Below are positions 1 to 64,000 of a stretch of DNA of 64,000 nucleotides, in pieces. This stretch comes from Asterionella formosa (lineage: Eukaryota): the NCBI GenBank assembly GCA_002256025.1, contig NKIB01012542.1:1-64000 (forward strand), in the 5' to 3' direction. Made by a program: the position numbers and the translations under genes. The notes under the pieces were generated by a model, which saw only the letters and a list, made by a program, of their open reading frames with translations, did not search any database and was not told where the DNA came from. Each line of letters begins with the position of its first letter. The first letter of the stretch is position 1.

Positions 1-225
1 TAACCATTTGATCTTGAATCAATCATCTAGTGGATTGTGGTACATGTTCCTAATCAGGTCACTAGAGGCGAAATATATTGACACTCATAACCTGATCAGG
101 AATCAGGAATCTCTATGTGTTTCAACTATAGGCATATATGCCATAGTATAGTCACTGACAAGGAAGAATAAACTGTAGCAATGGTACCATGGTACCTGGT
201 ACCTGGTACCACACCAATAGAAATA

Positions 226-323
226 CCACTAAGTTGAGGAAATTTTGCTGAATCTAAAACTTTAGCTACCTTTATCCGATATTAAATTGTATATATTTAA
301 GCAAAATGACCGCAACTTGCAGG
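226..323 (+). mobile_element. ~97-bp MITE (family A), copy 1
   Basis: TA|CCACTAAGTTGAGG...CCGCAACTTGCAGG|TA: imperfect TIRs with TA on both sides. The interior aligns by eye with 3895-3990 (reverse) and 4087-4182. Confidence 0.7.
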
Positions 324-732
324 TACTTGATGGCAAAGCAACCAGCAGCAAATCAAACTGCCATCCCAGTTTTTCTATATAAATATTATGTAAACAAAGG
401 ACACTCCTGGTATTACCAGTTTAATCAGAGAGGACTTGTCGAAGTTGATTGCTGACTGAGAAATAAAAGTAATATTAAAAAAGAAAACAGGAAGCAAAAG
501 TGAGTCTATATGACAAGCATAGATATGGAATCTGCCTTGGAAAACAAGCTGATTGATTGCACCAGCAATTCATAAAGTTGTGGAAGCTAGGAATAAATTT
601 TGTGTTATAGTACAATAGTTTGGATTTACTACCTATTTCCAAAAAATTACCATTTTTTTTAAGAGAAGAAACATAAACACATCCTTTAGAGATAAATTCG
701 AAAAAGTACCATAAATGGAATCTTAGGTGCCG

Positions 733-2835
733 TCTGACGAAAATTATGAAAGAAGGCTGGAACCTTGAAGGAAATGATGGAGTATTTTGGTGAAGTAATG
801 GATCACAGGAGCTTACCTTTGATATTCATATTCCAATCCCATATGGTGCTTTGTTTGTAATAGATATCCACTTTGATGCAAAAATCGGTGGAATCGGCAA
901 AGATGGGAATGTTGAAGTGACGATGCTGCAAGATCACAATAGGTTGAGGCACATGTCAGAAGAAATAATGAGGAAGACCACAAAAGGACTTAGGTGGGAA
1001 TTAAATGATAAAAGGTGGGAATTAAATGATAAATTTTCCATACCTTGTGAACCCTACTTGATCGGAGAAGCCAAGCAAAAGAATGGTCATCAATAATTGC
1101 CCAGATGTGATGGCAAACGTAAATGTAGAGCCAGTCCACATTGACATCATCAGTCCATAACAGAAAGGTGCAAATTCAATACTTATCCTTTTTAGCGTAT
1201 CGTGATGGTTGACTAGCTTAAACAGTTGAAGTTCTCGGATTTTACTCTGTTAAAAATCTAATGATTGAACGGGCTTGTGATCAGGAGTGGTATAAATGGA
1301 ATCAAAATGGCATATACTAAGTAAACTTTTAAATTTGTATAGTGCTTGAGAAAACAAGAAGACAGTAAAGCAAAATGCTCAAATTGAGACATCAAAGTTA
1401 AATATTGTTTTGAAATTCTCAGGCAGAGACACACTGCGGCGCAATCATTGGCAGAATTTTGGGTTTCGCAATAATCGCAAAGTGTGGTAGTGTGATGATG
1501 GCTCAGGCCAATTTGCCTATTAACGTTCTTTACCAATTGTTTCCAGATGCGCTCAAAACAATAACGCTCCTTGATGGGCGGATTGACTGATTTTTTGACA
1601 TTGATTGCAAGTATGCTTCTCTCATCGACACTAATGAGGAAGCAATTTAATTTTTGCGACTGAGCTACTATCGATTAGGAGCGAAGCAGGAACAGTAAGT
1701 TTTGCACAGAAATGAAAAATAAACTTATTAATTGTGGCACACCTTGCATGCTTAGTCGTGTTGACATCTACATGGGCTATGAAGGAGAAAGACAATGAGA
1801 CTTTCAGCGACAGGCTTACTGTACATGGATGTGAGGCAGTTGATGCATGAACAGGATTATGATTCAAGTACTACTACTGCAGCTCCAGTCACAGATGCAT
1901 TTACTATTAAAACTGCTATGATCATCATGGCTAGTATGAAGCAATGGCATGCTAGCCTACCGGATATGCAAGGAGCATTTCTGAATGGAATATTTGTTCA
2001 AAGAGGACAGTTGTAAATGAAGGTTTGACAAGCATTCAAAGGATGAAAACGCCAATAATTTTATGCTGAAACTGTTACAAACAAAATTAAGACATGAAAA
2101 CGTCTCAAACTAGAGTTTGGAAAATTGATACTTCTAATGAAATGGAAGTGGGCAGAAATGCAGAATTCAGTGCGAGAATTTTTGAGGTTCATGTTGATGG
2201 TGTTGATGAAGGGTCAAATCCAGGACTGTGTGACAGTATCAGTCACAAAAGCAGAGCTGGTGTGTGCAACACAGTTCACATAGGACAGCCATGTTGTACA
2301 CTATGAGAATTCAGGAGTCATTGTGATTACAAATTGCAAAACCAACAATTCTACATGTTGATAACCGAGGTGCAATGAATCTGGCTAACAACTGGAGTGT
2401 TGGTGGAAGAATAAGTTTTGTGGAGATCAGATATTATTTGCTGCTAGAATTGAAAGAGAAAAATTTGATTGCAATGAATTGGGTACCAACTGACAGCAAT
2501 TGTTGTGATCTTTTCACTAAGAGTTTGTCAGGACCAACTTTTGAATGGCATGTTCAGGTGTTTTGTGGTGACGATGATGTATCCAGATTCTTTCATGGGG
2601 AGGGTATTAGCGGTAGAAACATGATGATTGGAGTACAGTGTGTGACAAGTCATCGATGGGAAAGTCAAGGAGAATTAGATTTATTACAGTTGAGAACAAA
2701 TTATGTGCTCCAACTGATGGAGGTGGGATCAATGGAAATAATGGAAATATTTTCGGCATTGAAGCAAAGATTGGGAATAAAACATTAAATAGGCTCAAAA
2801 TCTAGGAAACAATGAATTGTTCGAGCCCTCAAACA
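733..2835 (+). mobile_element. Decayed Ty1/copia LTR retrotransposon (pol remnant, PPT and 3' LTR)
   Basis: Frameshifted fragments occur in copia order: GAG-pre-integrase (HNRLRHMSE...PCEPYLIGEAKQKN), integrase, RT (TWAMKEK..., APVTDAFTIK...DMQGAFLNG) and RNase H (NNWSVGGR...EIRYYLLLELKEK...DLFTKSL). PPT GGGGAGGG is at 2597-2604. The probable LTR is 2605-2835 (TATT...AACA, i.e. a mutated TGTT...AACA). Confidence 0.85.
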
Positions 2836-3136
2836 TACTGCTCCAGAATTCGATTTGCAACAAGGAATGTAGCTACCAATAGTGACTTCGTACTCTGCCT
2901 ACCGGTAGTCCAATGATGAGTTGAAAACTATTAGGAACAGAAAGAGAAATATCTACAGGATGAGAATGGAACTTTTAATAGCGCTAGCTGTACGTTTTCG
3001 CTCTTAAGTAATCGTTGCAAAATTCTGTTTCACATCATTGCCGATCGTGGTTTCACCAATTGTAGCGTTTGACGCACCAGCAGTGTTGTTTCATTGCTGA
3101 TAAAATGAAGGACGTAGACGTCCCGATATTTTCTCT

Positions 3137-3733
3137 CTACAGAAAGGGAATAGGACCCCCGCCGTCTGGATAAACAGTCTGCATAGGCACGAGTGAGAAC
3201 CATGAGAACCACATTTGAAATGAAAATGAAGCAAAAACATAAATGCCCCGAAAACGAACCTTATATGCATTGTAGTACTTCGGCAAACTAGTAGCTGCAA
3301 GTCCAATGAAGAATGCTCCTCCTAATTGAAAATAGAGGTCAAAGCCCAGTTCGTCTGCTTGCGCCTTTGCGTATCTCCTCATTTCAAGATACTGATTGGA
3401 TTGTTCAGGGTCGCTGAGAAAATCATCAACATCACGTTCCGCATCCTCTGGACTCTTCCCCAACTGCACGTATTTCATTATCAGCTCCTGTCTAACTTCT
3501 TGGATCTCCGCTGATTTAAGATATTCGATGACAGCTGAATGATCACCGGTTCCTTCTGTTTGAACAGCATTTGTTGTCGTTTCTTGACCTTCGTCTTTGC
3601 TCATCGATGTAGAGAAGGCGACGCTTCGTGATCTCTGGAAAGTGACATGAAAAGGACTCGCACTAAAAGCAGTGGTAACCGGCAAAAAGAACAAGCCAAG
3701 AAGGCCTAAGATACGGCCGGTAGTCGTTCTCAT
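3137..3733 (-). CDS. Plastid-targeted hypothetical membrane protein (1 intron, 3179-3259)
   Basis: Signal peptide ending TTA-F followed by a Ser/Arg-rich transit-like segment, then a C-terminal hydrophobic helix. An 81-nt in-frame GT...AG segment interrupts YNAYK|TVYPDG. Confidence 0.75.
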   Translation of the reverse strand: MRTTTGRILGLLGLFFLPVTTAFSASPFHVTFQRSRSVAFSTSMSKDEGQETTTNAVQTEGTGDHSAVIEYLKSAEIQEVRQELIMKYVQLGKSPEDAERDVDDFLSDPEQSNQYLEMRRYAKAQADELGFDLYFQLGGAFFIGLAATSLPKYYNAYKVRFRGIYVFASFSFQMWFSWFSLVPMQTVYPDGGGPIPFL

Positions 3734-3894
3734 GGTGACAGCAGCTGTCAGGTGTCAAATGTGAGTGAAGGTTTGACTCGATCTTCGGTATGTTCAACCA
3801 ATACGTACTGTGACAGACGGACAAAAATTTCATTCTGAGGAATCGAGTGGAATCAGGAGTACCTACCGGTTCTGTTCTGTAAATCATACGTATA

Positions 3895-3990
3895 CGACAA
3901 GTTGAGGTCATTCAGGTTATACAAACAATTTAATATGGGATAAAGACAGCTAAACCTTTAGTTTCAGCACAATTATCGCAACTTGCTGGG
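3895..3990 (-). mobile_element. ~97-bp MITE (family A), copy 2
   Basis: The reverse complement aligns with 226-323. TA-flanked, with CAAGTTG/CAACTTG TIR cores. Confidence 0.7.
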
Positions 3991-4086
3991 TAGGCAGTAG
4001 GTGAGCGATCGTAACAAAACAAACCCAAGCCAGCACCATCCCTCGAGCAAGAAATACCGAACTACCAAAGTACCACCACCCTGGTA

Positions 4087-4182
4087 CTGTGCAAGTTGCC
4101 GAAATTGCGCTGAAACTAAACATTTAGCTTTCTTTAACTCATATTTTATTGTTTATTCAAGCCAAATGACCGCATCTTGCAG
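4087..4182 (+). mobile_element. ~97-bp MITE (family A), copy 3
   Basis: TA|CTGTGCAAGTTGCC...AAATGACCGCATCTTGCAG|TA. Aligns with copy 1. Confidence 0.7.
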
Positions 4183-4502
4183 TAATGCATATTTCCTTCT
4201 TCTATGTAATGTTGTCAATGCTGTATAGATGGAAGGAATAACTATCTATTATTCCTCATCACCCCTGGTATTCCAGGGCAGTTTCGTACTGGTTGGTACA
4301 GATGATGCATACGGAAGAATCATTTGATGCATCGGTCCGTGTTACGTACGCACAAGTTGGTTTATCAAACAAATTAATTAATGTCAGTACTCTCTCCGAT
4401 GAGCGATCTTGGATCTGCTGTGCTCACCTTTTCACCAACAGGCAAGAACCAATCATTGCAGCTGTTTCCTTGAATAGCGAAGTCTTCAATTTCCTCACCA
4501 TA

Positions 4503-5531
4503 ATGGTTCAAAAGCCATCATTGTATGTCTTGGCGGTAAATCATAAGCACGATGAGATTGTAAAAATGATGGAGGCAAATGACACTTCTGGGATTGATTG
4601 GCAAGACCGATACGGAAATACAGCCTTGCACGTACTATGCAAGGAGCTTCAGCTTCACATGCGAGCTATTTCATCTATTATTGAGAAAAGGCCACAACTT
4701 ATCGCTCGTGCCAATCATGCAAACTGGACTCCTCTGCATCTGGCTGCAGAACGTCGACTTTCGCTGACTACACCTATGGGCGCCTATTCAGACATACTAA
4801 TCAGCATGATCCGAGCATGCCCTGATGCTGTGTCGATTCCAAAGACGACAGGTTGTACACCAGAATCACCGTTTGATATCGCGTGTACCGCTAATGCCGA
4901 TTTCGTTGTCTTGAAAGAAATGCTGTTGGTTGATCCCTCCCTGTCCCTGCCCCTACGACGGCCGAATACAGTCAAGACGCGTTTGGATCACTTATGGAGA
5001 CAAGGGGCATCTCAATCGATGAACTTAATTGCTCTTACTGCTTTTCATGGCCAAGTGACTCAATCGGAAAGCTCGCTTCTACATTCAGTTTGTTATCAGC
5101 GGGTGCCGATTCAGTACTTTGAACTTACCTTGAAGAACCACTACTGCCAAGCTAGCCAGCGTGACCACAATGGCAATCTTCCCCTTCACTATGCATGCCA
5201 GAATGTTCCCCAGGGAGCCCAGCCATATACCCAACGTATTTTGAAATGCTTGCTGGGGGCCTATCCACATGCTGCGTCGACAATGAATAGTGAAGGGAGG
5301 CTTCCTCTTCATTGCTTGTTGGATGAGCAGCTCACGTGGCATAACGGCGGCATACTGGAAGTCGTATCTGCCAACTCTAGTGCATTGCGAACGGTGGACC
5401 CAAAGACAAATCTATTTCCTTTCCAAATGGCAGCTACGAATGCCAACAGGAGTTGGGGACATTTTTCGACGCTACTAGAGATCTTGTTGGCAGCACCTGA
5501 AATGCTCGACCTAAGAAATTACACTGTATGA
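4503..5531 (+). CDS. Ankyrin-repeat protein
   Basis: Repeated ankyrin motifs DRYGNTALH, ANWTPLHLAA, DHNGNLPLHYAC, NSEGRLPLH and NLFPFQMAA. The start is placed at ATG 4503 (MVQKPSL); the ORF track extends upstream from a non-ATG codon. Confidence 0.85.
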   Translation: MVQKPSLYVLAVNHKHDEIVKMMEANDTSGIDWQDRYGNTALHVLCKELQLHMRAISSIIEKRPQLIARANHANWTPLHLAAERRLSLTTPMGAYSDILISMIRACPDAVSIPKTTGCTPESPFDIACTANADFVVLKEMLLVDPSLSLPLRRPNTVKTRLDHLWRQGASQSMNLIALTAFHGQVTQSESSLLHSVCYQRVPIQYFELTLKNHYCQASQRDHNGNLPLHYACQNVPQGAQPYTQRILKCLLGAYPHAASTMNSEGRLPLHCLLDEQLTWHNGGILEVVSANSSALRTVDPKTNLFPFQMAATNANRSWGHFSTLLEILLAAPEMLDLRNYTV

Positions 5532-6605
5532 GCTGCTTTCTTCTACTTACTGCCAGGCAGTTAACACATTGATACTGGGCTCCTTGTGTGGCGTTTTTAT
5601 TCTCCTTGTGCTGAAATCAGAGAGTTTCAGCCATAAAATCGAGGCGTTTGGCCATTCGCACTGCTTTACATCTATGGATAGTCAGGTCACGGGACAGCGA
5701 CAAATGAATGCACGGAAAAGGATTTGATCCCACGTGCATGATATACATCTTCATACATTAAAATTTGTTTTTTTTAATATTGGGCTTTTGTCATATCATC
5801 GTCAAAAATTGGTCATGCACGTTTGGTGAAATGAAAACAGCCACCAAGGTTTTTGTTTTGTGTCTTCCTGGCACGACCACGTACTGGTGGTACCTGGTAC
5901 CAGCTACTCCAACCATATTACCGCTCAGCGAACTCGAGGGCTAGTCATCTACGTACAGACGTGAGTGTGTGCAATACCCCTGCACTGTGCTGGGACGTCT
6001 GAATCATTGATTCCCCATGAATCTACACAGCAAGTGTGTACCGGTACATTGGTGATGAGTGACAGTACCCTGGTACCTGGTACCGGTACCAGGCACCAGG
6101 GGTACTGGTACCTGTACAGTAAGTACTACCAGATACTATGTACACAGGTAGCACTGTTAACACTTCCTATGCACAGACAGACGTACAACAGTTTGTATGA
6201 ACATCAACTGCTGGTAGACTACCTGGTACCGGTACATGGTACAGACCGGAATGTACGGATGTTTTTACAACCCGATGCATACCGGCATGTCTGTGCAAAG
6301 AAGGCTGCGCCGAGGGTTTGGCCTAACTTTGTATTCTGTTTACAACGCACTCCCACCCGACGGCCGGCTTTTGATGTGACAAATGATGGATGCATTCGAA
6401 TTCGGGAGGGAGGAACATATTATGTGTGCTTGACAGCCCAATTGTTTTGCGCCTCTTTGTTTGCGTGCCACCTCTCTCTCTTCCTCGCTTGCTCTACCGA
6501 AGCGGCGTTCTCTGATTAGATTGATCACCTGCTGTACCCTCGCCGTGGATGCCGATGTTGATGCTGTAATCGGTTTTTAACTATCGACAGAATTCACTTA
6601 ATACA

Positions 6606-8661
6606 ATGGCAGATTCTGTTATACCCAAGTACTCCTCCTATCCCGGTGACGATGATTCAACACTGCATTACTCTTCCGATGAGAGCGCTTCTCTATCCGA
6701 CACTTACTTTCAAACAGCCGCTAGATTCAGTCCCCCCTTGACGTACTCTCCTGACGACGTGGTTAGTCACAAGCGGGTGGAAGATTCATTGCATTCATTG
6801 CCGCAGCTGCCACAATTTCCTCAACCTGCTAAATATGGGTCATTTGCTGTTCCCGCCCATCTCTCCGCATATGTGGATCGATTACCGTCCGATAGATCAA
6901 TTTGTTCCGAGGAATCGCCGCTTCATTTCTTTCATAGACACGAGATATCTCAAGCTATTCAAGAAGAGAATCCCCATCAAGACCTAACTTTTCAATCATT
7001 AGACGACGACGACGAGCAACCGCCAGTGCGAAGTACCAGGCAACCATCTCGGCAGGATCTCCGCCGATATCACCGGCAAGTAAGAATGGAACACCAAGCG
7101 AGAGAATTGAAGGTTCGCCAAGTCCGCGGCAAGTCACAAGCACCCGCGCAAAGTTGGCAGGAATCAGTTTGTGCAGTGCTATTTTTGCTGCAGTTGTTTG
7201 TGATTTTGGGATGTGCTGTGAAGTGGGGAAGTTCTGTTTTTCTTTTCGACGAGGCCCACAATGGACACAAAATAGGTGGACGGCCGAGGCTAATGGAGCA
7301 AATTAATAGTGAAGATGATGTATTGCTGGAGGAGTTTCTCGCAGACGGAAGGGATACTGTTTTGATGGATCCCGCATTGGTCCAAAGCTCCTTGTCTGTT
7401 GACTACCGGGCTGTCTTATCGATGTGTGTCATTTGTTGCCTCTACGCGTGCATCCTTTCTGCCTTGACTGTTGGATTCATGCTCATTATTGCAAAATCGT
7501 TGATTCAAACGGCCTTGGTTTTTTCTATCCTACTTGCCATATCATGGGGATTCATTGGTATTGCTGTGCAACCTTTCTTTGGGATTATTCCAGTCATGGG
7601 ATTCGTGTCTTTGTTGTTAACGGTGACCTATACACTTTGGGTTTGGGATCGGATTCCTTTTGCTGCTACAAATTTGTACGTAGCACTATGTGCCGTGAGG
7701 TGGACTGCCGACTTGGCCTTGATGGGAATGAGCATGATGCTGGTCAGTGTGATATGGTGTCTCATGTGGGTCACTGCCTTTAGCGGCATTATGGAACAAT
7801 CAGATGTGACAAGTACAAAGAGTATTACGCTATTCATATTGCTGGTTGTATCCTTCTGTTGGACAAATCTGGTCATCAAGGTATGGTGCAATGAGCCAGT
7901 TTGTGGTAAACCCTGTGTCATTGCACTTACATATTTCTTTTATTTTCGTTTGTTAGAATATTGTACAAGTGACAGTGGCATCCGCAGTGGGCCGGTGGTG
8001 GTTTCAACCAGATTCCATTAGTGCTTGTTGCTCATCTGCAGTCACAAAACCCCTGTGGAGGTCCATAACCACATCTTTTGGGACCATTTGCTTGGGATCA
8101 CTCATCGCCCCACCAGCTCGACTATTACATTTTATTGCCGGACTCTTTTGTTTGCGCTTGACTGCGGCGAAAGATGGCCATGATAATTGCTGTTCATTGT
8201 TTGGTGAGTTGGCACAGTTCCTTCGAAGCTGCAATCGATGGGGCTTTACCTATGTTGGGCTATACGGATATTCTTTCAATGAAGGAGGAAGCAAGGCATT
8301 GGAGGTCTTTGAAGCTAGGGAATGGATGAGTGTGGTAAATGACGACTTGATTCCAAATGTCTTGTTAATGGCTTCCGTTGTTATTGGAGGTTCGACTGGA
8401 ATTTTTGGAGTATTGGTGGAAGAAGTGGATGGCTATACATTTACATCGCTGCACAAGCCAATTATTATTGCATTTTTGCTTGGTGGTTCGTTTGGATTTG
8501 TCTTGAGCAACATTTTGTTGCTGGGAGTGGTTGGGTCCGCTGTCAATACTATTCTAGTATGCTTTGCAGCAGGTCCATTTGAATTTGACAAAAATCATCC
8601 TCGATTGAGTCGAGAGATGCGTGATATGTGGTCTCAGCAAGTGTGGGAGACAGATGTTTGA
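6606..8661 (+). CDS. Choline transporter-like (CTL/SLC44/PNS1 family) membrane protein, intron 7881-7956
   Basis: Multiple TM helices. Spliced SFCWTNLVIK|NIVQVTVASAVGRWWF, RSITTSFGTICLGSLI and NRWGFTYVGLYGYSF are CTL-family motifs. The GT...AG intron restores frame. Confidence 0.9.
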
Positions 8662-8966
8662 TGCAAGGAAAATGCTTTGCGGTTGACTATGATGCGGTTG
8701 ACAAGTGGATTGTTGACCATTATCGAATATGGGGCGTCTACAGTGTTTTATGTTTTGTGTGTGTGTCTATGTGCACATTGATCGCTCAGATATAGTCGGG
8801 ATTATGTACAGTGCTACTAGTTTTATTTCTCCCCGTGTATCAGATAAAGTAGTACCTGTAGTCATGTTTGAGACAGCAGCACTAGGATGGTCAATGTCTG
8901 TTGATGAGACTATTACATTATGATGCCTCCCCTGCACATAATAAAAAGTCAACATCAGTGAGATTA

Positions 8967-9251
8967 TCAAGACATGTCGAAATCTTCTCCCACCTTTTCG
9001 ACACTACTAAAGACATTTTCGTCCATCCAACGTTCCACCTTGCTAAGAATCTCTTCCCGAGCTTTTGACTTGATCAGCAAATGTGTCGCGTCTAGATCTT
9101 GCAGAACAAATTTCTTTTCGACAGGCTTCGCTTCGTTGAGATGCAAAATAAATTGCTTGGTTGGCGCGTCGCACGTGACCAAGTAGCCCGAGGACTTCAA
9201 ATTGTGCGACGGGGACGTACTTCGTTTTGCTTTCTTGGTTGCACTGTCCAT
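8967..9251 (-). CDS. TFB5: TFIIH subunit p8/TTDA (Tfb5)
   Basis: GYLVTCDAPTKQFILHLNE...FVLQDLDATHLLI matches the Tfb5/GTF2H5 pattern; 94 aa. Confidence 0.9.
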   Translation of the reverse strand: MDSATKKAKRSTSPSHNLKSSGYLVTCDAPTKQFILHLNEAKPVEKKFVLQDLDATHLLIKSKAREEILSKVERWMDENVFSSVEKVGEDFDMS

Positions 9252-9644
9252 GATCGGTCAGTACCTGGTACAACGTATCGAGGGAAACGAGCTAGGACTG
9301 TGAACGAGACGATGCAAGGAAGTAAGGAGACGTATCGAACAGCTCCAAATGTTGGGAGCAATTCAGAGACTATCATAGCTCTTCGTGTTATCTACATTTT
9401 ATGTGAACAGCAATACCGTACGCTACCTGACCACCGTAATAGTTACATGTTATGCATTTTGCAATAAATTTACTCCTACTACCGGTACATCATACCAAAT
9501 GATTGGAAAATAGATCTCATACCTTGAGCCAAATATTATTTTATTTATCAAGTACAGCGGCGACATGAACCCAGACAACAATGTTTTCTGGTCATAGTAA
9601 GGACCAGAAATCCTTGCAATCACACACACAGCAACTGCTGAATC

Positions 9645-11210
9645 ATGTCCAACGCTAGAAAAGACGAGAATAGTGCAGCCCTTGACGCTCGCGAGTCCAC
9701 GATGATGGACGTGTATCTAGTTCCTGTCCCACGAGGTCTCCATCATGTGGTGGTGGAAATGCTCCAAGAACAATTGAACGACTGTCGACTGACCATTCAA
9801 ATGATTGGGGAATCAGTGGATGATTCGAATCTACTACATGACCTTCCTCTTCGTTCGAACCCGGGATCTGTCTACCATGACGGGGTCGAGAGACACGTGA
9901 GTGTAGGTCACCACGGCGCTGACCGACGTGTCTGGTGTCTGCCTGGTGTCTGGGAAGGCACCGTGTGGCTACGAATTCTGACGACTGCGGCGCCGAAGCG
10001 GATCGCAGACATTCAATGTTTGGGACCATTATTGGCTTGTGTGAAAACATGGGAACATGTTCATCTACAAAACGATTTAGCACAGGTCGTGGGAGATTTA
10101 AGGGAGTTACTTGATCTGGGATATAGCGCCTGCTTTGAAGCAGCTGTCGACCTTTGGAAGTTGCATGCTTTGACCAGTTGGCCCGTGTCAGATGAACAAC
10201 GTCAGGTCATCCAAGCCGACGCTATTAAAATTCGAGCTAGCTGCACACGGGGGCATTCCAAGAAGTTATTTAGCTACAGCAGAGAAGATTTTATCAAGGG
10301 AATAGTCGATGATGTTGTTCCAGCCAAATTCAAGTGGACGGTGGATCTCAACAATTACCACATGGAAGTTGTAATATTGGTCATTTCCCCAACAACTCTT
10401 GCCATTGCCCTTGCACTGCGACCCTATCAATTATTGGGCGCTAATTGCTTTCAGAAAAACTCACTACCCCCAGATGTCTCATCACCCTACATGTCAGGAG
10501 GCACACTGAGTGGAATCCTGCGATTGCGACCAACGACTGCACATATCTTGCTCCATTTGGCAAATATACAGACGGGAGATATTGTATTGGATCCGTGTGT
10601 AGGCATTGGAACTATTCCGTTGCAAATATCCAGGAATGCTGTTGGTTTGGGAGGAGATTTGGTGCTGACGCCAGCTGGGCTCGCGGGAGTAGCCAGTGAT
10701 TACATTAAGAAACACGACAGGCATGTTCAAAAGAGCGCAAATCTCATAGGATGGGATGCAGGATGGTTGCCGCTCCGGTCAAGCTCCATCGATGTCATTG
10801 TTTCGGATCTACCATTTGGACAAACCTGTCTATCTTCCGCCAAGCTGAGCACACTGTTGCCACTAGTGTTGGGTGAAATGTCTCGTGTCTTGCGGCCTGA
10901 TACTGGTCGAGTCGTTCTCTTGTGCGGTGCCTTTGCTGGGATAATTCAAGCACTCGAAACTCTGAATCATGTATCGCCCAACAATTGGATCCTACCATGT
11001 GAGTCTGTCTTTCCCGTTAATATTGGTGGGATCATTGCATGGGTGGTGATGGCTCGACGAGGGAGTGGAAATGGAACGAGGGTTCAAAATCATCAAGAAC
11101 GAGTTCAAAAGATGACTGCAAAAAGAGATCACATTGACCGCCAACGCCAAGGCGATCAAGGAATCGACAAACAAGGGAGCCACAACAAAAGATTTCGCCT
11201 TCAGGCGTAG
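9645..11210 (+). CDS. THUMP-domain RNA (guanine-N2) methyltransferase, THUMPD2/3-like
   Basis: THUMP-like segment IRASCTRG...WTVDLNNYHMEV, followed by LRPTTAHILL, SAM motif VLDPCVGIGTIP and VDVIVSDLPFG-type motif IV (IDVIVSDLPFG). Confidence 0.8.
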   Translation: MSNARKDENSAALDARESTMMDVYLVPVPRGLHHVVVEMLQEQLNDCRLTIQMIGESVDDSNLLHDLPLRSNPGSVYHDGVERHVSVGHHGADRRVWCLPGVWEGTVWLRILTTAAPKRIADIQCLGPLLACVKTWEHVHLQNDLAQVVGDLRELLDLGYSACFEAAVDLWKLHALTSWPVSDEQRQVIQADAIKIRASCTRGHSKKLFSYSREDFIKGIVDDVVPAKFKWTVDLNNYHMEVVILVISPTTLAIALALRPYQLLGANCFQKNSLPPDVSSPYMSGGTLSGILRLRPTTAHILLHLANIQTGDIVLDPCVGIGTIPLQISRNAVGLGGDLVLTPAGLAGVASDYIKKHDRHVQKSANLIGWDAGWLPLRSSSIDVIVSDLPFGQTCLSSAKLSTLLPLVLGEMSRVLRPDTGRVVLLCGAFAGIIQALETLNHVSPNNWILPCESVFPVNIGGIIAWVVMARRGSGNGTRVQNHQERVQKMTAKRDHIDRQRQGDQGIDKQGSHNKRFRLQA

Positions 11211-11563
11211 TGGAAGGATTGTTTTCTTTACGTATGTGGTCCTGTCCTATCATTAGTCAGATCGCCAAGTCCCATCTTTGAACGAGGAATGTAGTATTGC
11301 ATATTTTGGGCACATCATATTTGCCAATTTAGCTACCAATATGTCGTCTAATGAGGAGCGTGTAGAGTAAATTGTTAATTGTAAAGGGGTAGTCAACTAA
11401 TTGTAGACTGTAGCACCTTGTAGACAAGATATAACCTATCTCCTCCCTATTTACAGCAATCATTACTGCATTCACCACAGTTTCCTACATACATGTGTCA
11501 CCAGATTTTCATACAACAAAAATTCTTATGGAAAGTATTGTTGCCTAGCTAATTATAATGCCT

Positions 11564-13250
11564 TATAATTGCTTATTGATTTTCCATACATTTTGTAGAA
11601 CTTTTGTAAGACATGCTGCAACCATGATTTTCCTTAAAACGTCCACAAGCATTTGTGCATTCTTTCATACACATACACCTTCATTTTGACTTGCTCGCTT
11701 GAGGATAGTAACACTCATTTTTCTATGATTTTCACAAGTGAAAGTTCCATCAAGTATGGCTTGTCTCTTCTCATCCAAATAATATGAAATGACTGCCTTA
11801 TTTGGTTGGGCAATGCATCTTTCTTGAGGGATAAAGTATGTCTTCTCATATCTCCCTTTTCCAGAATATACAATGTCATGAACAGTTACTCCTTGTATTC
11901 CTTGTCCAAGTTCATTGTAGATAGGGCAAAGAAAATATCAGGAATTCCATGTGGGTTGATTACATCTCTGTAGTCCATTTAAATTGTAACTATTGATACA
12001 ATAGTTGCCTTTTGCTTTGACTGCAGATATCTGCCTTTCATGTATTTGCTTTGATCCTGATATTGTTGTGATCTAACATATTATGCATGTTTTTGTCTTC
12101 CATTTTTCTATGATTTCATGGGAGTTTTTTAAACTGCGCTTTCCATAGCATGTCTTGCATATCTGTTCTCATTCCCACAAAGTAATTTCCTTGCTACCAT
12201 TTCATTTAGCATCAGTTCATCACCAGTATCCACTTGCTGTCTTAAAACAGTATCATGTAGGTCACTTGGTAAGATCGATTCAGTATTGAATTGATTGACC
12301 ACTTCCCTGAACATTGTGACAACAAAGGAGCGATAATTATGTGGAGGAATGCATAGCTGATATGTTTACAATTTCTGGTTCAAAAATCAAACCCAGGACA
12401 AGGCAAGCAATCAGGCCACATATTTATCCTGTTCCTGTTGTGTTCTTTTTCCTTGTTTCTTCTGTTATTCTTGCAGTCATTTTCCTCGTTCTTGTTTTAG
12501 CATTTTCGATTCTCTTTGCAGTCCTTATTGCAGTCCTTATTGCAGTCGTTGTTCCGGTTTCCGCATTTGGAGTTTTTCCTGCTACTGTTGCCTTCTCATT
12601 CTTCATTGATTGCATTGTTCCAGTTTCCGCATTTCGAGTTGTTCCTGCTAATGAAGCCTTTTCAAAAACCAATTTGGTGGACTCTAAGGAGTGAATTGGA
12701 TGATTTCAGATTTTTTTGTGAATTACCTTAGCGATATTTACTCTCCACAAACACCAACTTTTTTTGAGGACATTTATTCAGTATCATTTGCTTCATTTTG
12801 TGTCGACAACATGCCGTTTCCAATCAGCAGGCAACTGTGAACCGCTCATTTGAGGAATGGATTGCTTGGATGGATATTCAGGGAGTTTGTCGAGCACAGG
12901 CTAGAGCATCTTTTTGCACAGAACATCCGAGGCACCTCCACGGAAACAAGACAACAAGACGAAGTTATTTACCAATCCAGCCTCTTTGCAGCGCAAAAAT
13001 CTAAGCTCTATTTGCTCCTCCTTTCTAGTTAAGGGCAGAGTGAGTCAGCCACAAACTTGAGTGAACCATACATAGTTCTACGCTGTAGGAGGCAAGCTCG
13101 CCTCCAGCATGATGTTGCAGCAGTTCATCAAATACTGTCACAATGATATCAAAGGCATCTGCTTCTTCTTCAAGTGAGCCATTGGAAAATTCAGCACTGT
13201 TCATTACTAACAAATAGGCATCCTGAGTTTTTGTAACAGAACAAGTCTTA
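11564..13250 (-). pseudogene. Decayed transposon ORF, C-terminal part resembling KRBA2/SCAND3-like (Ginger2/TDD-type) integrase proteins
   Basis: Minus-strand fragments KYMKGRYLQSKQKATIVSIVTI*MDYRDVINPHGIP and a terminal Cys cluster CMCMKECTNACGRFKENHGCS...C. Many stops and AT-rich. No DDE core was recognised. Confidence 0.4.
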
Positions 13251-13515
13251 CCATTTTAGAATAGCTTGAGTTAAACATCAGTTACAACTTGCATCGTTTG
13301 ATATGCATGATGATCATGCAGGTGAACATAAAATACAGATTAGGTATGATATTTATATAACCCTATATACTCCAGAGTACTTATGTATAAATATATATTA
13401 GTTAGTAACCATCGCTACTGGTATTTCATTTGATCCTCCTAACTACTAGCATTTTTAGACTAGAATGAAGGATAGGTTGTTTTTCCACTTGGCAACAAAA
13501 ACCCAATTTTGGAGA

Positions 13516-13635
13516 CTTCAGGAAATTGCACACCTTTCCTGAAATTTGCTGACATTTCCTTACGTTTCCTGACATTTCCTGACATTTCCTGACATTTCCT
13601 GAAATTCATATTCATATGGTAGGAATTTCCTGAAA
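13516..13635. repeat. Tandem 10-bp repeat (GACATTTCCT)n with flanking inverted AGGAAAT units
   Basis: About 5-6 direct units at 13531-13605, plus CAGGAAATT at ~13519 and AGGAATTTCCTGA at 13621. Confidence 0.8.
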
Positions 13636-13676
13636 GTGAAAGTGATATGCTGTGTGTTCTCTCGTTTTGGCAACTA

Positions 13677-13810
13677 CCTGTAGAAGAAGAATTCTGCTAT
13701 TTATTTCAATGAATCGTGCTATGAATGGAAGACGTTCTTTAAATAATATTAAATAAACCCCTGTCCGGCGACACGTTGTTCGTTTCAGGAAAATGACCGC
13801 AACGTGCAGG
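13677..13810 (+). mobile_element. Longer variant related to MITE family A
   Basis: The right end AAAATGACCGCAACGTGCAGG is nearly identical to 303-323. The left end is TA|CCTG. Confidence 0.45.
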
Positions 13811-14060
13811 TGCTTGCTTAGATTTGATACCACGGTAACCAGGTACCTGGTACTCCTTTTGTGAGGTTTGTTTGGTTCCTTCCTCCCGGTAATATGTGCA
13901 TACCGGCATTCTTCAAATTGCGCGTGTGCGCTAAAACCATGTACTCCACCAGGTACAATGGTGCCAGGTACGGAGTGCCGTATTTTATCCTCTCTCTCTG
14001 AAAGGACATGCCTATTTTGGTGCTGCAAGCGAACCATCAAAAGCAGATCTGATTTATGTA

Positions 14061-16064
14061 ATGTTCAGAGTAACGAAAAAGGCTAAAAGGCCACGGGTTG
14101 TTCTGAGCCGTGAAGATGACAATGAATCGGAACAGGAGGAAGTCTCGACGCCGCTAGTCAAAAAGACGAAGAAGCGCCCATTAATTCTATCCTTTGACTT
14201 TGAAGAAACGGATCAAGCCAAGAGGAGTAAGAAGAGTCGAAAAGGGTTTGGCTTTGGGGGAACTTTGACCTCTCCAAAAGTGGAACATGAATCACTGGAT
14301 CTACCCGTTGCTCCCGATGATGAAGCTTTCATCTACGACAAAGGGTCCATCGCAAAGCTCAAAGGTGAACAAAAGTATCGGCACATGGAAAAGTGCGACA
14401 TCGAAGAGACAAATGCTCTTCCACCAAGATTCCTGGACGAAGCCACGAAGTCAAACCCATTGCCGTCGTTCGTTCCCTTGAACTATGCTGGAGGAGAGAC
14501 TGTGATCTTGGCCGGCGATGAAGCACTTGACTATGAAGATGATGAAAGTAGCCAAAGTATACGTCGTGAACAACTCAAGAAAAAGATGCAAGAAGACATA
14601 CCGCTAGAATGGGAAGCCAAAATTACCAGTCGCGCTGGAATCAATACACCTCCGAAGATAGCTGCCGCCTTCGAGACTGCTAGCATCGAAGAACTAAAAG
14701 AAAAAGTCAGCTTGGCTCTCGTCCACCTCAAAAATCAACATGAAGATCTACAGCAAGCATTTAACCGCCGATTGGTTGATGTCAATCAAATAAAAGATGA
14801 GTTAGACAGACAAGAGTCGGAAGTCAAGGCGGCAGGATCAGCATTGGAGTACTACCAAGAGCTTCGTGTGGATCTGTCATCTTGGGTTGGCGCTATCCGA
14901 GATTTAAAGATGAAAGTGACTCCTTTGCAACTAGCGCTGCGACTTGTAGATAAGGAGTTTGTGGATCGGTGGATAGGTCTTGAGGACGATTCTGTCAATG
15001 TATTGCGTGATGCTGGATTGCTGGAATGTGTCCTGGGGCGCCAGCCTCCAATTACTCAGGAAGCTGCAACTATAGTTGATGAGTTTGGCCGTGACATGAA
15101 GTCACAGCACGTAATGGCAAGAGAGAAGAGGACAAGGCAACGGGAGAAAGTACGAAGGGAACGTGAAATCAACGGGGACGAGACTGATGCCTTGATCGCT
15201 GAAAACGAGAAGGATGAAATACTTGAACGACGGAAGGCACTTAGTGAAGCTCTAAAGGTAGCAATGAATGAGTTGGACGAACAATATGCTTCACTGATCA
15301 ACCTGATAACCTTGTTTACCAAGTGGTCCAAATTGTATCGAGATGAGTACAAACAATGCTTTGCCGGTATGTCATTGGCAGATTTGTCAAGCGTTTTGGT
15401 ACAAGTTGATTTATGTTCAACCCATCATCCACTTGATTGGCGAGGTGATAGTTTTTCATGGATCAATGATCTAAAAGTCATTTCAGAAGTGGATAACAAT
15501 ATTGAGGAGAGTCCTATCTACCGCATGGTTGACAAGGTTTTGATTCCGGTTGTGGAAGATATTTTGGAGGAACAGGCTTACAGCTTAATCTCGACACGTC
15601 AGACCAAATCTCTATCCATGTTCTTCTCCAAGATCAGTGAACTGCTCCCCAGAGGAAACATTCTGATCGACAAACTTTCTTCGCGCTTGGTTAATTACAT
15701 TCAAGGCAGTCTGCAAGGCATGGCTATTCCTATCATGAAATCTGGTTTTCCACCGTCTGCCTCGGATGAAATTCTCGAAGCAGTTAGATATGCAACAAAG
15801 GGCCAACTACTTCGACTTCAAAAGATTATATCCAATCTGATGACATTTTGGGCACCTATTTTGGGTGACAAACTTGCCGAACCTGTTCTCGAGTTTTCTT
15901 CTTCGCAATTTATATTTTTGTTGTCTTCTTTGGAGAGGAAGGAGTCATCTGTCATGACATTTATCAATGTCTGGAGAAGTCTCCAAGAAACAGATTGGTT
16001 GGGACGCCCCGAGTTTATGCTACAAGCCGCCCCCATTCGAGCAGCTGCAACAGTGTACCGGTAG
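14061..16064 (+). CDS. GCFC-domain splicing/transcription factor (PAXBP1/GCFC2/ILP1-like)
   Basis: Basic/acidic N-terminus with LSFD motif, coiled coil, VDEFGRD motif and FTKWSKLYRDEYKQCF (the family's F..W...Y...Y..A pattern); 667-aa intronless ORF. Confidence 0.75.
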   Translation: MFRVTKKAKRPRVVLSREDDNESEQEEVSTPLVKKTKKRPLILSFDFEETDQAKRSKKSRKGFGFGGTLTSPKVEHESLDLPVAPDDEAFIYDKGSIAKLKGEQKYRHMEKCDIEETNALPPRFLDEATKSNPLPSFVPLNYAGGETVILAGDEALDYEDDESSQSIRREQLKKKMQEDIPLEWEAKITSRAGINTPPKIAAAFETASIEELKEKVSLALVHLKNQHEDLQQAFNRRLVDVNQIKDELDRQESEVKAAGSALEYYQELRVDLSSWVGAIRDLKMKVTPLQLALRLVDKEFVDRWIGLEDDSVNVLRDAGLLECVLGRQPPITQEAATIVDEFGRDMKSQHVMAREKRTRQREKVRREREINGDETDALIAENEKDEILERRKALSEALKVAMNELDEQYASLINLITLFTKWSKLYRDEYKQCFAGMSLADLSSVLVQVDLCSTHHPLDWRGDSFSWINDLKVISEVDNNIEESPIYRMVDKVLIPVVEDILEEQAYSLISTRQTKSLSMFFSKISELLPRGNILIDKLSSRLVNYIQGSLQGMAIPIMKSGFPPSASDEILEAVRYATKGQLLRLQKIISNLMTFWAPILGDKLAEPVLEFSSSQFIFLLSSLERKESSVMTFINVWRSLQETDWLGRPEFMLQAAPIRAAATVYR

Positions 16065-16647
16065 GATTCGCTCAAATCTTTTCGACTTGTGCTACGTTCT
16101 GCATTGCTAATCCATAGGTATGGTGATTGACAAAAGTTGTGGGAGCTTTTTGGAAAGAATCATGATTACAGATTACAGGTACTGAGAGTGCTGGACTATT
16201 TGTCTCAGGCTTTTGGACTTCGACAACATTTTCTTAATGGTTGAAATCCGCATATTATGTGGTATTTGTGACATCTTTGGGTCGAAATCCCTATTTCTTA
16301 CAATCATGTTGCGTCACTTGTTATCATAAGCTCGGGGGTTTGCCAAGCTCTGCCATTCAACAGGCCTTCTCAGGATTCTCGAATTACATGTACGACCGGT
16401 AATGTGTATACTGGTAGATTTTCACTGTTAACAAGAAGTTTCAAATCACGAGCGCTGATATTGCATATCGCACATGAGTAACCTGGTACTACGTAGACAA
16501 ATGTTTCGTCTGACTTCAATGAATAGGTGTGTTTTTGGTAGCAAGGTATCACGATGCCATACCACCTAGTTTTACTGGAGATCCTCACTGCTTCGTTCCA
16601 TATTAAATTTTTACCTTATACAAAAAATGGAACAGTTATTCGCCAAT

Positions 16648-17904
16648 TTACTTTTCACACCGAATTACTACGCAAGATGTTCCAAGTACTTCAATCTTGA
16701 CCTTGTCATGCTCGAACCCTCCACCCTCCATAATTTTCCTTAGTTGATCAACCGATTCAAAGTACTGAAATGCCTGCATTGACGGAGTTGTAATTCCGCC
16801 ATCTGCACTCATGAGAGTTTGAAAGTAAAGACTCAAAAAAGTAGTGGCAAAGTACCGACCTCCAGGTTTAAGAACCCGATATATTTCCGAAACAGCGGCT
16901 TGCAGATCCGGCCAGCAGTGCATTGCAGCACCAGCATGTAGAGCATCAACAGTTCCATCTTGCATTGGGATGCTACCAACGTCTAACCTGATCAAGTCCA
17001 ATCTCGTCTTCGTGAGTTTATTCAGTAAGGATTCGGCATCGATACGCCGTCTCGCCTCCGTCAGCATACTATCTGAGTAGTCACAACCCAAAACACGATC
17101 GTATACGTTTTCCTTGGCAAATCTTCTTGTAAAAAGACCTTTGCAAAAGCGGGTGGGAAGGGTTGTTAGTGAAGTTATCTTGACCAACCAGAAACATCGT
17201 TTTTGGGTCATGAATCTCCGAGCATTTTGTATCGTACCTGTCGCACAACTCATGTCAACAATGATGCTAGTTTCAGCAACAGCAGGCGCAAAGTACTCTT
17301 TGGCCATTGCGAATTCAACATCTGGACCAGGAAATCCAGCTTGGGCAAAGCCCTGCCTCCATCCCCGTTCGTATGCAAAGGAAACTGCCGGTGAGGTGAA
17401 TAGATCCCGCATTGGTACATACTCTCCCACATCAGCGCCAGCCATGGCAAGCGCCCCTCGAAGTGGAGGAGGAATGAGCGGCGTCAATGTCTTGAGTGCA
17501 GCCGTAACAATATTTACTGATTCAATTGGTGCGTTAGAGTCATTCTTTGGTTCCAACAAGTTGATATAGGTATCACTTGACCCCTCGTACTGGTTGGTCG
17601 AGGATGTAATTTGGTATTCAACAGAGCTTCGGCTATTGCCTCCCAACATGGAACCCTTAGCACTGATTCGTATGGCTTCCTTAGTAAAGGGGTCAGCTAG
17701 GACGGGATCCAAAATTCCTTCTCTCTGACTCGAACGTCTGCCGAGTAGCCCAAGAAGCGCATCCTTTTGCAACGTTCTAGCATCATCAATGGCATCTGAA
17801 AAGAGCGCAAGACTTCGAAATGTGCTTGTAGTAGTTGGTGCGAAAGATACCCCTCTTCGAAATACTAACAGTCCAGCAAGAGCGGAAAGACAAATTTTCA
17901 CCAT
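16648..17904 (-). CDS. Plastid-targeted class I SAM-dependent methyltransferase (UbiE-like, plant At1g78140/At2g41040-type), intron 17139-17237
   Basis: Signal peptide + VS-FAP. Motifs FTSPAVSFAYERGWRQGF, GFPGPDVEF, spliced DMSCATG|LFTRRF and HAGAAMHCWP. 99-nt GT...AG intron. Confidence 0.88.
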   Translation of the reverse strand: MVKICLSALAGLLVFRRGVSFAPTTTSTFRSLALFSDAIDDARTLQKDALLGLLGRRSSQREGILDPVLADPFTKEAIRISAKGSMLGGNSRSSVEYQITSSTNQYEGSSDTYINLLEPKNDSNAPIESVNIVTAALKTLTPLIPPPLRGALAMAGADVGEYVPMRDLFTSPAVSFAYERGWRQGFAQAGFPGPDVEFAMAKEYFAPAVAETSIIVDMSCATGTIQNARRFMTQKRCFWLVKITSLTTLPTRFCKGLFTRRFAKENVYDRVLGCDYSDSMLTEARRRIDAESLLNKLTKTRLDLIRLDVGSIPMQDGTVDALHAGAAMHCWPDLQAAVSEIYRVLKPGGRYFATTFLSLYFQTLMSADGGITTPSMQAFQYFESVDQLRKIMEGGGFEHDKVKIEVLGTSCVVIRCEK

Positions 17905-18119
17905 GATGTGGTCGAAGGAAAAAGATTGTTGTGAGAAACGTGGTGGGTGTTGTGAACTTTGCTTAGGGTTCCTGGATTTGAACCCCAGCTCGAGGTAGGG
18001 TTAAAATAATAACATTGACTCAGACTAATCGAACAGGTAGTTTTCAGGTCCGAAATGGATTTGTATAACGCTCAACGGAGCTTCCACCAAAAGACACTCT
18101 TTCCATATGTATGATTACA

Positions 18120-18400
18120 TAGTACCAGGTACCAGTACCTTGGTACCTGGTACTCGGTGTAGGTCCACTCTATTCATCGTCGGAGGAATCTATTGTTTTG
18201 GGGGTGTTTGCTTGTACTGTATCTTCTACCTGGTAGAGTATCTACCATATAGTACGCGCATACCGGTACCCTGGTACCAGGTACCTGGTACCTGGTAATC
18301 AGCAACAACATTTGCCATGCTGCCAGCTTGTATGGTCTGACACATCTATGGTACCTGGTGTACCTGGTATGTTGATCGTATTATTATAGGGTACCGGTAT
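18120..18400. repeat. GGTACC / TA-CC(N)GG-TA degenerate palindromic array (example of a window-wide family)
   Basis: e.g. CCGGTACCCTGGTACCAGGTACCTGGTACCTGGTA at ~18263-18297. Similar arrays occur at ~181-210, 6040-6240, 13830-13975, 20200-20400, 23240-23360, 28695-28745, 33525-33780, 38715-38830, 49440-49940, 53060-53200, 58400-58600 and 61060-61080. Confidence 0.9.
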
Positions 18401-18484
18401 ATATGCATCGAGCGATGTATTTTCTTTAAATACTGGGTATCCATGCATCACTGCTTTTTTCTCTTTGTTTGTTACAGGGATTTT

Positions 18485-19450
18485 TTATAGGGAATTTAAT
18501 TGAAAATGCTGTGCAAGAGTTGACTGCATCAGGAAGGAATGTTTTAGTGATTGCATAAACAGATAGATAAGAGCGAAACTCCGTACTCGTGACAAATGTC
18601 TATGAGGTTTCCGCCGCCTGCAAGCCGTTGAAGGCCGATGGTGAGGATCAACTTGGGATAAATATGCTGATTTGTGCAGTATAAACTGGAACTTGCATTT
18701 GATTTTCAGCATCAACTGTGATGGAAGGTCGAAGTAATTCTCTCCAGTAGGTGGTTGAAAGCTTGAAGAGACATGGAATATTCATGATGAAACCTATTCT
18801 CGCTCATGGAGATGCTTTGTGATTTGATCATTTCAGTCAAGTCATTAAAGCTCTAATTTTCCTGATCACACTAGCTTCGAGTTTCGACTAGGACTCCAAA
18901 AATGATAATGCAACTGCTGCAAGAAACCGAAAGCTCTGTTGTTCCATTTGTATTTCCCGGTTCTAAATCAAGATTGTCAATGACAGTCCAACTGTCAGGT
19001 TCTTCTAGTTGATTTGTCATTGTCATTTGAGTAATGATGATAGTCAGATAAGTTGAATAATTGAAGCGCACATCGCCACTCTTCTTGCTGATGATTCTGA
19101 TGCACATGTTTGCGGAGACACGAAAAAAGGCTTACTGTTTTGCTTTTACTGAGATATATTTGTGAAATGTATCTCTGTAAAGATTCATTTTTCTGAAGAT
19201 AAAATCTCTGTTTCTTAGATCGCCCCTTAGCTAGGTCACTGCCTCTCACGAAGCGCAAGAAGCTCCGATAATTCTCTGGTTAATAGCACTCGTATTTGCT
19301 GCATAATCAACCTGTTCAGCAAACTGTCTTCTAGCTTCGGAAAACAAAGAGGAATCATTCTTCATATAGAATTCGCTAACAACGACTAGAATTCGCTCAC
19401 AATGATTAGAAGAATTAGCTGACAATGGCCAGAATTTGCGAAAACAAATA
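18485..19450 (-). mobile_element. Decayed PIF/Harbinger element fragment (5' part of transposase)
   Basis: 18660-18810 aligns with 45940-46104 and 18810-19050 aligns with 49162-49380; these are the two halves of the Harbinger transposase remnant. Multiple stops. Confidence 0.7.
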
Positions 19451-20050
19451 GATTTTCTGAATAACCCTTTTGCAATGAAGTATTTACATGAACACCCACA
19501 ACTACTACCCTCTGATAGTAGCCATGCCAATACTATGAACATACCATGCCTGATGTATCAGCATACCACCAAGGTACTGGCATTTTTGCAATTTCATACA
19601 TATCACATATACAATGGTGGCTTGGATCTGGGATACCAGTATACGATATGGTCAGGGTACCTGAGGAAGCCCTTGTAGAAACTTTCAAAATAATTAAATT
19701 AGCAGTTTAGATGTTGCAATTTGTTTCTATGTATTAAACACTAAAGTGTAGTTGTTGTGAGCGGCTGAAGAATTTTGCATCATGCCGCCTCCGCCTTGAC
19801 CATGCATGATGAAAATGATAGCGAATTTCTCCATGAAAATTTAGAATGATGCTTTGCTATTTGGTACATATATCTAGCACAACACAGAAAATGCAATTGT
19901 AAAAGAATAATTGCAATATTGCTTATGTTGAAAAAATTACCAGTAGAAGTAGGTGAACATGACTTTGATGATCAGAGCATGACTTGGATTTAATGAAAGA
20001 TAATTTAATGCAGAGAAAGGTACTGAAGAGAATTTGGAATGGAAAGCCAT

Positions 20051-20110
20051 GGAAGGTCCGGTAAAGCACGTTTTGGAATATGGAAAAGACTAAGCTAAAT
20101 ATCTCGATTG
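20051..20110 (+). repeat. Dispersed repeat, second copy at ~58693-58750
   Basis: GAAGGTCCGGTAAAGCACGTTTT...AAGCTAAATATCTCGATT vs GAAGGTCCGGTGAAACACGTTTT...AAGCTAAATATCTCGATT. Confidence 0.7.
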
Positions 20111-20856
20111 CCGGAGCACCTAGCCATGGGACGAATCATTGGGAGTGAGTGAGTCGAGACTGAAAAAGTGCGCATAAAACGTGCACTATGGGGCCTTGCG
20201 GCGAGAAGGGGTGCCGGTGTGTACCTGTATGTACGAAGCATTTTTGATATTGCCGGTACGCACCTGGAGTTCAGGTGCTACCTGGTTTAGTACGAGGCAC
20301 CTGGTGCTCCGAGTTTGATTCATACATGTCGTACCAGTGACTCGGCTACAACGATACAAATGCCGGTACTGGTACATAGAAGACCGGTGGACTACCTACC
20401 GGTACATATCGTTTTTTATCACAGGTGGTGGCTGATGGTGGTGGTTGATTGACACTTGACACCATCGTCGTGGCTGCTATGTATGCATTAAAGCTAATAC
20501 ACACCGGGATATGCCTGCAATTTTTTTTTGACATGCATTTACCGTATGCGGTAGGCACCATACATAGAAAGTACAGTGCGCATGACGGAAACGCTTCGCC
20601 GACCATTCACATCAAATATTTAATACCGTAGCCATCATTTGATTTTTCTTTTCAGAAAAGATCCACTGAGCGAGCGATGATGCATAATAACGTGCGACAA
20701 CCAGTATTTTCTTCGCCTTCAGAGATTCACACATTGTTGATGCTTTGAGGGGGCTGTTCTTGCTTCTATCCTGAGCTTCAACGAATCATTCTTTAAGGCT
20801 AAGGCTAAGATTTTGATGAAACTTGAGTGTTAGTTACTGTCGACCCTACAAATATC

Positions 20857-22020
20857 ATGAGAAATAACGAAGTCTTAGCGATTCTGATATCCCTTCTGTA
20901 CCTTGGATTGGCCGCAGCTTCCTTCCCTAAGATCGGCGTTGGATTGCGACGAGCTGGCTTAGCAAGTTCTGAAAGTGAATTTCATACTCAATCATGCAGC
21001 CTAACGTCTCGTAGAGGCGATAGAACTCCTATTAAGACCATGTCGGCTTCTCAAATGAACACCTTAAAGTACGTTTAGATGTATCGCTGTGCTTGATTCG
21101 AATCTCAGTCATTCAAACTTCTACTCACACATTCATGTGCATGTAGTCTTCTCTCTGGTGGTGTCGCTGGAACAATCTCATCATGCGTAACCAACCCTCT
21201 CGACGTAATCAAAACGCAACTTCAGTCATCGGCTCGAGGAAATCCAATCGCCATTGCCAAAAAGGTCATGACGACTGATGGCATCCCTGGATTCTTTCGA
21301 GGCCTCCCTCCCACTCTAGTTGGAATCATTCCAGCTCGTTCGATATACTTTTATTCATATCAAAAATCCAAAACGTTCCTAGGTCCCTACCTGAGTGAAG
21401 GATCAACTGGGAACGCCTTACTTAGTGGATTCTTTGCCGGAATTGCTTCGAATACAGTGACCAACCCAATCTGGATGGTTCGCACTCGTATGCAACTCAT
21501 TGCCGACGCAGCTGTTGGTCAACGAATATATAAGGGGTACGGTGATGTAATTGCCACCATTTTTAAACACGAAGGAATAGGAGGTTTCTACAAGGGAATC
21601 GCAGCATCCTACTGGGGTTGCACAGAAGGCGCCCTTCAATTTTTGGTTTATGAGCAGCTCAAAACCCGTTTGTTGAGGAGAGAAAATCACGCCCGTCATG
21701 TTCAAGGTTTGGAGTCAACACAACAACTATCAAAGGTCAAATATTTCTTTTCTGCTGCCTTGGCCAAGGGGATGGCCTCGATCCTTACCTATCCCCATGA
21801 AGTGGCTCGCACTCGTATGCGGGAGCAGGCTTTGAGTGGAGTTTTCAAGTATAAGGGTATGTGGCAAAGTCTTGGAGTTATTGCGAGAGAGGAAGGACGA
21901 TCTGGACTATATTCAGGTATGGGAGTCCATTTGTTGAAAGTCGTCCCGAACTCAGCTCTCATGTTTTTGACCTATGAAATTGTGAATCACTGGTTGGAGG
22001 GATTCACTGTTGTTGACTAA
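20857..22020 (+). CDS. Mitochondrial carrier family protein (Rim2/SLC25A33-36-like) with N-terminal signal peptide, intron 21069-21146
   Basis: Three carrier signatures: TNPLDVIKTQLQ, TNPIWMVRTRMQ and TYPHEVARTRMRE. VGIIPARSIYF and the RE ending are Rim2-like. Exon 1 (MRNNEVLAILISLLYLGLAAASFPK...) is joined in frame by a GT...AG intron (TLN|LLSGG). Confidence 0.88.
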
Positions 22021-22110
22021 AGCAACGATTTCGACTATAGCAACGCTGCTGCTGTGAAGAAACCGAAACAGAAGTAAAACTAATCGCTATATCCCATACT
22101 TTATTGTTAC

Positions 22111-23172
22111 TCATTGACCTCTCACAGACAACCCCTGCGCTCGAAGCCAATTGGCAACAAGTTCTGTGACAATTTTGCCACCTGCCTCATTGAGATGAAG
22201 TCCTTCGAACATGACTTGATTGTTGATAAGCTTGGCCAGCTGAGTGAGTGAGGTCCCAAGGACGACATGGGGAAATGAAAATAGGAATGCCGGGACGAAC
22301 ATGTACCGAACAGGCCACTTGATTTGGTCTCTCCTGATCTTGCTGACCAAGGTTTTGTTAACATCTAACAGCGTGCACTGGTCCTTGTACTTGACTGCAA
22401 TCTCCCTTATCCGTTGGTTCGCTTGGTCAACAATCTGAGTGTTGGCTTGATTCATCAAATCTTCACCTAGTGGTGGCAACGTACAAAGACCCACCTGCAT
22501 CTGCGGGTGATGCTGTATCAATCGCTTCACCATAGTCTCCACGTTGCATTCCAGTCTCTCCAAACTCAGCCGTTCGGGAGTCCACCACATGGTCTCCAGC
22601 TGCCACCTCCACGCCCAGTTGTAAATCCCTCGACAATCGTTGGTTCCAATCATAAGAACGACATAGTTCGGCTCACAGGCAAGCGCCCAATCAATTCGTT
22701 CGTGTAGGCACGTATGAGTGACAAGGTTGTTCTGGCCACAATTGACAACATGCAACAGCTCGTCTTGGCACCATATTTCATAAGCTGTCGCCTTGCCGCC
22801 TCCGTAAAGATCACCAACCCAATTGGCGGATACCGTGCCGTGAGTCAATGAGTCGCCCAAGCAAACCAGGGTTGGCGCTTCCGACTTGTTTGACTCTTTC
22901 CAGTGGATATAGTGCCAAGCGTCATTTCTAGGTGCTCGAGTGCCACGTTCAATGATGAACAATCCCAAAACAGAGAATAGAATCAACAAGGCGCCGGATA
23001 GTGAGAAGTTCCCGTTGTTGTCACTCCTTTGATGAACTGCCAACTTGACGCCAACTGAAATCAATGCAACTAGGAGAGCAAAGAATACTTCGAATCCTCG
23101 TCGATCTTGCTGTTTCGTCACCTTGCTGCGCGTACCCCTAGTACCGTTAGTAGGATGAAGATTGAAGGCCAT
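22111..23172 (-). CDS. SGNH/GDSL hydrolase with two N-terminal TM helices
   Basis: Block I LVCLGDSLTHG, block II VVNCGQN, block III LMIGTND, block V EGLHLNEAG. The start is placed at MAFNL (23172); the upstream ORF extension is translated GGTACC repeat. Confidence 0.85.
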   Translation of the reverse strand: MAFNLHPTNGTRGTRSKVTKQQDRRGFEVFFALLVALISVGVKLAVHQRSDNNGNFSLSGALLILFSVLGLFIIERGTRAPRNDAWHYIHWKESNKSEAPTLVCLGDSLTHGTVSANWVGDLYGGGKATAYEIWCQDELLHVVNCGQNNLVTHTCLHERIDWALACEPNYVVLMIGTNDCRGIYNWAWRWQLETMWWTPERLSLERLECNVETMVKRLIQHHPQMQVGLCTLPPLGEDLMNQANTQIVDQANQRIREIAVKYKDQCTLLDVNKTLVSKIRRDQIKWPVRYMFVPAFLFSFPHVVLGTSLTQLAKLINNQVMFEGLHLNEAGGKIVTELVANWLRAQGLSVRGQ

Positions 23173-23472
23173 GATGCATGATGACGATGACGAGTCAGAC
23201 TGCAACAATATGGGAGGGGAGAGGTAAGAATCCGACAACCTGGTACCCTGGTACCAGGAACACGTGTACATCACAGCAATACTACCTGGTACCGGTATTA
23301 CCGGTACTGATACCGGTTGTACCAGGGTACCAGGTACCTGGTACCGGTATGGTACCATGCAACGGCATTGCTTTTGCATATATACAAATACAGATATTTG
23401 TACTTTGTTCTCATCAAAATGCAATCATAATCTTTAGATCACAGTCAGTGCCTTTGAAGTGGTGGACGTACA

Positions 23473-25409
23473 ATGAACCTTTGGGATCAGCTGCTCCTCT
23501 TGTTGTCGATCATTACAGCCATTGATGTCTTCTTCGTACTAAAAGAAGACTATTCGCAGCAAGCCCTTCCTGGCAATCAAGTGACGAGTGAAGGCGGACG
23601 CATACCCAGTCGATCTGAGTGGAAAGTGGCAAGCGAAAGCAAAGCCAATGTTGGTCTAACAATCCAATCAGATAAAGCTCCAGATAACGACGCAAACGAT
23701 CAAGAAAAACCTAAAGAAGAAGAAAAAGAAATTCAAGATGATGGGTTTCACAAGATTGCTGGTTTGAACTGCGACGCTTACGGCGGACCATCCGAGGAAT
23801 TTACCAAGGAAATGGTATATTGGCGAGATATTCCCACGGATGCCCAGTTCGTTTCGCCATTCAAGCACACCGGACCAGAACCCAAGTATCTTACGTTTGA
23901 ACCTGATGAAGGAGGATGGAACAACATTCGAATGAGCATGGAGACAGCAGGTACGTAGTACAGATTTAGGGCCATTTCATTTACAGAATTGAACTAATGC
24001 CAATTCAATGCAATTATTTCAAGTCGCAATGTCCCATGCAATGGGAAGAATCCTTGTCATGCCCCCCGAGCAAGGCATGTATTTACTCCACAAAGGCGAC
24101 TCCGGTCAAAAAAACCGTTTTTCCTTTACTGATTTCTTTCATTTCGATTCAATGGCGGTGGAGCACGCCGGAGTAGAAATTATTTCTTTTGAAGAATTCC
24201 TGAAGCGAGAAGTCATGGATGGTCAAATGAAAGACAAGGAGGGAAACGTTGCATTTCCTCCATACAATCGCACCAACTGGAACGGTGTTGACAAAAAGGA
24301 AGTCAATGATTTGGACAAATGGGTCAGAACCTTTGCGACTAACCCAATATGGGCGTTCGACGAGTGCATGGCAGCTTTTCCAGCCAAGGTTGGTGATGCC
24401 GGACCTAACCGCATGAAAAATTGGCTTCAGGAAGTGAAAAAGACTAAATTCGAAAAGAGAAAATTGGAATTTTTTGGGCATCCGGTGCCAGTGGATGCAC
24501 GCCCACTGACACGATTGCGGGAGAATCTGGCTCATCGTAGTGAACTTTGCATCTATGACAAAGAATTACAAGATGCAAAAGTCTTTCATTTAATGGGAGA
24601 CAATGCCAGTGGAGCAAGATTGTTGGTTCATTTCTATGCATTCTTATTCTTTGAAGATTGGAAACAAGATCTTTGGACAAAGCGATTTGTGAGAGATCAC
24701 CTTCGGGTACGTTGATTCGTCATTATTGGATCCAAAACTGTACCATTGATTTATATTGTCATTTACTTACCCTGCCATGAGCATGTTGATTCTGTCGGTG
24801 TAGTATGTTGACGAGATTCAATGTGCCGCAGCTCGAGTAGTGGCGGCTGTTCGACAAAAGGCCCGAGAAAATGGAGACCCCGAAGGCAAATACACAAGCT
24901 TTCATATTCGCCGTGGAGACTTTCAGTATAAGGACACTCGTGTCGAAGCCAGTGTCATTTACGAAAATGTCAAGGATGTACTTAGGGATAATGAGACAGT
25001 GTACATTGCAACAGATGAACGAAACAAAAAGTTCTTCAATATTCTTAAAGAGCACTACAATGTGTATTTTCTCGACGACTTCAAGCCAGAGCTCAAAGAG
25101 ATTAACACAAACTTCTTTGGTATGCTGGATCAACGTATTGCCTCCCGAGGAGAAACTTTTATTGGCTGTTACTATTCCACATTTACAGGCTACATTAATC
25201 GAATGCGAGGCTACCACAACCAGTTGTCAAAGGGAGAGGGATGGGAAGATGGTATCATTCAAAGTTACTATTACATACCAAAAGCGCACAAGCTTGATGT
25301 CCGGGAATATAGGCCAATTACTCCAGCCATGTGGGCTAGAGAGTTTCCAGTGGGGTGGCGAGATTTGGATCGAGGGATAGAGGGGCTTGCTTCCAGTGGT
25401 GTTCAATAA
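23473..25409 (+). CDS. GDP-fucose protein O-fucosyltransferase-like glycosyltransferase (introns 23951-24023, 24707-24803)
   Basis: N-terminal anchor, YLTFEPDEGGWNNIRMSMETA|VAMSHAMGRILVMPP, RDHLR|YVDEIQC, FHIRRGDFQ, VYIATDE and FIGCYYSTFTGYINRMRG. Both GT...AG introns restore frame. Confidence 0.88.
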
Positions 25410-26264
25410 GATTCCCCTTGTCTTAATTGCTTGAAATCCATATGCTCAAGATATATTGTTGTGGCAGCATGTATGTCATGATCATACTGATCCCGGTTTG
25501 CATTGAAATTTTATAATACTTTTGGGTGCTACAAAATTTTTTTTAAAGTGTGGAGAATATATTTTCAGTTTAAATCAAAATTAGCATGCTGTTGCATGAT
25601 CATTTTCAAATATTATGGTACCCTATCCAAAATGATAAGAACCCCCCCCCCACCTGCAGGTATATACAGGTACTGGTATATTTGTAGAATCCCTTCTGAA
25701 TGCACAGAAGGATGTGATGTATCTTAATTTCTTATACCTAGACTTAGTTGGATTGTTACATACTGGTGGTGGTACTGCGACATACGATTATTTTATTTGT
25801 ATCACGTATAAATGCACAGGTACATAATGGTTACTGTATAGACTCTCCAATACAGAAAAAAATTCTGAAACAAGTACCATATGAAACAAAGAAAATATAA
25901 TAGCAATATTTTCTAAAGAGCAGCAAGGAATCCACTGGTCAAGCTACATATTTCTCTGGGTTCCCTTTGGGGCCATGGCAAAAGAGCAAACACTCATAGC
26001 GCAGTGCAAAGGTACCAGCAGCAAACTGCCTGCATCATCATCCTCCTCCCTACTCAGTGCAACAAAAGCTGTAACTAGCAGCAATCTGATCACTGGCAAA
26101 ATCAAGAAAATACAAGCACTAATGATGGTGAACTACTACACTTATGATGATGTGGTGATGGTGCTAGGACCAAAATGAGAGACATTTGCAGTGAAGCTTT
26201 CCAAATCAATTGAAATAGCAAGAGACTATATTGAAACAAAAGAAAAAAAATCAAGAACTAATGG

Positions 26265-26370
26265 TGAAAGCCAAGCAATGACATGAGTGAAAAATAAAGG
26301 ACTACTGGCAAAAGCCAAGAAATGACATCAGAGAGCAATCAATGACAGCTGGCAAAAGCCAAGCAATTCC
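26265..26370 (+). repeat. Three degenerate ~42-bp direct repeats (core AAAGCCAAG.AAT)
   Basis: The core recurs at ~26268, ~26311 and ~26355, within an AT-rich non-coding, probably TE-derived region. Confidence 0.55.
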
Positions 26371-27525
26371 TCAATAAATCGTGTACACATTGTTGATTAG
26401 AGGTTGACTCTAAGATCAGGTCACGATATGAACAAGACCATGAAAAAGTGTGTGAGGCAAATAAATCCTTAATTTTCCTTCCTGTTGAAGTAAGAATCAG
26501 GCGTCACAATCTTTATCAGAAGCATCAATGGGTTGAATCAGTCGATTTGGCCTTCAACGCCTTGTATTGCTGTACCAGGGTGGCAGATATTACCAACGGA
26601 GCTTGGCTTCGCCTTGCACCACTATGGAAAAGAAATTAATGGAGATGTCCCTGGATCCGGAAGAAAAAGATGTGAATAGCTAGATATGGGTGTCTACAAA
26701 GGGACAAGTGCAATTTTTAGTCAGTTTAAATGTACTTTAAATATTAGTAGTGAAAATCTCTGGCCGACATTAACAGTGCAGTCAAAGATATTTGTTTCAA
26801 GATAAATGATACTGTAGTTATTTTTCAAACCTACTTCGGAATGAGGAAGTGACTATCCACCCAAATTTCCACCACCCCACCTTACATGGGCCATGGAGGA
26901 GTGTGATGACAGTGAACCTAGAAATAGAATACTAGTAGTAAGAATGCGCTATAAAAATGATTAAAACATAAAAATACTGCAGAGACTCTATATTCTACAG
27001 TATTACTAGACAATAAAAAGTACACTGAAAGAGCAACAGAGCACCTAGCTACTACTAGTATGCATGTGTACATGTCGTGTTGAAAAGGTCCATACTCCTT
27101 TCTGCAGGCTGGATCTCTTCATGTAGGCTCTTATGTGCTCGTATTTCTACCTATTACCACTTAGTTTTTCTCTCTGTTCTGCTTCTAGTCTTCCTGCTAG
27201 ATAAACTGATTGACCTTACTGTCAATTAGCTAGTACTAACACACTGTTTCATCTTCAACTGATAATCTAAAATTTAATTATAAGCTAAACTAAATATTTC
27301 CTTTCCATGCATCTTTGCTTCCCACAAACAATTCATTCTAAGACTCTCTTCGAATTTCCACTTGAAATTTTCATAGAAATCTTCAATCTTAGATCTCATT
27401 AGATTTGTGATTGACATGGCAATGCAAGATTCGACTCGTTGGATTACAATCGAGTCCACAATCCTCGTGACTCGAGCAAATATTCTTGACATACATGCCG
27501 GTACATGTACATACATACCCTGGTA

Positions 27526-27852
27526 CCAGTAAAAAATGCATTGACCCACTGGGAAAAATTTCGAACTGGTTTAAAAATCACGTTTTTTTATGAAAAATCA
27601 TTCATTTTCTATTTCTTAAGCTCCAGAATGTATCTTGTGGATTTACCGGATGGAGTCATACTGTTAGTTCTCTACCGATTTGACGTCGATTCGTTAATTT
27701 AGGTCAAAAGTGGCGATCGGAAAAAAGTGAAAAGCACGGATTATCCCAAGTTTGGAGTTCTCATCTTATATTGTGTACAACGATGTATATAAATTTCTCG
27801 CATTTTGGGCATTATCCATAACCTTGACAACAATAATTTAGTAAATAAAAAT
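27526..27852 (+). mobile_element. Truncated tandem copy of the left arm of MITE family B
   Basis: Near-identical to 27879-28210. Starts TA|CCAGTAAAAAATGCATTGACCCACTG. Confidence 0.85.
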
Positions 27853-27878
27853 ATACGCACATACCCTGGTACCAGGTA

Positions 27879-28698
27879 CCAGTAGAAAACTGCATTGACC
27901 CACTGGGAAAAATGTCGAACTGGTATTAAAAACACGTTTTGTTATGAAAAATCATTCATTTTCTATTTCTTAATCTTCAGAATGTATCTTGAGCATATAC
28001 CGGATGGAGTCATTCTGTTAGTTTTCAACCGATTGGACGTCGATCTTTCGTTAATTTAGGTCAAAAGTGGCGATCGAAAAAGAAGTGAAAAGCACGGATT
28101 ATCCCAAGTTTGGAGTTCTCATCTTATATTGTGTACAACGATGCATATAAATTTCTCGCATTTTGTGTCTTATCCATAACCTTGTCAATAATTATTCAAT
28201 AAATAAAAATTGATGAAATCCGGCGCAGCCGTGTAATGCCAGCATCTATGTAGGCAGACCATTATAATTGGTACGGAGTACCTTTTACCTGGTACATATA
28301 AATATGCACCCATGGCTGTGCACAAAACTGATACTGTACATCTATTGTACCTGGTACCAGGTACCGGTATCATGTATGGAGCATCATGCATTTTATGATG
28401 TCTTTTCGCTTTGAACCAAACAGGATAATCCGTGTTCACCAACGAATATAAAATTACTTTCAGGTATGCGAAAAATTTAATATACTGCATTGACCCACTG
28501 ATACTGAATTTTACGTCTAGATGTATATAAATATCTTCTGAACCATATGTTCAATTTAACTAGGAAAAGGATGCTAATGTACCGACGCCTTATGCCATCA
28601 ATACTTCCGAACAGATTTCAGAGAGAGGAGAGCTAAGTGTTAGTCGAAATAATCAAACGAATGGGATAAAACAGTGGGTCAATGCAGTTTTTTACTGG
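27879..28698 (+). mobile_element. ~820-bp non-autonomous TIR element (MITE family B, Tc1/mariner-like by TA flanks)
   Basis: TA|CCAGTAGAAAACTGCATTGACCCACTG ... CAGTGGGTCAATGCAGTTTTTTACTGG|TA. Full-length inverted homologue at 40186-40981. No coding capacity. Confidence 0.9.
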
Positions 28699-29012
28699 TA
28701 CCAGGTACCAGGTACCCCTGATACTGGTACCAGGGTACCTGGTACCATCAACTGCAGCATCACTGATGGACTTCTTTTCTTTCTCTATGTTTCGATTCGC
28801 TTCGTTAAGTACCGTCGTATCATTTGACCGTAGAATCCTCAGTTCTTGACTGGCTGCATTGGAAAAACTTGTTGAAAATAGCATGAACGCACGGATTCCG
28901 ACATTAAAACCGACCAGTAGCTTGAGAAATATTTGCTTCTTGATCTAGTAAGCGATCATAACGAGAGAACGGCAGCTTCAAGTACCATTTCGAGTTTTAC
29001 GAAGCTCTCAAG

Positions 29013-31755
<2,743 letters not shown>

Positions 31756-31900
31756 GGCCCATGACTTAGGTATTTAGCCACTTCTTCATTGCAAATTAAA
31801 GGGAGATAACAAGAAATTCAAAAGAAAATTATATAAATGGCGTGAAGTATCACGACTCTAAATTACACGATCGATTCCTGGTAAAGCAACTAGCTGTGAC

Positions 31901-33472
31901 TTAGCAATTTAGGAAAATGTATTTGCTCTCCAAATATTCTGCCAAGCCCAACGAAGACCCCTCTCTTCCGAGACCACTCTCTTTGATCCCGCCAAATGGA
32001 GCTGATGCGGTGCTGATGATGCCATCATTTACTCCAACAATTCCATATTCTAACCCCTTTGCAAATCTGAACGCTCGCCCGAGATCCTTGGTGCAAAAGT
32101 AAGACGCCAATCCAAAGTTGGAATCGTTTGCAATTCCTCTTGCTTCATCCTCAGTCTCAAAGGATCGAATTGCAGCTACAGGCCCAAACGTCTCAGACTT
32201 CCAAATCTGACTGTCAGTAGACACATTAGTCAATATGGTGGCCTCGTGAAAATTAGGACCGAGCTCAGGAAGTAAATTTCCACCAACTACACAGTTTGCA
32301 CCCTCTACCAAAGCATCATGTACCTTCCTTTGAATATTTTGTGCTGCCCGAGCGGTAATGACAGGTCCAAGCGTTGTATCGTTCTCCATACCAGGTCCAA
32401 CCTTGAGCGCCTTGACCTTTTCACTGAATTTGTGGACAAATTCATCGTGTACACTGGAATGCAACAAGAATCGATCTGCACATATGCACGTTTGTCCGGC
32501 ATTGCGAAACTTGGAAGCAACCGCACTCGTCACGGCCTGGTCAATATCAGCGTCTTCAAAGACGACAAAGGGTGCATTGCCGCCTAGCTCGAGCGAGAGC
32601 TTTTTCACGGTATCTGCACTTGACTTCATCAGGAGTTTGCCCACTGCAGTGGAACCAGTAAAGGATATCTTTCGAATTTGAGAAGATTCGCACAGGGCCT
32701 CTCCAACCTCTGGTGTATGAGCCTTATCGGTTGTAATCAATTGCAACACATTGTCAGGAATGCCAGCGTCTCTGGCAAGGGTCTGAAGGGCGATTGCAGT
32801 CAGTGGTGTCAACTCACTTGGCTTGACGATCGCAGTACATCCAGCTGCTAGTGCTGGCCCAACCTTCCGCGTTATCATGGCAATTGGAAAATTCCAAGGC
32901 GTAATCAATCCAGTAACACCAATGGCTTGCTGAATCGCGATAATTTGACCTCGAGGAGTCCCATCGCCATGGCTAAATGGTGTTGGCGACAAGAACCCAC
33001 CGCCTGCATTCGTGGGTCGAATAGCTTCTCCAGCGTAGTAATCTAAAAATGATGTTCCATAGTTGACTTCCCCCAGAGACTCAGAAAGCGGCTTCCCCGA
33101 CTCAAGTGTCATCAAGGTGGCAATATCTCGTTTGTTCGCTTGAATGAGTTGGGACCACTTGGTAAGCAACGCCGCTCGATGAGCTGCTGTCGTGCCATCT
33201 CTCCATGCTGGCAAGGCTGCAGCGGATAACTCTATCATGCGCTCACAATCATGGCGTGTTTGTAGCGGCACTTTTGTGACAGTGTGGAATGGGTCGGCGG
33301 GATTCATGACAGCGAACGTGGGAGTGTCTTGTGAAACAGAGGGGAGGAGAGAAGGATTCTCCAAGTAACTGGACACCGACATCGCCGAGAACGCTAGAGT
33401 TCGTTGAGCGAGACTAGCTGTCATCAACGCCAACGGTCGTTGAACCATCATCTTGGAGGCAAGCACTGACAT
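31901..33472 (-). CDS. ALDH5A1: Succinate-semialdehyde dehydrogenase, probably mitochondrial
   Basis: ITPWNFPIAMITRK, SFTGSTAVGK, LELGGNAP, FRNAGQTCIC, ETFGP and PFGGIKESGLGREGS. The N-terminus is presequence-like. Confidence 0.93.
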   Translation of the reverse strand: MSVLASKMMVQRPLALMTASLAQRTLAFSAMSVSSYLENPSLLPSVSQDTPTFAVMNPADPFHTVTKVPLQTRHDCERMIELSAAALPAWRDGTTAAHRAALLTKWSQLIQANKRDIATLMTLESGKPLSESLGEVNYGTSFLDYYAGEAIRPTNAGGGFLSPTPFSHGDGTPRGQIIAIQQAIGVTGLITPWNFPIAMITRKVGPALAAGCTAIVKPSELTPLTAIALQTLARDAGIPDNVLQLITTDKAHTPEVGEALCESSQIRKISFTGSTAVGKLLMKSSADTVKKLSLELGGNAPFVVFEDADIDQAVTSAVASKFRNAGQTCICADRFLLHSSVHDEFVHKFSEKVKALKVGPGMENDTTLGPVITARAAQNIQRKVHDALVEGANCVVGGNLLPELGPNFHEATILTNVSTDSQIWKSETFGPVAAIRSFETEDEARGIANDSNFGLASYFCTKDLGRAFRFAKGLEYGIVGVNDGIISTASAPFGGIKESGLGREGSSLGLAEYLESKYIFLNC

Positions 33473-33869
33473 GGGTAAACGATAAAACCTGATCAGATGT
33501 TCATCAGTGTTGTCATGTTGGTTTCGGTACCAGGTATGCTACAGTTTGATTTGATATGTACATACATATTTCACGTGAGTGAAGCTATCGTTGCATCTTG
33601 CTTCCGCGACATCATTTTCTTATGTACTGGGACTGGTACCTTGGTTGCTATCGTAGCGATAGTATAGTATGTATTTTGCATCCCTGTTCCTGGTACCAGG
33701 TACCAGTACCTCCCAGTCTACCCTGGTGCCTAGTATGGTACCTACCTGGTACCAGGTACCATACTAGGTACCGGACGTGGTACAAATCGAATGAATCATT
33801 GCAACGCGATCATACTGGACCAGTTGCGTAATTTATCTGATTCATGACACTTTCCTTTCGCTCGTGACC

Positions 33870-36800
33870 ATGACAAACGAGAATTCGAACCGCAACTGGC
33901 TCATCTTTCTATTGGCGTTTCCCTTACTGCTTATCACGGAATCTCTGTGGCGAGCTCTTACTAGCAACTACGGACGGTCTATCCAGCGAAGTCTTCGAGA
34001 ACCACGTCAATGGAATACTCCCAAATTCTCTGCGTCCAAGGAAGGCAGGGTTCTAAATGTTCACATCGTCCCACATACACACGACGACGTGGGATGGCTC
34101 AAAACTGTCGAGCAGTATTACCACGGCCTTAATCAATCGATTCAACATGCTCACGTCCAAAGCATATTGACCACGGTTGTCCAAGCCCTAGTCGCCAACC
34201 CGAATCGGACATTCACCTACGTGGAAACCAAGTACTTTAGTATGTGGTGGACAGAACAATGCGACCATGTCAAGGAGACTGTCAAAGAATTAATTCAAAA
34301 TGGTCAATTTGTATTTGTCAATGGAGGCTGGTGTATGCATGATGAAGGTGCAACGCACTTCATGGGCATGATCGATCAAACTACTCTAGGCCATGACTTT
34401 CTCAGGAAAGAACTGGGCGTCATTCCAACTGTTGGGTGGCAGTTGGATCCATTTGGACACTCAGCGACGCAAGCAAGTTATATGACGCATGAAATGGGAT
34501 TTGATGCCCTGTATTTTGGACGAATTGATTATCAAGACTTAAAGAAGCGACACGACGAACAGGAATGTGAAGGATTGTGGGCGTCGACTGCAAACCAGTC
34601 GTCCGTCTTTTGGGGTTTAACAGGTAGCTATGGAGGAAACTATGGCCCTCCAGGTGGATTTTGTTTTGATATCAATTGTGACGATGAACCGATTGTGGAT
34701 ATGGATGAAGAACGCTTGTTAGAAAAAGTCACTGTCTGGGCAACAAGTCTTCAGGCAGAAGCTAGTCGGACCAAGGGCAATCATATCATGCAAACAATGG
34801 GGTCTGATTTTGCGTACGAGCAAGCTGCATTTAATTTTGCAAACTACGATCTCTTGATGAACAAGTTGCTGGAGTATCAAGAGACAAAGCAAATTGACAT
34901 ACCTTCTATTTTTGGGCCTGATTATGATCGATTGAATATCTTCTACTCAACACCCGCCTATTACACGGAAATGAAGAACAAGGAAGCGGTAACAAACAAT
35001 GGAGTCATTGACTGGAAAATCAAGAATGATGATTTCATGCCGTACGCTGATGTGGACCATGGATTTTGGACAGGTTACTTTACCTCTCGAACTGGATTCA
35101 AGCGTTTGGAGCGTGTCGGATCATCGTTTCTTCTTGCTGCGAGACAAATTGAAAGCATGCATCGAGTTGGTGTCAATGTAGGAATGGGGGACTGCAAATG
35201 TATGCAGCCTTTGTATGATTTGGAAGATGCACTTGGTGTGTCACAACATCATGATGCCATTTCTGGAACTGCCAAACAGCATGTTGCGGATGATTATGCC
35301 AAGCGCCTTCATGCAGGCATTGACAAGGCCGCCTCGTATGTGAGCAAGAAAATCAAGAAGATGTTGTTCAACGAAAGCGATTTGGAGATATACTTCAATG
35401 ATATAATGTTTTGTCAGCTCTTAAATGAAACCAAATGTGAGGTGTCTGAGAGGGCTTCAAAAGATGATGACTATGTCATTTTTATTGTGGTATACAACCC
35501 ATTAGCTACCATTCATCAGACCGTGATTGGTATTCCTATCGAAATGCCACGTGTAGGAAAAGAGTTATTGGCCAATAGAGTAGGCGATAGAAGCGTTCTG
35601 CGTTCAAGAACGATTCCACCTAAAAAGAAAGGTGGCAAGTTTATTTACTACTTTGACACTGGCCCTATGCCACCAACTGGGGCAGTGTTGTATAAATTGG
35701 TGTGGAGTAATGAAATTGATGGTATTGACACATCAACCTTCCAACAAAGAGACGCCGAAGCCGACGGAGGTATTACTACTGTTTCAAATGGGGTGCTTAC
35801 AGTTGCCTTTGACAGCATGTCAGGTGGGATTAAGAATGTGAAAACGGTGGATGGCATCTCCCTTGACCTGTCGCAAGAGTGGGGCTACTATACTTCTTTT
35901 GATTCGGGTGGACAGGACTCTGGAGCCTATATTTTTCGTCCATCTGAACCAGACGCCAAGATATCAGAAATCAAGCCAAGGAGTGTTGTCTTTGAACAAA
36001 ATGAACTGGTCACTGAAATCATTGTAGAGTTTGAAAATCCTTGGATTCAGCAGACAATGCGTCTCTACGAGAATAAGAGCTTCATTGAAGTTGAATACAC
36101 GATTGGTCCTATACCCATAGATGACGGAGTTGGAAAAGAAATAGTCACAAAATACTCATCTGGAATAAAGAACAATGGGGTGTTCTACACTGATTCCAAC
36201 GGCCGAGAGTTCATGAAACGTATTCGCAACTTCCGTCCTACTTGGCAGCTGAACAATACTGAGCCAGTGGCTGGAAACTACTACCCAGTGAATAGTGCAA
36301 TTTTCATTGAAGACAACATTGCATCACTTGGTATTGCCACTGATCGCTCAATTGGTGGGTCATCACTGGAGGATGGAACTGTCGAAGTCATGGTTCAGCG
36401 GCGCATTTTACGGGACGACTTTCGAGGTGTCGGTGAGGCACTCAACGAAACAACGAGGGGAGTCAATCCGTATCCTCCATATGGCGATGCCACAAGGCAA
36501 GGAGAGGGAATCATCATCAAGGGCATGCATCGATTGGTCATCGGGGGAGGTGGTTATGGGGCCAAATTCGCTCGATTGCAGATGGATGAGATGTTTGCAA
36601 GTCCTTTGGTCTTCGCTGCAAGTGCTCCATCTGCCACTCCAATCTCAGTGCTGGATAATAGTTTTGCATTGATTCAAGAGGCATTACCAACCAACGTAAT
36701 GCTCATCACATATAAGCTGCTTCCAGACGCTCCAGCAACAACCTTTTTGGTTCGCCTGGGGCATCAGTTTGGTGAAGGTGAAGATCCACATGGGTATTCT

Positions 36801-37079
36801 AGCCCAACCAGGGTTTGCCTGTCAAAACTAGTCTTGCCATACTCCATTGTTTCCATTGTGGAAATGACCCTTTCTGGAAATCAAGTCCATGCAGCATGGT
36901 CAAGAACGAGAATGAATTGGACTGGAGAAATTGTACCGCGTCGGACACCAGTGGCATGTCTTGGGGACAGCTGTATGATTGAGTTAAACCCAATGGAAAT
37001 TCGTACTTTTCATATAAACGTCGTGAAGGAAGGAGGTTTGGATGTCCCAAACGGGGAGTCATGGAGATCTAAAGAATGA
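33870..37079 (+). CDS. GH38 lysosomal/vacuolar-type alpha-mannosidase
   Basis: VPHTHDDVGWLKT, GGWCMHDE, GWQLDPFGHS, WTGYFTSR, QHHDAISGT, FYTDSNGRE and AGNYYP. N-terminal hydrophobic segment. Confidence 0.95.
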   Translation: MTNENSNRNWLIFLLAFPLLLITESLWRALTSNYGRSIQRSLREPRQWNTPKFSASKEGRVLNVHIVPHTHDDVGWLKTVEQYYHGLNQSIQHAHVQSILTTVVQALVANPNRTFTYVETKYFSMWWTEQCDHVKETVKELIQNGQFVFVNGGWCMHDEGATHFMGMIDQTTLGHDFLRKELGVIPTVGWQLDPFGHSATQASYMTHEMGFDALYFGRIDYQDLKKRHDEQECEGLWASTANQSSVFWGLTGSYGGNYGPPGGFCFDINCDDEPIVDMDEERLLEKVTVWATSLQAEASRTKGNHIMQTMGSDFAYEQAAFNFANYDLLMNKLLEYQETKQIDIPSIFGPDYDRLNIFYSTPAYYTEMKNKEAVTNNGVIDWKIKNDDFMPYADVDHGFWTGYFTSRTGFKRLERVGSSFLLAARQIESMHRVGVNVGMGDCKCMQPLYDLEDALGVSQHHDAISGTAKQHVADDYAKRLHAGIDKAASYVSKKIKKMLFNESDLEIYFNDIMFCQLLNETKCEVSERASKDDDYVIFIVVYNPLATIHQTVIGIPIEMPRVGKELLANRVGDRSVLRSRTIPPKKKGGKFIYYFDTGPMPPTGAVLYKLVWSNEIDGIDTSTFQQRDAEADGGITTVSNGVLTVAFDSMSGGIKNVKTVDGISLDLSQEWGYYTSFDSGGQDSGAYIFRPSEPDAKISEIKPRSVVFEQNELVTEIIVEFENPWIQQTMRLYENKSFIEVEYTIGPIPIDDGVGKEIVTKYSSGIKNNGVFYTDSNGREFMKRIRNFRPTWQLNNTEPVAGNYYPVNSAIFIEDNIASLGIATDRSIGGSSLEDGTVEVMVQRRILRDDFRGVGEALNETTRGVNPYPPYGDATRQGEGIIIKGMHRLVIGGGGYGAKFARLQMDEMFASPLVFAASAPSATPISVLDNSFALIQEALPTNVMLITYKLLPDAPATTFLVRLGHQFGEGEDPHGYSSPTRVCLSKLVLPYSIVSIVEMTLSGNQVHAAWSRTRMNWTGEIVPRRTPVACLGDSCMIELNPMEIRTFHINVVKEGGLDVPNGESWRSKE

Positions 37080-37575
37080 TTCTGTATCACCCAATAATTT
37101 TAACTATTAACTATTGGAAGTATTCTCATTCAAGCGAGAAAAATGGCAGATGAGATGCACTTATGTAGCTAATATTTTACTAGATCCGACGAGGTGTAAT
37201 GACTGTCGAATCAGGGCAGAGTGAATGTGGTATATTTCACCCGGAAATGGGACTATTATCGGAATTTATTCAACCTAGTAAGAATGCATCCAGCACTGCT
37301 GCTTCCTTCCATCTACAGAAGTAAACCTGAAAGATAGCATTGATATTTAACCCAGTTGTTGAGGAGAGCTTCTTCAAGCTTGCAAAGGGGATGTTATCGT
37401 GAAGCTACACTTGAAAGAACAGGATATCAGAGGCCTAACTATAGTTCAAACTGCTTATTTTCTATTGAAGCTTAACGACGCTCACGTCCATGAAATATTA
37501 AATGCTAAAAACTATTTCAACAACGAAAGGGAACAAAAAAATTTGTCACTATGGTTTCATATCAAACCTAGTCCA

Positions 37576-38451
37576 TCATACCGCCCAATTGACATCTAAG
37601 ACGCTGCATTTCTCGTGGATGTCACGACCAATATCGCTAACAATCCCGAGTCTACGTCGGTTGGAACCCGAGCATTCTATGAAGCGAGGACCACACATTT
37701 TTTCGTCGCATAGCAGGCAATCGTTCAATCCTCCGTCTTCTTCATTATGGACCCCCATATCTCTAAAGAAATATTTGACCTTGATACAGGTATATTTGCA
37801 ATGTCTCACATTGCATTGGATATCGTCCACCCAGCAGTCCTCGCAAGGCTTGGTGAATCCAATTCTCTCTTGCAAGCATTCGTGCACCGCCTGTGTTCCT
37901 CCAGTGAATATGAGAAACGCGCATGCGGTCGAATCTGCCGTCAAGGTATTTGTCGTTTCTGCTTGAATGTCAATGTCGTGCAGGTTTGAACACTTCCCGC
38001 AGGACCCGCAGTGAGCGACCTTGTATCCATCCAAATGAGCTTCGTGTGCGATGGGAAAAGTGCTAAAATCAACCTGTGGATTAGTAGAAGTCGTTTCCCT
38101 CATGGCACAAACATTCGGTGTAGTGTAATAAGGCAACGTCGACGGTGCCAAATCGTAAGCTCGTTTTTCGATTCTGGCGCCAACGAGAACGATGCAAACC
38201 AGGAGTACGGTGAAAAATGACACGGTGACAATAACTCTGTATACCCATAGAAGGAAGCTGTTCCGTCGGTCGCTGTCGATGAACTTGAGTTCGTCCATGA
38301 CGGACGCAGCCTCAGTTGATGCCTCTGTTGATGCGACATCGTTGTCGTTGTTTTCGTGATTTGCGGCCTTGTGGCTGGCCAAGATGGAATCAGCAAGCTC
38401 CAAATCATCCAGGCTCACTGTGTAGTACCGTTGTGCCCTCAAACTCATCAT
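37576..38451 (-). CDS. Cys-rich single-pass membrane protein of unknown function
   Basis: One TM helix, then a domain with about 14 Cys (AHCGSCGKCSNLHDI, GFTKPCEDCW, CLLCDEKMCGPRF..CSGSNRRRLGI). Confidence 0.75.
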   Translation of the reverse strand: MMSLRAQRYYTVSLDDLELADSILASHKAANHENNDNDVASTEASTEAASVMDELKFIDSDRRNSFLLWVYRVIVTVSFFTVLLVCIVLVGARIEKRAYDLAPSTLPYYTTPNVCAMRETTSTNPQVDFSTFPIAHEAHLDGYKVAHCGSCGKCSNLHDIDIQAETTNTLTADSTACAFLIFTGGTQAVHECLQERIGFTKPCEDCWVDDIQCNVRHCKYTCIKVKYFFRDMGVHNEEDGGLNDCLLCDEKMCGPRFIECSGSNRRRLGIVSDIGRDIHEKCSVLDVNWAV

Positions 38452-39111
38452 GATGAATCAGAATGGAAGGACCTTGGGAGGACAAAAATGCTTTTCGGCA
38501 GCAGTTCTCTTTGTCAGTTGTGGTAAAATTTTGTTCCTTCGCGATTGCCTCGGAAAGAGTCGTGCCCGCAGATATACCTACCAGGATTACCGCATGATGT
38601 ATCAAGAATTTTTATACCTGTGATGCATTACCCCGTATAGTCTACGGGTATTTCTACACATGATACTTTTTTGAAACGCGCACCACGACCAAGCAACAGG
38701 CCCACGCTGGCGTCCTACCGGTACCAGAACATATTTCATGTATGCCTGATTCAATCACGCACCTGGTGAGAAACCAGGTTTCTCCAGTTCTTGTACCTGG
38801 TAGGAGTACCTGGTGCTGTACCTGGTTACCTTCCTCGTCCAGGACATTTGAAATAATCATATGGTAAGTTTTACACGAACAAATTTTGTTTCGTACAAAT
38901 ACATAATTTGACATCATACCAGTGTACTTGCTTTACCAGGTACAAGAACATGCAAAAGTAAGAAAGTGATAAGCACCTGATGGTTTACCGGTATTCTATG
39001 TCATAATAATGCATAAAAGACTCGCGCAGCGTAGCAATACATACCAATACGTTGATTGTCATACCGGTAACCAAGAAAGAGAAGCAACAACAAAAATGCG
39101 TTGGACATATA

Positions 39112-39757
39112 CCGTATACTTCATTGTCCTGGACCCCGATGTACACTGCCGTGACTGAATTTGACTGATTTTACTTCAGGGGGCCCAGGACAATCAAGAG
39201 ATTTCCCTTATAATGGACCTAAGTAAATTTCTTTAGTTATACGGGATAGCGAACATTTTTCTAAGATGTATTAATATGACAATTATTTCCGTCTTGAGAA
39301 AAATGAGAGAGTTCTTCACCTCGCAAGAAAAACGCGACTTCATGTTGTTATCGGCGATCTCAATTTTCGTTGTCATTATTAGTGTTATTACTTTACTTCT
39401 CTTACGATTGTATTTTCCATGTCGTTCTTAATACAGGTAGCAAGTAGCAAAGCGTCGTTCTCTATTTTCGTGGAGATAATTCGTATTTTCGTCATGGTCA
39501 AGGTTGCGACAACATCATGAAGGATTCTCCAGCTGCTCACAGCCACTGCCTGTCGTCTCTTGTGTTTTGTATGTACAAATGAATCGCAAAATGGTTGCTA
39601 AATTATTATATACTAGTGCCTACAAGGACAAAAAGAATTATAGCACGTTACTTTGTCTATGACAAGAAAATTATTGGGTGTTTGATTCCACCTCGAGAAA
39701 AATGTACAAGGGGGTCCAGCAACCATAGGGGGGGGTCCAGGACAATGAAGTATACGT
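39112..39757. mobile_element. ~645-bp non-autonomous TIR element (family C, pogo-like CCGTA terminus)
   Basis: 25-bp perfect inverted repeat CGTATACTTCATTGTCCTGGACCCC (39113-39137) / GGGGTCCAGGACAATGAAGTATACG (39732-39756). The left flank is TA; the right terminus is mutated. Confidence 0.85.
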
Positions 39758-40185
39758 TGTATCGGGACTTTTCCCAAAAAGGCTTGAAAACGAGAAAACT
39801 ATTCGTAAATTCAACTGCCCATTGACATTTGCACCACAATTGCACCACCGATTGCACCACTATCACTTAGAGAAACCAAAATGAACCATCAGACTACCCA
39901 TATATTAAATCCGTGCTTCGAGCTGCACTGCCGTAGTGATATTTTCTACATAAGATCACGATCAGGTTCATATAAGATATGTATTTTGTAGTAGCCAACG
40001 GCCGTAGGCTATCCGGTACATACCGGTACATCTAATGGGACATACCGGTACTAATAAAATATTGCAAGCATTTTGTATCATATATATAGGTTACAACCGG
40101 TAATGAATTTTGAACTAAGGCACTCCTTGCTGACGTCAAATTGTCGCTGCACCACTTTGCACCACCACAGACCTACCTACTGGTA

Positions 40186-40981
40186 CCAGTAAAAAACTGC
40201 ATTGACCCAGTGTTCTATCCCATTCATTTGATTATTTCGACTAAAACTTAGCCCCCCTCTCTCTGAAATCTGTTCTGAAGTATTGTTGGCATAAATATAA
40301 GGCGTCGGTACGTAAGCATCCTTTTCTTAGTTAAATTGTACCTCTGGATCAGAAGATATTTATATAAATCTAGACGAAAAATTCATTCTCAGTGGGTCAA
40401 TGGAGTATATGAAAAATTTTATATTCGTTGATGAACACGGATTATCCTGTTTGGTTCAAAGCGAAAAGACATCATAAAATGCATGATGCTCCATACATGA
40501 TACCAGTACATTGTACAGGTACCTGTTACCAATCCTGGTACCAGGTACTATAGATGTATTAGTTTTGTCCGCAGCCATTGGTACATGTTGGAGTAGTACC
40601 AGGTACCTGGTACCAGGTTCTCGGTACCACTTACCCTACATAGATACTGGTATTACACGGCCTCGCCGGGTTTCATCAATTTTTATTTACAGAATTATTA
40701 TTGACAAGGTTATAGATAAGACATAAAATGTGATACATTTATATACATTGTTGCACACAATATAAAACGAGAACTCCAAACTTTGGATAATCCATGCTTT
40801 TCACTTTGTTTTTGATCGCCACTTTTGACCTAAATTAACGAAAGATCGACGTCCAAACATTCTGGAGATTAAGAAATAGAAAATGAATGATTTTTCATAA
40901 CAAAACGTGTTTTTTATACCGTCCTCAGTGGGTCAACGTAGTTCGAAAATTTTCCCAGTGGGTCAATGCATTTTTTACTGG
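40186..40981 (-). mobile_element. MITE family B, inverted copy
   Basis: TA|CCAGTAAAAAACTGCATTGACCCAGTG ... CAGTGGGTCAATGCATTTTTTACTGG|TA. Reverse-complement homology to 27879-28698 along its length. Confidence 0.9.
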
Positions 40982-40989
40982 TACCGGTA

Positions 40990-43900
40990 CCAACTAAAAA
41001 CTGAGAGTCAACGTTTCAGTACTCCTTCTTTCGCCTAATATTATCGAAGTTTCTTAAGGTTGCTGCATTTGAAACCCTAGGCAAAAATTAAAACATTGCT
41101 TAGGGTTGCCAAAATTCCCTGGAATTAAGAATTTAATCAGCTATTTTTGAATGACGTGATTCCATTTGGAATATTTAAATCAGTGGAAATTTGTGAATAC
41201 GTACATAGATTCCTTGTCGAAATTGCTAAATATATATAAACACTCTTAGTCACTGAATGTATGTATACGCTAAAAATACGATCAACATGTATGCATGGAC
41301 ACTCTATACTTCGATTAATGATTTTATATGCTATGCATTGAATCTGTTCGAAATATTCAAATCGTTTAATATAGATATACACATTTAGATTCTAAATCGC
41401 TTCATGTGCATACACCAGTACTACAATCTATACTCCGATTGATGACTATCATGGGTAATGTATATGACCCGGCGGCTCGGCAAATATTTGAAAGTGCACT
41501 CAAGGGAGCGGTACACATATGTCCAATGATGATCATCAACTGGTACCAGGTACCTGTCGTGAATATAGCACCGGACTGTCAATTCGCCCAAGAAAATGTT
41601 ACATGTTTATCCAATGTGGCCGGCATGGGTTTGCAAGACCTCGCAAACCAGGCCAATCAAACAGAGGAATGTAATTCACGTTCACCAATCATATTATATA
41701 TGTGGAAGCGGGCACTTACAATGGAACTTTTTCGACAGGAGATTTTAGGACTAAAAATTCCGGCACACGACTATCATTCCGATGATGACGTTTCGGCACT
41801 TAATAATTCTGATTCCGATATTTTGGTGACCGTAGAAAAGGCCGATTTTGTCGAGTTTTTTTGACGACGATAGCTAAACGTTGGCTGGGTCTGACGGCGA
41901 TTTAGATACATAGGTAACTATCAAATAGCATCAGTATATAACTTCTGGCGAGAAACTGCAGAAAGGAACTTCGGTTTTTTACTACGCCAAATAAACAGAT
42001 TTCCCCCGAAATTTCGAGTCTTTTTAGCCTAGTTAAAAAACCGAAGTTCCTTTTTGCAGTTTCTGACCAGATCCTATATACTGACGATATATAGAGTGGA
42101 CCTACACCCCTACTTTGTCCGAAGACTGTATGTAAGCATATGGAAAGGGTGTGTATTGGTGAAAGCTCCGTTGAGCGTTATACATATTCAATTTGTATTT
42201 GAAAAGTATGTGTTTGATTAGTCTGACTGAATATTTTTTATTAACCCTACCTCGAGCTAGGGTTTCAAATGCAGCAACCTTAAATGATAAAATTCGAACC
42301 ATATAAAAACCTTATTGTTGTCGATAGAACGGGGATAGCTATCACTTGATCAGTTCTAAAGTAGAACATGCAGTTATGGAGATCTAAGCCATTCAGTTTG
42401 ACCCATTTCGACTCATAACGTTGACTCTCAGCAGTACATATTTTTTAAATGTAGACATGAAGTTTTTTACCCCCAAATCATTCTTTTTAGGTTGTCGATT
42501 GTTACCACAAAAACTATTCTATTACTTTTGTTGATCCTATAATTATCAGTACCAGCTACCGGTGACAGGTACAAGGAAGGTCTGGTAATCAGTGAATTGC
42601 GCGCACTATATACTACAAATTCCATGTAGCAGCCAGTTTCAACCTACTTCATTGGAAGTCTGACCGGCTCACCAATTTCGAAGAGATTAAAAATCTCAAA
42701 ATATTTCCATGTATTTACACTACCTGTAACCATTATAAAGTTTCAAATGGAAAAGCGCTGCCACCTTTCACAGCAGAATCGCTGACTACCAACTTCAACT
42801 TACTGACTGTGGTTTTCTTGTTGCTAACTGCTGACTTGATTTGCTGAAAATCTGAAATATTTGCTGAATGCTGACTTCATTTGTTGACTACTGACATGAG
42901 TTCACTGACTGCTAACTTCAACATGCTGACGTCAAGCAAGCTACTTTGTACACAGGAAGAGACCAACTACCGGCTCTGGTGTATGAATTGTGTTTAATTT
43001 TCATGTTTAAATAACGATGGAAATACATCTTTTTGTTGTTGAGATACTAAAAGCGATGCTTTCTTTGTTCATACCATCGGGGGTACTCCATTCAAGATAA
43101 TAAACTGTGAAATAGACATTGATGCATAAGAAAGTCATTGCTATCTACTTGTTCATATTTCTACCACTATGTACCGGTACTATCGTAAAAATGCTGACTT
43201 CAACTTGCTAACTACTGACTGCGGACTTCGTTTCGCTAACTGCTGACTTGATTCACTAAAAATTTGAAAAAATCGCTGACTGCTGACTTCTTTTGCTGAC
43301 TGCTGACTTCAAGTTCATTTTGACAATTAAACAAGTAATGGCTTAACATCTACTACTATGTAAACAACTATTTAAAGAATAACTTCTAAGTGGCAAAAAA
43401 TTTAGGGGATCGACAATTTTTTGGAGTGTACCCCTGCCTTTTTTGCATGTGAATCGATGAACAGAAAACGAGATACCTGCACGCTATGTGCGCTGTTTAC
43501 CGGACCTTTCAGGGTTTTAAGTGCCGATCATAGGAGTACTAGTAGCATGTTCATCAAGTCTTTGTTCATACCTCGCATATCAATCACTTCAAGTTCTCAT
43601 CTTTCCGGTGGGTCTCCTCTTGTTTCAATTCATTTCACAGGTGATTTTTGTGATTTTAAGAAAAATCCCGGTATGTTGTGTTTCAGGTAGTCACGCCAAG
43701 ATGTCGTATCTGATGTTCTCCATTTAGGTAGAGGAGAATGCAAAATGATATCGTTATATATTTTACCGTAGCAAAACAATCTATTCGGACACTAAATGAA
43801 TATACCTACAGAAATACTCTCTTGTAACTGTATACATATATAAAAAGTGATGCCAGCTGAATGGAGTAAAACTTAATTTAGCTTTTTTATTCCATTTCTC

Positions 43901-44090
43901 GTCGACAGTAACCTTTGGGACCAAATACGGAAGTAACACTACTAGCTAATTGACGAGATCAAAGCTCTATCATTATTGGTTAGTACATAAATCGCTACAA
44001 CATTGCTTGAATAATTATGTTCGTATCTAGCATATTTAGCCCAAAACGCGAATTTACTCGATTTAACGTTGACTCTCAGTTTTTAGGTGG
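40990..44090. mobile_element. ~3.1-kb TIR element (family D) with nested internal inverted repeats
   Basis: 26-bp TIRs with 1 mismatch: TA|CCAACTAAAAACTGAGAGTCAACGTT (40990-41015) and AACGTTGACTCTCAGTTTTTAGGTGG|TA (44065-44090). A third partial TIR lies at 42417-42431. No transposase was recognised. Confidence 0.8.
42780..43316 (+). repeat. Two ~130-bp direct-repeat blocks built of GCTGACT units (42780-42935, 43193-43316)
   Basis: Many (T)GCTGACT(T) heptamers; the two blocks align with each other. Confidence 0.75.
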
Positions 44091-46104
44091 TACCTGGTAC
44101 CATCCTACCGGTAACTATGTTACTGGTACAAGGTACCAGCAGATGTTGAAATTGTGCTGACCCTAAAACATGAGCTATCTTTATCCAAATTATCTCCTCA
44201 ATATTGATATGTTGGATAGCAAACAATTTTCAGAGGTTAAGAAATTTCTAAATGCGTTGATAACAAAGTTGTATGGTTGACACAATAACTTTGAAAATTT
44301 CACTCAAAACCAACCTTATTGGTTGTACTTTCATTTATGGCTTCAACAGGTACTACATTTCCGTGCCTATGCAGTAACAAGTGTAAGTAATGGTCTTGCT
44401 ATGGACAATCTAATTCACATTCCTGCAGAGGATGATGTTGCCAAGCTCCCTGTTCAACGAAGCAAAGGTAGAAAATATGGCAGCTCCCTGTTCAACGAGG
44501 AAAAGGTAGAAAATATGGCGGCAATGAGTTTGAGAACACATCCAAACAAGTGGTCGATGTTCTTAAAGAACTTTCAAAAGCAAATGAGCGCTGTACACAA
44601 ATGATAGTTGCCTCTCAAATATCCAATGCAGAGTTTGCTCGAGCATCTTTTCTTGTAAAACGAGAGAAGAAAATAATGGATGTTGTGAGTATGTACCGCG
44701 AAAAGTTAAAGGAAGCTTGAAGTGAAGTATCAAGCAATGAAGTGTCACAAAATGTGATAGTGAAGAGTATCAAGAGAGTGTCAGTTTTGTTGAATTTGTT
44801 GAAGCCAAACTTTTTGAAGCTATGGATGTACTGAACAAGAATTCTGTAGCTCTCATAAAAACAGCTGAAGAAATACAATTAATCATAATTAGGTTAACAA
44901 TTATATTTTTACTTAGTTCTTGTTATTACCTAGTTATTCCTTCCAGTTATAGTTTGTATGCCAAATTAATCCTATTTCAGTCTGTTCATGCTGTTGGCAC
45001 AACACATTTGCAGGAGGTTGCTTAAACCCGTTGTTGGTGACAACATCAAGAATAATAATTTGCTGAATCTGTGATGAACTTTGCACTAAATCCAACTTCC
45101 TGACAGTTGGAAGAAAAGCCCAACCAAGAGGAGCATTGCTTGGGCAATGGATCAACAAGCTTCAACTAGTCAGAAATTAAATTCCATTAGCAAGTTCTTT
45201 CTTTTTATAAGCATCTATGAGTAGGCAAACATTGTGTAAGCAGGCACAAGCAGAAATAATTGCGACTGATTTCTTCATCCGCAGGATCCTCCATTTATTG
45301 GTGAGCCATCCAAACATCATCTCAATTCTAATGCGTAGTTGTGAAAGGAATTACTAGTTGTATGCATCTTTGTTTGTTGATTCCCTTTGACTTCCAAGAT
45401 TTGGACAGAGCACTTGATCAGTCAATGTGTAAACAGCATCATCTGCTTTGTAGCTATTGTCCTGGACGAAGGTTGGATACAATCTGAAAACGTTTTTTTC
45501 TTTCAAATGCCTTCTGATCTGGACATTTTCCTGGTGTCACGACACCAAAGTATAGGAAACAACAATTGCTGTTCCAAAAAGCTTGAACATTCAATCCATA
45601 TGACATATAATGCCCAGACCAATATTGCTGCTTGAGGGAAGCCATCACAATCCTTTTTTCTTGGTTTAGAAATAGGCTGTAAATATCCATCTATAGCACC
45701 AATGCATCCACGAAATAGTTTTTGCTCGCTTTTTTCAAGGAATCCATTCATCGCTGTTTGTTTCTCCTTGTTTGTTGTTGTAGGGAATTTTATTGATAAT
45801 GCTGTGCAAGAGTTCACCGCATCAAGGAATTTTAGTGATGGCATAAACAGATGGATAAGAAACTCCATAGACATGACGAATGTCTATGAGTTTTCTGCCT
45901 GTAAGCCAGCGAAGTACAATGGCAAGGATCAACTCAGGATAAATATGCTGATTTGAGCTGTATAAACTGGAACTTGCATTTGATTTGACAACATAAACTG
46001 TGATGGAAAGTCGAAGGAGTTCCAGTAGTTGATTGTTGAAAGCTTCAAGAGACATGCGAACATGCGATATTCACAATGAAATCTATTCTCCTGAAGAAGC
46101 TTTG

Positions 46105-49100
46105 CATCTAAGCCGCATATCACTACGCGAAGTGACCATCATGTATATAAGCCTAGTTGATTTTGAATGGATCACATGAATTACTTGAATACATCAAAAT
46201 GCTCACTTGAATGTATCTATATATTATCTGAATACATCACGTTAATTATTTGATCAGAGTATCATGCAAGCATTCCTGATCATCACTATATTACGTGATC
46301 ATCTTCACATAATTATTTGAAATACTTCACTTAATTCTGTAATTTAGTTCACATTGCCTTATAATTTTGTTCTCGTAATTCTATAATATAGTTCAAGTAA
46401 TGTATTAAATGTGTTAACGTAATTCTGCAATTTTGTTCACGTAATTTAAAAGTACTATCAAATATATTTATTACTAAATCAACTACTACCCGTATTTCAC
46501 ATTACATGGGAAACAAATCTCGATATGAAATCAAACAAAGCAGTTCTTTCAGAATGGCATCTTCAGTCTTGAGAAGGCAGGCATTATGAGACGTCTATAA
46601 GGACAATGCAAGACAAACAGAAGCCGTTCATTTTGAAAAAATAATTATTAATTCTTGAACAGCAGGCATCATGGTGCGAAATTGCAACAGGAATGCATCA
46701 CACTGACTTCCTTCTTGTCCTTGAAATGACTTCTTCATTGACCTGCAACAATTTACATAAACACAGTGTGTCAGTAATTCATTTATTAGAACTCCTAGCA
46801 ACAGGAGAAAGCAACACACGCATGTGCTATTCAACTGTTTCACGAAGCAGTCAAATTGACAGCAAGACACCGGCATTCTTAGCCACCAGGCAGCACCGCA
46901 ACTCACTGATGCATTCAAAATAATGCACCTGTTGTGAAATGGACGGCTAAAATGTAAAATAAATTTATAGAACAATAACAAAAGCGTGTGATTTATCGCT
47001 CGCTCTGCTGATGTGATGAAAAAAATGAGGATTAAGCTTACCTTAGCTAGTAAAATCTTCTATTGTGGGTCTCCATATTGCATCATTTCACCTTCTATCA
47101 CTCCTGCTTTCAGAAAAACACTCCTTTTCTGAAAATGCCTGCTCAAATGTCAAATGAATGTTGAGAATAGCCAGCAGCATATCATTATGAATTATCAAAA
47201 AAGCAAGAAAAAATATTACCATAAAAGCATCCATTGCGGACGATCTTAATGTTGCATCATTCCACCTTTTGTTGGTGCAACAAACCATACTATGTGAGCT
47301 GGCTGATAAAAGATTTGTTTATAGTGAGGCAGGTGAAAATCTGGAAGGGGGATGCTAGTTATAAGGGTCGTCCCCATGTTGAAATTAAATTGTTCACAGT
47401 GGCGTTGATTGTTGGTGTTTTTATGAATTTAGAGGGTCAAAAATCCTGGCGCAGCCATGACTTCCTCTTTGTACCAACAGAACCTACAATCTACACAAAA
47501 AAATCTGGCGCAGTCTTGCTTACAATTTCGCCGGGAAAATTTTCCGGGGCTACAACTGTGACTTGAACAAATATGACAAGAGGGAGAGGACACAGCCAAT
47601 AGTTACTACTAATTGCATATGCACTGGATGAGCTACCATTAGCCTCGTCCTACTATAGTAAAAAAATACGCCTAGACTTTCTATTGAAAACAATCAGCTG
47701 ATGAGTTAACTAATTCACTTGCATGATGAAACTTTAATCTGTTTGTGTCTTCCTCAATTCTGTGTGAGTCGTACATTCAGAGCATTGTAGCAACTGCGTG
47801 GCAACCCATCGGTCCCATGCTTGTTCCGCCTAAAAAAAGCTCTTGGATCCCTCTAGTGTCATTGACTCCATATGACGTTTTTCTCCTTCTCAGTTCATCT
47901 TCTAGAATGGCTTCTGTTACTGATTTCACTCCATCTGGCCCTAATCGGTTTCCAGTCAAAAACAGTTTGGTCAAAGCGCACCTCTCCTGATCCCATCAAC
48001 CAACGCCATGGCTCCTTCTCCCCGCATGTGATTCCCTGCCAAGTAGAGCATATGCATGGCAGATCCAAACAAAGCACGTGCCTATGATCTAATCCCATCA
48101 CCTCCGATCCAACAATCCCAAAGCGCGGTGTGCTGAAATCCCGACAGCCGACGTATTAAAACATAACTTTGTTGCCCAAGTTGTTGTAACCTGGTTTGAG
48201 AATGAAGATTTGAATTCTGCAGTAGGGCCACTTTGACTAAGCGTGCGTCCGATGACTGAAATCCTCGCTGTGATAATCAATCTACCAATCATGAGTACGG
48301 ATGGAGTATTTGAGGGAAAAAGCGCCAAGGGGTTAGAACAACTGAGCCACAACACAGCGCAATAAGACAACAACACGCACTTGGGGTTCTTGTACCAGTA
48401 CTTAACTTGGTTAGCTATCGTCACATGAGTGCTTCTGATAAGCGCTGAAGGACACTCTCTCGAGTCGGCGTTGCTTTGGCGTAGTGGTGCGACTTCAATT
48501 TGCCAATTTTACATTGACAATGCGCACTTACTTCAGCCTAGAGCGGCGATGTATCAATTTGGTGCATGAGGATGGCGAAAACTCTTTTCGCTGTCATTTC
48601 CTAGCCGATTCATACCTTCTCGGCATATGTACCACCATACGTTACTTGAGTTGTCTTTTGCAATGATTTATCCTCTAAAAAAATTTTATCATGAACTTTT
48701 AAAATATGTAGTTGTAACATCAGCTAGTTTTGTCTTGGAAATCACTGTATGATTCTGAACCATCACATGAAAACCTCAAAGAGAAGTCTTGCTCACTATA
48801 ATAGTTCATATCATTTATGGGAAGTGCACAAATATAAGCTGTAGTTTGTCCATGCATGAAATAAGACAGCACAAATATCCTTACTATTTCACAAATAAAG
48901 ATGCATGTAGTAAATGAATCAGCCACAAGAGCAGGATATTAGTTGAACTTTGAAATGAATTATTAGAAACATCAACTAATTCAGTCTCGGGTTCAAAGTT
49001 CATTGTGAAAACTTCACATGAAACCATTAAAAATTCACATGAAACCGTTAAAAGTAACCTTTTTTACGGGAAGAGTGGCATTAATTCATGTGAAGTACCA

Positions 49101-49161
49101 TGTAATTAACACTCCTATGTAAATGAAATTTCGAAAAGTGGCGTATTTCATGGCTTAGATG
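46105..49161. mobile_element. ~3.06-kb non-autonomous TIR element with 2-bp TSD (EnSpm/CACTA-like) carrying a host gene fragment
   Basis: TG|CATCTAAGCC ... GGCTTAGATG|TG. Removing it rejoins GCTTTG+TGAC, colinear with the uninterrupted paralogue at ~18813. Subterminal TCAC(A/G)T repeats occur at both ends. Confidence 0.75.
47775..48480 (-). pseudogene. Leucine-rich-repeat (RNI/NLRC3-like) gene fragment
   Basis: RESVLQRLSEALM*R*LTK, a probable intron (~48282-48404), SQRGFQSSDARLVKVALLQNSNL, ILKPGYNNLGNK, MLYLAGNH, LTKLFLTGNRLGPDG and IQELFLGGTSMGPMG, with stops and frameshifts. Confidence 0.8.
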
Positions 49162-50265
49162 TGTGACATTTTCATTCCAGTCAATTCATTGATGCTCCCA
49201 TTTTGGCATTCGCACTGGCTTCGAGTTTTGTTCATAGGACTCCAAAAATGATAATGCAACTGCTGGAATTAACAAAAAGCTCTGTTTTTCTGCTTCTATA
49301 TCAAGATTGTCAATGACATCCCAACTGTCAGTTTCTTCCGGTCGATTTGTCATTGTCAATACAGTAATGATAATGTCAGACACGTGCATTCTGAATAAAG
49401 ATAGCTAAATATTTGGTATGAGCAGAAATAACGCAACTGCTTGTACCAGGTCACCTGGCTTGGTAATCTGCCCTCAACCAAGGGTCACATTGTGTCATCG
49501 CTAATCAGACAGCCAACAACACCAATGGATACCGCTACCTTACCGGTAGCCTACCAGGTACCACAATTATTTAGTACCTGGTACCTGGTACCTGGTACCT
49601 GAGTACCACCAGTGCAAACATGGTTGCAAGCGTAACAAAATACCGGTACCCGTACCAGGTACCAGTTAAGCGTACATATGTATCACTTCTAAATATGATC
49701 ATGACGACTACCGGTACCGTACTGTGCGTACCTGTAACCTCCGGGTATGTTCAGTTGACGTCACCCAAGACCACGCAGAAGGTTATCTTCGTTTCTTACA
49801 CGTGGTATTGCCTCCACCACGCAAACACCAGCAGCGCGTTCCCCTGACGATGCGGAGGAATCATCGTGTTTCTTTTTGTTATTTATTTTTGCTTTACATA
49901 CCGGTAGCTATATATCGTAAAAATCAATCTATACATACCGGTACATAGATAAAATAAGAATGGCTGATTTAATATCACATGTAGCTTTATGCAGGTGAAA
50001 CCGTATACAGTGGAGTACCAGTCTATCTCCCAAAATGTTATTTCGTCATGCATGTGACGAAAACGCAGCATGTTGGCGAAATCGAAACGAAAAGAGGTCA
50101 AAATCGATCGATCAACATTAGTCCTGATCAATTTCATTCTATTGTGAATTGCTCATCCTTTTTTCTTGTCGCTACCGCCGCAACTACCGTAGTACGCTTC
50201 AATTCAATTACCGTCCTTCCATTCCAGTCGAAAGGAAACGAACGAGCGAATAATCGATCCAGACG

Positions 50266-51650
50266 ATGCCTTCCATGAAATCTCTCGCGTTGGCCCTGTT
50301 GCTTGCCAACGGCGCCTCAGCGTTTGCACCTGCATCGTCCTCTACGACGAGAGTGGGCAGAGTGATGACAACTAGTACTAGTACTCGTGGAGCGAAGTTC
50401 TCGCAGAGAAATACGGCTCTCCTAATGTCGACGAGACAGGGCACTGGCAAGGACTTCTACGCCATCTTAGGGGTTTCTCGGAACGCAGATCAGGCGGAAA
50501 TCAAGAAGGCATACCGTAACATGGCCAAGAAGTTCCATCCAGGTGAGTGTGGCGACGACTTTTCACTCGCTCCTGCTTTTTGGATGGACTTGTACTCACA
50601 TTCTCCGCAGACGCCAACCCCGGCCAGGATACGACAGAAAAATTCCAAGAAATCAACCGGGCGTATGAGGTATTGAACAATCCGGATTTAAAGAAAAAGT
50701 ACGACATGTATGGCGAAGGCGGGATTGGAACTTCGGCAGCCTCAGATGAGGCCGCTGGAAATCCGTTTGGCGGTGGAGGCTACTCGCAACAAGTCGACCT
50801 TGGTGACATTTTTGATTCATTTTTCGGAGGAGGTGGAGGTGGAGGCTTTGGTGGTGGCCGGGGAGCGCCTCGTCAGCAGCGTGGGCCTATCGTGGGAGAC
50901 GACCTTCGCTTTGATTTGGAAATCGACTTCAAGACCGCTGTCTTTGGAGGAGAAGAAAAGGTGCGAATCCGCCATTTGGAAACTTGTGACACGTGTACTG
51001 GTACTGGCGTCAAGCCGGGGTCCAAGGTTAGTACGTGTAGTTCTTGCGGGGGGTCTGGTGTAACCGTACAAGTCACTCGCACGCCTCTTGGGAACTTTCA
51101 AACGCAGCAAACTTGTCCAGCATGTAGAGGAACTGGACAACGTGTGGAGGAATATTGTGGAACGTGCGGTGGACAAGGTGTCAACTCAAAAACCAAGCAA
51201 ATCAAGGTCACGATCCCTCCTGGTGTCGAAGATGGAAACAAGTTGAGAGTCAGAGGCGAGGGAGATGCTGGTCCTAAGGGAGGACCTCCTGGAGACTTGT
51301 ACATTTTCCTCAAGGTCAAACCAGATGTCAAATTCAGGCGAGAGGGACCAGAGATTTATTCGGATGCTGCCATTAGTTACATTGATGCCATTTTGGGAGC
51401 ATCAATCAAGACACCTGTTGTCGATGGTGAGGTAACCATTAAGGTGCCTCCCGGTACTCAACCTGGTCAGGTGATGCGTTTGAAGAACAACGGTGCACCT
51501 CGATTGGGCAACCCTGATTCACGAGGTGATCACTACGTTACTATGAACGTTGAGATTCCCAAAGATTTGTCGAAAGAGGAGGAAGAGCTTGTGCAAAAAC
51601 TCAAGGAGTTACGAGAAAAGAATTCCAAGAAGAAAGGATTCTTCCAGTAG
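50266..51650 (+). CDS. dnaJ: Plastid-targeted type I DnaJ (Hsp40), intron 50543-50610
   Basis: Signal peptide + ASAFAP motif; J domain with HPD formed across the intron; G/F region; four CxxCxGxG repeats; C-terminal domain. Confidence 0.95.
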
Positions 51651-51912
51651 AGAAATGTGGCGCACGCCATGATGCAGGTACTGCTACTGGAACGAGAAAG
51701 GAAAGTTGAAAGTTATCCGTAGTCTTTAATAGCAAACGTTAAAAGCCTTGAATTTCTTCTCGTAACAAACCTGCAATATGCTCATGAAATTATATTCAGG
51801 GTTCATATTCTACTTTCTGTGGAACCTAGCGTCTATTTCTGATGACCTAACGGTGAAGTGGTTCCATAGCAAAATGAAGCCATTTCTTGATGGAACACAC
51901 ACATTATTGCTA

Positions 51913-52866
51913 TTATCTAGCAAGAACGAAGTTTGCTCCCTCCTTTCCATCACTCTTGGGAAATACCTTAACAAGACTTCCCGAATGTGGTCGCAGAAAA
52001 GGTTTTTCCATCCATCTCCCAATTTCCTTGGCAATATCCATCGGTTTCACCCATTGCGACACATCCGCCACTGGGTTGGCACTGCGGTTCGAAGGCGTAT
52101 CCAACATGGTTGGCAAAATCCCAACCACTGTCAATTCATCCAAGTATTCTGCGTGCTGTCGCATCTTACGGCCAACCTTGCGCTGACTCTTGGAAGCAAG
52201 TGAGGTTCCTGTGGTGATACCTAGTGTCTGAACATAATGGTGAGCAGCTGTCTTGCTCAACCCATACCCCGTCATACCAGGTGTTGGATTTAAGGCAGCT
52301 GTTGCGCCCATAACGACCATGAGGCCTTGGTTGTGTGTCATGAACTGCTGAGCCACGTACCCAGCAGCAGCCACGGGGTAGAGGTTCATTTGAATCATAC
52401 GGTCAATGGTATCACCATAGTCGAGCGCCCCCTGATTCGAGTCGGCATAATCATTGGGAAAGTCAGGGTCAGGCTCAAATCCTCCGGATGCAACAACAAT
52501 TGCGTCAATTCTGGCTCCTTCCAACACGGAACGGAGCGAGAGACTGAGGCGCTGTGTCAAGTGTCCCAGTGAGGGCCGCTCGCTGTGATGCGGAAGCGCC
52601 ACGAAGGCGTCTAGGTCCCAGTCGGACTCGTTGGGAAGCTCCAAGACATCAGCTCCAATTACGTTCATCTTGATCTCGCGAGAAAGATAGCGAGATACCG
52701 TCGATCCCAGAGTCCCCGATGATCCCATCACCAAGACTGTCTTCTTCTCGTATTCCTGTTTGTTGCCGTCGTTATAGAATCGTCGCCCCATCGAGGAGGA
52801 AGATATCCGAACCGGCTTCTCTAGAACTCGACGAACAAGCGATCTCTGGGAAGCTGCCGACATCAT
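51913..52866 (-). CDS. QDPR: Dihydropteridine reductase-like SDR
   Basis: VLVMGSSGTLG, DAIVVASGGF, GATAALNPTPGMTGYGLSKTAAHHYVQTL and ILPTMLDTPSNR match QDPR motifs. Arg/Ser-rich N-terminal extension. Confidence 0.88.
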   Translation of the reverse strand: MMSAASQRSLVRRVLEKPVRISSSSMGRRFYNDGNKQEYEKKTVLVMGSSGTLGSTVSRYLSREIKMNVIGADVLELPNESDWDLDAFVALPHHSERPSLGHLTQRLSLSLRSVLEGARIDAIVVASGGFEPDPDFPNDYADSNQGALDYGDTIDRMIQMNLYPVAAAGYVAQQFMTHNQGLMVVMGATAALNPTPGMTGYGLSKTAAHHYVQTLGITTGTSLASKSQRKVGRKMRQHAEYLDELTVVGILPTMLDTPSNRSANPVADVSQWVKPMDIAKEIGRWMEKPFLRPHSGSLVKVFPKSDGKEGANFVLAR

Positions 52867-53299
52867 TGTTATGGTTAATCTTCAAAAGCGAAGTGGAAAT
52901 TCGAAATTGCTGTGGTTGGTTTAAATGGAATTGATGCGATTTCATGTATAATCAAAATAATACGCTTTTTTGTTCCCGTCGTTCTTGCTTTCTCCTTGTC
53001 TTCAGGTCTGGCTGGCTGATGGCCTATGATTATTATTTTTACGCACTGGTAGTGTTATATACCGGTAAACCGGTATCTTCCGAAATAGATCGGTATTATA
53101 CATATGCATGGCGGATTGAGCCCTAATAGGACCAGGTACCCTACCGTACTCAAATTTGACGAAGTGCTTATTATATACCCAGAATGAATACCGGTACCAG
53201 GTACTATGTTGCGGTAAACACATTAAGAACATGATTTATATATTACGATGTACGTACCGACATGAAGAAAACAATAATTAGCAGAGAGTACACTTTACT

Positions 53300-53870
53300 A
53301 CACTACTGTCATGGCCTTACTTGCCCATTTAGAGTCCACAGATGCAACATTGAGTACTGATGATTTAGAGCTTAATCTCATGTGCTTAGTTGCTGATGCT
53401 TGGACACCAGATGAGCCCTTCAAGAACTTATGGGTATGCATCAAACATCTCCATGCCATTGCCAATGCCAGTGGGGATCCCTTAGTATCTGACAGTACCT
53501 TCATGCGGTTGATTGTTTCTGCATTGGAGCAAGCTGGTGTTTCTACCCAAAGTATTCAAACTTGGCGTGACCGCACCGATACAGACTGTACATGGGCTGT
53601 CTTTCCCCCCACTTTGTGTATGGCAACAAGGAACGTTTGCGCCTTTAAACCGCCACCACTGCAAGATATCATGGTGCACATGCCGCTATTCAGACCTACA
53701 CCTGAGGATATTGAGACCACTACCAAAGTGTGCTTTGCTTCCATTATTGCATCCACCAGACAAATTTGCACTGATCAAACAGGCAAATTCATAATCCCCT
53801 CCAGTACAGGGAACAAATATGTTGTGATTTTATACGATTGACAAACAACTTCATTTTCGTTCAACCCTTC
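53300..53870 (+). mobile_element. Internally deleted Ty1/copia remnant (gag fragment joined to start of integrase)
   Basis: Gag-like LLAHLEST...AWTPDEPFKNLW followed by TDQTGKFIIPSSTGNKYVVILYD, which resembles the diatom copia integrase motif TDQTGxFP..SS.GNKY. Confidence 0.65.
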
Positions 53871-55416
53871 CACAATTGCACCGATTCCTGTCTCCTTGCA
53901 GGTTAATTGTTCAAAATCGATTGAAATGGATTGTGATTTAACTATCGAATAAAGCAATGATATCCATGGTGGTTCTACAGCTACCCAATGTTTCTCTCTC
54001 CTCTTGTCTCAATGTATATTCTTTTTCCGCCCTTTTCTTCCTCTATTCTGAATCTTGTGTCTGGCAGTGCTATGTGGTGAAACCAGGATAATATTGCCAT
54101 CATATTGTAGAAACAGCTAGTTGGTCAGTGAATATTGTTGCAAACATACATAATTATTGGTTTGATCACTTAACTTTTCGATAAAGAAAATAAACTTTTT
54201 TTAGAACACATAAAATTCTGCTTTGACTCAAATAAATTCCGAAAAAAGTTGTGAAATATTTTCGAAAAGTAGCATAAGTAAGTCACTTTAGACATAAAAT
54301 TTGAAAAAGTGCCATAAACAGCAACTTAGATGCATTGGAGCAATAGATGCATTCACTTTTGCCTCATTTAACTCCAATGATTGATGCAGCTGTACATAAT
54401 GAGGATACGATTGTTATGTGGACTAACAAACAGCTCCAGGACATGTTGAGGTATTTCACTTACCCTCAACCAGTGAATGTCATGAAATTGGACAAAGCAA
54501 GAGGGATTGAAAAATGCTGTTAAAGCATCTGTTGGTGGCTATAGAGAGCTACTGTTATCCGCATAACATCAGTTTAAAGTACTCAACTAGAGTCGAGAGG
54601 AATTCAAGCAAACTTAACTACATATTTGCACGTGATTCTACCGTGTTCAATGATTAGCTAGTACATTTCTATTTCTCCCATAGTGCGCCCGTAGTGCATA
54701 GCACTGGGCGAATTGGTAAGAAATCTGGGATTCCCGAAAATGGACGTTTTTGCGGAAACGTCCATAACTCTGTAAATATGCAACCTTTTTTAAATGGAAA
54801 AAAGTTCTTTATGTAGATAATGCTCAGCTATAGATTCCGCACATTGAATTTCCATTTTGAAGAAAATGGAAGGCAAACGAGTTTTGCCCATAGAGGTGTC
54901 GAACAGTTCAAGGCAACTCTAGTCAATATATTCTAGCTCACCTTTACTAACGATAAAGTTCCCTCTGATAAAATACCGGTATATGAAATCCAATGAGTCG
55001 AGGATCATTATTTTTAGTGATTAGAAACCGTGACACGCAACACTTATTGACAAACAAATCAATATGCTTACTTATTGTCAAAGCAACGAAGATCATATGG
55101 ACAAGATAAAGGAAACTGTGGAATAAGTTTGAACAGTTTTACATTATGTGACCTACCGTTAGGCTGCTCAATCGGAGTGGGACATGATGAACGCGGACCT
55201 AGTTTTTGTTCCCCTTGGTACTTCACAACTAAAAGGATCGCCATTCAAAACACTATAGACGATTCCTTCTGGACAACAACGCACATAATATGATTGTAAT
55301 TCGATATGGTCATTGTAATTTTCTGGTTATTTTGACGCGATAACATGAAGAAAATGATAAGCGCGATGAATAAGGAGATTTCAATGCAGCCGAATATACC
55401 TATATTATTATTAACT

Positions 55417-58275
55417 TTAGCTTGGAAATAATACAGTAGAAATATGCTCGTTTTCCTTGGCAGTGTTCGGACTACGATTCGCTTTCTTGTTGGAAACGAC
55501 ACCTGCAAGATCACCGAGTTCAAAAGCACTGATAACCTCTTCGTCGGTAACCTTGGAACTCAGATCACTCCACCTTGATCGCTTGCGTTTACTCAGGACA
55601 CACTTGGTTGAGGCATCTGTACTCATTTTTCCGTGCAAAATACCAACTCGGGGGAATTCTTCAATGTCTCTTACCATACAGCCAGGTTGCCAATTCTCTG
55701 TTACTAAGGGTTGGGGCACTTGAGTGAATGCATCACGCCCATAACGTCGCATAATATTGCCCAACTCCTTTGGTGACGGAGCCACCCATATTTCTTGATC
55801 ACTCTGCGCCTTCGTTCGCTTTTTGATTGACTCGAGAAAGCAATTCAAATCCATCAGACGTCGACAGACGGCACGGGACATGTCAACAAAACGGACCGTC
55901 CGAGGAGGTGGCCGTAAGCATTGAATCTTTCGCGACATCTCAATAGGAATATCGGGGCAGGAGGACGAATGCTTGTAAAACACGCTCATTACTCCACCTG
56001 TCATCAATTTTGCGTCACCGGAACCATCCCCAGCGGCGTGATAGTGGGCACTCTCAGCTCTGCCACCATTACAATTTTCGCCGTGACAATATTTGCATTG
56101 AATAATTGCAACAGATCTGAAACTGTTCAGTGCAAGTTCCTCTTTGTAGCATTCGATCATTCTATCGCGACGCACCAGAACAACTTCGAAACATTCCAGT
56201 AACACAAGGCTGACTGGTGTATCCATGTACTGTGGTGAAAATGGTATATCAAGAAGGGATGCTACTAAAGGATAGTCCATATGAGCTTGTTGCCCAATCT
56301 CGAATCCCCCAGCCACAGCATCTAGCAGGTCTTGGTGTATATCTTCCATTTCAATCTCCTTCTGTTTTACCGCTGCACTTGCTCGTAGTTCTGCTGCAAG
56401 GTCACGACTAGTCCTTTCAGTGCCAAAAATGTATGGATGCTGATCACTATACCACTTCACAAAATGACTCAGGTTCCAAGTTCCCAAATAAGCAGATTGC
56501 TTTACGGAAGTTCCAGCTATAAAGAGCTTATCCGCATATGAGACGTTAACACACTTTAATGCATGCGCCCTCAAATAATCTAGAGACTGCAAAAATGAAG
56601 CTGGAGAGTGTGGAAAAAACACAGCCGACGGTGAGCAGATTGTCTTCCGACACTCCATAATGTCCCTCTTGCAGCCACGGCAGCAGATACCATACGTTCT
56701 CTTCAGTGGTGGTCTTGTCTTTGCCATGTAGACCTTTCGAAAGGACTCCGCAACTGGTGTAAAATCTGCATCATAGCTGCTAGTTCTTGGTCGTTTCGCA
56801 AACACAAAAACTTCCAAGAGAGTGAGCAAAGCGTCATCTCTCGAACATAAATAAATTCCACCACTGCGAGGCTCTCTAGGGAGAAGGAGGTGCACAGGGG
56901 CGTGGATTTCCTCAATGCAAAATATTTCCTGCGAGAAAATTTGAGGTGGTTGTTGCTGGCTTCGGTACGGCACTTGCCCTTGGGAGATATGCGGCACATG
57001 ATGTACTGCAGCAGGTCCAGGCATAGATTTTCCAAACAAATGTAGTTGTTGCATTCTGTGTTGGTGGTAAGCGTTTTGTGCTGCCATATAAACGTGACTT
57101 TGATTATTTTGATGCAATCTCCTTGCATTCGCATGCAAATCAGTCTCATCATAAGCAGTTCTTCCCCTTGCGGCTACACCACTATTCTTGTTTGTTGTGA
57201 GTTTTCCCACTTCTGTATCCCTTCCTACAGCTATCACCTTCTGATTATCTTCGAGGACACCGGGCTGAAAAGGGATTCGGGTGACTTGCCTTTGAGCATT
57301 ATGCTCCAATATCTTTGCATTCTCAGCAGCTTGCACAAAAATCTCATCGGCCCTTTGCCGTGCGGCCAGTCTCTCCTTGAATTCTTCTTCCATTTTTGTT
57401 AATTCTGCATCTCTTCTTGAAAGAATCATCGCCTGAATATTTTTTCCGGTTCGTGGCGCTTCATGTATTTGGATTGTTTGTGCCTCGTTCCGTACCGTAA
57501 GCCGAGCAGCTCCTTTATCGGCTTTTTGGATTTCATTACGTTTTTCCGATTCGACTTGTGAATTTTTCTCGTCGGCTCGTTTGACAGGCACGAGTTTGGT
57601 TTTTTTCTTTTCCCAACTCTTCCACCAACTTATGTCATGCTCAGTAGACTCCGAAGGACATGGCAGTGACGGTTCGGTGTTGTTCAACAAATTGGTTCGA
57701 GCGGGAGAAGGGACTTTTGCCGCAACTTCAAGGCTATCCTTAAGAACACTAGAGCCATTGATCTTAATATCTTTAATTTGTTCACCTTCTTCGTCATCAT
57801 CAAGCATAATCGGATTTTCCTCGCGCCCTAGAGCCGTTGTGTTGGTTTGACTTGGAAAGGCAACCACGGACTCATGAACGGCTACCGACTCTTGAGGATA
57901 TCCAGATTTATCTGAGGATACGGTATTCGTAAGTATTTGGCTGCATGGAGGTTGTTTACCTTCATATGGGGGGGATACTTGAGCAGCTGTGGATGCCATG
58001 TTGTTTGGTTGCGCACTCGCAGCCGTCTCAGCATTGGCGAGAGCAGCGTCAACAGATGTTTGATGTTCATGCTCTGCATCAGTACTGGCTTTGATGTTAC
58101 TTCCTTCGACTATTTTCTCCTGTAATGTATCAGTTGCTGCATCAGGCACTGTAGGAGACGCCACTACCACTCGCTCTGCCAATTGGTCACTGGTTCCCTC
58201 GCAACTTGACGATGTACCAAAGATAGCTTCGGACTCGGACGGCTGGTTCTCCCCGGGTTTGTTCAGTTCTGGCAT
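55417..58275 (-). CDS. Large hypothetical protein (~950 aa) with two CxxC...H...C modules
   Basis: Intact long ORF with a disordered N-terminus, coiled coil and Q/H-rich segment. Two modules: GICCRGC...FFPHS...HALKC and IQCKYC...KHSSSCPDIP. First ATG at 58275. Confidence 0.75.
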   Translation of the reverse strand: MPELNKPGENQPSESEAIFGTSSSCEGTSDQLAERVVVASPTVPDAATDTLQEKIVEGSNIKASTDAEHEHQTSVDAALANAETAASAQPNNMASTAAQVSPPYEGKQPPCSQILTNTVSSDKSGYPQESVAVHESVVAFPSQTNTTALGREENPIMLDDDEEGEQIKDIKINGSSVLKDSLEVAAKVPSPARTNLLNNTEPSLPCPSESTEHDISWWKSWEKKKTKLVPVKRADEKNSQVESEKRNEIQKADKGAARLTVRNEAQTIQIHEAPRTGKNIQAMILSRRDAELTKMEEEFKERLAARQRADEIFVQAAENAKILEHNAQRQVTRIPFQPGVLEDNQKVIAVGRDTEVGKLTTNKNSGVAARGRTAYDETDLHANARRLHQNNQSHVYMAAQNAYHQHRMQQLHLFGKSMPGPAAVHHVPHISQGQVPYRSQQQPPQIFSQEIFCIEEIHAPVHLLLPREPRSGGIYLCSRDDALLTLLEVFVFAKRPRTSSYDADFTPVAESFRKVYMAKTRPPLKRTYGICCRGCKRDIMECRKTICSPSAVFFPHSPASFLQSLDYLRAHALKCVNVSYADKLFIAGTSVKQSAYLGTWNLSHFVKWYSDQHPYIFGTERTSRDLAAELRASAAVKQKEIEMEDIHQDLLDAVAGGFEIGQQAHMDYPLVASLLDIPFSPQYMDTPVSLVLLECFEVVLVRRDRMIECYKEELALNSFRSVAIIQCKYCHGENCNGGRAESAHYHAAGDGSGDAKLMTGGVMSVFYKHSSSCPDIPIEMSRKIQCLRPPPRTVRFVDMSRAVCRRLMDLNCFLESIKKRTKAQSDQEIWVAPSPKELGNIMRRYGRDAFTQVPQPLVTENWQPGCMVRDIEEFPRVGILHGKMSTDASTKCVLSKRKRSRWSDLSSKVTDEEVISAFELGDLAGVVSNKKANRSPNTAKENEHISTVLFPS

Positions 58276-60186
58276 TGACTGCACTATTTGAACGAGGGGA
58301 CTTCCTGGTATTGATTGAAACACTTCAACTCCCGACAACGATATGATCCAAGATAATGGCACAGGTTGACAGATTGATCAAATTTGGTTTTATGCATTTA
58401 AGTACTGGCATACCGGTACCTGGTACCTGGAGCCAATATCAAACAAGGTGCTTGTGCTTTGTCATACCAGGAACCTTATCGGTATGAAAACTCAATACAT
58501 CAGCCATACATATACTGGTATATAAATGTGCCTTTTTGCAGTGGCCGCTCGTCTGTAGCATACTTCAAGGTGTACTGGTATGTAAGTACAGTACCCAGGT
58601 ACAAAAAATGGCGCGCAACATGACGAGAAAGTTAAGCAATGGCTGATATGTAGCAGCTACATAGATTAACGTGCTGGGGCTAATGCCACAATGAAGGTCC
58701 GGTGAAACACGTTTTAAACTTAAAAAAATATCAAGCTAAATATCTCGATTAGCGAACCTTCTAACGTACTGGTATCGTACTCTGCTTGTACACCATAAGC
58801 ATGGCTGATGTGAACGTACGTAGTGGCAACGTTGCTTATACTGCAAGTAATTGTAAAGGCCGGGTCCATTACTTGTTGGTACATATTTTACGATGGTTTA
58901 TTTATTTAGAGAAGTAGTCTACAAGTGTTGCCAATGCTAACTTCGCATGAAACTGAGTGACTTACCGGTTTACTATATTTCACAGGAACATCAGAACTTC
59001 CAAAATGTTGTAGGGAACATTATGCAGATGCAATTTATGTGTATGGCTTATATGTTGCTATTTGTAAGTTGTTACCATGCAGTAGGAAAAAGTACCACTA
59101 AGATTGTATCAAGTTCAGACGAACTTCTGGATACTGTAGGATCTACCATCACTGTTGCTTACTAGTCCAGCAGCATTAATGGGGCACTACAATATGCAAT
59201 AAGAATGTAAATTAGTAGTTTAGTATGCTAAAGCAAACCTAAATCAATGCATGAATGAATGCCTTTGTTAGATCTATCAATAACTAAGAGGAGTATCAAC
59301 ATTCAGCTTGCTCTGCCTTGACAAGTTAGCAAACAATTTTTTCAAATTTTGGAGTATAAAATGTTGGTTAGACCTACTCTACCCATGCTATTCTCCATTC
59401 GAGGGATCAAATTTAAAAAAGAATCTCTACTCCAGTTTCCATGATGTGGATATGGAATTCACAATGTTGGTATAGGAATATTGAATTAAGTTTGATTATT
59501 ATGATTTATTGTAACCAATACATATGTCGGAAAAAATCAAAGCAAGTTCATCCACATGTCTTCATGCACAACACAAGCAAACATTGAGGAATCTACTAGT
59601 GACACTGAACTAGTTGCAGATATGGATATTGTTGATCATGATTTGCTTGCAGGGAGATAATGTGATGCTAGTTATGGAGGAACCAGTACTGGTCATGGTA
59701 ATCACCGTGAAATAATTCTAAAAATATTCTTACAATTCGTGGATATAATTTCTAATTGTCACATACCAGTTGCTGAAGCTGCTCACAAAGGGCCTGAAGA
59801 GAACTGGTTGTATATTTTACTAAGTTTGGATGCCTGAAATCGTTTTTACTATGACTGCAGATAATTACTTACAATCTTGAATAGAATGCTTTTTCTGAGA
59901 TGATAGATAGAAAGTGATTATTCCCAGTAATGATACAATTCATGCATTGGTCAAAACTATTCATTGTGATATTATAAGGCATGATGTAATTTGAATTAGC
60001 TGGAAAAACTCAATTCCAGGTATAAATGTTGAAGCATCCAAGCATCGTTTCCATTATTTATACCGATAATCAAAACAGGAAAGGGGCAAAAATAATTTCT
60101 ACAGTAAAATTTACATCTTTCCTCTCGCGAAATGAGGTCCAGGATCATTCCACATGTACCAGCCATGCCTAAAGATAGACAGACTA

Positions 60187-61061
60187 CCAGTAAAGAACTG
60201 CTGTGACCCACTGAGTTCTCCTATTCGTTTGATTAGTTCGACTAAACCTATTCCATGTCTTGCGAGAATCAAACTTGCATGTCTCTTTTTAACCAAAGGA
60301 GTCAGCAGGTTGTGGATCTGTCGATATTTTCATTGAAGGTCGAGGTACTGAGATACGAACCCTTTTATGTGGACAAAATTTGCCGGTAATGGGTTACAGC
60401 CGTACTTCAATTTTTATATATAGTTGTATATAATTTTATGTACCGTTACGATCACGGATTACCCCGTTTGGTTTTCGCAAAATTATTTTTAAGAAGAATT
60501 TTCGTATCCAGATTTATCCCAGTACCTGCTGAACCAGGGTACCACCGGTACATACCGATACATCACAATCACACACAAATGCATCCAGCCGTCAACATAT
60601 ACCGGTATGTACCGGTTTCGGTGCACACTTTCTTCGGATTGTTGTACGGGGGCTGATGGTGGGTCGACCTTGGCGCGCCCGTTTATGCATGCTGAAGTTA
60701 CTTAATCAATGTCAGGGAATAGGGATATGTTATGACAAGAATCATAGGCAAAATAAATCGCATGCGATATTTTTGTATCTAGTTGCGTATATCACAAAAC
60801 AATGAATCCTTAAAACATGGGGTAATCCGTGTTCTGGCAATATTTTCGTCGATTGCACTTTTCAACCAATATTTTAGGAGAGACAAATTGCTATAAAGTT
60901 ATATCTAATGGCATATCCTTAAAGTGTAGATGGTCAGGATTTGGGTCGAAGTTTTAAAATTAACATATTGGCATTTGGTGGGGTTAAACCGTGTTTTTCT
61001 CCTGTTCAGTGGGTCACAGCGGTTCCAATTTTTTTAGTGGGTCACAGCAGTTTTTTACTGG
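60187..61061 (-). mobile_element. ~875-bp divergent member of MITE family B
   Basis: TA|CCAGTAAAGAACTGCTGTGACCCACT ... AGTGGGTCACAGCAGTTTTTTACTGG|TA. The subterminal ATTCGTTTGATTAGTTCGACTAAA resembles 40222-40246. Confidence 0.85.
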
Positions 61062-61294
61062 TACCAGGTACAGGTACCGTTACGTAGTTATTTAGTCATG
61101 AGCATCATGAAATATCAGCATCGATGTTAATGTTATATGAAATTATAATAATTGTTCACCATCATCACCATGTCAACGAGAGCGCAATATACATAGTAAA
61201 CTGAAACCGCACCACTTACAATAAGTCAGCCACTCTGATCCGGTCCTGAACCATTCCACGCAATCGATTCGATCTGATTCATTCAAACACAACA

Positions 61295-64000
61295 ATGAGA
61301 ATAACAATATCCACTCTCGGAATCTTGTTTTCCGCTCCCTTTTCCGCTTGGGCCAATCCATCGTCTAAACCGTACGTGCCCTTCCGCACAGACCCCTTTG
61401 ACCAGCCTGATACAAACCACAAGCTCCTCTTGCCGCCTGATCTGCGTGTTTCCACAACCACCCGCTATGACGCTCACGCGACGTCCCACAAGCAGTGCCC
61501 CCTCCAATTCTCCCTGGGCATTTCTCGCCGTGCCCACGTCCCTCCGAACGCTAATAACAAGCGGATTGTACAGCCACCCACGATTTATCCTGTGCACCCT
61601 TCTTATGGATCTGGCAGGCAAGTCATTCATACGACACAATATGAGCATCTCGACATGCTCAGTCCACAGCAACTGTTTGATGCGTCCAGCATCATCAAGG
61701 AAGGCTTGCAGCAGCAGCCGGATTTTCCGCTCTTGATGGAGTCGTCGAGCTTCATTGGAGCGCCCTTAGTATATGATGTCAATGGGGATGGCATTCCAGA
61801 TGCGGTCATGGCCGACTACGATGGAGGCATTTATTTCATTGGGCTGAAGGTTGACAAGAAGCATCAGCGCTTCTTTCACAAGGCGCAGATTCCACGACTG
61901 CACATCCGCAAGGCATGGGTAGAATCAAGATTGAACGAGACAATTCCAAAAGAAGAAACGAACGATACGGAGACTAACACAAGGATGGTGGATCCCTATC
62001 ATTCATATTTTGAATATGGATCCAAGGAGGCGAAGGATGATATCTTGCGAGGCGTCACGGCCAATTTGATGGGACAGGATACAAAGGACTTGAAGGGACT
62101 GGAAGAACGGCGACAACGCAAGGTTAATCAAGATAGAATCGAGGAGCCTAAAGTCTTTGAATTAACTCAACAAATGAATGAAACTCACGAGCACATTGAA
62201 ATGAATCATCGTCGGCTGCAGGAAGTGACACAAGAAGTTGTAAAGGACGATGCTCATGAAGGTGCAAATGGAGCTCCTAGCGAACATGTCAACAAAGAAG
62301 TAAAGGAAGCTTTAAAGGAAAACTATCTGGAAGATACCAACAAAACATCACAGGACGCGGTCAAAGAAAATGCTAAGGAAAATAGTGTCAACGAAACCCA
62401 GAAAGAAATCATCAAGGAAGGAGCGCAAGTTGTTACGCGAGGCGTTGAAGAGGAAGGGCATCACCATATTATAAACGAATTTAAGCCGGAAGAAGTTGGG
62501 CAAGCAATTAACGAAGCGGTCGAGCACTTCAAGGCAGACAACCCCGATTTCCATGATGACATTCCTATAGAAGACAGCGAGAATGCAGAATGGGAAGCTG
62601 CAAGAGCAGGCGAAGGGGTTGGCTGGGGTGATGACTATAGCGGAGATGAGCATGATAGGGACTTGGGAGATCGAGACTCCGGGGATGGCAACTCGGAAGC
62701 AGGTGATTTTCATTTTGTGGAGTCGTATGAAGCTGGCGAAAAGGAGAAGGGCGGTGAACACGAGTTAGAGAAAAATGAAGAAAACATCGATATTCCCAAG
62801 AGCTATTACGACGACTATAGGATTCACGGATATGATGATTACTCCGGCGGAAGATATGGGGCTTATCATGAAGACATATATGATGCCAAACATTACATTC
62901 GACTGCCTCCACATGTGCTTTCGACGCCTGTCTTGGCCGAAGTACCGAAGGCATATTCCAATGACAAGAATGAAATGGAGGAAATGTTGTTCATCGCTGT
63001 GAGCTATTACTTAGATGAGGATGAGTACGAAGGACTCTTTTCCTACAAGCGTTTCGAAGCGACGGACAAGGGTGATGAGACGGAGGTAAACCGAGGAATG
63101 CACGTTGCCAGTGCCCTCGTCGTTTATAATTTTGAGGGCACAAGTGCTAGATTTGGACGAGAACAGCACCTGGACCTAAGTGGCGATGCGACAGCTCCAC
63201 AAAATCACACCATGGTTGGTCAGATTCCCATTCGAGTTGACGAGACGAAGCTTGGCGCCTTCGCTCTTGGTAGTCCAACTATTGCGGATATTGACGGAAA
63301 TGGTGACGATGATGTCATCATAGGGACAAGTATGGGAATGATTTATTGTTTCAATGCCCGACACTTCTACAATTCAGATGGGTGGCCGATTCAGGTCGAA
63401 CATTCTGTAGAGTCACGTATTTTGGTGGAAGACACCATGGGAAATACCAACTTGGAGGTATATGTTAATGACGTTGGAGGCAACATTTACTGTTTTAGCG
63501 ACAAGGGTGAAGTACTTTGGCGAAGAAATCTGTTGCAATCCGTAACAGATGGTGCGGAACTCAGAGGTTCAAGTGCAATGACGATGGGCGATGTTGATGG
63601 TGACGGAAAGCTGGATATTGTGATGGCAGTGAAAACTTTGAATCCTCGTGGTGAATGGAGTACATACATTATTGCAGTTTCGGCCATTACAGGAGACGAT
63701 CTTGATGCATTTCCAATAGAATTTGATTCGCCGTTGCCACTAGACGACGGGATGGGGGACGCATTGCTTCATCAGACGTTGCCGCAACCTCTCCTTGTGG
63801 ATTTGCACGCCGATCAAAGTCATTGGAAAGCTTACCTCTACCGTAATGGTACCACATGGCAACATCCAAAGAAGGAGAACAAGAAAGAAATGGGAACTCC
63901 GCATGGGGGGAGCGCTTCAGGTTTACATATTGTTCAGCCTGTCGGCTCAAATCTATTCATAGTTGAAGCTGGTTCGGGCTGTATCCAATCGGTAGCCATT
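61295..64000 (+). CDS. DEX1-like secreted/membrane FG-GAP repeat protein (3' end outside window)
   Basis: Absent from the ORF track, apparently because no stop is reached. Signal peptide MRITISTLGILFSAPFSAWA; motifs APLVYDVNGDG, HVLSTPVLA, IAVSYYLDEDEY, VASALVVYNF and SPTIADIDGNGDDDVIIGTSMG parallel plant DEX1. Frame was spot-checked, not verified codon by codon. Confidence 0.85.
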   Translation, partial: MRITISTLGILFSAPFSAWANPSSKPYVPFRTDPFDQPDTNHKLLLPPDLRVSTTTRYDAHATSHKQCPLQFSLGISRRAHVPPNANNKRIVQPPTIYPVHPSYGSGRQVIHTTQYEHLDMLSPQQLFDASSIIKEGLQQQPDFPLLMESSSFIGAPLVYDVNGDGIPDAVMADYDGGIYFIGLKVDKKHQRFFHKAQIPRLHIRKAWVESRLNETIPKEETNDTETNTRMVDPYHSYFEYGSKEAKDDILRGVTANLMGQDTKDLKGLEERRQRKVNQDRIEEPKVFELTQQMNETHEHIEMNHRRLQEVTQEVVKDDAHEGANGAPSEHVNKEVKEALKENYLEDTNKTSQDAVKENAKENSVNETQKEIIKEGAQVVTRGVEEEGHHHIINEFKPEEVGQAINEAVEHFKADNPDFHDDIPIEDSENAEWEAARAGEGVGWGDDYSGDEHDRDLGDRDSGDGNSEAGDFHFVESYEAGEKEKGGEHELEKNEENIDIPKSYYDDYRIHGYDDYSGGRYGAYHEDIYDAKHYIRLPPHVLSTPVLAEVPKAYSNDKNEMEEMLFIAVSYYLDEDEYEGLFSYKRFEATDKGDETEVNRGMHVASALVVYNFEGTSARFGREQHLDLSGDATAPQNHTMVGQIPIRVDETKLGAFALGSPTIADIDGNGDDDVIIGTSMGMIYCFNARHFYNSDGWPIQVEHSVESRILVEDTMGNTNLEVYVNDVGGNIYCFSDKGEVLWRRNLLQSVTDGAELRGSSAMTMGDVDGDGKLDIVMAVKTLNPRGEWSTYIIAVSAITGDDLDAFPIEFDSPLPLDDGMGDALLHQTLPQPLLVDLHADQSHWKAYLYRNGTTWQHPKKENKKEMGTPHGGSASGLHIVQPVGSNLFIVEAGSGCIQSVAI

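Follow-up and report, generated by a model that had tools for sequence, protein, structure and literature searches.

Transposons of the Tc1/mariner type, Sleeping Beauty and Minos included, duplicate a TA and leave a few terminal element bases between two TAs. Several described systems come close to what we report here. The Tc1 footprint is cited as taCATGta in PMC3520976, and the excision footprints of Passer (pogo superfamily, DD35D) are 0-4 bp long (PMC9976928). In the Triticeae beta-amylase case, a Stowaway element re-inserted beside an earlier footprint (PMC1925063). NuwaI duplicates a CWG target (PMC4482050), and the target of Harbinger3_DR has a CCWGG core (PMC3016246). In oomycete upstream DNA, the TA-flanked palindromes TACATGTA and TACCGGTA are abundant and have been read as transcription-factor sites (PMC3520976, PMC3597505, PMC10031896); the first of these papers names a Tc1 footprint as their origin, and rejects it on abundance and conservation.

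Here we analyze a window of 64,000 nucleotides from Asterionella formosa (contig NKIB01012542.1). As in Tc1/mariner and pogo footprints, we find a TA duplication and a few terminal bases between two TAs. The putative footprints here differ in being stacked and fixed, with a density near 1 per kb in non-ORF DNA, and in that one family favours the footprint junction as its target. The Triticeae case resembles the process proposed here in that elements entered and left a single TA more than once, a new element lying beside an old footprint, but it concerns one locus; here the pattern is genome-wide, arrays reach six units, and there is a measured sequence bias that would be renewed in each cycle. 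We think it probable that TA-duplicating IS630-Tc1-mariner transposons left the arrays as stacks of excision footprints, in a process of two steps. A search of mainly open-access literature, Repbase aside, found no account of footprint-built arrays or of the DD37D transposase family described below; an earlier description may exist. The transposase, the two-step model and a corrected reading of one small element are the contributions of this analysis.

Arrays of TA-separated units

A reading of the sequence alone had proposed that the non-coding DNA is studded with arrays of short units separated by TA, and the counts bear this out. GGTACC occurs 79 times in the window, when 6.7 (first-order Markov) or 15.2 (second-order) are expected. 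Between two TAs, we observe 43 CCAGG/CCTGG units (0.26 expected), 31 CCGG (0.31), 12 CCG/CGG (2.95), 7 CCAGGG/CCCTGG (0.06), and 26 CCAG/CTGG (1.24), a count that takes in B termini, which begin TA-CCAG-TA. CCATGG occurs a single time in the window, and never in a 278-kb non-ORF sample of the genome. In that sample, GG or CC stands beside CCWGG in 105/133 cases and beside CCGG in 40/161. With window pairs included, neighbouring units differ in 80 of 113 adjacent pairs and are identical in 33, and adjacent CCWGG pairs have the same orientation 24 times and the opposite one 19 times. The features of the window are collected in Table 1.

Table 1. Arrays and transposable elements in the window.
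Positions	Strand	Feature
185..208	.	Array of three units (CCATGG, CCTGG, CCTGG)
230..319	.	Family A, MITE of ~88 bp, left side decayed
3898..3985	.	Family A copy
about 4091-4184		Family A, further decayed copy
6066..6088	.	Array of three different units (CCCTGG, CCTGG, CCGG)
18261..18297	.	Array of five units (CCGG, CCCTGG, CCAGG, CCTGG, CCTGG)
23320..23349	.	Array of four units (CCAGGG, CCAGG, CCTGG, CCGG)
27526..27852	+	B, partial fourth copy, tandem duplicate of the B1 left end
27879..28698	.	B1, non-autonomous CCA-ended element, GG-TA-CC site
33694..33758	.	Array cluster
39112..39757	.	Family C, CCGTA-ended pogo-type non-autonomous element, flank not GG-TA
40186..40981	.	B2, CCA-ended element
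40982..40989	.	Lone TA-CCGG-TA unit between B2 and D
40990..44090	.	D, CCA-ended element, GG-TA-CC site
41054-42283		Nested 1.23-kb TIR element within D
49575..49597	.	Array of three identical CCTGG units, the most slippage-like of the window
60187..61061	.	B3, CCA-ended element, half site (AC-TA-CC)

Long ORFs hold about 3-12 times fewer units, a scarcity that selection alone can explain and that need not mark the arrays as the shared safe sites suggested by the sequence-only reading. The arrays could also be read as selected promoter or chromatin signals, at which elements collect since the DNA is open; the scarcity in ORFs fits this, and similar oomycete motifs have been read as promoter motifs. 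We find this quite unlikely: new units turn up within decaying transposon copies, where promoter selection is unlikely to act, and the target bias of the elements is specific to the bases at -3/-4. Arrays may still have been co-opted later as promoter signals.

New units arise by insertion

To see how units come about, we scored polarised indels of 5-12 nt among the copies of ten repeat families. Almost half of the insertions (25/53) are exactly one unit plus TA, placed at a TA: 15 CCGG, 4 CCG/CGG, 3 CCWGG, 2 CCAG and 1 CCCTGG. A shuffled null gives a mean of 0.25 such insertions and a maximum of 2 in 1000. Among deletions, 1/29 is of unit type (Fisher p=2e-5). Units thus enter as insertions at lone TAs, in line with the core of the sequence-only reading, and these insertions are footprint-shaped rather than products of slippage. 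None of the 15 new CCGG scars lies at GG-TA or TA-CC, and 3 of 4 new CCWGG/CCCTGG units lie at TA-CC, just four such insertions having been caught.

The same data weigh against the proposal that a 6-8 bp repeat grows by replication slippage or unequal exchange, and that elements merely favour the resulting GGTACC sites. Runs of identical units do exist (49575-49597, and the 33 identical pairs above), the sole unit-type deletion is of a tandem copy, and the units of an array differ between L052 and L053. But no identical unit adjoins any of the 25 new ones, L038 and L054 differ by four different units, and CCWGG shows no orientation bias, so that mixed orientations do favour footprints, as had been argued. 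Slippage as the origin of the arrays is very unlikely and largely refuted by the polarised indels; it is a secondary contributor at most.

Insertions of TA-C/G-TA and TA-GC-TA are also frequent; we found no element matching them.

CCA-ended elements prefer GG-TA-CC

B and D had been described as TA-flanked TIR elements with CC...GG ends, correctly so: their ends read CCA...TGG. Together with their relatives they form a group for which we have 685 ends. A TA lies outside 94 of 98 ends, and 66 of those 94 are preceded by GG, against a background of 6.8%. Paired elements occupy the full GG-TA-CC site in 13/19 cases (background 1.3%) and a half site in 5/19 (background 11%). In the window, 7/8 outer flanks of the three B copies and D read GG-TA. 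The GGTACC enrichment predicted for all CC...GG elements is thus real for this group, and absent from the CCGTA-ended pogo families (family C and a relative), where 0/16 flanks are GG-TA. Where GG-TA is present, B has an excess of full units upstream (9/18 vs a 28% background, p=0.04) and D no such excess (4/19 vs 28%, p=0.82); what is preferred may therefore be the hexamer and not the arrays themselves. We rejected a B duplication of GTAC or TAC with CAG...CTG ends: the C and G never vary, and the outer bases on one side are not those on the other.

Arrays flank B1 (27862-27878 and 28699-28744) and a further one lies inside it (28348-28369). The partial copy at 27526 shares the outer flank of B1, and its junction has one CCAGG unit less. 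Over 28673-29098, contigs of X6 and X8 carry 14 and 15 gap letters of unassigned position, and we draw no conclusion from them.

Comparison of empty and filled paralogs (L102 vs L166, L007 vs L023) shows that a single TA is duplicated on insertion, and in L093 vs L016 the insertion directly follows a unit. One site exists in three states: empty GG-TA-CC in L007, filled in L023, and with an extra CCAGG unit and a different element in L025. No excision event was observed, and we found no paralog pair in which an element in one copy is matched, at that TA in the other, by a footprint alone. Three element-to-element junctions through a single TA occur among the 98 ends. Reads of four other-sample runs over 24600-44500 were swamped by paralog noise, and when we looked for an allele of 26500-46400, repeat matches were all that came up.

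On metagenome contigs, 12/14 CCA-ended elements lack a CCWGG unit in the short sequence beside them, and contigs with called TIRs show no significant CCA/CCG contrast (p=0.10). This comparison across hosts is suggestive at best: fourteen low-GC contigs (12.8 kb) have 0 CCWGG, 9 CCGG and 20 CCG/CGG, counts that include some element termini, and 7/14 have no called TIR.

A DD37D transposase

An autonomous partner with common TIRs had been predicted, and it exists: in L141, L153 and others, CCA-group TIRs enclose a DDD transposase of about 740-970 aa. Its residues D272, D421 and D459 are invariant in 42 sequences, with DD37D spacing. In L176 the frame of such a transposase is open, and no TIRs were located for it. 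B1 has the TIR of the transposase-bearing L190 and matches it over 285 bp at 86%. D has no blastn match to the transposase-bearing L178 and L188 at E 1e-5, and its putative partner is assigned from common TIR bases.

No Pfam match passes the cut-off in any of the 42 members; below it, DDE_1 appears in 1/42 (E=0.085). The best structural match is Mos1 (Z 12.8, rmsd 3.8, 263 aligned; Foldseek E 9e-4). TA duplication, and TIRs around a DDD transposase with a Mos1-like fold, place the group in IS630-Tc1-mariner. Language-model neighbours are nearest in pogo clusters (atlas score 0.95, the ten best named matches all DDE_1), and DDD spacing and motifs align with those of the pogo transposases of families C and F. 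Profile comparison with the local pogo proteins is insignificant (hhalign probability 0.5 and 1.2), a sequence search of solved structures gives two weak capsid matches only, and a genome-wide DDE_3 search gave no match. Overlooked by Pfam, this family may provide a TA transposase that prefers a six-base site.

Pogo elements and family A

Family C starts TA-CCGTA at 39112, and its right end (~39757) is decayed; its description as a TA-flanked element stands for that left end, and the GG-TA flank is missing. Its partner L084 and, for family F, L081 carry a DDE_1 transposase between TA-flanked TIRs, with DD35D spacing, which makes both families members of the pogo superfamily, known for DDE_1 plus HTH_Tnp_Tc5. 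The CCA-group protein differs from pogo in its spacing, length and lack of a Pfam match. CCGTA ends match lone CCGG/CCG scars, and the likely role of family C is to seed arrays, not to extend them.

Family A (226-323) had also been parsed as a TA-flanked CC...GG element, wrongly. The three bases outside its TIR form a direct CWG repeat in 16/29 paired copies and an inverted match in 1/29; for 16 of the 29 pairs the loci were chosen by a CCWG-prefixed pattern, and the far-end repeat lies outside that pattern. Either CAG or CTG can accompany one internal orientation. What look like CC...GG ends are therefore target DNA plus a 3-bp duplication, and the TA duplication outside the TIRs expected of IS630-Tc1-mariner is not seen. 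CCWGG is the target in 11/16. We read family A as a MITE that duplicates CWG and exploits the arrays by inserting inside CCWGG units; like NuwaI (PIF-Harbinger) and Harbinger3_DR in duplication and target, it is unlike them in that its targets appear to be scars of other transposons. No transposase for it was found by tblastn with two ITm proteins or by ORF listing at a few loci. Its direct repeats rule it out as a source of CCWGG units through asymmetric ends.

A proposed two-step model

In a first step, CCGTA-ended pogo elements would enter nearly any TA and leave TA-CCGG-TA or TA-CCG/CGG-TA scars. In a second, CCA...TGG elements moved by the DD37D transposase would choose a TA preceded by GG and followed by CC. 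Half of that site would lie at every scar edge and element end, and the whole site at every unit junction. Insertion would duplicate GG-TA-CC to both element ends and excision would add a CCWGG-type unit, so that arrays grow and remain attractive; CCA-group ends do match CCWGG units, and within the arrays these units face both ways. Family A would then enter the middle of CCWGG units. The proposed self-renewing GGTACC landing pads thus survive for B, D and relatives, not for family C, which has no preference, nor for family A.

We infer that each unit was made by excision, as we do the assignment of units to families and the overhang lengths; CCAG/CTGG would partly be CpG-decayed CCGG. Alternatively, abortive or hit-and-run transposase reactions, or repair, might write units at TAs that never held an element. 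Extrapolation from a 399-kb sample of long contigs, which is non-random, gives ~73,000 units against some hundreds of elements; together with the missing element-to-footprint pair and the unexplained GC and C/G units, this speaks for such writing. We consider it unlikely, since units match element ends, their contexts fit the target biases of both groups, and the L007/L023/L025 site combines true insertions with a unit in a single place.

If arrays are stacked footprints, a short-repeat class has a mutational origin that is neither slippage nor selection, a transposon renews its target site by its own activity, and the scars record far more past transposition than the surviving elements do. 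Somewhat short of an even bet, in our view, is a broader reading: that a lineage evolved to recognise the junction made by its own ends and scars, in a ratchet that pogo seeds, DD37D extends and a third superfamily colonises; that tens of thousands of scars became the commonest short non-coding motifs; and that the abundant TA-flanked 'promoter motifs' of other stramenopiles (TACATGTA, TACCGGTA) likewise spell resident transposon ends. The commonest unit here has exactly the sequence of the oomycete TACCGGTA, and the polarised-indel test can be applied to oomycete genomes, where abundance led PMC3520976 to dismiss a footprint origin.

Unit spelling bears on the overhangs. CCATGG, the expected fill-in of two CCA overhangs, is nearly absent and CCACGG is lacking, so the overhang model is incomplete. 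Many of the 100 ends listed are CCAC ends, yet there are 9 CCAC/GTGG units and no CCACGG, and we rejected a uniform 4-nt overhang as a general rule. CCAGGG/CCCTGG exceeds CCCAGG/CCTGGG by 12:0 and 7:1.

Abundance of units and arrays

The assembly behind the genome-wide counts (68.4 Mb in 15,436 contigs) is eukaryotic, with compact genes of the diatom type, and the sequencing runs containing window DNA are mostly freshwater metagenomes. We call a unit any short CC...GG-type word between two TAs, and an array a stack of units joined by GGTACC. The window has 79 GGTACC against 6.7 expected, and its TA-flanked units CCWGG (43), CCGG (31), CCAG/CTGG (26) and CCAGGG/CCCTGG (7) are 20- to 160-fold over expectation. 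In a genome sample of 399 kb, taken from seven long contigs and not random, the 278 kb outside long ORFs hold 161 CCGG (1.4 expected), 133 CCWGG (1.5), 92 CCAG/CTGG (7.3), 49 CCG/CGG (13.7) and 12 CCAGGG/CCCTGG (0.3). Extrapolating from this non-random sample gives about 73,000 units genome-wide.

The three main units are 4 to 12 times less dense inside ORFs than outside long ORFs of the sample. Its long ORFs, some of them spurious, carry TACCGGTA 12 times (0.46 expected) and TACCWGGTA 5 times (0.49 expected). A 6-nt scar preserves the reading frame and may add two codons to genes.

Footprints or slippage

Do the units arise by replication slippage, or are they footprints (TA, terminal bases and TA) left by excision? 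The sequence-only reading held that mixed unit lengths and orientations suit footprints better. We aligned 187 sequences from ten repeat families over 162 kb (an eleventh family, with 3 copies, was left out), polarised indels on the majority state, and preset 14 CC...GG-derived words as allowed units. Of the 155 insertions of 3-12 nt, 53 have at least 5 nt; 25 of these 53 are an exact unit+TA sited at a TA, and in 0/25 is there an identical unit alongside. Shuffling the inserted letters yields a mean of 0.25 such insertions (maximum 2 in 1000 trials). Deletions of matching size are unit-type in 1/29, that one being itself a tandem copy (insertion vs. deletion p=2e-5). Two insertion sites hold different units in different copies.

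Runs like 49575-49597 suggest that slippage contributes some units. But new units come without an identical neighbour, adjacent CCWGG pairs are mixed in orientation (24 same, 19 opposite), and adjacent units are mostly of different type (80/113 pairs); slippage is therefore not the origin of the units. The earlier preference is borne out, and the units very probably originate as excision footprints.

Shorter words also enter as unit+TA: TA-C/G-TA in 13/73 three-base insertions of the family alignments (832 vs. 500 expected in the sample), and TA-GC-TA in 4/29 four-base insertions (149 vs. 50). No element with ends matching either was found.

CCA-ended elements and their target site

Elements B, C and D were found where the sequence-only reading had placed them.

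Coordinates of elements and other features
Feature	Position	Strand	Description
B1	27879-28698		TA-flanked TIR element, ends CCA...TGG
B2	40186-40981		as B1
B3	60187-61061		as B1
D	40990-44090		TA-flanked TIR element, ends CCA...TGG
C	39112-39757		CCGTA-ended element
B1 tandem duplication	27526-27852 and 27879-28210		B1 left third + flank, 91% identical
1.23-kb TIR element	41054-42283		non-coding, TTAA/TAA flanks, nested in D; presumably Harbinger-like, by end pattern
Decayed ORF	45503-45883	-	no Pfam match at E 0.01; motif we take to be as in Harbinger/ISL2EU transposases
ORF	2327-2788	+	motifs presumably like the RNase H end of a Ty1/copia retrotransposon
Pogo element	L062:297-2628		TA-flanked, ends CAGTG

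B, D and further families make up a CCA-ended group with 685 exact ends genome-wide (control, 2). Among 98 distinct ends examined, 94 have a TA flank, and 66 of these 94 show GG|TA, a target TA with GG outside, as against 6.8% of background TAs. Among paired elements, 19 are TA-flanked at both ends; 13 of them lie in a full GG-TA-CC site (1.3% in the background) and 5 in a half site (11%). Beyond GG|TA, a complete neighbouring unit is enriched for B, not for D. The proposed GGTACC enrichment at TIR-element flanks thus stands for the CCA-ended group and fails for the pogo-type CCGTA-ended elements, with GG|TA at 0/16.

The suggested comparison of empty and filled sites succeeds in part among paralogs: empty sites carry a single TA, but no locus pair has the element in one copy and only its footprint in the other at one TA, and four other sequencing runs gave no informative reads. 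As an example, one site within a B-type element has three states: empty GG|TA|CC (L007), filled (L023), and one more CCAGG unit plus a different element (L025). At 3 junctions among the 98 ends two elements have one TA in common, two further ends lie one unit away from another element, and B2/D adds another case. We read these as direct signs of elements landing at junctions; roughly 0.2 such abutting ends are expected, a figure that element clustering would push up. The tandem duplicate of the B1 left end has one CCAGG unit fewer at its junction than B1, through either gain or loss of a unit.

Transposases of the two groups

Elements of 2.9-3.5 kb with CCA-group TIRs (L141, L153, L166) contain a transposase-like gene, with 144 matches in the genome and, at L176, an intact open frame of 779 codons. 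A search for an autonomous transposase sharing the element TIRs had been proposed, and this predicted DD37D gene lies in elements with the exact B TIR (L190) or a D-like TIR (L178, L188). Its named homologs are Fragilaria crotonensis hypothetical proteins, and it has no Pfam match. D272, D421 and D459, invariant among 42 homologs, give the DD37D spacing, and the structure model (pLDDT 85) best matches Mos1, SETMAR and Sleeping Beauty. The closest language-model clusters are pogo proteins, oomycete ones first; comparing profiles with local pogo proteins gives no significant match. The protein is a predicted IS630-Tc1-mariner transposase, pogo-like in its working and possibly a pogo member.

Metagenomes yielded 79 loci of the DD37D family, ending in CCA at some loci and CCG at others. 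CCG-ended loci have flanks rich in CCG/CGG/CCGG and without CCWGG, although the direct contrast with CCA-ended loci gives p=0.10 in small samples, and 12/14 CCA-ended contigs show no CCWGG unit in their short flanks. Seven members (L241, L245, L253, L255, L264, L266, L268) have CCG ends replacing CCA, lower-GC hosts, and CCG/CGG/CCGG-type units alongside.

The pogo-type group duplicates TA and ends in CCGTA. DDE_1 matches occur at 93 places in the genome; L084 shares TIR and internal sequence with family C, L081/L086 form a second family, F, and the transposases of both have DD35D spacing. Units of the words CAG/CTG (82 vs. 36) and CA/TG (420 vs. 212) likewise exceed expectation, perhaps as footprints of the CAGTG-ended pogo element at L062.

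A likely two-step model

New CCGG scars (n=15) lie at ordinary TAs, with GG before or CC after the TA in 0/15; new CCWGG/CCCTGG units are at TA|CC in 3/4. Most CCGG units of the genome sample stand alone (GG or CC neighbour in 25%), and most CCWGG units lie within arrays (79%). This is what we would expect if, in a first step, pogo elements seeded scars at any TA and, in a second, CCA elements landed at scar edges, each adding CCWGG. We infer the assignment of each unit type to the pogo or CCA group in this way, and consider the complete self-renewing two-step model likely. Against it, CCATGG units are nearly absent, and the model leaves the excess of CCAGGG/CCCTGG over CCCAGG/CCTGGG (12:0 in the sample, 7:1 in the window) unaccounted for.

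Excerpts of published work describe footprints of 0-4 bp for the pogo element Passer (PMC9976928) and Stowaway re-insertion next to a footprint at a single locus (PMC1925063). In oomycetes, TACATGTA and TACCGGTA are taken as promoter motifs (excerpts of PMC3597505, PMC10031896), and an excerpt of PMC3520976 rejects a footprint origin of such motifs. The parts of PMC7325037 matching the terms searched contain no diatom family of the CCA-group kind, and we found no description of footprint-built arrays in the literature searched. On this model the arrays would be a known process, transposon footprints, in a new form; what stands out is their scale, a target renewed by each cycle, and a testable connection to stramenopile 'promoter motifs'.

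Family A and a nested element

Family A, an 88-bp MITE with 884 exact ends, had been read as a TA-flanked CC...GG element. Instead, paired copies have a direct CWG repeat outside the element in 16/29 and an inverted one in 1, and CAG and CTG both occur with a single internal orientation. Because the flanking CWG is a direct target repeat, the ends are not CC...GG. The target is CCWGG in 11/16, with a complete TA-CCWGG-TA unit in 7; family A takes CCWGG units as its own landing sites. No transposase for it was found. Judging by excerpts, NuwaI has the same CWG duplication (PMC4482050) and Harbinger3_DR a target with the same CCWGG core (PMC3016246).

The 1.23-kb TIR element nested in D has at least 40 copies of about 90% identity, and these gather many new footprints.
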